From Okamejei kenojei (Eukaryota), in assembly GCA_035221665.1 (NCBI GenBank), contig CM069133.1, positions 59,582,001 to 59,646,000 of the forward strand: DNA of 64,000 nucleotides, read 5' to 3'. Position 1 is the first letter of the stretch, and each line of letters starts with the position of its first letter. A program made the position numbers and the translations under genes. A model generated the notes under the pieces. It was not told the DNA's origin. It saw only the letters and a list, made by a program, of their open reading frames with translations, and did not search any database. Shown here one piece after another: positions 1 to 64,000 of this stretch.

Positions 1-1912
1 ATGTAAAAAGAATCTTAAGAAAGAAATTAGGAAGGCTAAAAGAAGATATGAGGTTGCTTTGGCAAGAAAGGTGAAAGTAAACCCAAAGGGTTTCTACAGC
101 TATATTAATAGCAAAAGGATAACGAGGGATAAAATTGGACCGTTAGAGAACCAGAATGGACAGCTATCTGCAGAGCCAAAAGAGATGGGGGAGATATTGA
201 ACAATTTCTTTTCTTCGGTATTCACCAAGGAGAAGGATATTGAACTCTGTGAGTTAAGGGGAAAAAAGTAGAGTAGCTATGGAAACTATGAGATTCAAAG
301 AGGAGGAAGTACTGACACTTTTGAAAAATATAAAAGTGGATAAGTCTCCAGGTCCTGACAGGATATTCCCTAGGACATTGAGGGAAGTTAGTGTAGAAAT
401 AGCAGGAGCAATGACAGAAATATTTCAAATGTCATTAGAAACGGGAATAGTGCCGGAGGATTGGCGTACTGCGCATGTTGTTCCATTGTTTAAAAAGGGT
501 TCAAAGAATAAACCTAGCAATTATAGACCTATTAGTTTGACGTCAGTGGTGGGCAAATTAATGGAAAGGATACTTAGAGATAATATATATAAGCATCTGG
601 ATAAACAGGGTCTGATCAGGAAAAGTCAACATGGATTTGTGCCTGGAAGGTCATGTTTGACAAACCTTCTTGAATTTTTTGAAGCGGTAACTAGGGAAAT
701 TGATGAGGGTAAAGCAGTGGAAGTTGTCTATATGGATTTCAGTAAGGCCTTTGACAAGGTTCCCCATGGAAGGTTGGTTAAGAAGGTTCAATCTTTAGGA
801 GTTAATGGCGGAGTAGCAAGATGGATTCAACAGTGGCTGAATGGGAGATGTCAGAGTAATGGTGGATGGCTGTTTGTCAGGTTGGAAGCCGGTGACCAGT
901 GGGGTGCCTCAGGGATCTGTGTTGGGTCCACTGTTGTTTGTCATGTACATCAATGATCTGGATGATGGGGTGGAAAATTGGATAAGTAAGTATGCAGATG
1001 ATATAAGATAGATAATGAAGTAGATTTTCAAAGTCTACAGAGAGATTTGGGCCATTTGGAAAAGTGGGCTGAAAGATGGCAGATGGAGTTTAATGCTGTT
1101 AAGTGTGAAGTGCTACATCTTGGCAGGACAAATCAAAATAGGACGTACATGGTAAAATGGTAGGGAATTGAGGAATGCTGTGGAACAGATGGATCTAGGA
1201 ATAACTGTGCATAGTTCCCTGAAGGTGGAATCACATGTAGATAGGGTGGTAAAGAAAGCCTTTGGTGTGCTGGCCTTTATAAATCAGAGCATTGAATATA
1301 GGAGTAGGGAAGTAATGTTAAAATTGTACAAGGCATTGGTAAGAGCAATTCTGGAGTATGGTGTACAATTTTGGTCGCCTAGTTATAGGAAGGATGTCAA
1401 CAAAATAGAGAAGAGTACAGAGGAGATTTACTAGAATGTTTGCCTGGGTTCCAGCAACTATGTTACAGAGAAAAGTTGAACAAGTTAGGTCTTTATTCTT
1501 TGGAGCGCGGAAGGTTAAGGGGGGACTTGATTGAGGTCTTTAAAATGATGAAAGGGATAGACAGAGTTGACATGGATACGTTTTTTCCCATTGAGGGTAG
1601 GGAAGATTCAAACAAGAGGGCATGTCATGAGAATTAAGGGACAGAGTTTAGGGGTAACGTGAGGGGGAACTTCTTTACTCAGAGGGTGGTGGCTGTGTGG
1701 AATGAGCTTCCAGCAGAAGTGGTGGAGGCAGGATCGATTTTAACATTTAAAAGAAAAGTGGATAGGTATACGGACGTGAAGGGAATGGAGGGGTATGGTC
1801 TGAGTGCAGGTAGATGGGACTAGGGGAAAACAAATGGTCGGCACGGACTGGAAAGGCCGAGAGGGCCTGTTTCCGTGCTGTAATTGTTATATGGTTATAT
1901 GGTTATATGGTT
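1..1912 (+). mobile_element. CR1-clade LINE, 3' part (ORF2 RT with frameshifts, 3'UTR, tail)
   Basis: ORFs 279-956 (KSPGPD, NYRPISLTSVVGK, QHGF, YMDFSKAFDKVPH), 1168-1434 (LEYGVQFWSP) and 1440-1637 (RLRGDLIEVFK); ends in (TTATATGG)n at about 1886-1912. Confidence 0.95.
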
Positions 1913-4620
1913 TTCCTCATCTCGGTCCTAAAAGAATTCCCCCTTTTCCTTAGACTGTGACTCCTTGTTCTGGACCTCCCCAACATCGGGAACAATCTCC
2001 CTGCATCTAGCCTGTCCAACCCATTAAGAATTTTGTAAGTTTCTATAATATTCCCCCTCAGTTTTCTAAATTCTAGCGAGTGCAAGCCAAGTCTATCCAG
2101 TCTTTCCTCATATGAAAGTCCTGACATCCCAGGAATCAGTCTGGTAAACCTTCTCTGTACCCCTTCTATGGCAAGAATGTCTTTTCTCAGATTTGGAGAC
2201 CAAAACTGTACGCAATACTCCAGGTGTGGTCTCACCAAAACCCTGTACAACTGCAGTAGTACCTCCCTGCTCCTATACGCAAATCCTTTCGTTTTGAATG
2301 CTAAGATACCACTTGCTTTCTTCATAGCCTGCTGCACCTACATGCCTACTTTCAATGATTGGTGTGCCATGACACCCAGGTCTAGTTGCATCTCCCCTTT
2401 TCCTAATTTGCCAACATTAAGATAATAGTCTACCCTCCTGTTTTTACCACCAGTGGATAACCTCACATTTAATCACATTATACTGCATCGGCCATGCATT
2501 TGCCCACTCACCCAGCCTATCCAAGTCACCTTGTAGCCTCCTAGCATCCTCCTCACACCTAACACTACCTCCCAGCTTAGTGTCATCCGCAAACATGGAG
2601 ATGTTGCATTCAATTCCCTCGTCCAAATCATTAATATATATTGTAAATAGCTGGGGTCCCAGCACTGAGCCTTGCGGAAGCCGACTAGCCACTGCCTGCC
2701 ATTCTGAAAAGGACCCGTTTACTCCTACGCTTTGCTTCCTGTCTGCCAGCCAGTTTTCTATCCACATCAATACTGAACCGCCAATACCATGTGCTTTAAG
2801 TTTGTATACTAATCTCTTATGTGGGACCTTGTCGAAGGCCTTCTGAAAGTCTAAATATAACACATCCACTGGTTCTCCGTTACCCACTCTGCTAGTTACA
2901 TCCTCGAAAAATTCTATAAAATTCGTCAGACATGATTTACCTTTCGTAAATCCATGCTGACTTTGTCTAATGATTTCACCACTTTCCAAATGTACTGCTA
3001 TTCCATATTTAATAACTGGCTCTAGCAGTTTCCCCACTACCGATGTTAGACTAACTGGTCTGTAATTCCCAGTTTTCTCTCTCTCCCCTGCTATTTCCGG
3101 CAGATTATTTATATCTTTCTTAGTGAAGACAGAACCAAAGAAGTTATTGAATTGGTCTGCCTTGTCCTTGTTCCCCATGATCAATTCATCTGTTTCTGAC
3201 TGCAAGGGACCTACATTTGTTTTGACTAATCTCTTTCTCTTCACATAACTATAAAAACTTTTGCAGTCAGTTTTTATGTTCCCTGCCAGTTTTCTTTCAT
3301 AATCTATTTTGCTTTTCCTAATTAAGCCCTTTGTCCTCCTCTGCTGAACTCTGAATTTCTCCCAGTCCTCTGGTAGGCTGCTTTTTCTGGCTAATTTGTA
3401 TGCTTCATCTTTTGTTTTTATACTATCCCTGATTTCCCTTGTTATCCATGGATGCACTACGTGCCCCGATTTATTATTATGCCAAACTGGGATGAACAAT
3501 TGTTGTAGTTCATCCATGCAGTCTTTAAATACCTTCCATTGCACATCCACTGTCAACCCTTTAAGAATCACTTTCCAGTCTATCTTGGCCAATTCATTTC
3601 TCATACCTTCAAAGTTACCTTTGTTTAAGTTCAGAACCCTTGTTTCTGACTTAATTATGTCACTCTCCATCCTAATGAAGAACTCAACCATATTATGGTC
3701 ACTCTTGCCCAAGGGCCCCTGCACAACAAGACTGCTAACTAACCCTTCCTCAATACCCAGTCTAGAATAGCCTGCTCTCTCGTTGGTTCCTCTACATGTT
3801 GGTTTAGAAAACTTTCCCGCACACATTCCAAGAAATCTTCTTCCTCAGCACCCCTGCCCATTTGATTCACCCAATCTATATGTTGATTGTAGTCGCCCAT
3901 TATAACTGTTTTACCCTTGTTGCACGCATTTCTAATTTCCTGTTTGATGCCATCCCCAACTCTACTATTACTGTTAGGTGGCCTGTACACAACTCCCACT
4001 AGCGTTTTCTGCCCCTTAGAGTTTTGCAGCTCTACCCATATCGATTCCACATCCTCCAAGCTAATGTCCTTCCTTTCTATTGCATTAATCTCCTCTCTCA
4101 CCAGCAACGCTACCTCACCTCCCTTTCCTTTCTGTCTATCCCTCCTGAATATTGAATATCCCTGGATGTTCAGCTCCCAGCCTTGGTCCCCCTGGAGCCA
4201 TGTCTCTGTGATCCCAACTATAGCATAGTCATTAATAGCTATCGGCACATTCAACTCGTCCACCTTATTACGAATGCTCCTTGCATTGAGACACAAAGCC
4301 TTCAGGCTTGTTTTTACAACACTCTTACTCCTTATACAATTATGTTGACAAGTGGTCCCTTTTGATTTTTGCCCTGGAAACCCACAACCTCTTATTCTCT
4401 GTTTATTATTTTTTTTCTTCTTTCCCCCCCTACATGTTGGGTCTGAGTGCTTCCCTTCTCTGCCTCCTGCCTCAGACCCTGCCTACTGGCTTTCTCTATT
4501 TGAGTCCCTCCCCCCAACCGCTCTAGTTTAAAGTCCCCCCGGTAGCCTTTTCAAATTTCCCTGCCAGGATACTAGTCCCCCTCGGGTTCAAGTGCAACCC
4601 GTCCTTTTTATACAGGTTAC
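1913..4620 (-). mobile_element. CR1-clade LINE: end of ORF1 esterase, AP endonuclease and RT; internally deleted
   Basis: ORF 3739-4296 endonuclease (NARSIRNK, GITETWL, YRPP, MGDYN); ORF 2444-3826 RT ([12 protein letters not shown]); ORF 1903-2337 C-terminus; 4523-4620 DGLHLNPRG is an SGNH-esterase-like ORF1 end. Confidence 0.95.
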
Positions 4621-4891
4621 CATGGACGAGAGAGAAATATAATTGTGTAAGGCAATTAATGAAAATAAAAGGAAACTTATTATATTGGTACATAACAATA
4701 TAACAATTTAACTTCAAACATTCATGGATATTATGAGTTTAAGAATCCTGCCCTCAGCCAGAATCTTTATAAAAAATACAGTTTTGTGTTGACAGTTGCT
4801 GCAATATTATAACTCATTTTAAGAATGTTTAAAAAAAAAAAATCGAATGAATTTTAACAACCCCTGATTTGTATCTAAGTCAAGGCACTTA

Positions 4892-5469
4892 AGGGCCTGT
4901 CCCACATAGGCGACATTTTAGGCGAGTGCAGGAGACTCTGCGCTCACCTCATGGTCGCCACATGTTTGCTAGTGGTCTCTGGTGAGTCTCCTTCATGGTC
5001 GAGAGGAGTTCCTGCATTCTGGGAATTAGTCGTGGCCTCAGTATGGTTGTAAGTTTATGTAGTGTTTATGTAGTTATGGTTAGTCGTAGGTAGTATTAGT
5101 TAATCTCCTTTGCTGACCAGGCATTTTCATTATTGGGGGAAATTGGGGGGAAAAAAAACCGCTGACTACTCTCCAAACTAGTTTTCAGAACCAAGGATAA
5201 TAGTTAATGGTAATGTTAAATGCCCGCTAAACATCACAGCTGTGTATCTCTGGCTTATTAAAAGTTGTCTGGCTTCTTAAAACTGTCTCCATTCCTTCTC
5301 TCCCCCCCTACTTCTCCCCCCTACTACCCCCCTCTTTTAAAGGACTTGCCGTACACTGTACTAGACATCTTAACCTTCCTGTTCATCGCGATGTTTGTCT
5401 GTATAACCTTGGCTCTGCACCGTGTGAATTTCAGACAGCGCTCCCCGGTTTCCCTGGCCCCGCCTTTGG

Positions 5470-5512
<43 letters not shown>

Positions 5513-5603
5513 CCACTCTGACACTCGCCATTCCAGTTCCCGTTTTCAACGAGTGCCGTGAACTTGACAGTCCGCTGAAAAATCGCCCAAGTGGGACAGC
5601 CCT
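4892..5603. mobile_element. Non-autonomous TIR element (PIF/Harbinger-like MITE)
   Basis: Left end AGGGCCTGTCCCACATAGGCGA and right end TCGCCCAAGTGGGACAGCCCT are inverted repeats; TTA flanks both ends (4889-4891, 5604-5606). Confidence 0.8.
5471..5510. repeat. (TG)n microsatellite inside the MITE
   Basis: Read directly from the sequence. Confidence 0.95.
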
Positions 5604-6276
5604 TTATTTGGGCCAGAATTAAATTATACAACTATATGTTTTGGCTTATAATTAAGAACTGACCACTGCAGATTTTATTTGAAATATTCTAAATGCATAA
5701 AGGTGATTAATTTGAGTACACAGAGTTGACATTTCTGTTAAAAATGAAGCTGCATAATGTTAATTCAGCACGTTGACCTACCAATGAAGTATCAATGCAA
5801 TTTGTATCAAATAGGTCAACTTTATTTTCATGGGTCAATAAGTCAATTAAAACAGCAAGCAAACAAGTACCATTTAACCCTGGGTCAAAGTCATTTCCAA
5901 ACACTTCTTTTGTTTTGTAATCTATTAGCATCAAATGTGCATTCTCAATGCAAAAACTGAAATAAACAAAATTGTACCAAATGGTTTGGAGCAAAACAGT
6001 CTGCTGTTTCTTATGTCTTCATTGGGTAAAACCTGTTTTGAAACAGAAACAAAAGAGTTTTGTCTCTTAATGGTTGAAATCTGTGGATGATATCCAGATC
6101 GTGAATATGAACATGACAAACTCAATGAAATGGTTCAATGCAGTGATGTGAATAGGTGATAACAATTTGAAAGACTGCATCCCATTTTTCATGAGGTTTA
6201 TTTTGTTTATTGAGAAAAAAAAGTCTCACAATTATATAAATCCTTTAATGACATCCTCACACAAGTATTTTTGAAG

Positions 6277-6371
6277 ATAGATTCAAAAAGCTGGAGTAAC
6301 TCAGCGGGACAGGCAGCATCTCTGGAGAGAAGGAATGGGTGACGTTTCAGGTCAAGACCCTTCTTCAGACT
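6277..6371 (-). mobile_element. Short Penelope-derived element with hammerhead core
   Basis: Similar to the 3' terminal region of the GIY-YIG element at 11013-12148; flanked by direct repeat TTTTTGAAG (6268-6276, 6372-6380). Confidence 0.75.
6341..6368 (-). ncRNA. Minimal type I hammerhead ribozyme-like motif
   Basis: Reverse complement CTGAAGA-AGGGTCTTGACCT-GAAACGTC: CUGANGA box, stem II, GAAAC and GUC cleavage triplet. Confidence 0.6.
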
Positions 6372-6744
6372 TTTTTGAAGTTGGATCTTTAATGTAAAGC
6401 AAGATCACACATAATGTTTTGGTCTCTGTCTGTGGGATACATATTAGTTGAGATACCAGGGATAACTCTGTCGGTCTTTCCCAAACAAACATCATTGCAT
6501 CTTTAGTATCTATCCAAGTGAACAGATAGGGGGTTGGGTTAAATCTCATTCAAAGGATTTCACCTGCAATGGGGTAACACTGTTCCCGGACTGCCAAGAT
6601 GTTTTGTGTTGCTGTCCCTAAAGTGGAAATTAAACTCAAACCTGTGTCACAAAGGGAAGGTTATGCTGCCAAGTGAGCCACTGATCAGATAGACTTCCTT
6701 GACAATAAAAGTAAAACCAATCAACTTGTTTGCTATCACCTAAG

Positions 6745-7028
6745 GCGGCACAACAGTAGAATTGCTGCCTTACAGCAATTGCAGCACCAGAGACTTAGGT
6801 TTAATACCGACTACTGGTGCAGCCTGTACAGAGTTTGTGCGTTCTCTCTGTGACCTCAAGGGTTTTTCTCTGAGATCTTCGGTTTCCCCCCACACTCCAA
6901 AGACATAAAGGTTTGTAAGTTAATTGGCTTGGTGTAAATATAAAATTGTTCATAGTGTGTGTAGGATAGTGTTAATGAGTGGGGATTGCTGGTCGGTACT
7001 GACACGTGGGCTGAAGGGCCTGTTTCCA
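6745..7028 (+). mobile_element. tRNA-derived V-SINE (HE1-like)
   Basis: tRNA-like head; core GAGTTTGTGCGTTCTC...GGTTTCCCCCCACACTCCAAAGAC; CR1-like tail GAAGGGCCTGTTTCC followed by (CTAAA)n. Confidence 0.8.
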
Positions 7029-7265
7029 CACTGTCTCTAAACTAAACTGGCAAGATTAATTAACATCATAATTCCCTCACACTTCCATCCATGCAGCCAC
7101 CCACCTCCTCTCTGGAGAAAGGCTTACACAGGCAGTTGGTTGATCTTGTCTCTGCATGCTTCATTGTCACCTTTACCTAACTAATAATGATCTATTCAAC
7201 ATTTTCCTTGAACTTCATCGTGTTCTCACACATTACACTTCCTTATCTCTGTAGGGAGAGAGGGA

Positions 7266-7465
7266 GACCTAGTCCCATCTACCTGCATTCAGACCATAAC
7301 CCTCCATTCCTTTCCCGTCCATATACCTATCCAATTTATTTTTAAATAATAAAATCAAACCTGCCTCCACAACTTCCACTGGATTCCACACAGCTACCAC
7401 TCTCTGAGTAAAGATGTTCCCCCTCATGTTATCCCTAAACTTTTGTCCCTCAATTCTCAAATCTA
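7266..7465 (-). mobile_element. CR1 3' fragment
   Basis: ORF 7269-7460 (RGNIFTQRVVAVWN) resembles 1630-1825. Confidence 0.85.
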
Positions 7466-7534
7466 TTTCTCACTCCTCTCTCATTCGCTCCCTTCCCCAA
7501 TCTCTCTCGCTCATTACCTCCTTTCTATCTTTGA

Positions 7535-7587
<53 letters not shown>

Positions 7588-7800
7588 CATTCTTTCCCTT
7601 TCCTCCAGTCTCTCCCTCCTTACCTCCTCTTTCTCTTCCTTTTCCTCTTTCTTCCCTTATCAATTCCCTCTCCCTTACCTGCTTTTCCCTTAGCTTCTTT
7701 CTTTCTCACCCCCCCTCCCTCCACCCCCCTCTCCATTTGCCCTCTTTCTCTTTCTACCCCCTCTCCTCTATCTCTCCCGTTTCTCTTTTTCCTCTTTGTC
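7466..7800. repeat. Polypyrimidine low-complexity tract with (CT)n at about 7538-7584
   Basis: Read directly from the sequence. Confidence 0.9.
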
Positions 7801-7825
7801 TCTGCTTATTCTGTTGATCTTTTGT

Positions 7826-7954
7826 CAACACAAAATGCTGGAGTAACTCAATGGGACAGACAGCATCTCTGGATAGAAGGAATGAGGTTCAGATTTTGTC
7901 CAGCATTTTATCTCTATCTTCAGTATAAACCAGCATCACTAGTTCCTTCCTACA
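7826..7954. mobile_element. Short inverted-end Penelope-derived element
   Basis: ACACAAAATGCTGGA ... TCCAGCATTTT inverted arms; flanking direct repeat CTGTTGA(AA)TCTTTTGT (7811-7825, 7955-7971). Confidence 0.7.
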
Positions 7955-8602
7955 CTGTTGAAATCTTTTGTTTTAATATTAGATCCCTGTCAGATCTCTT
8001 TACAAATAAATATAAACTCGGAGTTCTACCATTATCCTTGCCTGCACCTTCTTCAGTTCTCCATACTTCCACATCTTGGCAACCATATGCTGTATTCCAA
8101 TGTTATGTTATTATTTGATATGTTCCACAAATATCTTCTGCTTTATTGCTCCATGAGTTTCATACAACCTTTTCAGTTGGTATTTTAAAACAATTACGAA
8201 GCAGTGAATAAGGTGCAAAAGTCTATTCCTGTAATTATCATCATGTGCATTCAATAGGTGTGCCATTAGCTTATTAACTTAATACCATGATAGGAGTTTT
8301 CTAAACATGATTAACACCTTGGACCAACAAAAGAAACATAATTATTGTAGCTCCTTTTCACTTGAATTATTCAACACTTTAATACAATAAACACCCTAAT
8401 ATGTTTCTTCTTGCTTTCACGAGTTTGTTGTAATCAAGGAAAGCCTTATTCCAAGAATAAATTGTGTATTTGCTGTAGAGTCCATTAGAACCTCCGAGTA
8501 TTCAAACCTAAACTGCTATTTTTCAAGGAGGTTTATTATGTGGAGACACCACAGTTATTTCTGCAACATGTAGATGCACTTTATGGCACTCTATATCAAA
8601 GA

Positions 8603-9865
8603 ATTCGGTATTCCGACTGTGCATGTCCAGGTCATAGGTCACTCGCGATAAACATTCTCAGCAGCTGTGCTGCTGCATGTGTGCAGGCCTGTGTTTGGGT
8701 TGGGCCCGGTCTCCGGTACTGCAGGCACTGTTGAGTTGTTGCTGGGCTATCCCCGTCCCCTCCTGCATGTCCAGTCCCTGTCCTGGTATGGCCGGACGTG
8801 TCTGGGGTGGCCTTGGGCTAGCGGGGCACTGGGCCGGGGCAGTGGAGGCCCTGGACATACAGCCAGCACAGGGGGAAGGCGCTGGCTCCAGCTCGGCTCT
8901 GCCTTTCCCGCCAGGTTGGCCAGCAGCTCTGGACTGGCGGGATGTCTGCCTGGAGCGAGTGCGGCCCCGGGCTGGCAGGCGGCATGAAGGGGGGCGCTGG
9001 TACTTGCTCTGCTCCAGCTCCCGGGGGGCCCGTTCCCCAGCGGGCCGGGGACCGTTGGCTGCGTCTCCAGCCTTGTCCAGTGGCTGTCGGTTGGCCCCCT
9101 CGGTGCCAGCGGGGGCTGAGTGTCGGTCATCGGCGGGCCAGGCAACATCTCTGGAGAAGGAACGTCACCTATTCCTTTTCTCTAGGGATGCTGCCTGTCC
9201 CGCTGAGTTGCTGCGGTGTTTTGTGTGTCCCTGTTGATGGCTAGTGCTCGGCTTTCCCCTGCGCTGGGGGGGTTGGCCGGCGGCAGCTGGGTGGGGTGGG
9301 GGGTCTAGCTGGCGGTCCCTGGCCCATCGGGAGAGGATTCCTCTGGAGTTGGAGCAGGGTTGGGATGGAGTTGCCGTTTCTTCTCCGCGCTGGCCATGGG
9401 CCTAGGGCCGCAGCTGCTTCGGGCCGCTGTTCCTTCGGTCTCAGGTCGCCCCGGACATCTCCGGCCACCCCCCCTGGGTGGGGAAAGGATATTCGGGTAG
9501 TGGAGGGGGACACACCGGGACGGTCCAGTGGCGAAACGGTAGCGCTTGTGGCACCGGGAACCTGGGTTCAATGCTGGCTGCGGATGAGACATGGGTCTGT
9601 GTGCATGCAGCAGTGCAGCTGCTGTGAATGTCTCTACGCCGGTCCAGTCTCTCCCCCTGTCTCCCACTCGCATCTGCCCCCTCTCATCCCGCTCTCCCAC
9701 TGCCTGGCACCCCGTTCTTCAGATTAAATATATTTTTACACATAAATTATGAATAAGGATAAGAATCTATACATAGTATATGCAGCCAGCGCTGTTCGCT
9801 TTTTTCTTTATCGCGAATGACCTTTGACAAATCCCATGATTCCTTGCGTTTTTCAAAATACCGAA
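8603..9865. mobile_element. GC-rich element bounded by inverted repeats (unclassified non-autonomous DNA transposon)
   Basis: TCATAGGTCACTCGCGATAAA (8632-8652) versus TTTATCGCGAATGACCTTTGA (9807-9827); outer pair TTCGGTATT (8603) / AATACCGAA (9857-9865); CpG-rich interior. Confidence 0.6.
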
Positions 9866-11012
9866 CTGGCTTATTGGGAATGTTTGGAATTTTGTTTAGA
9901 GTTACCATGATTTGATACAATTATGTAATTATGTTCTTGGTGCAACTAGCTTGTGTGCTGGCTGTCTTTAAGCACTTAGAGCTTCTATTAGAGTCATGAA
10001 CCCACTCCTACTGAATGTTATTACATTAGCAGTATTTCATAATTCTTCTCGGTAAACAGCCAACCACCATATTATGGCTGCTTGGAGAACACAAAATCAT
10101 CTTAATAGAATTCAAAAATCACTGCTCAAAATTTGAGACATGGAAAAAAGATATATTTAATGGAATTTATATTTAAAAAAATAAATAACCACAACACTTC
10201 TATTATCAACGTGGTTCCTGATGTGTGTGCAGATTATGCAGTTTCACATTTTAGAAAATCCCAGTATGGACTATTTTAGGGAAATGCAATAGTTGCAACC
10301 TGAGAGTTGCTGGTACTTTATTTGAACTGATGCTGTGTAGCACACAGTGAGTGAGAGAATGTTATGCTATTAGATTGCATTGATCAAAATTGACATTGTC
10401 AATATGGGCTCACTTGTGCAAACAGTGAACTTTCATTCGCATTTTCCATTACATCGTCATTTCTATGACATTCGATTATCTGATACACTTTATACCTCCA
10501 TTAACTGTTTGCTCTGTTTAGGCTTCTGTGACTCAGTCTGTTGTTCTTCCCCTTCTTCTGCCTTTTTTTTAAAATTTTCCTTCTTACTCTTTAACTTAAT
10601 TTTCTTCCCTCAATTTTCTTTCTATTTTTTCCCTTCTCTTTTCAGCCAGGAATTAGGGAGTTAGATTATATGTGGGGGGGGGGGGGGAGGAATGCTGTCA
10701 CCAATAGGTTAGGATTCTGCATGGAGTGTCTTTGCCTATATCCTCTCACTGAGCATACATACTTCTCCATTATCACTGTCTCCAATCTATGCATTTTCTT
10801 GCCATCATTTATCAACTACTTGTTCTCCAAATTATTGCCCTAACATATTTAGGGCAGCATAGTGGTGGATTTGCTGTCTTACAGCACCCAGAGATCCTTT
10901 CTACAGGTGCTGTCTGTATGAAGTTTGTACGTTCTCCCAGTGACCACATAGGTTTTCTCCGGGTGCTTCGGTTTCCTCTCGCTCTCCAAAGATGTACAAG
11001 GTAGTAGGTTAA

Positions 11013-12148
11013 AGAAGGAACTGCAGATGCTGGAAAATCAAGGGTACACAAAATGCTGGAGAAACTCAGCGGGTGCAGCAGCATCTATGGAGCGAAGGAG
11101 ATAGGCAATGTTTTGGGCCAAAACCGTTCTTCAGACTAGTGGGGGGAAGAACGGAAAAAGGAGAAGGAGGAGCCCGAGGGCTGAGGGAGAGGTAGGAAGG
11201 GGAGGAGACATCAAGGGTTAACAGAATTGAGAGAATTCAATGTTCATGCCAAGAGCATGCAGACTCCCCAAGCTCCACACCAGGGAATCACAAATGTCCT
11301 CATTCTTCAGAGAACGGGGATTCCCCAACCCACTATAGATGAGGCTCGCACGAGGGTCTCCTCCGTACCCCATAACACTGCCCTCTCCCCATCCCCCCCC
11401 CCAGACGCAACAAGGGCAGAGCCCCGTGGTCCTTATATTTCACCCCACCACTCGCCACATCTTCCCATCTCCCCCCCGTCTGCCTTCCACAAAGACCACT
11501 CCCTCCGCAACTCCCTTCTCAATTCTTTCCTTCCCTCCTGCTCCACCCCTTCCTCGGGCACTCCCCCTTGCAACCGCAAGAGATGCTACATTTGTCACTT
11601 TACCTCCCCCCTCCACTCCATTCAAGGACCCAAGCAGTCATTCCAGGTCCGACAGAGGTTCACCTGCACCTCCTCCAACCTCATCTATGGCATCTGCTGC
11701 TCTAGATGTCAACCAATCTACATCGGTGAGACCAAGCGGAGGCTTGGCGATCGTTTCGCCGAACACCTCAGCTCGGTCCGCAATAACCAACCCGACCTCC
11801 CGGATCAGCACTTCAACTTCCCCTCCCATTCCATATCCAACCTCTCTGTCCTGGGCCTCCTCCACGGCCAGAGTGTGCAACACTGCAAATTGGAGGAACA
11901 GCACCTCATATTCCGCTTGGGGAGTCTGCATCCTCTTGACATGAACATTGAATTCTCTCAATTCTGTTAACCCTTGCTGTCTCCTCCCCTTCCTACCTCA
12001 CTCTCGTCCCTCCTTTTTCCTTTCTTCTCCCCGCTTCCCCCCCACCCCCATCAGTCTGAAGAAGGGCTTTGGCCCGAAACGTCGCCTATCTCCTTCACTC
12101 CATAGATGCTGCTGCACCCACTGAGTTTCTCCAGCATTTTGTGTACCC
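11013..12148 (+). mobile_element. Penelope-like element fragment (GIY-YIG endonuclease) with inverted terminal copy
   Basis: ORF 11227-11970: CNRKRCYIC, FTCTSSNLIYGICC, IYIGETKRRLGDRFAEH, LGSLHP..MN; 11042-11270 is the inverted copy of the 3' end; TSD AAGGTAGTAG(G/T)TTAA. Confidence 0.9.
12056..12083 (+). ncRNA. Minimal hammerhead ribozyme-like motif in the PLE 3' repeat
   Basis: CTGAAGA-AGGGCTTTGGCCC-GAAACGTC, on the same strand as and downstream of the GIY-YIG ORF. Confidence 0.65.
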
Positions 12149-13182
12149 AAGGTAGTAGTTTAATTGTCTTCTGTTAAATGTAAATTGCCGCTAATGTGTC
12201 GGCTAGCGTTAGGGTGCAGGGTGATCGGCACAGACTCAGTGAGCCAAAGGGCCTGTTTCCATGCTATAATTCTAAATTCTAATGTCTAAATATTAGCCAC
12301 CTCCTGTCCTGGTTGTCTGTTGCTTCCCTCATTCTGACACCATCCTATCTTTTCAAACATTGTAAGTGGTTAGAGGGCATATTTCATTAATTGCCTGAGC
12401 CCTTGTGCTCATCAATCTTTTTTTCTGCAATGATGTCTTCTCAACAAATTACAATGGATCTGTACAAGAACATTTATCTCATGTTGTCTTCCATTCTTTT
12501 TCATTGCTTGAAAACACACATTTTTATCAAGTAAACATTGTTAGTGAAATAATTACCTACCACATTAAGTGTTCAGAAGTTGAAGTGATCTTCCTTCCTA
12601 TCAGCCCTGCCTGTGACATCTTTCATTTCCATCTTTTTCTCGTGAAATATTCGGAGTCACACAGCCAAGTTTATCGTTGGGGTATAGTCAGAACACTCTT
12701 GGGTTTCATCGCTTCAGTGCATAGGTATCCATTGCAATTTTAAGAAATTAGGTGATTGTACTATAATAAAGTTTGAAAACTGCATCCCCATTTTGAAATT
12801 AGAAGCAAAAGAAGTTTCAATGCAGAAACAACATAAACATGTTCGTTGGTGCAGCTGACAGATGGTATAGATGTGCCCAAGGATAACGGTTTCTCTGAGC
12901 AGGCATGGTCATTAAAATAAAAAAGATTTGCAGCTGCATGTAAAGATGCAAGAGAAAATTAATAGGGAAACACAGCCATGATACTGTTAAACATGGGGGT
13001 GGGAGATACAGTATTTGCCTTTTTAAATGCGTGCACTAGTATTACTTATTCCATTCACTGGAATTTAGAAGGATGAGAGGGAATCTTATAGAAACAGAAT
13101 TCTTAAGGGATTGGACAGGCTAGATGCAGGAAAAATGGTCCCAATGTTGGAGGACTCCTGAACCAGGGGTCACAGTTTAAGA

Positions 13183-13374
13183 GTTAAAGAAAGAACTGCA
13201 GATGCTGGAAAATCGAGGGTACACAAAAAGCTGGAGATACACAGCGGGTGCAGCAGCATCTAAGGAGCGAAGGAGATAGGCAACATTTCGGGGCAAAACC
13301 CTTCTTCAGACTGATGGGAGGGGGCGGGGAAAAGAAATGAAAAAGGAGGAGGAGGAGCCCGAAGGCTGAGGGAG
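13183..13374 (-). mobile_element. Penelope-derived terminal fragment
   Basis: Closely similar to 11013-11190; AGTTTAAGA duplicated on both sides. Confidence 0.8.
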
Positions 13375-13513
13375 AGTTTAAGAATAAAGGTTAGGCCATT
13401 TAGAACTGAAATGAGGAAAAACTTCTTCATCCAGAGAGTTGTGAATCTGTGGAATTCTCTGCCACAGAAGACAGTGGACGCCAATTCACTGGATGTTTTC
13501 AAGAGAGGGTTAA

Positions 13514-13809
13514 GCCCCGTCCCACGATGCGAGTTTACCCAAGAGCTCGCCCGAGTTTAAAAAAAATCAAACTCGTGGTAAGTATGTAGTGGGTACGTCG
13601 TAGTGGGTACGTCGGACCTTGTGGATGTCTTGTTGCGGCTCGTAATGCTAACGGCAGGTACTCGGGAAACGCGGTAACTCATGAAGATTTTTCAACACTG
13701 TGAAATATGTCCAAAAGTAAAAGAATACTCGTGATGAAGTACCACGAGTTTGATTTGATTTTTTAATTCGGGAGAGCTCTTGGGTAAACTTGCATCGTGG
13801 GACATGGGC
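13514..13809. mobile_element. MITE with about 60 bp TIRs
   Basis: GCCCCGTCCCACGATGCGAGTTTACCCAAGAGCTC...AAACTCGTGGT versus ACCACGAGTTT...GAGCTCTTGGGTAAACTTGCATCGTGGGACATGGGC; TTAA on both sides. Confidence 0.9.
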
Positions 13810-13940
13810 TTAAGGTTAAGAGAGAGATAGCTCTTAGGGCTAAAGGAATAATGGATATGGGGTAAAAGCAGGAATAGGGTACTGATTTTCGATCATGGCA
13901 GGCTCGAAAGGCCAAACGGCCTACTCCTGCACCTATTTTT

Positions 13941-15220
13941 CTGTTGCCAATTTGTACCAATTGTGATCTGTTGTTGAGGAAACAGTTGCCAAGGAACGCA
14001 CAGAGCGTTGGTTCTCTTATCATGGTAACAAGTTTGAAAGGGATGATGGTATTGCATGCTGAGCGGTAGTCTATGAACAACAGCCTGACGTATGTGTTTT
14101 TTAGTGTCTGAGTGGTTGCTGCAGATTGGAGAGTCAGCGAGATTGCATCCTCTGTTGATCTATGGTGGAAGTAGGCAAATTGTAGTGTATCCAGGTTCTT
14201 GCAAAGGTAGGAGTTTATATGCACCATAACCAACCTCTCAAAGCACTTCATCATTAAGGAAGATAGTGCCACCGATTGGTAGTGACTAAGGTATGTTACT
14301 TTACACTTCAGATGCTTTTCGAGGTTTCACCCTACTGAAGAATCTTCTGATGTTGGCCCCAGTGACTGAGATTGTGATACCATATGGGAGTCGGGAAGGC
14401 ATGTCAGTGTTCTCCCTATCGTGGTCTACATAGAACGCAGTGAGCCCATCCAGAAGCGATGCCCTGCTATTGCTTGAGCTGCCCCTGGGTTTCGTCTTGT
14501 AGGAAGTGATAGTGTGCAACAGCTGCCAAATTCCCATCTCATCCTCCAGTTTAGAGCAAAAGTTCCATTTATCCTCTTTGATGGCCTTTTCGTGGGTGCA
14601 TTTGAACTTCTTATTTAAAGCCGCAACGCCAGACAGGAATTCCCGAGATCTGCCCTCAGAAGATTCAAACCTCCTGTTTTATCCAAGGCTTCTGGTTGGG
14701 GAACATTTGGATGGTTTCATGAGTACACACTCCTTCACATATATTTCCTTATAAAGTCTGCAACAACCATTGCGTATTGATTCAAGTCTGTTGCCGAGTC
14801 CTTGAACATTATGGTGGTTTAACAATGGTCATGATGGAGAGGTGGTTGGGTGGGATGTGCACGTTTGGTGGCTCTTGACTTGGTGAGGCATGTACAGCAG
14901 TGACAGGACGGGCTGAAAGGTCCACGCCAGGAATAGATAATTAATTGAACAGGCCTTCCTTTGTGCCCAAATAATTCTGCTGACTGCACCATGTTGCTCC
15001 GTTGAAAATATGCCCCAGATACTGTTTCATTATATTGATCCTGACTGGTCACATAAAAGAAAACTTATGCCCAGAAATCCTTCCCCAGTCACAATACCAA
15101 CATCAGTTGAAGCCGAGTACAACACTCAGATACGGCTATATCGGTAATTTAGCAAACCCAACCAAAAATAGATTTCTAGGCGACAGTACCTTCAATTGGA
15201 CAGTGCTGGTACGTTATATC
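13941..15220 (-). mobile_element. Decayed Rex1/Babar-type LINE fragment
   Basis: ORF 13763-14272: [31 protein letters not shown]; homologous to 35500-35950. Confidence 0.8.
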
Positions 15221-15424
15221 TAGTTTCAATTAAAAAAGATAATTTCAGAGGAATAGAAAGCAGGTATCAAGGCAGTGAAAGGGCAAGGATGGGATCAAAT
15301 TCCATCAGGAATAATTGACTATTGGCAGCAACACAGAGGGAATTTGAAGTACTGGTAAGTACTTCCCTAAAGCTGCTGATCTAGGTCCGTGGATCGTCCT
15401 GCTGACTTGTTCTCCTTTTAAGTA

Positions 15425-15722
15425 ACTTAATTTAGTTTGGTTTAGTTTAGGGATACAGCACGGAAACAGGCCCTTCGGCCACCGATTCCGCACTGACCAG
15501 CGATCCCTGTGCACTAACACTATCCTACACACTCTAGGGACAATTTATATTTATTCCAAGCCAATTAACCTACAAACCTCTACTTTGGAGTGTGGGAGGA
15601 AACCAAAGATCTTGGAGAAAACCCACACCGGTCAGGGAGAATGGACAGACAAGCACCCGTAGACAGGATCACACCCAAATCTCTGGCACTGTAAGGCAGT
15701 AGCTCTACTAGCTTGTGCCGCC
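15425..15722 (-). mobile_element. V-SINE (HE1-like)
   Basis: (TTTAG)n, GGAAACAGGCCCTTC and TTTGGAGTGTGGGAGGAAACC are the reverse complement of the SINE tail and core. Confidence 0.85.
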
Positions 15723-16819
15723 CTCTTGTATGTTTTACTAGCACATGCATTCTAATATTTGTTTTGAAATGTGAACAGAACATTAAAATTAAATTGTGCA
15801 ACAATATCTAATTAAAAATTATACAATAGCACTCAACATTTTTTGTATTTGTACCAAACAATCGGCCTTCCTACACTCTCAATTCAAAATCCATTTTATT
15901 ATTCAATGATACTTTTGTGAAAATGACATATTTTCTATCCCAGGAGTATCAAATCTGCTCCCTGTCCAAACTAACAGAATTTCTAGGCCATACCAATCTG
16001 GCAATTATAATAAACTGAGATGCCAGTGGCAGACGGGCTAAGGGCTGATCTCAACTGATAGCTGAGAGTTATGGAGTGTTTAATCCATAGTCTTAACATA
16101 GAATGTTGAGGCTTTCAGTTTTATTTTCATGGTTTCAGTAGCACCATTGCTTCAGATGACTTTATATCCCTCAGGATCCTAAGATTTATGTTCTTTCACC
16201 AACATTTAAATCAGCAATAGCATGGCATAAAGCTTATTACAGAGAACATCTGATATTTGTGGCTATGGAACAGTTCAGTGTCTGCATGTGACTTCTTCTG
16301 CCTACATACTGATAGGTAGGGAATTAGTTTTATATCATAAATTGGCTAAATTGTATAAAATAAATGAATGAGGAATATAGTCAAAATGTGTATGAAGAAA
16401 TAATTCCTTTATTCTCAGTTTGTGAAATAAAATCCACCACCTGCATTCTGTCAAAAACATTGGATCACAGAAGACAACTTTGTGGAAGTTTGATCTCAAT
16501 CGAACATTAGTCAACTTCTGATGCTTTTCACTGTATCCTGGTAATTGAGACAATAATAATACATATTCTCCACTTCCTTTTTATTCATTAAGAAAAAAAC
16601 AAGAAAATACCCAATTCATATCATTAGTTATGCATGTGTCGCAGGAGGATATGGCACCAAGCCCAGTTTAAGATTATTAGCAACTCGATGTACTGGAAAC
16701 ATATTGAAATTGACCCTCTTAATTGCAAACTTTCAACATAAATATAAACAATAATAAAAAAACCTCATATAATCAAATAGGTAAGTGCATTGGCAAATGG
16801 GTAGAGGTGTATAGAAATG

Positions 16820-18110
16820 AAGTTTGGTTTGGTTTATTATTGTCATGAATACCAAGATACAGTGAAAACCATTTGTTTGTGTGCCATCCAATCAAATCAG
16901 ATAATACTGTACATGAATACAATCAAGCCATACACAAGTGCAACAGGTTGAACGAAGATAAATATACCAGATTGCAGCATACTGTTTTTCAGCCTTGTAG
17001 CTTAACAATTCCAGAGGAAAAAGTCCAATGTCCACAATGAAGTCAGAAGATCAGCAAGATACCCTAGCTTATGGAATGACTATTCGGCAGTCTGATAGCA
17101 GAGAAGAAGAAGCTATTCCTCAATCTGGTGGCACTTCCTTCAATCGTTCATATCTTTTCTCAATGTGAGTAGGGAGAAGAGAGAATGAAAAGGCTACAGA
17201 AGGTTGTTGATTATGTTGGCTGCTTGTTCAAGGCAACGTGAAATGTTAAAGTTTGAAGGGTGAAATGTGAAGGTGGAGTCAGTGGTTCGCAACTTTCTAT
17301 AATTTCTGCCGGTTTTGGGCAGAGATGTTTGCAAACAAAACTGTAATGCAATCTGAGGGTACGCTTTCTATGGTGCATATACAAAAATTGGTAAGAATGA
17401 TTGGAGATATACCAAGGTCTTCTGAAAATGTAGAGGCTTTGTGTGCTTTTCGGCTGTAAGTTCAATGTAGTTTGTTCAGGATACATCGCTGGTAATATTT
17501 ATGCCTAAGAACTTGATGTTTTCTACCATTTCCAATTCTGTGCCATTGATGTTGATTGGGGCATGTCCCTGCTTCCTGAACTCAATTCATCTTCTTGACA
17601 TTGTAATTCCTTCATTGTGGGGAGAGTTTTGTCCTGACACCATGTTACTAAACTCTCCATCTCCTTCCTGTACTCCATCATTGTTTTGTTATGTGTCTGC
17701 TTAGGATGTATATAAAACTAACACATATTAGATGGAAAAAAAGAAAGATGCCTCCAGGCACAATCATGTTGGGATCAAAAACGGGAGTGATGTATTTCCA
17801 GGTCAAAAGTCACTGACCTCATTTACATAATTATATGCGCGAGTATGAGCATGCGCGAGTATGAGTACAGCTCCTATGCTCAAATTACACGGACATTGAT
17901 ACAATCATGTCATTGTCAAGATCAGACCCACTACATTGGTGTCAAGTGGAAACTTGTAGATAGACTTAGAGCAGAATTTGGCCACACAGCCGTGAGTGTA
18001 CAGAAAATATAGGAAGTGGCTGAGAATGGATCCTTGTGGGGCATCCATTGTTGATAATTATCATGAAGGATGTGTTGTCATCTCTCCCCTCTGATTCTGG
18101 TCTTTGAGAT
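16820..18110 (-). mobile_element. Old Rex1/Babar-like LINE 3' fragment containing a solo LTR
   Basis: Tail TTTGGTTTGGTTTATTATTGTCA; decayed similarity to the reverse complement of 36000-36950. Confidence 0.55.
17682..17903 (-). mobile_element. Solo LTR related to the Gypsy element at 39247-45612
   Basis: TG...CA ends; shares ATTTACATAATTATATGCGCGAGT..GAGCATG..CGAG.ATGAGTACAGCT with both LTRs; ATCAT TSD (17677-17681, 17904-17908). Confidence 0.9.
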
Positions 18111-19562
18111 TTATATGGCAGCAACTATATGAACCAGAACTGCTATATTCAGTATAGTTCACAATTGGATCAGAGGCAAAGATGTTTTATGATTGCATAC
18201 TTCTGTATTTTAATGTTTAAATTCTGATGCTTGGAAAGACTAGATAAGATCATCAATATATTTTTGCAATATTAAAATAATCTGAAACTAACTTTCCAAT
18301 GCTCACAGAAGAAGGGAAAATATTTTTTTGCGTGTGCTTGAATGTCTCATTGGAACGTGACTTCTGAGAACATAGTCAAGTTGATATTCATTGAGCTGTG
18401 AAATGTAGAACACAAAGGTGGCCATTTGGCCCATTGTGTCCATGCTGGTCAAAACAAGAGATATTGAGGCACATCTGAAACTATTGATAAACATCTGAAA
18501 CCGCTTTTGGATTGATATTAAAACAAGGGCACAGCTACAGTCTAAATTACAAGCCTTTCTTCCTTCCATTGGAACAATTTCAAATACTGCCTCTTTGAAC
18601 AAGGTTTTGGATACCTGCCCTAATATTTTCTCATGAGACTAGGTGTTACATTTTGCTTAATACTCTCCAGAGAACATTTTTTGAGCTTTCTCCATTTTCG
18701 CAAAACACTTGTAGGTCTGAAATGTCTGGCAGACCAATAAAATCTAAAACATCATCTGAGTAGCTGCTGGATCAGAAATATTTTAATTTTATTGTGCTTT
18801 TTTAGTGTTGAGTATATTTCAAATTTGAATTATTATGTATGTGATCAAATATTTATTCTGAATTTAAAATGCCTGGAAGAGCAAATGACCAGAGCTGTAC
18901 TAGGGACTTTGTAGTGAAGAGCAGCCAGATAACAGAGCCATGGAGTTAAACAGAAAGGTTGGCCAAGGATCAGAGGAATAGTATGCACTCAGGGATTAGG
19001 CCTGACAACTTGCAACTTGCCATTTGGAGTGTGTGGAAACTGGAAAGATTTAGAAGAAGGAATACCAATGAACTGAGGCAACAGGCGATGCTGGCTATTT
19101 TTTGAAGATTATTTTGAGCTATGACAATGTTGAAACTATTTGAACCAATGCAAAGTAGATTACTGGTGCTCGCTAAGGGGCCACACCTTCAAGAAAAACT
19201 CCACTGAGAGCTGCTGTAAAATGGTGTATTACATACTGTTCAGAGAAAATCTACGGATGAAGTAACGTAAGAGGAATTCATTCAGGGCCACACCTTTGTG
19301 TCCAGTTGAAGTGATGTGGGAATTCCACCGGGAGGCTGCTTTCTTCTTTTTTCCACGCCAAGCCATATGCACATCCCACTGATCAGAATTTCTAAATTTA
19401 TGCATGGCATATTAGCAAAAGCTGAAAAAGGAAGATGATTTGTAACTTCAAAGATTACTTGTTTTTATTGACTCTAGCCACAAGCCCAATGTTAATTTGT
19501 CTTTGCTGCATGTTATTCTAGACATTAATGAGAATCTCCATAGCAGCTTCCTTTTATGTTTA

Positions 19563-20965
19563 GGGTACACAAAATGCTGGAGAAACTCAGCGGGTGCAGC
19601 AGCATCTATGGAGCGAAGGAGATAGGTAACGTTTCTGGCCGAAACCCTTCTTCAGACTGAATGGGGGTGGGGGGAAGAAAGGAAAAAGGAGGAGAAGGAG
19701 CCCAAGGGCTGAGGGAGTAGTGGGAAGGGGAGGAGACAGCAAGGGTCAATAGAATTGAGAGAATTCAATGTTCATGCCAAGAGGATGCAGACTCACCAAG
19801 CGGAATATGAGGTACTGTTCCTCCAATTTGCGGTGTTGCTCACTTTGGCCATGGAGGAGGCCCAGGACCGAGAGGTCGGGTACGGAATGGGAGGGGGAGT
19901 TGAAGTGCTGAGCCACCGGGAGGTCGGGTTGGTTATTGCGGACTGAGCGGAGGTGTTTGGCAAAACGATTGCCAAGCCTCCGCTTGGTCTCACTGATAGA
20001 GATCAGCTGGCATCTAGAGCAGCGGATGCAATAGATGAGGTTGGAGGAGGTGCAGGTGAACCTCTGTCGGACTTGGAAGGACTGCTTGGGTCCTTGAAAG
20101 GAGTGGAGGGGGGAGATAAAGGGACAAGTGTAGCTTCTCTTGCAGTTGCAAGGGAAAGTGCTCGGGAAGGGGTGGAGCGGGAGGGAAGGGAAGAATTGAC
20201 AAGGGAGTTGCAGAGGTAGCGGTCTTTGCGGGGGGGAGATGGGAAGATGTGGCGAGTGGTGGGGTCACGTTTAAGGTGGCGAAACTGGCGGAGGACTATG
20301 CTTTGTATGTGCCGGCTGGTGGGGTAAAAGGTGTGGATCAAGGGGATTCTGCCCTTGTTGCGAGTGGGGGGGATGGGGAGAGAGGGCAGTGTTGCAGGGT
20401 ACGGAGGAGATCCTGGTGCGAGCCTCAACTATAGTGGGGGAGGTGAATCCCCGTTCTCTGAAGAATGAGGATATTTGTGATGCCCTGGTGTGGAATACCT
20501 CATCCTGAGAGCAGATGTGGCGTAGACGGAGGAATTGGGAATAGGGGATGGAGTCCTTACAGGAAGCAGGGTGGGGGGAAGAGTAGTCCTGGTAGCCGTG
20601 GGAGTCAGAGGCTCAGCACTTCAACCCCCCCCTCCCATTCCGTATCCGACCTCTCTGTCCTGGGCCTCCTCCACGGCCAGAGTGAGCAACACCGCAAATT
20701 GGAGGAACAGCACCTCATATTCTGCTTGAGGAGTCTGCATCCTCTTGGCATGAACATTGAATTCTCTCAATTCTGTTAACCCTTGCTGTCTCCTCCCCTT
20801 CCTACCTCTCTCTCGTCCCTCGGGCTCCTCCTTTTTCCTTTCTTCCCCCCGCTTCCCCCCACCCCCATCAGTCTGAAGAAGGGTTTTGGCCCGTAACGTC
20901 GCCTATGTCCTTCGCTCCATAGATGCTGCTGCACCTGCTGAGTTTCTCCAGCCTTTTGTGTGCCC
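19563..20965 (-). mobile_element. Penelope-like element fragment with inverted ends
   Basis: GIY-YIG region on the minus strand at about 19750-20480; inverted copy of the 3' end at 20610-20965; exact 14 bp TSD TCCTTTTATGTTTA (19549-19562, 20966-20979). Confidence 0.9.
19628..19655 (-). ncRNA. Hammerhead-like motif
   Basis: Reverse complement CTGAAGA-AGGGTTTCGGCCA-GAAACGTT; the partner at 20873-20900 (+) has GTAAC in place of GAAAC. Confidence 0.5.
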
Positions 20966-21651
20966 TCCTTTTATGTTTAACTGTGGCTCCATTGATAGCA
21001 TTGGTACATTTTAATTAAAAGGCTCTGTGAGTTCAAACTCTCCAAATGCAAGTCTACACTGACTTTCTGATGTTGTGACACAGGAGTACTACTTTGTTAG
21101 AGATGACATCTGTTCAATAATTAAATGGTTAATTAGTGGTATTACTTTAAAGAAGGAATATGAGTCTTCCCAGCTAATATTTATTCCTCAACTAACACCA
21201 CTGACAGATTATCTGGTCATATTGTTGTTTCAAAACTCGCTGTATCTAAATCGACTTCTAAATTTCCTATATTACAATAGCAACTACAATTCAATTACAG
21301 AGGTCAATTAACCTGTACACCTGTACATATTTGGATTCAGGAAGAAACCAGAACACCTAGAGGAAACGCGTAGTCACAGGGAGAACATGGAAACTCCACT
21401 TCGACAGGACCATTTCAGACCAATGAAAAATAGTAAGATTAAACGAGAACTTGCCAGTTTGAAGTTTGATTTTTATTTTATGAGGAGTTACGATGAGGGA
21501 TTACGTGAAGAAGCCCCGCCAGGCGCATGCGCGTCATACTTCAAAGCAGCGGCGTGAAAACACAGAAACTATAGTCAAAGAGATATAGTAAGACTCAGAA
21601 GACTAGAACTACGAGATGATCTTTGTGATTATGATGGCCGGGAGCGGAGGG

Positions 21652-21763
21652 CACATAATCCCTCATCGTAACTCCTCATAAGATAAAGATCAAACTTCAA
21701 ACTGGTAAGTTCTCATTTAATCTTACTATTTTACTTCTGAGTCACGTGAGTGACTATGTGAAG
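21652..21763. repeat. DIRS internal complementary region (ICR)
   Basis: 21652-21732 is the reverse complement of 21427-21507; 21729-21763 is the reverse complement of 26298-26332; the two halves join at TTTT. Confidence 0.92.
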
Positions 21764-21994
21764 ATTTCAAAGCTCTGTGATTTCATGCTGTAGATCCATA
21801 CATACGACACACTGCTTCAGTTGCCACAGTAGTGAATACATAATGTATTGAATATTGCTTCGAATTATCAAATAAACATTTTTAATAATAATAAACAAGA
21901 CAGTAATAATCCCTCTGTCCCAGGGGGAAATTACAAATTGTATTTAGAAAGAAAAGAAAGTCAAACCAAACCCAAAACAGCATCCCCAAAACCT

Positions 21995-22800
21995 TGCACT
22001 GTCAGGACAGGTTTATCATAGAATTTTGCGAAGGTTGCCTCTCTAGACCATCCTGCAGCCCCGAGGATTTGGTCTAGAGGCAGGTCCTGTGCCTTCGCTG
22101 TGGATGTTGATGCCGCCCTGGCGGAGCGAGAATTAAATGCAAAGCGACTTCTACCCAGCCATCCAAAACCATGTTTTAACCATCTAGAAAAGTTTTGACT
22201 GAAAACCTTTTTATGAGGTTTTTTTGATGCTGATGAGCCTAGCTGTCTCAGATCCTCGAGACATTAGTTTACCTTTGATAATGGACTCAAAACCGTTTGG
22301 GTCAACGGTGTATGCTATAATGTTTACTTCGGTTCCAGCCATCCCTTCTGCTTTAGTTTGATTAAATCATACCACATAAACGGTCATGTATCTACAGAAG
22401 AGTAAATGCTATCTAGTTCGTAGCTTTTGCAATGCAAGAACTCGTTGTGCTGATAAACAATGCCAAGATGAGCATACCACTTTAAGTGTTAACTTCTGGA
22501 AAGACAGTGATGTTAATTGCCCATATGCCAAAACAGGCGAGAACTATTCCAGCTAAGAAAGGTTTTTGTTAAAGATTCCTCTCAATGGATCGGGACACTA
22601 AAGATGAATCCTGATAGATGTTGTTCTGAAAACAAGCCCCTATATAGAAGGCAAAGCAGCTCCCCAACACTACATAATGCCACAGTTATAGCTCAAGTTT
22701 CATCAAAATGCAATGTAGCAAAACCCAATACATCGGTATGTCTTTGCAGTATAGATAGATATCGACTGCAAGCAAAGAACACTCCCATTTCTTCTATATA
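21995..22800 (-). pseudogene. DIRS tyrosine recombinase remnant
   Basis: Manual translation NSRSARAASTSTAKAQDLPLDQILGAAGWSREATFAKFYDKPV fits the YR C-terminal HSTR..GW..F..FY motif. Confidence 0.8.
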
Positions 22801-23029
22801 ACACACATATTTGATTTAGTTTTAGTGCTATCTCTCCGAAGCTGCAGTGACACATTCATTGGTCCTACTCGACATTCAAGCCCTTGGATTCCTTGGTCAG
22901 AACTCAGATTAACAGATAGATATGAACAATGTAACGGATACTTTCTCCTCTTTACTGGATGCACCAACAAATTAACTGCAGTAGGGACAGCCAAGTAATG
23001 GCTGAGTCTCATTCTCCTCGGAGCGCAAT

Positions 23030-23290
23030 GGGAACCATGGCTGAGTAGGGGGCCATCTGGACCAAACGCCTGATGGCAGAATCCCTTTATTTTTGTTGAG
23101 TGCATTGCCGAATGAGGCAGTTGGTGGGAAAATCGTAGAACCATATACGTCCCAAGTAGGCCGAGAATTAATTCCAACGCCAACATTCCTGGATCTGATT
23201 CCCCCCACAAAACGTATTTGGGAAATTGGGACCTGGCCTGGATACAAAGACAGATCAAATCTGGCAAACAAAACCATAGCGGCTGACAAT
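23030..23290 (-). pseudogene. DIRS methyltransferase-like domain remnant
   Basis: Motifs LFA.R, YVLWGESDP, IFPP and WPPTQPWF spread over shifted frames. Confidence 0.6.
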
Positions 23291-24106
23291 TCAATTTAAA
23301 AACATCAGATTTCCACCTATGTTGTCTTAAATTTCCGTGACGAGTGAGATGTCCTTTGTGTCTGCCTGGTAGGTCTCTATCATTTAGTGTGCTATACAGT
23401 GTACCTGTAGGTAAAGTGATAAGTGGACAGCGAGAAATTCGGAACACTAGACACTCACCACTCGATCACAATATGCAGGTTAACAGATTATCACATGATA
23501 CTGACCTTATTCCTCCCTGTGATTGATATAGGCAACAGCCCAGTATGGTTCCCCAACCGGCGCGAACATGTAAAGTCTTTCATGCGGAACAATAAGATTT
23601 TAATCCATATAATCCACCCAGCATTTCTAAGTAATTTATACCATTCCTTTGCAGGATAATCTCATGCACACTCATCTACCACCAAAAGCCAGACTCGCTG
23701 TCCGTGGCTCCCCATCCCAAAGCACTGACATCTGTTTATAAAACCATTGAAGGTTGTTGAACCAAAATGTTTTTGGTACTTTGTGCAATATTGATTATCC
23801 ACCATTATAATTTGGCGATGGCTTTGGCTGGCAACTGCACAGGTCTATAAAACTGACCTGCATGTTCTTTAAGTGCTTGTTCTCTAGCTTGTTGCAAATT
23901 TTGATAGTGCAAGGGTCCAAACTCAACTGCAGGGAAAGCCACCACCAATTTAACAATAACTGGCTACTTGCCTGATGGAGGGTTGTTGCTTTTCAGCGAG
24001 ACTGGTACAGACCACTGTGATTTCAACAGCCTTGGCCGTAAGCAAAGTCACTGTCATATCAACTGAATCAATTCAAACTCCATATAATCAATTTTTTGGG
24101 ATGGCT

Positions 24107-24610
24107 CTAGCTTGGATTTTGTTGGATGGACAAGAAACCTAACCTCTCAAACAGGTGTTTGGTTGCTGAAACCGACTCCTCGGCTGTTTTCTGAGTGTTG
24201 TTTATATTTAAAATATCGTCTAGATAAGCCATCACAATGTGATTCTTGGCACGAAGCAGCACTAGTACTGGTTTTAACAATTTCGTGAACAACCTAGGAA
24301 CTGAGGTTAACCTATTGGCCAATGCTTTAAATTGCCAGAGCTGTTCCATCCAACTAAACTTCAAGTATCTTCGGTACTGATGATGAATTGGTACTGAATT
24401 ATATGCATCTTTCAGATCTATGGTTGCCATATAACAACCTTCTGATAATAGCTGTTTAGCCGTATTGAAGGTGTCCATTTTAAAATGCCTGTACTGGACA
24501 TAGGAATTTAACCGGGTTAGATCCAGAATGACTCGACAACCACCATCTTTTTTTCTGTCTGGGGAATATATTGGACACAAATTGTTGAGGATGGTATGTC
24601 GTCCTCTCAA
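24107..24610 (-). pseudogene. DIRS reverse transcriptase fragment
   Basis: KKDGGCRVILDLTRLN, HFKMDT, IDLKDAY, PRLFTKLLKP, AYLDD. Confidence 0.9.
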
Positions 24611-27600
24611 TTACCCCTTTTTGGAACAAAACCCCAATTTCTTTATTTACCTGCAGAGTTTCTGGTCCAGAAAAAAACAATACCCGACTAGGCATATTTT
24701 GTGCAGGTGGATTCCTGACATAAACTGTATTCGAGACCTTGAGACAGTGTCCAGTATAAACAGATCAGATAATATGCAGCACCATTCATCATAAAATAAC
24801 TGTAACCTACCCCCAACCAGAGGTTGTCCCCCGGAGGATTTATCCTGGACTGAATGAATCACCCGTACCTCCATAGTCGACCTAGAAGTTCTTGTTCTTC
24901 TTGCCATGCTAGGGTTGTATTTGGCGTACACAGGTGGGTAATAACGCCGTCCCACTGGTACCACTCTGCTTGGCCCTGCTCCCGGATCTGATCTACAAGG
25001 TGGCATCCTGGCCGAAGTGATGCAAGTATTCATGAGGCCAATTGTTTTGACCTCTTCTTCCAGGTCTTTGACCTGTTTGAGCAGGTCCTCGTCAAATAGA
25101 TAATTTGGCGCTTGAATGTTCGATGACCTGCACAGAGTTGCAAATCATGGGTTTAGTGTCGGCTTAATAGCAATTTTCCGGATGCAGTTTATTTCAAAGT
25201 ATGCATTGCACAGCAGGGCCAACATATCCTGATGTGTCCTGGACATCGGTGCCCCTCGGACAATTTTGCCGAAAGCCGTGATCCCTGCCCCCACCAATTT
25301 GAGGACTCGCTGGAACCGAATCTCTTATCCACGCATCGTTGCACTCATTTGTGCCCAGATAGCATAGTTCACAGTGAGCACCTTGAGCGACACACAATTA
25401 ACAGGTGTTACATAACGGGTGGTTGTTTGTTCCATAATGGAATCCTGTAGCTGGTGAGAGGCCATGCTGATGATGTTAGCAGCCAGATTTTCCTCCATGG
25501 CTTCACCAGTACCCTCCGGATTGGCAACGTTTTTTGCTACATCCAGGACACCTGGAGCATGCCTCATGTGCCTTGGTGTGTGCCCAAAAGCAGTGACACC
25601 AACTTCAGGGTCAGACTCCTCCTGCCCTGGCTCTCCCAAGTCTTGCTCCAGGGAGGTCTCTATCAGCCCTAATCAAGGTGCTGGTGAGGGTGATTCCCAC
25701 TGATATTCGTAGGCGGTGAAGTCCTTTTCGCCATATGGGCCTCTGCGTGAGGCTGTTTGGGGAATCCCAGGGACATTCGAACCCGATTGGAATATTTTGT
25801 GGCTCATCATAGTTTGCAGCATTTTCTCCATTTGATCGAGCCGTCCCCAGACCTTTTGTTAGAAGGAGGGGAGTCTTCCTCATCAGACTCGTTGGATAAG
25901 ACGGGCCCGAGAGATTTTCTTTTGGCCTTCCTTCCTGGTGGAGTGGCCTCAGTGCCCTGAAGCACTGGAGTTAATGGAGGCAGTTGAGCTGCCGGTAGAT
26001 CAGCAGTCGGTGTCGGAGCTGGTGTTACCGCAGCCGGTATCTCCCTACCCGATCTGCGAGCACTAACCATGGGCACGCGCGTTAAGCTCCTACTACGGCC
26101 AGACTTTTTCCCAACTTTCTCCATTGCTAACAACTCCTGCTGGCTCCCGAGCCAGACTCACGGAATGTATGTACCCACAGAAACGTTTTAAAAAACACTT
26201 ACCTGCTGGTTTACTACTTACCGCTGGTGGAGCTGCGCTCTCCAGCCCATTGGTGCGCCATGCGTCAGATGTAATGACGCACATGCGCCTGGCGGGGCTT
26301 CACGTAGTCACTCACGTGACTCCGAAGTAAAATCTCCATATCCAGAGTATTGGGAATCTTTGAAATGCCATACATCAGCAGAGAGTGGTCAACTTTGAAT
26401 ATGTGCAAAGCTGAGACTGATAAATTCTAGGCACTAAGTGGATCAGGTCATATAGGGAATTGGTACAAAGTGGGGCATGGGATCTGTTAGTATCTTATTG
26501 AATGACAGAGCTGGATTGAGAGCTGCATTGCAGCTCAACTGCTTCTATACTTTATCCGTTCTGTTAATGTGATGAAAATAACAGAGCTTGAATACTTTAT
26601 ATTTTTTGAGCCTTGGTTGCTGTCTTGAAAGTATAACCAAGATAGAATGGCAATCTATACATTACAAGTGGGAGAGAAATGTTTCTCTGCAAGAATCATG
26701 CACAGACCATGGCTGTGAATACAACACTTGCTTTAGGTGGACCTTAAATCAAGCAACACCCAAGATACTCATTCATTATTCAAGAATATGTCTATGTGCA
26801 TCTTGGTTATTGATTTTTCCACGAGTGCTACTGTCATTCAGTCATATTGCTCACATCTTATTTTGCAAATGATTCATTTTTGTTCAAGGAGTCACAGCCT
26901 GGGTCGCCTGGGATGGAAAACAGCAGAAAAAGAAGAAGTAATTCCACAAGACAAGGCCATGTAACAGTGATACATTGATAGTCCTTTGACATTGTGGTAT
27001 ATTTTAGTGACTTTTGTCAAAATATTGCATTACGGGGCAAAACACTAAAAAGGATTTCTGAACGATCTAATCACTATCTTTACGTTATGTTGCATTGGGG
27101 AAAGTTCCCACTACTGCGTTCTTCTTTAAGCACTGAGCAAATTAAACTATAGCAGTCTCAATAAGCTGCCTGGATTGTGAGTATCTGTTGCCACAATCAT
27201 CTCCAGTCTTGCGGTTCAAAGGTCAAAGGATTAACAGTAGCAGTTTTCACTTTACAATACTTTGTTTTAATGTGGAACAGCTTTGAGCTAACATTGTTGG
27301 AAATTGTTTTATTTTGCTTGTTGTAACAAAACAAGAATTTTACATAGAATTAATATAGGACCGACAGTACAGAAATGGATAATTCAATCCAATATATCTG
27401 TCATGCCACAGGTCTATATTGTTCTTAAGAGTGCATTTATATTGATATCCACTAGCCATGTAATTCCCAAACCAAGATATGCACTGAGCAAATGAACAGA
27501 TGAAGTACAGGAAAACAGTGTTGAAGCATAACTGTCCCCCCCCCCCAAATCTGTGCTAAATTGATAAGAAGCTCCAATCTGTGTTAAATTTATTTCTCTG

Positions 27601-28039
27601 AATTGCAAATGTCCATTCCAACCAGATTTCTAGTAATCATATTTTCAAGTATACCATCTTTAGGCTCTTTAGTTTGCTGCTTACTAACACAAATGACAGA
27701 GACTTCATAATCAGTAAAACATTCTCTACTGAAGGCAGTCAAGAGTAACAAAGGGAACTGGTAGAACAATCTATCAAAACCCATAACACATGGTGCACTA
27801 TGTTCTTATCAATGTACCTATTCAAGAATAAAGTAATGAATGAATGCAAACCATCAACTATCTACATGTGTGTAATTATGCAACTCGTTGAACATTTACA
27901 AATGCTTCATTGTTTAATTTAACTAAACAAAAATTCACATCATCTTTTCAAACTCGAAACACTTCATTTTGAGTTCCCCTTCACATCTCTCAGCATCCAT
28001 CCCACTCATAAACAATTCTGATGGATAACTTACCATTAA

Positions 28040-28720
28040 ATTCTGTCTTGGGCCCTGCACGTTGATGCAAACATAAAGAAAGCCCATCAATGACTATACT
28101 TCCCTAGAATATTAAGGAGATTTGTTACGTAGACAAAGGTTCTCTTAAACTTGTACAGGTATCTGGTGGATAGTATATGGCTGGTTGTATTATGGCTTGG
28201 TTTAGCAATGAACACCGAGGAATTATAAAGTTTGTAAAAAGTGGTCAAAATTGCCTGGTCCATCACAGATTTTGATCTACCCACCATATAGTTCTACCCA
28301 AGGGATCTATCAGAGGCACTGCCTCAAAAGGTCAGCTAGCATCGTCAGGGACCCTCACCACCCTGACTTGGCTTTTACATCACTCCTCCATCAGGAAATA
28401 GGTCTAGGAGTCTGAGTAATTGAGAAATGCATGAGATTGCGGAGAATGTAGGAGCAGCTTGGTTCATTACAGACACATAACTCTCCATCGTCAAAAGCAC
28501 CGATACGTGGTGTTGCCTCAAGAAGGCGGTATCTGCCATCAAGGATCCACACCATACTGGTCCATGATCCTCTCCTCACTGTTGTTATCGGGTAGCAGGT
28601 ACTGAAGCCTGACGTCGCACAACACCAGATTCAGGAACAGAAACTTTTCTCCAACATTCAGGTTCTTGAACCAACCCACAGAACCCTAATCCTAGCTCAA
28701 TAACAACACTCTATGGATCA
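28040..28720 (+). mobile_element. Two decayed Rex1/Babar 3' fragments
   Basis: Each is similar to 36440-36840 (AGCATCGTCAGGGACCCTCACCACCCTG; ATCAAGGATCCACACCATACTGG). Confidence 0.6.
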
Positions 28721-28810
28721 TATCTTGCACTACCACACACTTGTTTTTGTTCCAATTGTGTTTTACATTAACATCCTTTTTTCTTGAAGTATTTTTGGTG
28801 GTTTATTGCC

Positions 28811-29125
28811 TTTAGTTTAGTTTAGAGATACAGCATGGAAACGGGCCCTTCGGCCCACCGAATCCGTGCCGGCCAGCAATACCCGCACACTAACACTATC
28901 CTACACACTCTCGCAGCAATTTACAATTTTACCTAGCCAATTAGCCTGGAAACATGTACGGCTTTGGACTGTGGGAGGAAACCGGAGGTCCCGGAGAAAA
29001 CCCATGCAGGTCATGGGGAGAACATACAAACTCTGTTCATACAGCATCCATAGTCAGGATTGAACCGGGGTTTCTGGCTCCAAGGCAGCAACTCTACTGC
29101 TTGAATCTATGGCCACTGTGCCACC
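28811..29125 (-). mobile_element. V-SINE (HE1-like)
   Basis: (TTTAG)n tail and reverse-complement core TGTGGGAGGAAACCGGAG. Confidence 0.85.
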
Positions 29126-29934
29126 CAAATTTTTGTATGATTTATGTATAATCTTTTTTGTATAATTTATGCTTATGTTTTGTCTATGTAACTGTGATGC
29201 AACTTCAAGCAAGAGATTCTTTGTCCCTGTTCCTCATTGTGCTCTTACACTTCATGCTGGGACTTTTATCTTTCACCTTACCGATAGTGTTAAATCCTGT
29301 CAAAGCTCACCCACTGACCTGGAACTCTGTTGAATCTATGGTCTCAATTGGTCCTATCAAGATTACAGAACGTTCCTCTGATTTCTGGCCATCGAAGTTT
29401 GCAATGTTTCCATTGCTCCACAGATGCTAACTCACTGTCCAATACTATACATACATTATGAACAGATAAGGCTTTAATAAGGACTTCCTCCTCTTTGCCC
29501 CTGGAATTGTGCCCTGATTAAAATTCCTTGCATGTTTAAGCACCAATTTTCATGCATTTTCTAAGTCATTAAATTCATTATGACCCATCATTCTGATTGA
29601 ATCCTCTGTTATGGTAGGTTGTCAAAAAGAGGCAATGTCTGATACAATGTTTTATCAACTATCATACCACTTGGTGAAGTCACATCATACAGGTATATTT
29701 AACACTTATATAGACCATATCGGTTTCTTTGAATTTCCTGTACATGTTGTTCTGATACTAACACCAAAAGGCATTCTCTGTCCTCAATAAATTATCATGC
29801 ATCATCTTATTACAATGAAGTAACAGTATCCATAGATAATCTATAACTCTAACTACCAATTTGGTTTTGAACTGGATAACTGAAATCTCATATATAAAAC
29901 TGGTCAGAGATGAATAATATAGGGTTTTATGAGT

Positions 29935-30167
29935 GGGAAGGAACTGCAGATGCTGGTTTAAACTGAAGATATACACAAAAAGATGGAGTAATTCAGCGGG
30001 TAAGACAGCATCTCTAGAGAGAAGGAATAGGTGACGTTTCGAGTTGTGACCTTTTTTCAGACAGCTGAGTATGCCAATCCAAGAAGGGTCTCGACCCAAA
30101 ATGTCACCTATTCCTTTTCTCATGAGATACTGTCTGACCCAGAGTTATCCCAGTTTTTTGTGTCTAT
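29935..30167. mobile_element. Hairpin-shaped Penelope-derived mini-element
   Basis: Two inverted copies of the PLE terminus with decayed hammerhead motifs at the centre; TSD TATAGGGT(T/C)TTATGAGT (29918-29934, 30168-30184). Confidence 0.85.
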
Positions 30168-30239
30168 TATAGGGTCTTATGAGTTGGATTATTATGTTTT
30201 ATGTTTTCTTGAATACCTCCCCTTCAAATTGTCAATTTC

Positions 30240-30780
30240 ATATAGTTATACAGCGCAGACACAGGCCCTTCAGCTAGAGGATCCATGCCAACCAAGTTGT
30301 CTATCTGAGATAGTCCCATTAGTCTGCATTGGAGGCTGATGTGGTTCCCTATGAGCGAGGCTCAAAACCTTTTCTATGCATTTAATTTTAAACATTATAA
30401 TTTTACCCCCCTCTACACCTCCTCATATACATGTAAATCTCTATGTGAGAAACCTTCCCTTCAGGTATACTTTAAATCTTTATCCTGTCACCTTAAATGA
30501 GTGCCCTCTAATTTTAGATTCCACTACCCTGGTGAAAAAAGACTGTGAACAATTACACCTAATCTAATCCCTTCATACTTGTATACATCCCTATAAGGGT
30601 CATCCTTCAGTGGCCTATGTTCCATGGAAAAGAGCCCCTTTCGATCCAGCCTCTCATTATAACTTAAGCCCTCTGGTCTCAGTCACATCCTTGTGAATCT
30701 TTTCTGCATCTTTCCTATACCTCAGTGACAAGAACTGCACACAATGACATCATTCCTGCAGCTAGGTGACCAGAACGGCA
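30240..30780 (-). mobile_element. Decayed CR1 3' fragment
   Basis: ACAGGCCCTTC tail; GGTGACCAGAAC is the reverse complement of the QFWSP region. Confidence 0.65.
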
Positions 30781-30832
30781 CTTTTATTATCGAATAATTA
30801 AAAATAAAGATTCTTAATATAAATCTGCATTT

Positions 30833-31602
30833 GGCACAGTGATAAAGCTGGTAGAGCTGCTGCCCCACAGTGCCAGAGACCCTAGTTTGATCTTGATCTC
30901 GGGTGCAATAGACAATAGGTGCAGGAGTAGGCTATTTGGCCCTTCGAGCGATTCAATGTGATCATGGCTGATCATCCCCAGTCAGTACCCCATTCCTGCC
31001 TTCTCCCCATATCCCCTGACTCCGCTATTTTTAAGAGTCCTATCTAACTCTCTCTTGAAAGCATCCAGAGAACCTGCCTCCACCGCCCTCTGAGGTAGAG
31101 AATTCCACAGAATCACCAATCTCTGTGAGAAAAAGTGTTTCTTCGTCTCCGTTCTAAATGGCTTACTCCTTATTCTCAAACTGTGGCCCCTGGTTCTGGA
31201 CTCCCCCAACATCGGGAACATGTTTCCTGCCTCTAGTGTGCCCAAGCCCTTCACAATCTTATGTTTCAATGAGATTCCCTCTCATCCTCCTAAACTCCAG
31301 TGTATACAAGCCCAGCTGCTCCATTCTCTCAGCATATGACAGTCCTGCCATCCTGGGAATTAACTTTGTAGCTATCAGTGTGGAGTTTGCATGTTCTTGT
31401 TGTGATGGTGTTGGGTTCTGCCAGCTGCTCCCATTTCGCAAAGACATATGGGTTTGTAGCTTAATTGGCCTCTGTAAATTGCCCTGGTTGGTCGTGAGAG
31501 GATTCGCAAATGGGATAGGATAGACCTAGTGGGAAAGGCTGATCAATGGTTGCTGTGGACAGTGGGCTGAAGGACATCTTTCTTGGATGAATCTCGAAAC
31601 TA
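30833..31602 (+). mobile_element. V-SINE split by a CR1 insertion
   Basis: Head at 30833-30906; core and tail resume at about 31369. Confidence 0.75.
30907..31365 (-). mobile_element. CR1 3' fragment
   Basis: ORFs 31259-31447 and 30982-31269 (LYTLEFRRMRGNLIET, RTRGHSL); closely similar to 46611-47080. Confidence 0.9.
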
Positions 31603-32288
31603 AAAATGTTGAAAAATCATCAACAGAATATTGTCTGTTTCAGGGATTCATTCCACCAATTACCTGATTGTTCTATTTGTAACTTTTAAAGAGATGCTTA
31701 TCCTTGAAAAATACATAATCTGGAAAGTGTGCATTAATAGGTCTGTCCTTGGGTTGTTGCATTTTATTATTTTCCAAATGTTGGATTTATCGTGTCAAAG
31801 GGCACATAAGAAATGAAATACTGTATGGATCATTCTGGATTTTTAAAATAATTCCTCGCTGATGAAATCTCGTTATATACTAATAACAATCCATTTTTCA
31901 TTATTACTGTTGACTCCGTTTCTTATTTGTCTTATAGATAGATTTTTATATTTATTAAAGTAGCATGGCACATTTGATTTCTTGCAAATTGAGTAATAAT
32001 GTGAATAACTGAACAAATACATTTATAGAAGTTAGTCCTTTGCTGCCAAACTGATTCATGTTTTCTCGGTGTACTGTATGGGCTCTTAGTCACACAATGA
32101 ACTAAAAATTCTCAGCATTTTATTCAAATCAATATCTAGTCTTCCTCTGAATTGATCTGTGTAATTTCCATCTAACAAACTTTGAAGATCTTTGTGCTCC
32201 TCCATTTCTGCTTTCATGCATAACTTCAATTTTTATGGGTCCACCATTTAGTGACTGTCCCTTCAGCTGTCTGGATTCTAAACACTGG

Positions 32289-32382
32289 ATAGACACAAAA
32301 TTCTGGAGTAACTCAGTGGGACAGGCAGCATCTCTATAGAGAAGGAATTGGTGACGTTTCGGGTCAAGACCCTTCTTCAGAC
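32289..32382 (-). mobile_element. Short Penelope-derived element
   Basis: Same roughly 95 bp unit as 6277-6371. Confidence 0.75.
32353..32380 (-). ncRNA. Minimal hammerhead ribozyme-like motif (best-preserved copy)
   Basis: Reverse complement CTGAAGA-A-GGGT-CTTG-ACCC-GAAACGTC with a perfect stem II. Confidence 0.65.
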
Positions 32383-33061
32383 AGATTCAGTCTGTGGCTC
32401 AGGTTTTGATAATTTACCTCAACACTGCCTTTCCTGGATTAGTGTTAAACACTATTTGATTACCATTGTTCAGATGTTTTATTTTCTTGACGGTAATTTA
32501 TAAATGCAGCTACTGCCACGTTAATGGAAGTTGTATATGAATCACATGTAGAAATAACTGAGGAGCAATTATTTTTAAATGATCTTTATCAGCACCTAGT
32601 TACTGAACAGATAATGGAAAATTGAAACCAAATCTGAGCTAATTGGACAGTGAGTGAAACAATTAAGTGCCAAGAATAATAATTATAAAACATTCCATTT
32701 GTATTGCTGATCGATGATCCAAACGATTCAACATTTTGAGCATCTAGCCAGTCCATAGCAAATAGAGGAAAGTTATGCTCAATACATTTAGCTTTATCTT
32801 GTAATGCTTCAGTCTGCCTGTAACAATTCAAATCTTTTTTTTAAAACATAGTCACAAATGCAATACTCAGTTGTGCAATAACCCTTTTATAATGAGATGA
32901 ATATGCAGATTTAATCTTGGCAATGTTAGTGGATGCATTAATAAATATTGACCAAGACACCAAGAAAATTTAAATGTATTTAGATGTCCTCGTCATTTGC
33001 AAAGTGCTTAAATTACCTATTATTTGTTCCTCAATGCAATACATTCCATTATCCACCCCAT

Positions 33062-33746
33062 GCCCCTCTCCCACTTAGGAAACCTGAACGGAAACCTCTG
33101 GAGACCTTGTGCCCCACCCAAGGTTTCCATGAGGTTCCCGGAGGTTCTGGTCACTCTCCCTAACAGTTGAAAGTGGTTTCCGCGTAGTCGAGGCTTCTTA
33201 TATGTTCCTGCGATTATTTCAACAAATTCAAAACCGGCCTCGACTAAAAATAGGTTGCCATTTGTTCGAAGCCAGTGGGGTGGCTATTTACTTACAGCCA
33301 GTCGAAGGCAATCTCGTTCGCTGACTGGGCAGTTTGATTGGCTCATTGGAGTTTTCAGCAGATTTTCAGGACCTAGAAGATCCGCCGGAAGGTAAAATGC
33401 CCACTAACTTTATTAAACTTCTTAAAACTGTCTCCTCCCCTCCTCTTCGCCCCCTCCTCTCACCCCTCTCCCACCCCCTCCTCACCCCTCCTCCCCTACC
33501 CTCCACTCCCCCCCTCCCCCCCCCTCCTTTTATCTTCCCTTAATCATGCAGACAGCGCTCCTCCGCTGTCCCTGACCCCTACCTTCGCTGTGTGTGTGTT
33601 CGGGAGCAAAGATCCTGTAGGATCTTTGGTCAGTTGATGCAGCTCACACTTCGGTCGAGTCTTTCCAGGCAAGTGACCAAAACCTCTGGCGACTCATGGA
33701 TACCTTGGGTGGGGCGCAAGGTCTCCAGACGTTTCCATTCAGGTTT
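33062..33746. mobile_element. MITE with long TIRs, right tip missing
   Basis: AAACCTGAACGGAAACCTCTGGAGACCTTGTGCCCCACCCAAGG versus CCTTGGGTGGGGCGCAAGGTCTCCAGACGTTTCCATTCAGGTTT; interior resembles 5215-5510. Confidence 0.8.
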
Positions 33747-34189
33747 ACACTTTCCTGCAGTTCTCCTTGTCTAAATCATTTTGTCGTACTTTGGCAACCT
33801 TCTCGAATCAATTGATTTCTCCCGTCAATCTGACCACGATGCCTTCAGTTTGTGAATCTGAGAGGATTTGATCTCCTCAGCCCTTCCTCTTGACATAAAT
33901 CACTTCACTGACACATGCCCTCCAATTCCAACACATTCTTGTCAATTGGCAATGTTCACTATGCATCATAACACTTCAGACTTGCCACAAAATGACATAC
34001 TATCATTTTTTAGACATCTTTTGAATGATCTTCCTCCATAAAACATGATTTTCTATATGTGCAAATGTTGGTCAAACGAGAATGTTCGATTTAAGGGTGA
34101 AGCAGTTCTACTAGTTAATCTCATGAAATATTAACAAGGTTTGTCTTTATGAGGTGCTTTGTTGGCTTCAACATAAGCCAAAGCATGAA

Positions 34190-34290
34190 GATAGACGCAA
34201 CAAATGCTGGAGTAACTCAGCGGGTCAGGCAGCATTTTTGGAGAAAAGGAATAGGTGATGTTTTGGGTCGAGACCCTTCATCAGACTTTG
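34190..34290 (-). mobile_element. Short Penelope-derived element (decayed hammerhead)
   Basis: Same unit; reverse complement CTGATGA-AGGGTCTCGACCC-AAAACATC. Confidence 0.7.
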
Positions 34291-34320
34291 TGTATTTTTT
34301 GTGTAAAGAAAGTTGCCCCT

Positions 34321-35299
34321 CATAGAAACATAGAAGGCTGCAGGAGGAGGCCATTCGGCCCTTTGAGCTAGCACTGCCATTCATTGTGGTCATGGCTGAT
34401 TCGTACCCTATCAATAACCCGTGCCTGCCTTCTAGTAGTCACTGCTCTGCTGACCTGGAATACCTGATGATAAAGTGCAGGCCCTTCTATCTGCCCAGGG
34501 AATTTACATCGATTGTTATCACTGCAGTCTATGTACCCCCAGACGCTAATGCCAGGCTAGCAATGGAAGAGCTGCAAGCTGCTATCAGCAGACAAACTAA
34601 CTGCACACCCAGAGGGGGCTTTTATTGTTGCATTTGATTTTAACTACTCTAACCTTAAAACTGTACTCCCCAGATTCCACCAACATGTCTCCTGCCCAAC
34701 CAGAGGAAACAAGACTCTGGACCTAGTATTCACCAATATTACCTGAAGCATACAAAGCGCCCTCCCCCCTCCCCCTCCCCCACCTGGGACAGTCTGACCA
34801 CCTCTCTCTGTTCCTGCTCCCCAAATACACACCTCTGATCAGACGTGTGAAACCTTCCGTGAGGACAGTGAAGGTCTGGCCTGAGGGGGCTGTCTCTGTC
34901 TTACAGGAACAGTTTCAGCAAACAGACTGGAGGCTGTTTGCCCACCCAGGCCACCTTCAACTCCCAAGTGAACATCAACTCATACACCTCAACCGTTCTG
35001 GACTATAAAAATTCTGCACGGACAAACGTCAACTACCCACAAAGAGATAAAGACCTTCCCTAACCAGAAGCCGTGGATGAGCAGGGAGGTCAGACTCCTG
35101 CTGAAGGCTCGCGACGCCGCTTTTAAATCTGGTGATGCTGAGGGTTACAGCTCATCCAGGGCCAATCAGAAAAAGGGAATTAGGAACGCTAAAAACTCAA
35201 TCACAAACAGCGGAAATCGAGGAGCATTTCCAAAATAACTCTGACCCCAGGCGCATGTGGCAAGGAATAAAATCCATTGCCGATTACCATAAAGTTAAC

Positions 35300-35351
<52 letters not shown>

Positions 35352-37270
35352 AGACAATGCCTCCCTTCCTGACGAGCTAAACTATTTCTAACGCCCGCTT
35401 CGACCGGGACAACAAAACTCCAGCCATCAAAGTTGCTCCACCCCCGCATGAACAACCCCTCAGTCTCTCCACCTCTGCTGTACAAGATGCACTGAGCACA
35501 AAGCTGCCGGCCCCGATGGCATCCTCCGGGCGGGTGCTCAGGGCATGTGCTGGACAACTATCCCTGGTCCTCACTGACATATTCAATCTGTCACTGGCCC
35601 AGGGTGTCGTCCCCACTTGCCTCAAGACATCTACCATTGTGCCAGTGCCCAAACAATCAGCGACAGGGAGTCTCAACGATTTCCGGCCATTGGCACTCAC
35701 CCCTTGTCATCGCCAAGTGCTTCGAGCGGCTGATCTTGGCTCACCTCAAAGCCAGCCTCCCCCCCCCCCCCACACTGGACCCCCATCAGTTTGCCTACCG
35801 GTCCAACAGGTCAACAGAGGACGCCATATCGGCGGCCCTACACTCTGCCCTGACCCACCTGGACAGCAATACACCTACATCAGGCTGCTGTTCATCGACT
35901 TCAGTTTCGCCTTTAACACTGTCATACCGCTAGCTTGATCACCAAACTCAGCGGTCTTGGCATCTCCACTTCCCTCTGCAATTGGACACTGGATTTCCTC
36001 AACAGACCACAGTCTGTTAGGATCAACAACCTCTCCTCCTCCACTATAACACTGAACACTTGCGTGCCACAGGGCTGTGTGCTCAGTCCTCTCCTCTACT
36101 CTCTCTTCACCCATGACTGCATCCCTAAGTTTAGCTCCAACGCCATCATAAAATTTGCCGACGACACCACGGTGGTAGGACTGATCAGCGATAACGACGA
36201 GTCAGCATACAGGGAGGAGGTCCAGCACCTGACAACCTGGTGTGCCAATAACAACCTCGTCCTCAACTCCCAGAAGACGAAGGAGATCATTGTCGACTTC
36301 AGGAAGAACAGAGGGGGCAGACACACCCCCATCCATATAAACAGGACTGAGGTGGAGCGGGTCTCCAACTACAAATTCCTCGGGGTACACATCTCGGAGG
36401 ATCTGTCCTGGTCCCTCAACACCTCCAAGCTGATCAAAAAGGCGCAGCAGCGCCTTTACTTCCTGAGGAGGCTCAAAAAAGCCCACCTGTCCCCCTGATC
36501 CTGACCAACTTCTACCGCTGTACCATCGAAAGCATCCTGACCACCTGCTTTACGGTATGGTACACAGTTGCACCGTAGCAGACAGGAAGGCACTACAACG
36601 GATGGTGAAAACCGCCCAGTACATCATCGATGCCCGCTCCCTGCCTTGGATGCCCTCCACCGAAAACGGTGTCTGAGACGGGCTGGGAAGATCATCAAGG
36701 ACCCCTCCCACCCTAACCATGGACTGTTTGCCCTCCTACCATCGGGGAGGCGGTACAGGAGCCTCAGGTCCCGCACCAGCAGGATGAGGAGTAGCTTCTA
36801 CAATAACACCATCGCACTGCTGAAGTCGGAGTCCCGACGATAGATTCCCACATCTGTATTTATTTATCTGTATTTATCTAAACATTGCTATCACTACGTA
36901 CTGACACTAAACTGCTTTTCGTTGTACCCATACTTGTATCTGTGTAATGACATTAAATTTGAATTGAATTGAATTGAATTGAATTCTCCCCATATCCCTT
37001 GACTCCACTAGCCCCTAGCACTCTATCTAACTCTCTATTAAATCCATCCAGTGATTTGGCCTCCACTGCCCTCTGTGGCAGGGAATTCCATAAATTCACA
37101 ACTCTCTGGGTGAAAAAGTTTTAAATAGCAACACCACTCCACTAGCTTAAATGACCTCCCCTTTATTCTAAGACATGGTTCTGGACTCGCCCAACATTGG
37201 GAACATTTTTCCTGCATCTAGCTTGTCCAGTCCTTTTATAATTTTATATGTTTCTATAAGATCCCCCCCT
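34321..37270 (-). mobile_element. CR1 3' fragment split by a Rex1/Babar LINE
   Basis: (CATAGAAA)n tail at 34321; CCTGCCTTCT at about 34430 resumes as TTCTCCCCATATCC at about 36984. Confidence 0.85.
34434..36985 (+). mobile_element. Rex1/Babar-type LINE, 5' truncated (endonuclease part, RT, 3' tail)
   Basis: CRPFYLPREFTSIVITAVYVPP; [20 protein letters not shown]; ORF 35935-36498 [29 protein letters not shown]; (GAATT)n tail at 36961-36985. Confidence 0.93.
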
Positions 37271-39150
37271 CAGGTTCCATTTAAATAATTCCCTCGTCAC
37301 CTTAAGCCTATATTCTCTTGTTCCAGAGTCCCCTATCTGGGTAAAAGACTCTGTGCAATTACCCCATCTATTTCCCTCATAACCTTATACATCTCCACAA
37401 GCTCACCCCTCAGCCTCCTGCGTGCCAAGGAATAAAGTCTTAGCCTGCCAAACCTCTCCCGTATAACTCCAACCCACAAGTCGTGGCAGCATCCTCATAA
37501 ATCTTCTCTGCACTGTTTCCAGCTTATGAAATTCTTTCCTATAACATGGTGACCAAAACTGAACACAATACTCCAAATGTAGCCTCACCAACTTCTTATA
37601 GAACTGTAACATAGCCTCCCAAATTCTATACCCAATATAGACACAAAATGAGGAAGGGGGGGGGGGGGGGGGGGGGGGTGAACTACAAGCAAGATGGAAA
37701 AAGCTCGTCAGAGCTGTCAACAGATGACCTTGGGCAAGGAGGTTCTCTGACTGACGGATTATTGGCTAGATTATTACTTCAGGTGTGAGCTGAAGTGGGA
37801 TAATAGTTGTGAACTGTGGAAATAGTTAACAGACTTTTAATGATGGGGTGAAGGGGTAGAGGGGCGGAAAAGGGTGTTTGTAGACATTAATTAAATTGGA
37901 AAATTCAACGATCATATTGCTATGATCATGTTATAATCATCATTCTTTTGAGAGATTTGGTTTCACCCCTCCCAACTACCCACCTGTCATAGATGGATCC
38001 CTCACCACCAACCCAATTTCCCCCCCAACCCCACAATGAAGTAGGGTCGCAACCCGACATATCACTACTATTTTCTTCAGAGATGCTACCAGACTCATCC
38101 AGTTACTCCAGCATTTTGTGTATAAACCAGCATTAGCAGTTGCTTTTTATTGCATTCCATGCTCAATATTCCGACTGATGACCAAACACCTCATTGACCA
38201 TCCTCTTACCTGTGATGCCACTTTTAAGGAACAATGTACGTGCACTCCAAGATCCCTCTGCCCTACAACACTCCCCAGGGCCCTTGCATTCACTGTGAAG
38301 ATCCTTCCTGGTTTTGACTTCCCAAAATGCAACACCTCATACCTATCTGTTTTAGACTCCATTACCATTCCTCAGCCCACCTGCCCAATTGATCAAGTTC
38401 CTGCTGCAATTTTTGATAACAATTTTCGCTATCCACGATGCCATCCGCATTCTTGTCAACTGCAAACTTGTTAATCATGCCTTGTACATTCTCATCCAAA
38501 TCGGTGATATAAACCACAAACAACAAATGTCCCAGCACTGATCCCTGAGGCACACCATTGAGTCACAGGCCTCCAGTCTGAAAAACAAGCTTCCACCATC
38601 AACCTCTGTTTCCTGCCATGAAGCCAATCCTCTATCCAGTCGGCTAGCTCTCCCTGGATCCCATTCATTCGATCTAACCTTCCAGAGCAGCCTTCCATGC
38701 GGAACTTTATCAAACGCTTTCTGAAGTCCATATAGACAACGTCTATGGCTTTGCACTCATCGACCTTTTTAGTTACTTCCTCAAAAAACTCCATCAGATT
38801 TGTGAGACACGATTCCTGCATACAAAACTGTGCTGACTATCCCTAATAAGCTCCTGTCTGTCCAAATTCATATATATCTTGACCCTCAGAATACTGTCCA
38901 ATAACGTGCCTACTATAGACATTGAAAATCACAGGTCTATAGTTCCCAGGCTTTTCCTTGCAACCCTTCTTAAATAGAGGCACATCATTGATCACCCTCC
39001 TTGTTTCGGCACATCTGTATCTAATGATGATTTGTATATCTCAGCCAGAGCGCCTGCACTTTCCTCTTTAGCTTTCCGCCATGACTTTGGATATATCTGA
39101 TCTGGCCCAGGAGATTTATCCACCTTCAAACACCTTAGGACATTCGACAC
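37270..39150 (-). mobile_element. Decayed CR1 RT fragment with a PLE insertion
   Basis: LEYCVQFWSP (ORF 37403-37720), PQGSVLG, KAFDKVPH, SCLTNL.EFFEEVT. Confidence 0.9.
37639..38150. mobile_element. Decayed inverted-end Penelope-derived insertion
   Basis: AGACACAAAATG ... CCAGCATTTTGTGT; diverged flanking duplication ATTCTATACCCAATAT / ATTCCATGCTCAATAT. Confidence 0.65.
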
Positions 39151-39246
39151 TTCCTCAACTGGATAGAAATATTTTATAACATGCCCCCAGTGTATTTTGC
39201 TTCAATAGAAATTAATACTGGGAAAGATCTTAAAACTCATGTCTAT

Positions 39247-39461
39247 TGTTTTGATATGTGTCTGCTTGTGATATAGGCAAAACTAGCACATATTTGACGG
39301 AATAAGATGGCTCCACACAGACTTGTGTATGGATCAAAAGCAGGAACGATTTATTTCCAAGTTAAAATTCACTGACTGATTTACATAATTATATGCGCGA
39401 GTCTGAGCATGTGCGAGAATGAGTACAGCTCATATGCATAAATTCCATGGATATTGTCACA
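39247..39461 (-). repeat. 3' LTR, with adjacent polypurine tract at 39462-39475
   Basis: Direct repeat of 45400-45612; adjacent reverse complement AAAAAAGGAAAGGA. Confidence 0.92.
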
Positions 39462-41284
39462 TCCTTTCCTTTTTTACATTTTGGGATTACATTTTCAACG
39501 ATCCAAAACAAAGCAAACCTAAACGCTTTTCATGATATTACACCGTAGTAATATGGTTTAACTTAACTTAATAAAACAACTGTTCTGTCTTATTTCACAA
39601 TTTCAACCATAGCCACACTTGTCACTTGTTTCAATAACACAAAATAATGTTCACATGCTTTCTTCTCATAAAGTAGGTACATCACAACAAAACACCTTAC
39701 TTCTTGACATACTCGCCGTATCTTTCCGGCAGTCTGACAACTCTTCCTGCCCTAGTGTTTGTGATGGTTCTTCTTTCAAAAGTGTGTTTCTTTTCAGTGT
39801 GTACATTCTGTGCTGCACAACTAGTTTCTTCTCTTGTGTCACTTTGTTTTTGATGCATGTTGTGTTGGTTTCTCCTGCGTCAGCTGAGGTTGCAAAGGTT
39901 TCAAAGTCTTCTCTGGGTCTGGTGGTTTATCTGGAGTTATGTGCAGGTAGTTCTCTGGTCTTCTTCAGATACACTCAGTTAGGTCGGATTACAAGTCCTG
40001 ACTGTCTCGACATCGAATGATCTCTCATCCAGTCATTTCAGAACTGTTGCTCTCTGCCATCTGGTATCTCCTTGTTTATAAGGTTTGAGTCTTACGACAT
40101 CACCTCCTTCCAGGATTGGATGATCTTTGGCTTGTTGGATGTAGATCTTTTCCTTGCAACTCCTTCATCTTTTTCCTCTCTTCCATGAGTATCTCAGCAC
40201 CATGTGGTTTGAGAAGATTTGATGTAGTTTGAAGTGTCGTTCTTGTTCTCCTTCCATGTAATCTTTGTGCAGGACTACTGTTCACACCTTGCGCAATTCC
40301 AATATTGCCAATTAGACATCTGTCCTCGAGTAAGTGGTTTTCTTCAGTACTGCCTTGATTGCCGATTCCACCTTACCATTAGCTTGGCTATGTCTTGGAG
40401 AAATTGTGTAGTGGTCAAATTCCCATTTCTTGGCAAATTTGGTGAACTCCTTTGATGAGAACTGTGTACTGTTATCGCTCACCACAGCGCAGGGAATGCC
40501 ATATCTTGCGAAGTGGTTCTTGAGTTTCACAATGATTGTCCTACTGGTCAGGTCATAGTCTGTCTATTTCCTAGATATTAGATAGATAGTCAACTGTGAT
40601 TAAATAATGCTTTCCCTCAAGTTCCCTAATGGTTCCCACTTTCTCCCATGGGCAATCTGGGATATTATAGGGCGTCAGAGTTTCTTACTGATTATTTTGT
40701 TCGGTTCGTATGTCCTGCAGGCTTCACAGTTTGAAATGGACTGCTTCACATTGGAGTTCATTCCGGGCCGGAAAATGCATTCTCTAGTACGTCTGAGGGT
40801 TCCTTCTACTTCTAAGCGAGAGGTGTGGAGTGTCTTCTTCATATCGTTGCATCGAGTGATAGGGATTACAACTCTCTCTCTTCTGAATACCAGGGTGTCT
40901 TGCACACTCAACTTGTCTCTGACGTTGAAGTATGGTTGTGCTGCCTTTGGGAGTTCTGCTTTGTGACCTGGCCATCCATTTTGGATTACTTTCTTAATTG
41001 TCTGTGGTGTTTTGTCTTCCCTGGTTTGCACTTGGATGCGTTTGATCTTGTCCTCTCCCATGCTCAAGGACTCAACTACGTTGACATCAGTGAATCTGGT
41101 CGATCATGTGGTGTCCGGGAGGTATGCTCGGGAGAGCATATCTGCTAGATGCGTGTCTTTTCCCTTAACCCATTCGATCTTGATGTCATAGTGCAGCATC
41201 CTCATCATCATGCCCTGAAGACGTCTCGGTGCTGTATGCAGAGGCTGTTTGACTATGACTTCCAATGGCTTGTGGTCACTCTTA

Positions 41285-42116
41285 GTAAGTAAGTAAGTAA
41301 GTTTTATTTATATAGCATGTTTTAAATCAACTTGCGTTGAAACCAAAGTGCTTTACATAAAATAAATAAGAAGTTTCCATACATCCATGGAAAAAGATTA
41401 AAAAAAGAAAAATTGACACAACACATTATAGAGTTCAACACAAACATCCCCCCACAACAGAATCAAAATGTTCCACTGTGGGGAAAGGCACCAGAAAGTT
41501 TAGTCCTCTTCTTCTGTGAACACCCGAGGTCGGGGCCTATTTGTGGCCTTGCAGCCAGTCCGATGTTTTCAGGCCCTCTTGCCGTGAAGCTGGAACTCTG
41601 GCGTCGGTTGAACATACCTCAGCCGCTTGGAATGTCTGGAGCGGCCGCCTCCTCCCTAGAAACCACAGCACCTGAAGTCCTCAGGCTGCGCGTGTTGGAT
41701 CTCCGAGCCCGGCGATCTCGATCCCAAGCTCAGCGGTGTTCCAAATTCAGTGCCGCCCACCCACGGCTTAATGCTCCGCATCCACAGCTCCTCGATATTG
41801 GAGTCGGCGGTCACAGCAGTCCGGAGCTTACCGCACAGCGAACCAGGTAAGGCATCGCCCACTCCGTGTTGGTGTCCCAGGGCTGTGCCGCCACCGAAGC
41901 TGCAGTCCCGGATGGTCCCGATGGGAAACACTGCTCCAGTCCGATGGTAGGCCGCGAGGACGGGGCGAAGAACCAGCTCGGAGGGAAGCCGCCTCTCCGA
42001 CCAGGTAAGGACTAGGAAATAAAGTTTCCCCCTTCCCCTCCCCCCACCCCCCACAAAGAAGTTTTTTAAGAGGACTAAAAAATAAATTAAAAATGGTGAA
42101 AGGGCAGACTGCAGGT
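41285..42116 (-). mobile_element. Non-coding retroposon with an L2-like 3' tail, inserted in the Gypsy RNase H
   Basis: Reverse-complement tail TGTAAAGCACTTTG...GCTATATAAATAAAA(CTTA)n; TSD ACTCTTA (41278-41284, 42117-42123); splits RVIVKS|DHKPL. Confidence 0.8.
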
Positions 42117-43526
42117 ACTCTTAACGATCACTCTCTGTCCGTAAGTGTACTGATGGAAGCACTCGAGGGCAAACACTATTGCTAGTGTTTCTTTCTCAAT
42201 CTGAGCATATCTCTGCTCCGTTGGCATCAATGCTCGACTCACATAGGACAGTGGTTGTCCTTTCTGCATACGTATTGCACTGAGACCTGCCCTGCTTGCA
42301 TCACATTGTATGGTCAGCTGTTCATCTGGTGTTTAGTATGCCACGATAGGTGCTGTTGTCAACAGCTCCTTGATCTTTGACATTGCCGTGTCATGTTCTG
42401 ATGACCATTCCCACTCTGCATCCTTGTGGGTCAATCTCCTCAAAGGCTCGATTGTGTCCGGCAACATTGGCAGGAATCTTGCCAAGTAGTTTACACTGCC
42501 TTGTAATCTTTGGATTTCTGTTGGATTGGTTGGGTTGGGCATCTCTAGGATAGCCTGGATCTTCTTCGGATCCAGTTTCAGGCCACGATCTGTAACTACA
42601 TTTCGTAGAAATGTGATACAAGTAGTTTTAACTACCAACTTCTTCCGGTTCAGCTTAATGCCTTTGACTCTGCATCGCTGAAGAAGATCTTGCCGTCTTG
42701 CATCGTGATTTCCTTTCTGCATCTTCTCTGGTGTCCCCTACTCTGAATAGGATGATGTCATCTGCAACACATTCCATTCCCTTTAATTCTTCTGGGGCTT
42801 GTTGCAGCTTCTTCTGGAAGATCTCTGCACATACTTTCAGTCCAAATGGCAACCTCTTCCAGCGATATCTCCCAAAAGGGGTGTTCATGGTTGTTAGGAA
42901 ACTGCTCTCCTCATCTAGTTTGCAGTGGAGGTATCCTGACTTCAGATTGTATTTGGAGAAAATCTTCGCCTTGGACAGCTCAGGGAGTACATCCTCTGTG
43001 ACTCATAATCTGTGGATCTCCCTTTTCAGGACTTTGTTGAGGGGTCTAGGATCTGTACAGAACCTCAACTCTATGCTGTCCTTTATCTCTGTAACGACCA
43101 GCCTGCGACACCACTCAGTTGGCTCTTCGACTTTAGTCAAGATGCCCTGCTCGACCAGCTTCATGAGACAATTCTTGACCTTCCCTTTCATGGCTACAGG
43201 TACTAGCTTTGCAGAACACTGTGATGGGGTCACACCCTCAGTCTGCATTACCAACTTGACATTGACTGGTAGTCTCCCCAGTCTTTCCTCATCAAAGACA
43301 TCTTTGTAGCTCTTGAGTAACGAGTTCGCCTTGCTGACAGCATTCAGGCTCTTGAAATTCTCCTAGTTAACCATGATGAGTTTCATCTGTTGTGCAGCTT
43401 CGCTGCTCAGGAGCGGTGTGAGCCAGCCTTCTTCTACCACTATGAAGTGAACACGGTACTTCTTGTTGTTCATCTTGTTCCGGAGTATGACTTTTGTCCT
43501 ACCTTCTGCCAGCAGGTTGGATCCAT

Positions 43527-43950
43527 TGGACATTTACTCGCTGGAATTTAGAAGATCAAGAGGGGATCTTATAGAGACTTACAAAATTCTTAAGGGGTTG
43601 GACAGGCTAGATGCAGGAAGATTGTTCCCGATGTTGGGGAAGTCCAGAACAAGGGGTCACAGTTTAAGGATAAGGGGGAAGTCTTTTCGGACCGAGATTT
43701 GAAAATCATTTTTCACTCAGAGAGTGGTGAATCTGTGGAATTCTCTGCCACAGAAGGTAGATGAGGCCAGTTCATTGGCTATATTTAAGAGGGAGTTAGA
43801 TGTGGCCCTTGTGGCTAAAGGGATCAGGGGGTATGGAGAGAAGGCAGGTACAGGATACTGAGTTGGATGATCAGCCATGATCATATTGAATGGCTCGAAG
43901 GGCGAAATTGCCTACTCCTGCACTTATTTTCAATGTTTCTATCTTTCTAT
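43527..43950 (+). mobile_element. CR1 3' fragment inserted in the Gypsy protease region
   Basis: YSLEFRRSRGDLIETYKIL, RTRGHSL; tail TGTTTCTAT. Confidence 0.9.
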
Positions 43951-45385
43951 GATATCTTTAAGACAATTTTCTCTCATTTATTGTACTCTTTGTTGGGTAC
44001 AATTGCCTTGGGAATCACATTAAAACTGGCACCATAGTCAATCTGAAATTTGATGGCTTCTGTGCCGACCTGCATCTCAGCGAATTGGCCTGAAGAGGAA
44101 TTGTTTCCGGCTGAATTGACCTCAGTGCATCTCACAGACTGCGTCGGAAATGGACGGTGTGTCAGGTGACTTTACGACCTTGTGCAGACCCCGTTTCTGC
44201 ATACTCTCCTTTGCTTGCAGCAGCAGGCGAAGTGGTTTTGTCGTTCCACATCTGTTGCAGTCCTTTCCATACGCTGGGCTTTCCTCCTTCCTGTGCTTGT
44301 GCATCCTTGCACAGAACTTGTACTTGATTGGTCCCTGAATCTTCCTCTGCGAAGGAAAATCAACCATCTTTTCCCTCTGTTTGAAACGTCCCATCTCGTG
44401 TATTGTCTGCTCTACGCCGATGACCTGCATTCTTGTCACCCTTACCTCCGAGGATCTACATATGTCCACAGTCTCCTGCAGTGTTAGATTCCTCTCCTGA
44501 AGGAGTGTGTTTGTAGTTGACTGGTCTGTAATACCAATGACAATGCGATCTCGAATGAGGCTTTCTTTCAGTCAATCGCAGAAGTTGCATGTCTTAGCAA
44601 ACTCCTTCAGCTCTGCAACATACGATTCAATGCTTTCCCCTGGTTTCTGGTCTTGTTTATTGAAAATGAATCGTTCATACGTTTTATTTGTCTCTCTGAT
44701 GATGATGGTAGACATCTTGTCGATGATAACATTACATCCAACTCATCTGCTACTGTTTTGAACAACAGGGTATTGAAGATTCACAGGGTATTGAATCAGG
44801 GTATTGAAGATTCCTTCTGGTCCAACAGTGTGCAGGAATTCTGCTTTTTGATACTGTTTCTCCTTCTTATCCAGATCTGTTATCACTGCATACTTTTCGT
44901 ACATTTGTTTAAACATTTTCCACTCTTCCACCCGGTTCTCTTTGAGCTTTAGATTGGGTGGTGGAGCCACGTGGAAAGATGGACTGGCCTGCACCATTTT
45001 GAAATATCAACATATCCCCTCGCTCTTATTAGCTTATGTATCGTTTAGCTATAAGCACAGCGCGCGACTGCGTAATTTGTGTAATATTCTCTAATGTCTT
45101 CTATTACTATCGAAAATATTTTCAAAACAAAACTTTCTTTTCTCTGTTTCAATACAGCATGTGCTATCTTTAAGCAGTCTCCCACAGCACGTTGTTTCAA
45201 CCCTCGACCTCCACAACACTGATTTACACACTGTCTTATCCTTGTGTGTGCACTGACCTGCATACCATTCCTCTCATGCATGCAGCTACTCTGGTCACTG
45301 AGCATTGAAACACTGATTCCTGAAGTTTTTCAAAACATTTTTGCTAATCATGATAGCGTCCATTTGATCCACTAATTTGCACTTT

Positions 45386-45399
45386 CACCGCTGCCACCA
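45386..45399 (-). promoter_or_regulatory. Primer binding site complementary to the tRNA-Leu 3' end
   Basis: Reverse complement TGGTGGCAGCGGTG lies directly inside the 5' LTR; vertebrate tRNA-Leu(AAG/TAG) ends ...CACCGCTGCCA-CCA. Confidence 0.8.
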
Positions 45400-45612
45400 T
45401 GTTTTGATATGTGTCTGCTTACAATATAGGTAAAACTAGCACATATTAGACGGAGAAAGATGGCTCCACACATATTTGTGTTGGGCTCAAAAGCAGGAAT
45501 TATTTATTTCCAAGTTAAAGGTCACAGACTGATTTACATAATTATATGCACAAGTCTGAGCATGTGCGAGAATGAGTACAGCTTATGTGCATAAATTCCA
45601 TGGATATTGCCA
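45400..45612 (-). repeat. 5' LTR
   Basis: TG...CA ends; direct repeat of 39247-39461. Confidence 0.92.
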
Positions 45613-46255
45613 TCTATGCAGGTCTAAATCTACGCTTACATGCCTTAGGATCACATAGAGTGCTGTTACAAATATAACAATTATTTCCCTATTGCATTTA
45701 AATGGATTGTGGATGTTTGAGTCCAAATGGATTGTGGATGTTTGAGTGGTTACCTTGACATTCATTTCAAGAAGAGTACTAGATGGGAGATAGATGTGGT
45801 CATTGTCATTCAAACTTTCAATTGGCACACTCATCCCCTTGAGCCCAACTCCCTTAATTAAGTTGACAGGAGAGAAGTAAACTTGATAATATTCTGACAT
45901 TGGTTCTGAAAATTGTTTTTAAATCTCCAACTCTTCATGATACAGCGCCTCAGGAAACCAAGTCCATGCAATTGGTGAATGTTGAACGCATTTTGCACAT
46001 TCTGTGTTGGATGCCTATTCATAAAGGCAGCAATAGGCATTCAGCAAGCTCTATTCAGAAACGAAAGATCCCACGTCTGTTTGATGCATTTTTTTCTAAA
46101 TTTTCCTGATTGCAATTGATCCAGGTTCTGATGTAAGTCATAACCACTGATGACCATGCAGCCCAACTCCACCTTTGGAATTTTGGGGTCATTAGTTATG
46201 TTATGAGGATGAAGAAATGTTGTCAGGAAAAAAAAATCCTTGTAATCCAAAGTAG

Positions 46256-46560
46256 TGGCACATGGGCGCAGCTAGTGGAGCTAGTGGGCTAGTGACCCAG
46301 GTTCGATCCTGACCTTTGGTGCTGTCCGTGTAGAGTTCACAAGTTCTCCCGGTGATTATGTGGGTTTCCTTCAAGTGCTTCAGTTTCTCCTACTTCCGAA
46401 ATAAGTGCAGATTAGTAGGTTAATTGGGCTCTGTAAATTGCCCTTAGTGTGTAGGAAATGGATGTGAAAGTGGGATAACAGAAAACTAGTGTGAACGGGT
46501 GATCAATGGTTGGCATGGACTCGGTGAGACAAAGAGCCTGTTTCCATGTAGTTTCTATAA
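46256..46560 (+). mobile_element. V-SINE (HE1-like)
   Basis: B-box-like GGTTCGATCC, core and GCCTGTTTCC tail. Confidence 0.8.
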
Positions 46561-46610
46561 ATAAAATTCCATGTCCCATTGATTACTATGGCCACCAATA
46601 GCCATCCAGT

Positions 46611-47080
46611 CAATAGACAATAAACAATAGGTGCAGGATTAGATCATTTGGCCCTTCGAGCCAGCACGCCATTCAATGTGATCATGGCTGATCATCCCCA
46701 ATCAGTACCCCGTTCTTGCCCTCTCCCGATATCCACTGACTCCACTATTTTTAAGAGCCCTATCTAGCTCTCTCTTGAAAGCATCCAGAGAACCTGTCTC
46801 CACCGCCCTCTGAGGCGAAGAATTCCAAAGACTCACCACTCTGTGTGAGAAAAAGTGTTTTTTCGTCTCTGTTCTAAATGGCTTACTCCTTATTCTTAAA
46901 CTGTGGCCCCTGGTTCTGGTCTCCCCCAACATCGGGAACATGTTTCCTGCCTCTAGCGTGTCTAAGCGCTTAACAATCTTATATGTTTCAATGAGAGAAC
47001 CTCTCATCCTTCTAAACTCCAGAGTGTACAAGCCCAGCTGCTCTCAGCATTTGACAGTCCCGCCATCCCGGGAATTGACC
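46611..47080 (-). mobile_element. CR1 3' fragment
   Basis: ORF 46702-47031; (CAATAGA)n tail. Confidence 0.9.
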
Positions 47081-48809
47081 AGTCAATGCAGAAAATTAAA
47101 GAAGGCTGGGGGAAATCATATAAAATAAACAAATGATTTATTGCTCTGGAATGCTGAGAGGACCCAAATTGTGATTTTATATATTGATTTGAAATCCAAT
47201 TATTGATTCACCTCTTCTTATCTCTTTCTCCTACTTTAAGATTATAAATTCCTCATTCCAGTGTCTTGAGTACCCCAAAAACTAAACATTCAACCACTGT
47301 CATTCAGTTCTAATACCTTCTTAATCTTCTTAAATCTCTTAATCTCCCTTTGCAAACCCCATTCCCTTTACATCTCTCATCCCTGAAAATGCTTTCTTAT
47401 CGATGTATGTAAATGTGACTTAGTTAAATGTTCCTGTAAAGTATGTTGGGATGTTTACTATTTTTACAGTATAACCTAAATGTAGGTTATGTTATGTTTC
47501 ACTTTCCACTTTCTATAAAAAACTCATGCATTAAATTAGAGTCAATATTTCTGTGTCAGCAATAAGTAAAAACAAATTATTATAGAGCAAATGGCTTTGA
47601 GTTGTAGCTACTGAGCAGCGGCGTGCAGCAAAAAGATACTTCACAAATTTTACATGTTTCTATGTACAGGAACGCTTAGCTAATATTTTAAGCAGATTTC
47701 AAATGTAGTTTACATATCTGGGTCTGTCAGGAAGATAGATGCTTTCTTGAAGCTATGCAATGTCAAAAGCAAGCACTAAATTAATTGCTATGGTGCTTAT
47801 CATCTGCATGGCTCTGCAATGAGGATGCACATAGAACCAGGTGATGTTTGAGTTCTGTCAGTGTGTATCATGCTGTGAGTTTCGTTGCCCTTCACACTGG
47901 TATATTCTGTAGAAGATCTGAAAAGGACTAAATAAATCATAACACTTTTGGAAGCAAAGTGAGCATCGTGAATATTAATTATGAATGAGCCTTATTTTAA
48001 CATTGGTGGAATGACAATATTTCTAAATAGATTAGTGTTCAGTCTAACAAGTTTGCAGCTTCAGTGAATCAGGAATGCACACTACAGTGAATATTTCATT
48101 CAGCTGGGTTTTTTTTAATACAAAATATGCTTAACTTTTACTTCAAGAGCCTGATTTGAAAAGGATTACAAACTTTACAAACATTCTTGTTTGAGTGGTA
48201 TCATTTTGCAAAGACAGAAAATTTGTATTTTAGTTCTGATGACTAATTTTTCTTATTGTTTCTTGAGATGGAACCTCATTAGATATTGTTTAACAGGGAG
48301 AATATCCTCCGATTTCATTTCCAGTAATCCACGACTGTTTTCCCTGTGTGATTTAAAAACCTTGGGGGAAGAAATATTTGAGTTTATAGTGCACTTTTCA
48401 TGATGCTCTTCAAGAAGCAGAATCATTGACAAACTGGTGTTCTTCCAAGGTAAGGAAAATGATCAGAACTTTGACGCAAGATCTGCACAAAACTGTTGTC
48501 TCAGCAGTATACAGGGCAGAATGATCATGGCTTGGGTAATCGTGCTTAAAGCCATCTGTTGCACTGCCCATGATAGCTCAATCTGAAAGCAGCCATAAAC
48601 AGAGGCATGTGGAAATACAGTAGAGAATGAGATGTAGGTACTAGACTTCATCTGACATTTCATATATCATCTGAAGAGATTTGATCTCCTGAAAGACAAT
48701 TAAATGGATGATGAATTTTATGATGGTAGGATGCATCATAGCATTTATAGCCATTAATGTGATTTTGTAGTCTAGTCACTATAGCAAGTATATTGTCTAA
48801 ATGAGGACG

Positions 48810-49230
48810 TTTAGTTTAGACATGCAGAATGGAAATTGGCCCTTTGGCTACCAAGTCCGTGCTGACCAGCAATCACCCATACTATAGTTCTATGCTAAAC
48901 TCTCGGTACAATTTACAGAAGCCAAAGAACCTACAAACCCGCATGCACTTAGAATGTGGGAGGAAACCAGAGCACCCAGAGAAAGCCCACATGGTCACAG
49001 GGAGAATGTGCAAACTCCGTACAAACAGCACTCGTACTTGGGATCAAATTCGGGTGTATGTTCATGACTTGGAAGCAACTCTGAAGCAATGGAAAGGTCA
49101 TAAGGAATAGGAGTAGAATTAGGCCATTTGGCCCATCAAGTCTATTCCACCATTCAATCATGGCTGATCTATCTCTCCCTCCTAACCCCATTCTCCTGCC
49201 TTTTCCCCATAACTTCTGACACTTGTACTT
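48810..49230 (-). mobile_element. V-SINE fragment (48810-49060) plus CR1 3' tip (49095-49230)
   Basis: Reverse-complement SINE core; CCATTCAATCATGGCTGATC is CR1 3'UTR sequence. Confidence 0.7.
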
Positions 49231-50084
49231 GGACTTAACTCATCATTGAAAGTCAAACGATCAAAGGCTGAAACATGCATTTCACTCTGCACATCAAGTT
49301 TACCAATCATCCAGTGAGCTTCGTAGAGTTTTCTCAAATCCAACCACTCATTGTTATTTTGTTTGTATCTAGCTTCCTCACTGTGAGGATTGCTTAGTAG
49401 GAATTTATTTTGAGTGGAATATTTGTATTGATACTATTGTCCCACCTCTAATATCATAGAGTACGTTGAAACTATAATGTGCAGTACACCCACAAATATT
49501 GAATACAAATACGAGCTTTCAGATTAAAAGGTTGTCAGTTCAAGTACCGGAAGTTGTATTTTTTGCTACATTCCTACCACGTCTCCCAGAAGGTTACGAG
49601 TTCAGACTCAAAATGAAATTTCAAGCTCATCTATTTGAATTCATAAAGATTTTATAACTCTTAGCAAGAACTGGTCTGAAATTGCAATCATTCTTTCATG
49701 CGAACTAAAGAAGCATGATAATAGTTTGATACAAATTATTGTATAATCAGTATATTTATAGAATAGGTTGCACTGACTTGTGTTTGACACTTCACTTATC
49801 AACTACAACATCAGTCATATCTGCTTTAAAAATTCAACATTTGTGGCATGGATAAATTGCACAAAACATCCGGTCTTTCAGTCTGTCTTCTATTTATATC
49901 GGTATTCTTTTTTCTTACATACAATTCTGCATGTTTAAATTTGTTTCTGATTCAGACAGAAAATATACAAAATAGAAAATACATTATTTCCTTGATCTGT
50001 GAGTTTGGTGAGAATTCCATGAAAATGTAATTAATTATCCATGAATGTTGTCATTCACAAAATGCACATTTGTGAATGTTCTAA

Positions 50085-50620
50085 ATTGGGCAAGGCCAAC
50101 TTTGATGGTTATTATACAAGAACAAAAAAAAAAGATTCAAGTAGGTTGTTTGCAGGCAAATGGATGTCTGGAAAATGGGATGCAATTAAGTATATGATAA
50201 TGAGAGTTCAAGGTATGAAGGTTACTATTAGAGTGAAGGGCAAGGCAGGTGGGCATAAGGAATCCTGAATAATGAGAAAAATTGAAGCTTGAGGCAGAAA
50301 AACGAAGACAGGCCAGGTATGGGCAGTTGGGATCAAGAGTAGGCCTGGAGATGTTTAGGGGACTGAGGAGTATACTTAAGAAGGAAAGCTGGAGGGTATA
50401 ATGGGGGCATGAGATAGCTCTGGCAAATAAAATTAAGGAGAATCCAAAGATATTTTGAAAGTATATTGAGGGAAAAATAGTAAATAGAGAGATAATATGC
50501 CCCTCAGAAACCAAACTGTTGAATCTATGTTGTTGAGCCGCATGAGATGGGCAAGGTCCTCAATTAATATTTTTTCTTTTTTTACCATGGAGAATGATAT
50601 GAAGACAAGGAAACTTGGGA
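50085..50620 (+). mobile_element. Decayed CR1 ORF2 fragment
   Basis: Similar to 1-240 (GAGATAGCTCTGGCAAATAAAATTAAGGAGAATCCAAAG). Confidence 0.6.
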
Positions 50621-50627
50621 CAGATAA

Positions 50628-51955
50628 GTCAAGAGTGTTTTATTCTCATGTCCCAGATGGAACAATACGATTTTTACTTGCTGCAGCACAACAGAATATG
50701 TAAACATAGTACGCTGTAAGCAATGTGATAAATGAGAGAGAGAGAAAAAAAAGTTCAGTATATACACATACTCGCAAGTACACACACATATATGCTAGAC
50801 CAAAGCCATTGGGCCCCGTTCCCCCAACGCAATATTCCAACTCTCAGCCATAGCCCCTAACTGCGCAAGCGCGGCTGACGTTGTTAAAGTATAAAATGGC
50901 AATAACATGTGAACTCCTCTCCCTCTCCCTCTTCAGTCCCCGATTCCCCTATATTATCCTCCCTCTCCCCACCCTCCACTGCTTCCTCCCCTCACCCTTT
51001 CCCTACGCCTCTCTCTTCCATTCCCCTCCATTACCTCGCCATCCCTCTCCACCCCTCCTTTTCACCCTCCCTCTTTCCCCTCTCCTCCTCCCTTCCCCCA
51101 CTCCATCCCTCTCCTTTCTCCTACCCTCAGTCACTCCTTCCCTCCCTCATTGCCTCCCTCCATAACCTCACCCCCTCCCTACCCCCTCCTCTCCCTCTAT
51201 CTCCCTCAATCCCTCCCTTCCCCACTCTCCCTCACCTTCCCCACTTTCCCCTCCCCTCCCTACCCCTCCCCTCGCTCTATCCATATATACACACTCAAAA
51301 AACAATCAATAGTAGTGCAATAATAATAATAACAGTCTATTGAAGTTCAGAGCTTATTTGAGGTGGTAGTGTTTAATAGCTTGATGGCTGTAGGGAAGAA
51401 TTTGTTCCTGAACCTGGACATTACAGTTTTCAGACTCCTGTATCTTCTTCCCAATGGCTGGGGTGAAATGAGTTTGTGGCCAGGATGGTGTGGGTCTCTG
51501 ATGATGCTGGCTGCCTTTTTGAGGCAGCGACCGATAAATCCCTTTGACGATGGGGAGGTCAGAGCCGATGATGGACTGGGCAGTGCTCACTTATTTTTGC
51601 AGTCTTTTCCGCTCCTGGGAGTTCAAGTTGCTGAACCAGGCCATTATGCAAACAGTCAATATGTTATCTACTGTACACCTGTAGAAGTTCAAGAGAATCC
51701 TCTCTGACATACCGAATCACGTAATCTTCTCGGGAAGTAGAGGCGTTGACGTGCTTTATTTATAATTGCATCAGTGTGCTGAGTCCAGGAAAGATCTTCG
51801 GAAATATGTACGCCCAGGAATTTGACTCTCTCCACCATTGTCCAGTTGATATAAATAGGATTGTGGGTCCTCATCTTTCCTCTTCCAAAGTCCACAATCA
51901 GTTCATTGGTTTTAATGATATTGAGAGCCAGGTTGTTGTGCTGGCACCATTTGGT
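50628..51955 (-). mobile_element. Rex1/Babar 3' fragment with a CT-rich insert (about 50795-51280)
   Basis: ORF 51689-51895: [22 protein letters not shown]; tail GTCAAGAGTGTTTTATT. Confidence 0.85.
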
Positions 51956-52329
51956 CTCTACATACGAAGGGCTGCAAAGTAAAACATGGGAATTATAAAT
52001 GAATGAATAAGTTTATTGGCCAAGTATGTTCACACACACGGAATTTGCCTTGGTGCTCCACTTGCAAGTGACAACATGACATAGTGACAATTAAGAATGA
52101 TGCATAAAACATTAAACATTAATAATACAACATTATCAATTAAACATGTGAGTTAAATAAAATACTGGAGCAAAAGGAGACTACAGATTTTTTGTTATTT
52201 AGTAGAGCTATTACTCATGGAAAAAAGTAGATGCGTTGATGTGCTTTATTTATAATTGCATCAGTGTGCTGGGTCTAGGAATGATCTTCGGAAATATGCA
52301 TGCCCTAGACTTATGGACCAGTAAGTCTA

Positions 52330-52900
52330 ACAAAGTTGACATTCGCTAGACCTTGGCCTACGTGTTCTCCCAGTTGCCAAACACTTCAACTCTCCTTCCC
52401 ATTCCCACACTGACCTTTCTGTCCTGGGCCTCTGCCACTGACATAGTGAAGCCAAACATAAATTGGAGGAACAGGACTTCATATTTCTCTTGGGCAGCTT
52501 ACTACCCAATGGTATGAATATTGATTTCTCTAACTTCAAGTAACACTTGCATTCCCTCTCTCTCTGTCCCACCCCCACCCTAGTTATCCTACTAGTTTCA
52601 CTGTCATCCTGCTTAGTTTCATTGGTTATTCATTGGTCTCACACATTATCACGTTCTCCACAGCCAAAAATGGACCATTGTGGACTCCACCTTTCCTTGA
52701 TCATCTTTGCTGGCTTTGTTCGTTGATTTATCCTTATGCTTACATTTCATTCATTTGTTATTTGTACCCTTCCATATCTCTATTTTCCCTTTCCCCTGAT
52801 GTTACCTATTCCTTTTCTCCAGAGATGCTTACATGATCCTCTGAGTTACTCCAGCATTTGAGTCTATCTTCGGTGTAAACCAGCAGCTGCAGTTCCTTCC
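52330..52900 (+). mobile_element. Penelope-like 3' fragment
   Basis: Matches the end of the GIY-YIG ORF (AAATTGGAGGAACAG..CTCATATT) and the terminal repeat. Confidence 0.8.
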
Positions 52901-52909
52901 TATAATCGT

Positions 52910-53395
52910 GGTGAAGAAAGCTTATGGCATATTGATGTTTGTCATTCAGGAAAAAACTGAGAATTAAAGTTGGGACGTTATGTGACAGCTGTAGAAGAAG
53001 TTGGTACAATTGGAGTATTGTGTTCAATTTTAGTCACTTGCTATCGGAAAGATGGCATTGCTGGAAAGAGTGCAGAGAAGATTCATGAGGGATTTGCCAG
53101 GACTCAATGGCCTGAACCATAGGGAGAGTTAGGACAGGCTAAGACTTTATTCCTTGGAGCTTAGGAGACTAAGGAGTGATCTTTTAGTGGTATATAAAAT
53201 TTTGATGGGACTAGATATGGTGAATGCACAGATTTTTTTCCCAGTGAAGGAGAATCATAGTCTACAGAGTAATATTGCAGGGAAACAGGCCCTTTGACCC
53301 ATCTAGCCCATTCTGACCAAGATGCCCACCTACACATGAGTGTTTGGTCCATAGCCCTCTAAGCGTTTCCTATCCATGTACCTGTCGAAATGTCC
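52910..53395. mobile_element. CR1 3' fragments in both orientations
   Basis: TTGGAGTATTGTGTTCAATT (+); GGAAACAGGCCCTT tail (-). Confidence 0.65.
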
Positions 53396-53439
53396 ACCAA
53401 GGCCTGCTGGATTTCTGTTTATTAACCTTTTTGATTTCC

Positions 53440-53960
53440 CCACACATTACCATTCAAAACTTTCTGACCGGTCCTCCTCCATTGCCAGAGTGAGGCTGCA
53501 CGCAAACTGGAGGAACAGCACCTCATGTTCCACTTGGTTAGCTTCCAACTCAACGGTATGAACATTGTATTCTCCAATTTTAGGTAATAAATCAACAAAT
53601 ACCATGCCCTGCACTTCTCCCCTGAGCCTCAACTGTATGCACACCCATTTTGTCCAGAATCCTACCCTTTCCTCTTCCTTATGTCCCCTTCCACCTATGT
53701 CCTTTACTTTGGCTTCACATTTCATTCCTCTTGTCTCCTTATCTCTTCTTCTCCCAGGGTTTTGTCCTTCGTTTTTGGCCTTTACTCAATCAAATGCCAA
53801 TTAAACCCCCCTTCACCTGCATCCACCAATCACTAGTCAGGGTTTGTCCTGTCCCTATCTCCCTTCCAGCTTTCTCCCTCCTACTTCTGTCAATCCGAAG
53901 AAGGGTCATGACCCGAAAGGCCAGCTGTCCATGTTCTCCAGGGATGCTGCTGACCTGCTG
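53440..53960 (+). mobile_element. Penelope-like 3' fragment, decayed hammerhead at about 53895-53922
   Basis: AAACTGGAGGAACAGCACCTC; CCGAAGAAGGGTCATGACCCGAAA. Confidence 0.75.
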
Positions 53961-55719
53961 AGAGATAGAGATAGTTCAACAATATTAAGATGGGGAAAAA
54001 AAGTTTGAATAATAGGCAGAACTTTTTTAATAACTTGAACTTCACCTGCAGCGATAAAGTGGTTCAGATACCATCTAGATATCACAGTGGTCTTAGGGCT
54101 AGTGTGATTTGAGAACCAATATTTGGCCTTCTAATATTGCATTAGTGGTGGATTTATTGAAAAATGCCTCAGTACAAGATATATTATTTATGTCAATGCT
54201 GGTGTACTGACTTATGGGTGTTTCATTATCACTTCAGGGTTACCCGCAACAAAATACTTGTATAAAAGATTGATGTTATTTCTGTTACATTTTCTCTCGG
54301 CTATAAAGATTCACAACAAAAAGATATATCATTCCAGCAGTCAAATTAAGTGCTTGCCTGAAAACCATTATTTTCATTTTCCCCAGCAACAAAGTAACAA
54401 AATACCATTTAGTTCACTTTTTAATAAACTGTCTTGTATCTGCAGGACTCTTGATAGAAAAAGTCAATAGGCAATTGCTTCAACCAAGTCTTCTCTCTCC
54501 ACTTATAGCATCACATGAAGAATCATACGGCTGGCAATATAGTTTTTAAGCAACACACAGTACTTCATTTCTTGCACCGAGGGAGAACTCAATAACTTAG
54601 TGGAAGTGCAATTTTATATGGGGGCCTCCTTAACTTGGTAAGAGAGCATTGACAAGTAAATAGTCATGCCCTTGGTCTATACTAAGTGTCCATGTTGAAT
54701 TTGTCATTATACCAATTAAGTATTCAGAGAGAAAAGTATTAGTCAAGTAATACATGATTTACAGTGACATTAATGGGGGGGCACTGAAATGTGGTTGGCT
54801 GGGACTGCCGATCCAGTGAATTCCAATACTACTGTGGCAGCAGGTGCATTTGTTCAGTTACTTAAATAAATTTGAATGAAAGTTATAGTATCAGTAATGG
54901 TGATTATTAAATTACTGGATTGGTTTAAAAAAATTCAGTGTTCTTTAGTGAGGGAATTATTTATTCTTTGACGTGCAGATTGGTATATAAATTGGCTTCT
55001 GTAAATTGCCTCTAATACGTGGGTGAGTGGTAGAATCTCTGGGGAGATGAAGAAAATGTGGGGAGAATGCAATAGGATTAGTGTAAATGGGCGCCTGGTT
55101 GTGGCATGGACCTTTTCAGCTGGAGGGCTGATTTTGTACAGTATTATTCTATTACTGTTCTTAGATTACATCCGAATGTAGTGACCAAGCAAACAAACTT
55201 TCAATTGTAATCACTTTGGTAAGTAGATAAATATGGCAGGTTTTTATTAGAAATGAATAGATTCTCAGATAATCTACTTTGGCAACCATTATTTTATTAA
55301 AGAAAAGTTTGGATGAGATGTTTGAGGAATTACAGTTCTACCTGAATAATCCTGATAACGTAGTATTGGAAGGAGGAAAACTAAGTCCTTTCAACTCATT
55401 CTGGTATTCAGACCTTAATTTTTCTGTGCTTTGTCTCCAGTCATACATCGTTGATACTATTATCTCGAGAAAATCTAGGCCTTGAAAATTCTAATTCCCC
55501 CAGTATCCACATTATAAACGGATTCCCAAAGTCTTCCACTCTTGGTGTCCTTTATGTTCACAGAGTATTCTAATGAAGTCTCAGCTTCTCCATCAGGACA
55601 ATAGTTTGTCACTATTGAGTTCTTAAAAGGTAACACTACTAAAACTTAGTGTGTCACACCTTGGTTATCATTTTGGAAGATTCCGTATGATGTCTTAAAA
55701 TTTTATGTTTAAGACATCG

Positions 55720-56224
55720 TGCATTGTGTTAAAGAGCGGTTTCATACCTGCTGTTGTGGATGGATCCCTCACTTATGCATCTGTCCCACAGTTTTGCTTT
55801 TGAACCCCCTCCCCCTAGGCCACACAAAAATAACGTTCCTTGGTCCTCAACTTTCACCCTACCAGCCTCCACATCCAACCCATAATTCTCCGACAATTAC
55901 GTCATCAGCAACATGATCCAACCACCGGTCACATCTTTCCTTCCCCATGCAGTTCCTCTTTCCACAGAGATCCCTCCCTTCACTCATCCTTTCCCACCCA
56001 ACCTGACCCTCCCCATATATTTTCACCTGCACCTGCAGGAGATGTAACACATGTCCATACATCTCCTTCCTCACCTTTACTGAGCAACCACAGCAAACCT
56101 TCTGAGTGAGTCAGAGGTTCAAATGCACTTTTACAAACTTTGGTTACTGCATTTGGTACTTCCAATGTGGCCTTGTTTACAAAGGTGAGATGAAGTGTAG
56201 GCTAGGTGACCATTTTGTACCCTT

Positions 56225-56262
<38 letters not shown>

Positions 56263-56750
56263 AGGTCCAATTTCAAGTAATACACCCTACGCCTCTGTTT
56301 CTTGTGCCCCCCCCGCCATCCTGATGTGCACAAATGTATCCACTATCTCCCCCATCCCCCCCCCCCCATCACACTGCTCCTTTCTCCCTTTCTATTCCCT
56401 ACCCCCCCCCCCCCCCCCCCACTCTCCCATCCCACCCATCCCCTTCCACCTTTATCCTTTGGCTTTCCTTTAATTCCCCTTCTCTCCTTATCTGACAGCC
56501 TCTTATCTCCTTTGCCATTTACACCACCCACCTGCCAAACCCCCCACCCCCATCTCATCTCCACTTATCACTTGGTAGGCTTTGTCCCAACTCCACCTGC
56601 TTTTACAGATTCACCTCTCCCCTCAATTATATTCAGTCTGAAGAATGATCTCAACCCAAATCATTGTCCATCCATTCCCTCTAGAGGCACTGCCTGATTG
56701 AGTTGCTTCAGCACTGTTTTGTTCAAGATTCCAACACCTACAGTTGTTTG
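55720..56750 (+). mobile_element. Decayed Penelope-like fragment
   Basis: LNFHPTSLHIQPIILRQLRH, QRFKCT, YKGEMKCRLGDHF; terminal repeat at 56630-56750. Confidence 0.75.
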
Positions 56751-57959
56751 TGCATCTACTATATTGAGAGAAATGTGCTAATTTGTTTCCATAACTTTTC
56801 AGTATCAATTGCTCCAACAAGCTTCATGCTCCTGGGAATATAGTATTATTTAAAAAGCTCTTTACACACAGGCACTTGTGCATTACTGATGCTGGAGGAA
56901 GCAATTTCAATCCATAGGTTCCAGAGTGTTCCGGCTACAACCACATTATAATTGTTGGGAAAGGATAAAACAATTATTAACAGAACTAAGATGTCACTCA
57001 TCATTAGTGTGTTTAAAAAATGTGTGAAAATAACAATCATTTTCATTACAGAACAAGGGAATGAAAACCAGTTTTGTGAAATCTGTTTATAATCTTACTT
57101 CATAATTCAATTCCATTCTGACACTCAAAGCAATTTTATATTCCAAAGATGAAGAATTTGCTCGTTCATTCAAAAAAATATCTACCTTATTCAAATTTCT
57201 ACTCATGCATTGAAAAAATGCCAAACGTAATTTCAAGCATCAGACAGTATAATTAAGCAGAATGATAGAAGTTGGCTTTCTTTCTTTAGTTTTCCCATTT
57301 AAAAAATATTCTTTATCTGGAGATAAATATGTTTTACTGATTACATTATATCTGTATGAATGGACATATCAGGTAATTTTTGTGTGTAAGGTCAAGCTAG
57401 GATTCAGTTTGTCAGGTGAGCCTATGTTGTATAAGGACAACAATATCACATACACCTGCCCTGAAGAAGGATCTTAATGAAGCAGCGTGTAATTTGCTTC
57501 AGTGTCTGGCTTGCAAAACAAACCATTCTCTCTTGATGTATTTACGCTTTGCATTTGAAGATATTACAGAGAATGAAACTCTCCACCTCTGGTGCATGTT
57601 CATTACACAGTTGAAAACAAGTTTATCACTAACGCTGAATGTCGTTACACTGAAATATTCACTCCACCAGCAGGGAATACCTCAATGTCAAACATGAAAA
57701 GCATTATATAAAAATCTACCAAAGGATATCATTTTATTTATCCCCGGAGGGAAATTGATCTGCCAATATTCATTAAAACACAAAATGCATGAAACATTAA
57801 ATTAAAGTGACGAGTGGAAATGATTGGGGATCTGCAAACATTGGGGAGGGGTTGGAAGGGGGGGGTGGGGGGAGGGTTTGTCAGTCTCAGTCTACCCCAT
57901 GACAGAAGGGGGGGGGGGAGGAGTTGTACAGTTTGATTGACATAGATTTCTGAAAAAGA

Positions 57960-59440
57960 TAGTAACTCTGTGGATTACGCAGCATTTCTGGAGAACAAGG
58001 ATGGATAACAATTTGGCTCAGGACCCTTCTTCAGACTGATTGTGGTGGGAGGGAGGAAGCCAGAAGAGACGAGGGGCAGGACAAAGGCTGGTGAGTGATA
58101 GGTGGATACAGGTGAGGGAGTGGTAGGGGAGCATGGGGGTGATAGGCAGATGCTTGGACATATGCAAAGATGTAATGACTAAACGTGAAATAAGGATAGA
58201 AGAGGAACAAATTGTGAAGCCATAGGAAGGAATGTGGGTGGAAGTGGATGGGGAGATGGGTGCAAGTCAAGATGAGGCATGGGAGGGTGGGTTGAAAGTG
58301 GGAGGGGGAGGTTGTTTGTAGGCTTGTTACCTAAAATTGGAGAATTCAATATTCATGCGTTAGGTTGTAGGCTACCAAAGTGGAATATGAGATGTTGTTC
58401 TCTTCCTACCTGCATGTGGCCTCACTCTGGCAATGGAGGAAGTCCAGGACAGAGGTCACTGGGAATGGAAATGAGTTAAAATAGTTAGCAACTGGGAGAT
58501 CCAGCAGGCCTTGGCGGACAGAGCACGTGTTTGATGAAAGGTTTGCCACATCTACGCTTGGTCTCTCTGTGATGGAGGCCGCATAGGGAACTCAAAGTGC
58601 AGCAGATGGGGTTTGAGGAGGTGCATGTAAACCACTGTCTCACTTAGAAAGACTACTGAGGTCCCTTGATGGACGTGAGGGAAGAGGTATAGGGACAGAT
58701 GTTACATTTCCAGTGGTTGCAGGGAATGCACCTGGGGTTTCACTGCACCTTCGGGTGCATGTGACGATTTAAATTGACTTTGACTTTGGGGAAGGTGTGG
58801 TTTGGGGAAACCAAGGAGTTGTGGAGGGAGTGGGCTCTTTGGAAGGTGGAAAGGGGTGCGAAGTGGGATCATATTGGAGGTGGCGGAAATGTTGGACAAT
58901 ATAATATAGATGTAGAGGCTGTTGGAGTGAATGATAAGGACCAGGGGAACTCCATCCATGTTCCATCTGTGGGTAGGGGTGACCAGAGCAGAGCTGCGGG
59001 ACATAGATGATATGCGGATACGAGATCCATTAATGGCAGCAGGAAGGGGGAAGCCATGTTTGCTAAAGAAGAACTTCTTGGATGTCTAAGAATGAAAAGC
59101 CTCTTCTTGGGAGCAGATATGGCAGACAGAAAATTCAGGGGATAGTGTTTTTTCAAAAAAAGGGTAGGAGGATGTAGGTTTGTGGTAGATGTCAGTTGAT
59201 AGTATGTTCCCTGCAGGAGGCAGTCCTGATGCAATCATCATTGTAGTCATGTAAGAATTTGAGGATGTTGCTGGTGAACATTTGTTACAACCATCAAAAA
59301 GTCAGGCATCGTTGGGGCCATGCGAGTGCCCATGGCAACACCTTTCACTTGAAAAAAGTGTGAGGAATCAAAATAGAAGTTGTTGAGGGCGAGCATAAGT
59401 TGTGCCAGGCAAAGGAGTGTTAATAGAGGGGGAACTGATG
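57960..59440 (-). mobile_element. Decayed Penelope-like fragment including part of the RT
   Basis: LALNNFYFDSSHFFQVKGVAMGTRMAP (PLE RT motif); GIY-YIG end and terminal repeat towards 57960. Confidence 0.8.
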
Positions 59441-59456
59441 TTTGAACTAGGTTTGG

Positions 59457-59716
59457 ATGGCTCAGCGGCATAACAGTAAAGCTATTGCCTAACACCGCCA
59501 GAGACCTAGGTTCTATTCTGACAATGGGTGCTGTCAGTATAGAGTTTGTACATTCTCCAGGTGCTTTGGTGTCCTCCCACACTCTTAAGGACGTACAGGT
59601 TTGTAAGTTAATTGGTTTATGTAAATTGTCCCTAGCATGTAGGCTAGTGTTAGTGTATGGGGTGATCGCAAATCGGTGTGGATGTTGCCGTGCTGTATCT
59701 CTAAAGTCTAAAGCCT
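59457..59716 (+). mobile_element. V-SINE (HE1-like)
   Basis: Head, core GAGTTTGTACATTCTCC and tail GCTGTATCTCTAAAG. Confidence 0.8.
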
Positions 59717-61261
59717 AACCTTATTCGACCAAGAGAGATGTTGAGTCTTTAAGGGTGGTTGGTGAAAGTGATACATTTTTTTAGACCCATATAGATGAGT
59801 GAATAAACCTGCCAAGCAACTTCACAGCTGATGTAATGGATTGCCCGTTGAAAAATCTTCAAGTCGGGTGACAAATGCTATAGTATTAAATTGTGCATGT
59901 ATATGTCACTCGTGGGAATGCAGTGGTTATGTCAAGTAAAATTGCAGAATCTATAAGATAGTGCTGGTGCTGTGAAGGTTCCAGAGACTGCAAAGAGATG
60001 CAGATTTAGCAATGCTTATGAGAATTATTCAATATCTTTGGAAATCTCTCAATGATTGTGAAAGAAGTGCAGAGTGATAGTATGTTTGGACAAGATGAAA
60101 CCAATGGCTGCAGAGTGGATTAACATGAGAGGAGGCAAGAATCTGCAACTTGCATTTGGAGCACAGTTACAGTATGACATTCCCTTACCTGTGGATGAGC
60201 CTGTCACCTGCTCATTGGATGTCAGCCTCAATGATCTCATTAAGTGTGTGCAATGCCACAGAGATTTAATTTGCAATCTGGATCAATTGACTAAGAACAA
60301 TTGATGCAACATGATTTAAGAACCTAAACTGGACAATCTCCTGAAAATTGGGAAATCTCCCGCAGTAAATGCAACACTTCATGGTACATGCTCATTTATA
60401 TTAATGCTGTGTGAAGCCAGCACTAATTGGGCTGTTGATGGATGTTCACATTGGCAGGAGTGTAATACTGTAATGTGCTGGCAATAGTTAAAGATAGTCT
60501 GTACTGCAGCTGAGACTACCCTCCCCTCTAAAACCAGAGGTGGGCTATAGGTATAGCAAGTTCTGACTGCTGAGCAGACGGTAAATCTCATGGAAAATAA
60601 TGGAGAAAGCCACAACGTGTAAAGAACAGTCTGAAAATATGTGTAACTATATGCTTTTCTGGGGAATCTGCAAATTAAAATAATATCTTATAGCATCAGG
60701 GGCCGGGATTTCTGCCAGAACACAGGTATGGAGGGAAGGCTGAGCAGATCCATGCCAGGAGGTAAGCCGCAGAGACAGGATGCAGTGCTGCAAGGAATTC
60801 AATGACCTGACACAAATGTATTTTCAAATGCCTTCTTATCCTTCCAACTAATCTCATTTACTGCCCAACACACTCCCCTACCAACAATCTTTAGCAAATT
60901 TATTTAATGCTTCACCTCAGTTTTGCCACCGCAAACATTTTACTACTGCAACTCGAATTAGCACCTAATTCCAGTTATTCAAATGTGATAGGAGAGCACA
61001 ACACACAAACAAGTTGCTTGTGACTCACTGACTTCCATCCCCCTCGGTTGTTGGACAATGTTGAGACAGCAATGGCAGGTTAAATGCCCTAACTCCATTA
61101 AGGTGCAATCAGTAATTAGATTATTGGATTCAATATAAGTTGCTTTTTGAATTTTGAGAAATGCGCACTTGTTTGTTTTGTCAACTGAGAATGATGTAAC
61201 TATAATAAAATTGACAAATATCCAGCTTTCTAATTGCGCCCACATGTAGACACATTTATGC

Positions 61262-61830
61262 TCAAGTCAAGAGAGTTTATTGTCATGTGTCCCATGATAG
61301 GACAATGAAATTCTTGCATTGCTGCAGCACAACAGGATATTGTAGTCATAAATACAAAACAGATCAGNNNNNNNNNNNNNNNNNNNNNNNNNNNNNNNNN
61401 NNNNNNNNNNNNNNNNNNNNNNNNNNNNNNNNNNNNNNNNNNNNNNNNNNNNNNNNNNNNNNNNNNNNNNNNNNNNNNNNNNNNNNNNNNNNNNNNNNNN
61501 NNNNNNNNNNNNNNNNNNNNATAGGTTGTTATAGTTCATAGTTTGTTTGAAGTTGTGTTTAATAGTCTGATGGCCGTGGGGAAGGAGCTGTTCCTGAACC
61601 TGGATGTTGCAGATTTCAGCTTCTGTACCTTCTACCCGATGGCAGCGGATAGATGAGTGTGTGGCCAGGATGGTGTGGGTACTTGATGATGCTGGCAGCA
61701 GTTTTGATGCAGCCACTGTGATAGATCCCCTCGATGGTAGGGAGGTCAGAACCGATGATGGACTGAGCAGTGGTTACGACTTTTTGCAGCCTTTCCTGGA
61801 CACTCAGGTTGAAGTACCAAGTCTCGATGC
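61262..61830 (-). mobile_element. Rex1/Babar 3' fragment spanning the assembly gap
   Basis: ORF 61616-61858: AQSIIGSDLP, HPGH..LPSGRRYRS; same family as 50628-51955. Confidence 0.85.
61348..61520. other. Assembly gap (N run)
   Basis: Run of N characters. Confidence 1.
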
Positions 61831-62726
61831 TTACAAAGGATGTGCACATATAGATCACATGCCTACATACATAGAATCACAAAGCTTGCGTATTGAAGGA
61901 GGCCACTCATCCTGTCAGGTTTATGATGGCTCTATGCATGAGCAATTCAATTAGTCTCACTCATACACCCTCTCCCCACTGCTCTGCCAATTATTTCCAT
62001 TCAGATCCTTAAGTAACTCTCTTATGAAGACCATTGTTGATACTGCCCCGATAACACCCTCTGGCAGTGCATTCCAGAACGCAATAATTGACGGCACAAA
62101 ATAATTCTCACATTTTTGGTCACTTACTAATCATCTTAATTTCATGAAAAAGCTGCAGATTTTGGAAATTGCTGGTAAAACTCAATAGGTTAGGCAACAT
62201 CAGTAAAAAACAGTTAATATTTCAGATGGACTCTTCACTGGAACTGAAAACAAAGGTGAACTTTGTCCCTTTTTCAATTCTGATAAAGAGACTTTGACCT
62301 GAAACGTTAATTGTTTCTCCCTCCTGACCTGCTGAGACTTTCCAACTTTTTCTGTTTTAACATTAATTCAATCTCCTCTGTTTGTCAATCCTTCTGCCAG
62401 TTGGAACAACTTCTTCTTAAATACATCCTGGTTTGGAATATGTTTAGTAAATTACCACTCTTGGTTCCAAGGATGTTTTATAAAGGTTTTGACAAAAAAA
62501 CCTTAATCTATAGCATTAATTGCTTTTCTATTTCCTATTGATGCTACCTGACCTACTGAGTATTTCCAACACCCTTATTCTTTTGTTATTTTTTATTAAA
62601 CCATACATTCATTGCTCTTGAACTCAGTTCCTCCTGACTATTGAGGCTGTTTTAATCATAATTTTATAAACATCTCGAGAATTCCACGCTCACGCGAGAA
62701 AGAATGCAAAATGGAAAATTGTCCGC

Positions 62727-62836
62727 AGTTTGTGTATTATGGTGTTAATGTGCGAGGATCGCTGGTCGGTGCGGACTCACTGGTCGGTGCGGACCGAAGG
62801 GCCTGTTTCCATGCTGTATCGCTAAACTAAACTAAA
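62727..62836 (+). mobile_element. V-SINE 3' fragment
   Basis: GAAGGGCCTGTTTCCATGCTGTATC followed by (CTAAA)n; internal duplication of CTGGTCGGTGCGGAC. Confidence 0.75.
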
Positions 62837-63859
62837 AATGCTTATTTTAACGAAATTTGGCAACCCGACTATCTCCGGCGAACCTCTCTGAATTCGGGTC
62901 AAAGTCCATGTTCCATTCATGCCAGATATCTGGGCACATCAAAGCCGTACTAAAGAACCTTGCAAATGCGAACTAGGTTGAGTCGTGCTCTGCTCTTGCC
63001 CTCTATTCTCCGTAGGAACCTTTCTAGGCTTCATTCATCACTCTTCCTAATTGTGCTGTTGGCCACAGGGAAAATAACCATCCTGAACCTTGTACTTTGA
63101 TATTCACTTTTTGTTGGGCATTTCCCTCTTGCTGCTTTCACCATCCTGATGAATGATAGTGAGTAATGACACCAACCTTAGTGCCTGCAGTAATTTTCAC
63201 AGAACTTATTTCGCAGTTGAGTAGTTAAAATACAGCGAAAGATCTTCAAGGAGAGAAAAAGATTCAAGCAACACACAGGTACTATTTGAAAACACATTAC
63301 AATCCTTAGAGAATACCATCCACTCTTTCTGCCTGTTGGGGATCTTACTAACGTCCTGTTTCAACCCCAGATCAGAAATAGAAACTGTACCTTAAATCCA
63401 GCAAAATACAATGTTTAAGGATGTTGAATGCATTTTATTCATTTAGATTATTTTCAAAAACAAATGTGCAACCAGTTTGCACAGTTCTCTACTAATTGAT
63501 GTCTCTGATATTAGGGCTATGAGCTAGGGGAATGTTTTAGCTACCTCAGTTCTCTGCTGCACCTGCAACGAGAGAACAGGCAAAGTTCTGCTTACACATA
63601 GCTTTTAATGATGGAAAAACATATAGCAATTATGATAATTTCATGGCTGTGGTGTTTCACTCCAACTATTTAATGCATAAGAATGCTAGAAAGGTTTGTT
63701 AAGATGTGATTCTGGTTGGACATGTACTAATGTTTTATTTACTGCTGTTGATATTAACTTCTACGATGGCTGGTGAAGTGACAAGGATATTTATTGGTGC
63801 ATTATATATCTGACAAAAGCAGGCTGGAGTATTGAGCAGAACAACATAATACAAACTTA

Positions 63860-63980
63860 TGTGTAGGAAGGAACTGCAGATGCTGGTGTACACCAAAGAT
63901 TGGCACAAAATGCTGGAGTAACTCAGTGGAACAGGCAGCATTTCTGAATCCATTCCTTCTATCCGGAGATGCTGCCTTTT
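63860..63980 (-). mobile_element. Short Penelope-derived terminal fragment with partial inversion
   Basis: GGAAGGAACTGCAGATGCTGG...GGCAGCATTTCTG followed by inverted CCATTCCTTCT...GAGATGCTGCC. Confidence 0.7.
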
Positions 63981-64000
63981 CGTTGGACTGCTACGTTATT

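Follow-up and report, generated by a model that had tools for sequence, protein, structure and literature searches.

Dispersed hammerhead-bearing units of Okamejei kenojei as probable short copies of a Penelope-like element terminus

Introduction

Minimal type I hammerheads occur mostly as single dispersed copies, and are characterized by a CUGANGA core, an unpaired base ahead of stem II, a GAAA element and a palindromic ACGU that replaces stem III (PMC4209133). Most of the single copies are regarded there as probable truncated Penelope-like elements (PLEs). The units described here, from the cartilaginous fish Okamejei kenojei, share all these features; their stem I of 2 bp and stem II of 4–5 bp, however, compare with 4–5 and 7–8 bp in the Schistosoma motifs of the same paper, and the hammerhead here is putative.

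Endonuclease-bearing (EN+) PLEs of the Neptune/Nematis type (Craig et al. 2021, PMC8557442) have a C-terminal GIY-YIG domain with a linker, heavy 5' truncation, an inverted second arm, an optional tail of 30–40 bp at one end, target-site duplications (TSDs) and a hammerhead in the pseudo-LTR (pLTR). The same set of features is found at the present locus. What sets the locus apart is that many copies consist of only the last ~95–130 bp, with a 5' end that peaks at one base.

Transcription of PLEs has been studied in Drosophila, where the pLTR of Penelope harbours an Inr/DPE promoter internal to the element (PMC2377424); in D. virilis an intron ends at the edge of stem I, and transcription starts further upstream. 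For Poseidon PAc of Anolis, Frangieh et al. (2024, PMC11167929) describe AT-rich targets, copying from an uncut RNA template and two 3' end positions ~35 nt apart, all as found or proposed here. According to that study, the optional tail of 30–40 bp is the stretch between two internal reverse transcription (RT) start sites, and the RNA must reach about 55 nt past the RT start. PAc is of a different clade, its ORF starts inside the hammerhead, and the sections consulted make no mention of solo stubs arising from a fixed 5' end.

The non-LTR (animal) retrozymes (PMC7229834; 10.64898/2026.07.22.740005) are likewise non-coding and pLTR-derived with a type I hammerhead; they can also occur as dispersed monomers, and one chondrichthyan is reported to have them. 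By definition, however, a retrozyme is a tandem array that contains no fewer than two complete hammerheads, whereas the units here are monomers or head-to-head pairs whose cores are often broken. A literature search, from which most subscription journals and the Repbase/Dfam entries were absent, returned no paper on this cartilaginous-fish element and none that derives solo pLTR ends from run-off.

Results

The window analysed is a stretch of 64,000 nucleotides of contig CM069133.1. A profile made from window copies gave 23 matches in it and none in the reversed window. Three of the copies, A (6277–6371), B (32288–32382) and C (34187–34287), are one unit on the minus strand with pairwise identities of 85–90%, and all begin 2–3 nt ahead of the CTGA(A/T)GA motif, just as an earlier sequence-only reading of this DNA had described. 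Numbered from the A of TC-A-GTC at which the 5' ends peak (+1), A extends from +1 to +95, B from +2 to +96 and C from +1 to about +99. The same reading took the unit to stand alone, and this does not hold for most copies: ten of the 23 extend upstream into a PLE, seven are cut within the unit, five begin at a single site and one is unclear.

In the ten extended matches the upstream continuation is PLE 3' UTR or GIY-YIG ORF, which supports the Penelope terminus proposed earlier as the origin of the unit. The insertion at 11008–12148 consists of an inverted, tailed arm (11008–11273, minus) and a 5'-truncated body (11274–12148, plus) that terminates in the ~95-bp hammerhead unit, with a TSD of about 15 bp (1 mismatch). 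At 11485–11970 on the plus strand, the translation gives a C-terminal PLE coding fragment with a CX4CxxC linker ahead of a GIY-YIG endonuclease, conforming to the CX2-5CxxC motif as defined in PMC8557442. The fragment matched Pfam PF01541 with E=0.0032, below the curated cut-off. It showed 53–66% identity to its six best matches, all from cartilaginous fish, and 39% identity to an RT-bearing protein of 889 aa; no full PLE RT was found within the 64-kb window. By sequence comparison, the units are the 3' terminus (the pLTR end with the minimal hammerhead motif) of a GIY-YIG PLE. The parent is an EN+ PLE, probably Neptune-like to judge from the linker motif.

TSDs of 9–16 bp were present in 6 of the 13 insertion units scanned. 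The duplication that had been noticed around A is exact over 9 bp (6268–6276 and 6372–6380), and one of at least 9 bp was seen in 1 of 400 random 95-bp intervals treated with the same slack. Around B and C, no TSD as long as 6 bp was present. It may be noted that the last four bases of 6268–6276 also fit the 3' continuation of the element, a microhomology. Another PLE insertion (19562–20966, 14-bp TSD) combines a minus-strand body, coding and truncated at its 5' side, with an inverted arm at 20610–20966; it served as the PLE-linked reference for mapping contig ends, with 19658 as +1. Among short inserts, the head-to-head stub pair at 29932–30167 has a tailed minus arm (29932–30062) and a tailless plus arm (30076–30167), both beginning at about +1/+2, within a TSD of about 16 bp (1 mismatch). 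A single-arm copy of 194 bp on the minus strand (13183–13376) starts at −64, carries a tail and lies within an ~11-bp TSD (1 mismatch). Three further head-to-head pairs are cut within the unit: 7826–7962 (no hammerhead, one arm tailed, exact 9-bp TSD), 9130–9229, and 63860–63979 (one arm tailed). Thus both the inverted 5'-truncated arm and the optional 30–40 bp tail are seen among window copies, and the TSDs of 9–16 bp and the head-to-head arrangement are alike in short and protein-coding inserts, which supports the earlier suggestion of insertion by PLE-type machinery.

When the 3' ends were examined by eye, nine arms stopped at about +92 to +99, and seven carried a ~35-nt tail reaching about +130. 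By position, 3' ends at about +95–99 or +130 match the two published internal RT start sites and the optional tail of PLEs. The in vitro PLE data come from a Poseidon-clade element, and the element here has a Neptune-type linker. Since the stub copies span the hammerhead cut site, their template was uncut RNA.

The 5' ends were followed in contigs, of which 229,774–258,718 were matched per DNA run. The loose-end tables list six places per run, a ranked selection rather than a complete histogram, and contigs favour unique flanks. Among 495 places, loose ends at 19658 (+1) accounted for 262 of 4,563 partly matching contigs in the set X5 and 37 of 618 in X22, which is flagged as probably DNA and served solely as a further source of contigs. 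The flanks of these ends were mixed and AT-rich, with an agreement of 0.32–0.37. For copy A, 6371 and 6370 were among the six places listed in all three DNA runs, and 6369 in one. The 5' ends thus cluster at +1 among contig loose ends, as opposed to the continuous spread that the sequence-only reading had set against its own proposal. A second, G-rich peak at 19660 (342 and 63 contigs) mixes upstream sequence of other subfamilies with possible starts at −2.

The +1 position was compared with the initiator, Bridge and DPE consensus and positions of PMC4581360 (Table 1), a consensus largely derived from Drosophila and applied here to a cartilaginous fish, in a test chosen after the sequence had been seen. 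Of 8 PLE-linked copies, 5 carried a perfect initiator TCAKTY, against a background of 0.0016 per site. Within 1 mismatch, the DPE was found in 9 and Bridge I in 8 of 13 copies (the latter exact in 2); Bridge II was exact in only 1 of the 13, and the MTE fitted poorly, with 3–7 mismatches of 12. Initiator, DPE and Bridge were satisfied together at 2 of 127,916 window positions, both being +1 of PLE copies, and +1 was the best among 21 registers in all four copies tried. In terms of sequence, then, the +1 A is in register with all three consensus positions and likely marks an RNA start.

The same site can also be read as a polypyrimidine tract followed by CAG, that is, as a 3' splice acceptor, and as the point where stem I of the hammerhead has its 5' edge. 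If the boundary were such an acceptor, the stubs would have been copied from spliced RNA. A polypyrimidine tract and CAG do stand ahead of the unit, three copies have GT donor-like sites at the ORF stop, and the D. virilis intron ends at stem I; an acceptor, however, predicts a boundary at +3 and a common upstream exon, whereas the observed peak falls on +1 and its flanks vary, with the low agreement given above. No joint with GT..AG ends occurred among the joints listed, and we consider splicing very unlikely. A splice product was separately considered for a near match between the flank of A and the PLE ORF end; it was rejected, since the match is accounted for by the TSD and extra bases intervene.

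The peak could also be a preferred stop. The stubs would then be ordinary 5'-truncated copies primed in the 3' pLTR, with RT pausing or second-strand joining favoured at +1, either at the 5' edge of the hammerhead or on entry into a C-rich tract, and +1 would not be an RNA start. The 5' ends in the window, which form a continuum from inside the unit to about −840, agree with this; +1 coincides with the edges of stem I and the pyrimidine tract, and truncation is the origin already assigned to most single minimal hammerheads in PMC4209133. Against it, the peak is a single base in the promoter register. Moreover, pair probabilities for stems I and II are about 0 in A and B; the fold predicted there does not include these stems, which should therefore be a weak barrier to RT. 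On balance we regard a preferred stop as rather unlikely.

The presence of a minimal type I hammerhead motif on the unit was supported. Of 15 copies scored, 5 have an intact CUGANGA, GAAA and UH core, A (6341–6368) and B among them, as do 2 of 5 solos; the intact core formerly ascribed to all three copies does not extend to C, which is broken because it lacks GAAACGTC and reads AAAACATC. The suspected weakness of stem I was confirmed, since only two contiguous pairs, instead of 4–5 bp, were found in all six copies checked. For stem II, each of the six copies can form 4–5 of 5 pairs, pairing being preserved through U-A, U-G and C-G variants, and the stem is predicted to form in only one of the six. 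Stability was not unusual in the six copies folded (z from 0.87 to −2.01), and cofolding gave an ACGU duplex probability of at most 0.005 under an energy model that ignores tertiary contacts. Scoring against hammerhead models, which had been suggested as a check, returned no Rfam hammerhead at E<=10 in the whole window or in 181-bp stretches around B and C.

Discussion

The reading that we favour, as a probable one, is that each unit represents the last ~95 bp of an endonuclease-bearing PLE and was inserted as a short dead-end cDNA by the enzyme of that element. Its observed basis is the identity of the PLE terminus, the TSDs, the two 3' end positions and the 5' peak at one A. Transcription would begin at the +1 A, from an internal promoter of the initiator–Bridge–DPE type that overlaps the hammerhead. 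The PLE protein would nick AT-rich DNA, and RT on the uncut RNA would begin internally, near +95–99 or +130, as for the anole PLE in vitro. When it starts in the 5' pLTR, the enzyme would reach the RNA 5' end within some 95 or 130 nt and run off, so that both stub ends are fixed; priming in the 3' pLTR would give longer copies, variably truncated. The hammerhead in the stubs would be a passenger that decays.

It may be noted that the five window solos are all of one sequence type and that two other subfamilies have none, which speaks against run-off; a separate family would give the same picture. Three sequence subfamilies were distinguished among window copies, and only the second was resolved by a tree (support 100; 17 copies).

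The earlier reading had gone further, and took the shared boundaries as a sign of a discrete non-autonomous, SINE- or retrozyme-like family. The ends are indeed clustered rather than random, but such a family was not supported, as the parent PLE can explain both ends and short inserts share their TSDs and head-to-head arrangement with coding ones. A ribozyme-bearing family of this kind would be transcribed itself, either as a retrozyme or by means of a promoter within it, and PLE proteins would mobilise it again. The uniform type of the 5/5 solos at +1/+2, the great abundance in the DNA runs, and the part of the promoter downstream of +1 that a stub would retain are in keeping with it, as are the head-to-tail joints (e.g. 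29 contigs joining 6371 to 6284 in X5) and the derivation of non-LTR retrozymes from pLTRs (10.64898/2026.07.22.740005). However, the solos' sequence type is also PLE-linked, both at 52367–52902 and in G-rich upstream loose ends at 6371. No supported clade of solos was seen in the tree of 17 copies, a weak test on only 65–70 aligned bases, and of the 41 minority variants that the five solos show, 33 are private. The core is intact in just two of them, copies span the cut site, and no peak was found at that site (6340 or 19627) among the places listed. Tailless stubs are without the sequence of about 55 nt past the RT start that the anole PLE needs (PMC11167929). No head-to-tail tandem was found among the 23 window matches, and tandem joints are a small minority genome-wide in contigs. 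Insertion A is present in three organisms, in two of which contigs run into the unit from its flanks (one or both), and must therefore be old; no empty site was found, the two further organisms examined also carrying A. A separate self-propagating retrozyme or SINE is thus not shown, since no diagnostic clade emerged from the short alignment, tandems are rare, the cut site has no peak among the listed places and stem I is only 2 bp, and we hold a discrete family to be quite improbable.

If the transcribed and copied strand were instead the opposite one, the unit could be an antisense pol III SINE. On the antisense strand of copy C, A-box- and B-box-like motifs lie 52 nt apart (34213 and 34265), both within 1 mismatch of the consensus, and none of 5,000 shuffles matched; antisense templates have also been proposed for PLEs (PMC3846280). 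The boxes, noticed post hoc, occur in only one of seven copies tested, and what resembles a B-box is just stem II of the hammerhead in reverse reading. No T tail is shared beyond +1 (agreement about 0.32). Neither the pol III promoter nor the tRNA-derived head of a SINE was found, with boxes scanned on the antisense strand and no tRNA detected by ARAGORN or Rfam (E<=10). Such an origin is hardly credible.

A further possibility is that the first 33 bases, in which the initiator falls at +1, the Bridge at +18 and the DPE at +28, act as a TFIID-type core promoter and a hammerhead at once, making the stub a tiny pol II SINE-like element. Because promoter and RT start would both be internal, the stub of 95–130 bp would be transcribable wherever inserted and could be recopied by the PLE enzyme with exact ends. 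It would need no poly(A) tail, tandem partner or self-cleavage, and a promoter role would explain why hammerhead-like residues persist despite a collapsed stem I. We consider this unlikely; the overlap of core-promoter and ribozyme residues is directly testable.

As objects, the units are ordinary PLE debris. Their worth lies in being a fossil record of PLE copying, a poorly understood process. If the 5' peak is an RNA start, the internal initiation demonstrated in vitro in 2024 would have left the stubs as its run-off products in vivo, and they would map the start site together with both RT entry sites. This would also explain the abundance of single minimal hammerheads in animal genomes without a new element class.

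Exact 19-mer matches elsewhere were limited to one metagenome, no virus and two prokaryote-genome loci, and the one locus inspected was unrelated GC-rich DNA. Within the window, the plus-strand copy at 52367–52902 has a tail but no hammerhead part, apparently through an internal deletion. Two older PLE-linked copies, at 53391–53962 (plus) and 57949–58726 (minus), belong to the third subfamily, and an old copy at 56635–56715 (plus) has pyrimidine-rich PLE-type sequence upstream. Finally, an inverted 10-bp piece on the plus strand (32385–32394) adjoins the 5' end of B and, by comparison with the PLE-linked copy at 19658, matches PLE positions −4 to +6; it is possibly a miniature second arm of B.

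Copies of the unit and their parent element

Copies A, B and C (6277-6371, 32288-32382 and 34187-34287) are, as the sequence-only reading had proposed, the same unit; all three lie on the minus strand, with pairwise identities of 85-90%. Position +1 denotes the A set apart in TC-A-GTCTGA. A profile derived from copies in the window gave 23 matches there and 0 in the reversed window. When these were sorted by eye into start classes, five (6371, 30062, 30081, 32382 and 34287) had their first base at +1 or +2, preceded by sequence foreign to the element, and are called solos or stubs; ten continued upstream into sequence of the type of a Penelope-like element (PLE) for about 40 to 840 bases, seven were cut inside the unit, and one was too old to classify.

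The link to Penelope held. In the longer copies, a coding fragment is followed by a stop codon, then by a pyrimidine-rich tract, and finally by the unit. A CX4CxxC linker and a GIY-YIG motif are encoded in this fragment; the Pfam match (E = 0.0032) falls short of the curated cut-off. Sharks and rays supply its six best homologs (53-66% identity), which mark the host as a cartilaginous fish, and one homolog is an 889-aa RT-bearing protein. According to PMC8557442, a linker of the CX2-5CxxC type marks Neptune and Nematis PLEs, whose insertions are also truncated at the 5' end, may have an inverted copy next to them and carry a tail of 30-40 bp on one end; all of these are present in the window too. 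At least three PLE subfamilies occur there, of which the tree resolves the second only.

Target-site duplications (TSDs) of 9-16 bp were found for six of the 13 insertion units scanned: the short inserts copy A, 7826-7962, 13183-13376 and 29932-30167, and the coding inserts 11008-12148 and 19562-20966. The duplication already noticed at copy A is exact and 9 bp long, a length reached in 1 of 400 random intervals; the same scan gave none for copies B and C. Insertion A is common to organisms A, B and D and is therefore old. Contigs matching its region numbered 229,774, 258,718 and 238,399 in three public contig sets, with depth mostly over the unit; these counts are not copy numbers, and they show that the unit is greatly abundant in the genome.

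The flank of copy A on the element's 5' side (6372-6387) agrees at 10 of 11 bases with the last stretch of the PLE ORF ahead of its stop codon (cf. about 52535-52545), perhaps through a target preference for element-like sequence, or by chance. Two bases off the 5' end of copy B, PLE positions -4 to +6 recur in inverted orientation (10 bp, 32385-32394), resembling a miniature second arm. The C-terminus of the annotated zebra shark protein P0006 is an apparent read-through of a PLE 3' UTR into a hammerhead-like unit, which suggests that sharks have the same PLE terminus and that the gene model was built on a repeat.

Ends of the unit

The clustering of copy ends inferred earlier is real: loose ends (positions where a contig match to the reference stops), taken from six places listed per run under an unstated ranking rule and from contigs that favour unique flanks, were listed at +1 on both references used and peaked there on the PLE-linked one. 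With copy A as reference, the listed places included 6371 and 6370 in each of the three DNA runs (3,234 and 1,564 in contig set X5). Solos and PLE-linked copies are inseparable at 6371 on this reference, and contigs were therefore also placed on the PLE-linked copy 19575-19875. There the peak lay at 19658, which is +1: of the partly matching contigs, 262 of 4,563 (X5) and 37 of 618 (contig set X22) had a loose end at this base (12 of 495 places listed), and the letters were mixed and AT-rich (agreement 0.32 and 0.37). A second, G-rich peak at 19660 (342 contigs in X5, 63 in X22) fits upstream sequence of other subfamilies, but may also include some copies that start at -2. The hammerhead cut site (after +31) was absent among the places listed on either reference.

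At the 3' end, inspection by eye put the last base of nine arms between about +92 and +99, while seven others had a tail of ~35 more bases that reached about +130. The same tail recurs among contig loose ends at 6273-6274. According to PMC11167929, a PLE RT initiates internally at two sites, with which genomic ends coincide, the tail being the stretch between them; it starts at +111-118, yet requires RNA to +172, and hammerhead cleavage is dispensable. The common 3' boundary thus comes from the parent PLE.

Were the +1 boundary a splice product, a boundary at +3 and a common exon would be expected; neither was found. In three copies (about 52545, 53590 and 58310) the PLE stop codon coincides in part with a GT donor-like site, and a polypyrimidine tract with CAG lies before the unit; a candidate intron within the pLTR is possible.

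A possible core-promoter register at +1

Core-promoter consensus and positions were taken from Table 1 of PMC4581360. The test was chosen post hoc, after inspection of the sequence, while position +1 had been set independently by the end data. The initiator TCAKTY was exact at +1 in 5/8 PLE-linked copies (background 0.0016). When one mismatch was allowed, 9/13 copies had DPE at +28 and 8/13 had Bridge part I at +18. All three were satisfied at 2 of 127,916 positions, both being +1 of PLE copies, and +1 was the best of 21 registers in four of four copies. In this register MTE had 3-7 mismatches, and Bridge part II was exact in 1/13 copies only. Penelope of D. virilis has an Inr/DPE promoter internal to the pLTR, but there an intron follows 46 bases downstream of the start (PMC2377424) and ends at stem I (PMC4209133). 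Of the points raised by the unit, only its fixed start, in register with promoter motifs, merits a test.

The hammerhead motif

The core of copy C is AAAACATC, and the motif reported for all three copies is therefore valid for A and B only. Of the 15 copies scored, 5 have an intact core, as do two of the five solos; many changes are at CpG sites. Stem I is weak, as suspected (2 bp in 6/6 copies). Stem II can pair in 6/6 copies, and its variants retain the pairs, as would be expected if the parent element had been under selection for them. In the predicted fold of copies A and B, the core pairs with a downstream pyrimidine run instead of forming the hammerhead stems, and an Rfam search of the window and of stretches around B and C left the hammerhead unscored. 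Every full stub spans the cut site; the template was therefore uncut RNA. Single minimal hammerheads are described as widespread and as probable remains of truncated PLEs, and their activity is low even when they are dimeric (PMC4209133, restated in PMC6765202). One PLE-linked copy of the solos' type, 52367-52902, is without some 25-30 bases at the start of the unit, and so without the hammerhead 5' half.

Origin of the solo units

The sequence-only reading suggested that the units form a discrete non-autonomous family. All five solos do share one sequence type, and head-to-tail joints exist, though rare (e.g. 29 contigs in X5). That type is found PLE-linked too (52367-52902), however, the solos form no supported clade (in a tree of low power), most variants (33 of 41) are private, and tailless stubs are without the downstream RNA required by the anole enzyme (PMC11167929). 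Retrozymes, as defined in 10.64898/2026.07.22.740005, require tandem complete hammerheads, which the copies here do not have. Solo pLTRs have been described, with antisense templates proposed (PMC3846280). Joints of 6369-6371 to 6284-6290, in a small number of contigs with head-to-tail tandem units, mark where any true retrozyme-like arrays might lie.

There is a low probability that copy C holds an antisense pol III unit. On the plus strand at 34213-34275, A-box-like and B-box-like words lie 52 nt apart with one mismatch each to the pol III consensus, a pair met in 0 of 5,000 shuffles, and the flanks could form an acceptor-like stem (6/7 bp, by eye); yet the pair occurs in one of seven copies only, and no tRNA was called there.

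Most likely, the units are ordinary PLE end stubs and not a new mini-element family. RNA would start at +1, RT would enter within the 5' pLTR (at +95-99 or +130), and a stub would arise as RT runs off the RNA 5' end.

Other repeats in the window

Seventeen ORFs of the 92 listed were scanned, and none had a host gene domain except for an ALKBH8_N match beside an RT. Broken fragments of LINE-type RT and endonuclease, matching Pfam RVT_1 and Exo_endo_phos, lie at 258-956, 2444-4482, 24107-24610 and 35917-36498. Two other dispersed families, one at 6744-7048, 15440-15722, 28814-29099 and 48809-49048 and one at 1912-2136, 30906-31364, 43527-43928 and 46618-47079, are probably SINE or LINE 3' ends.
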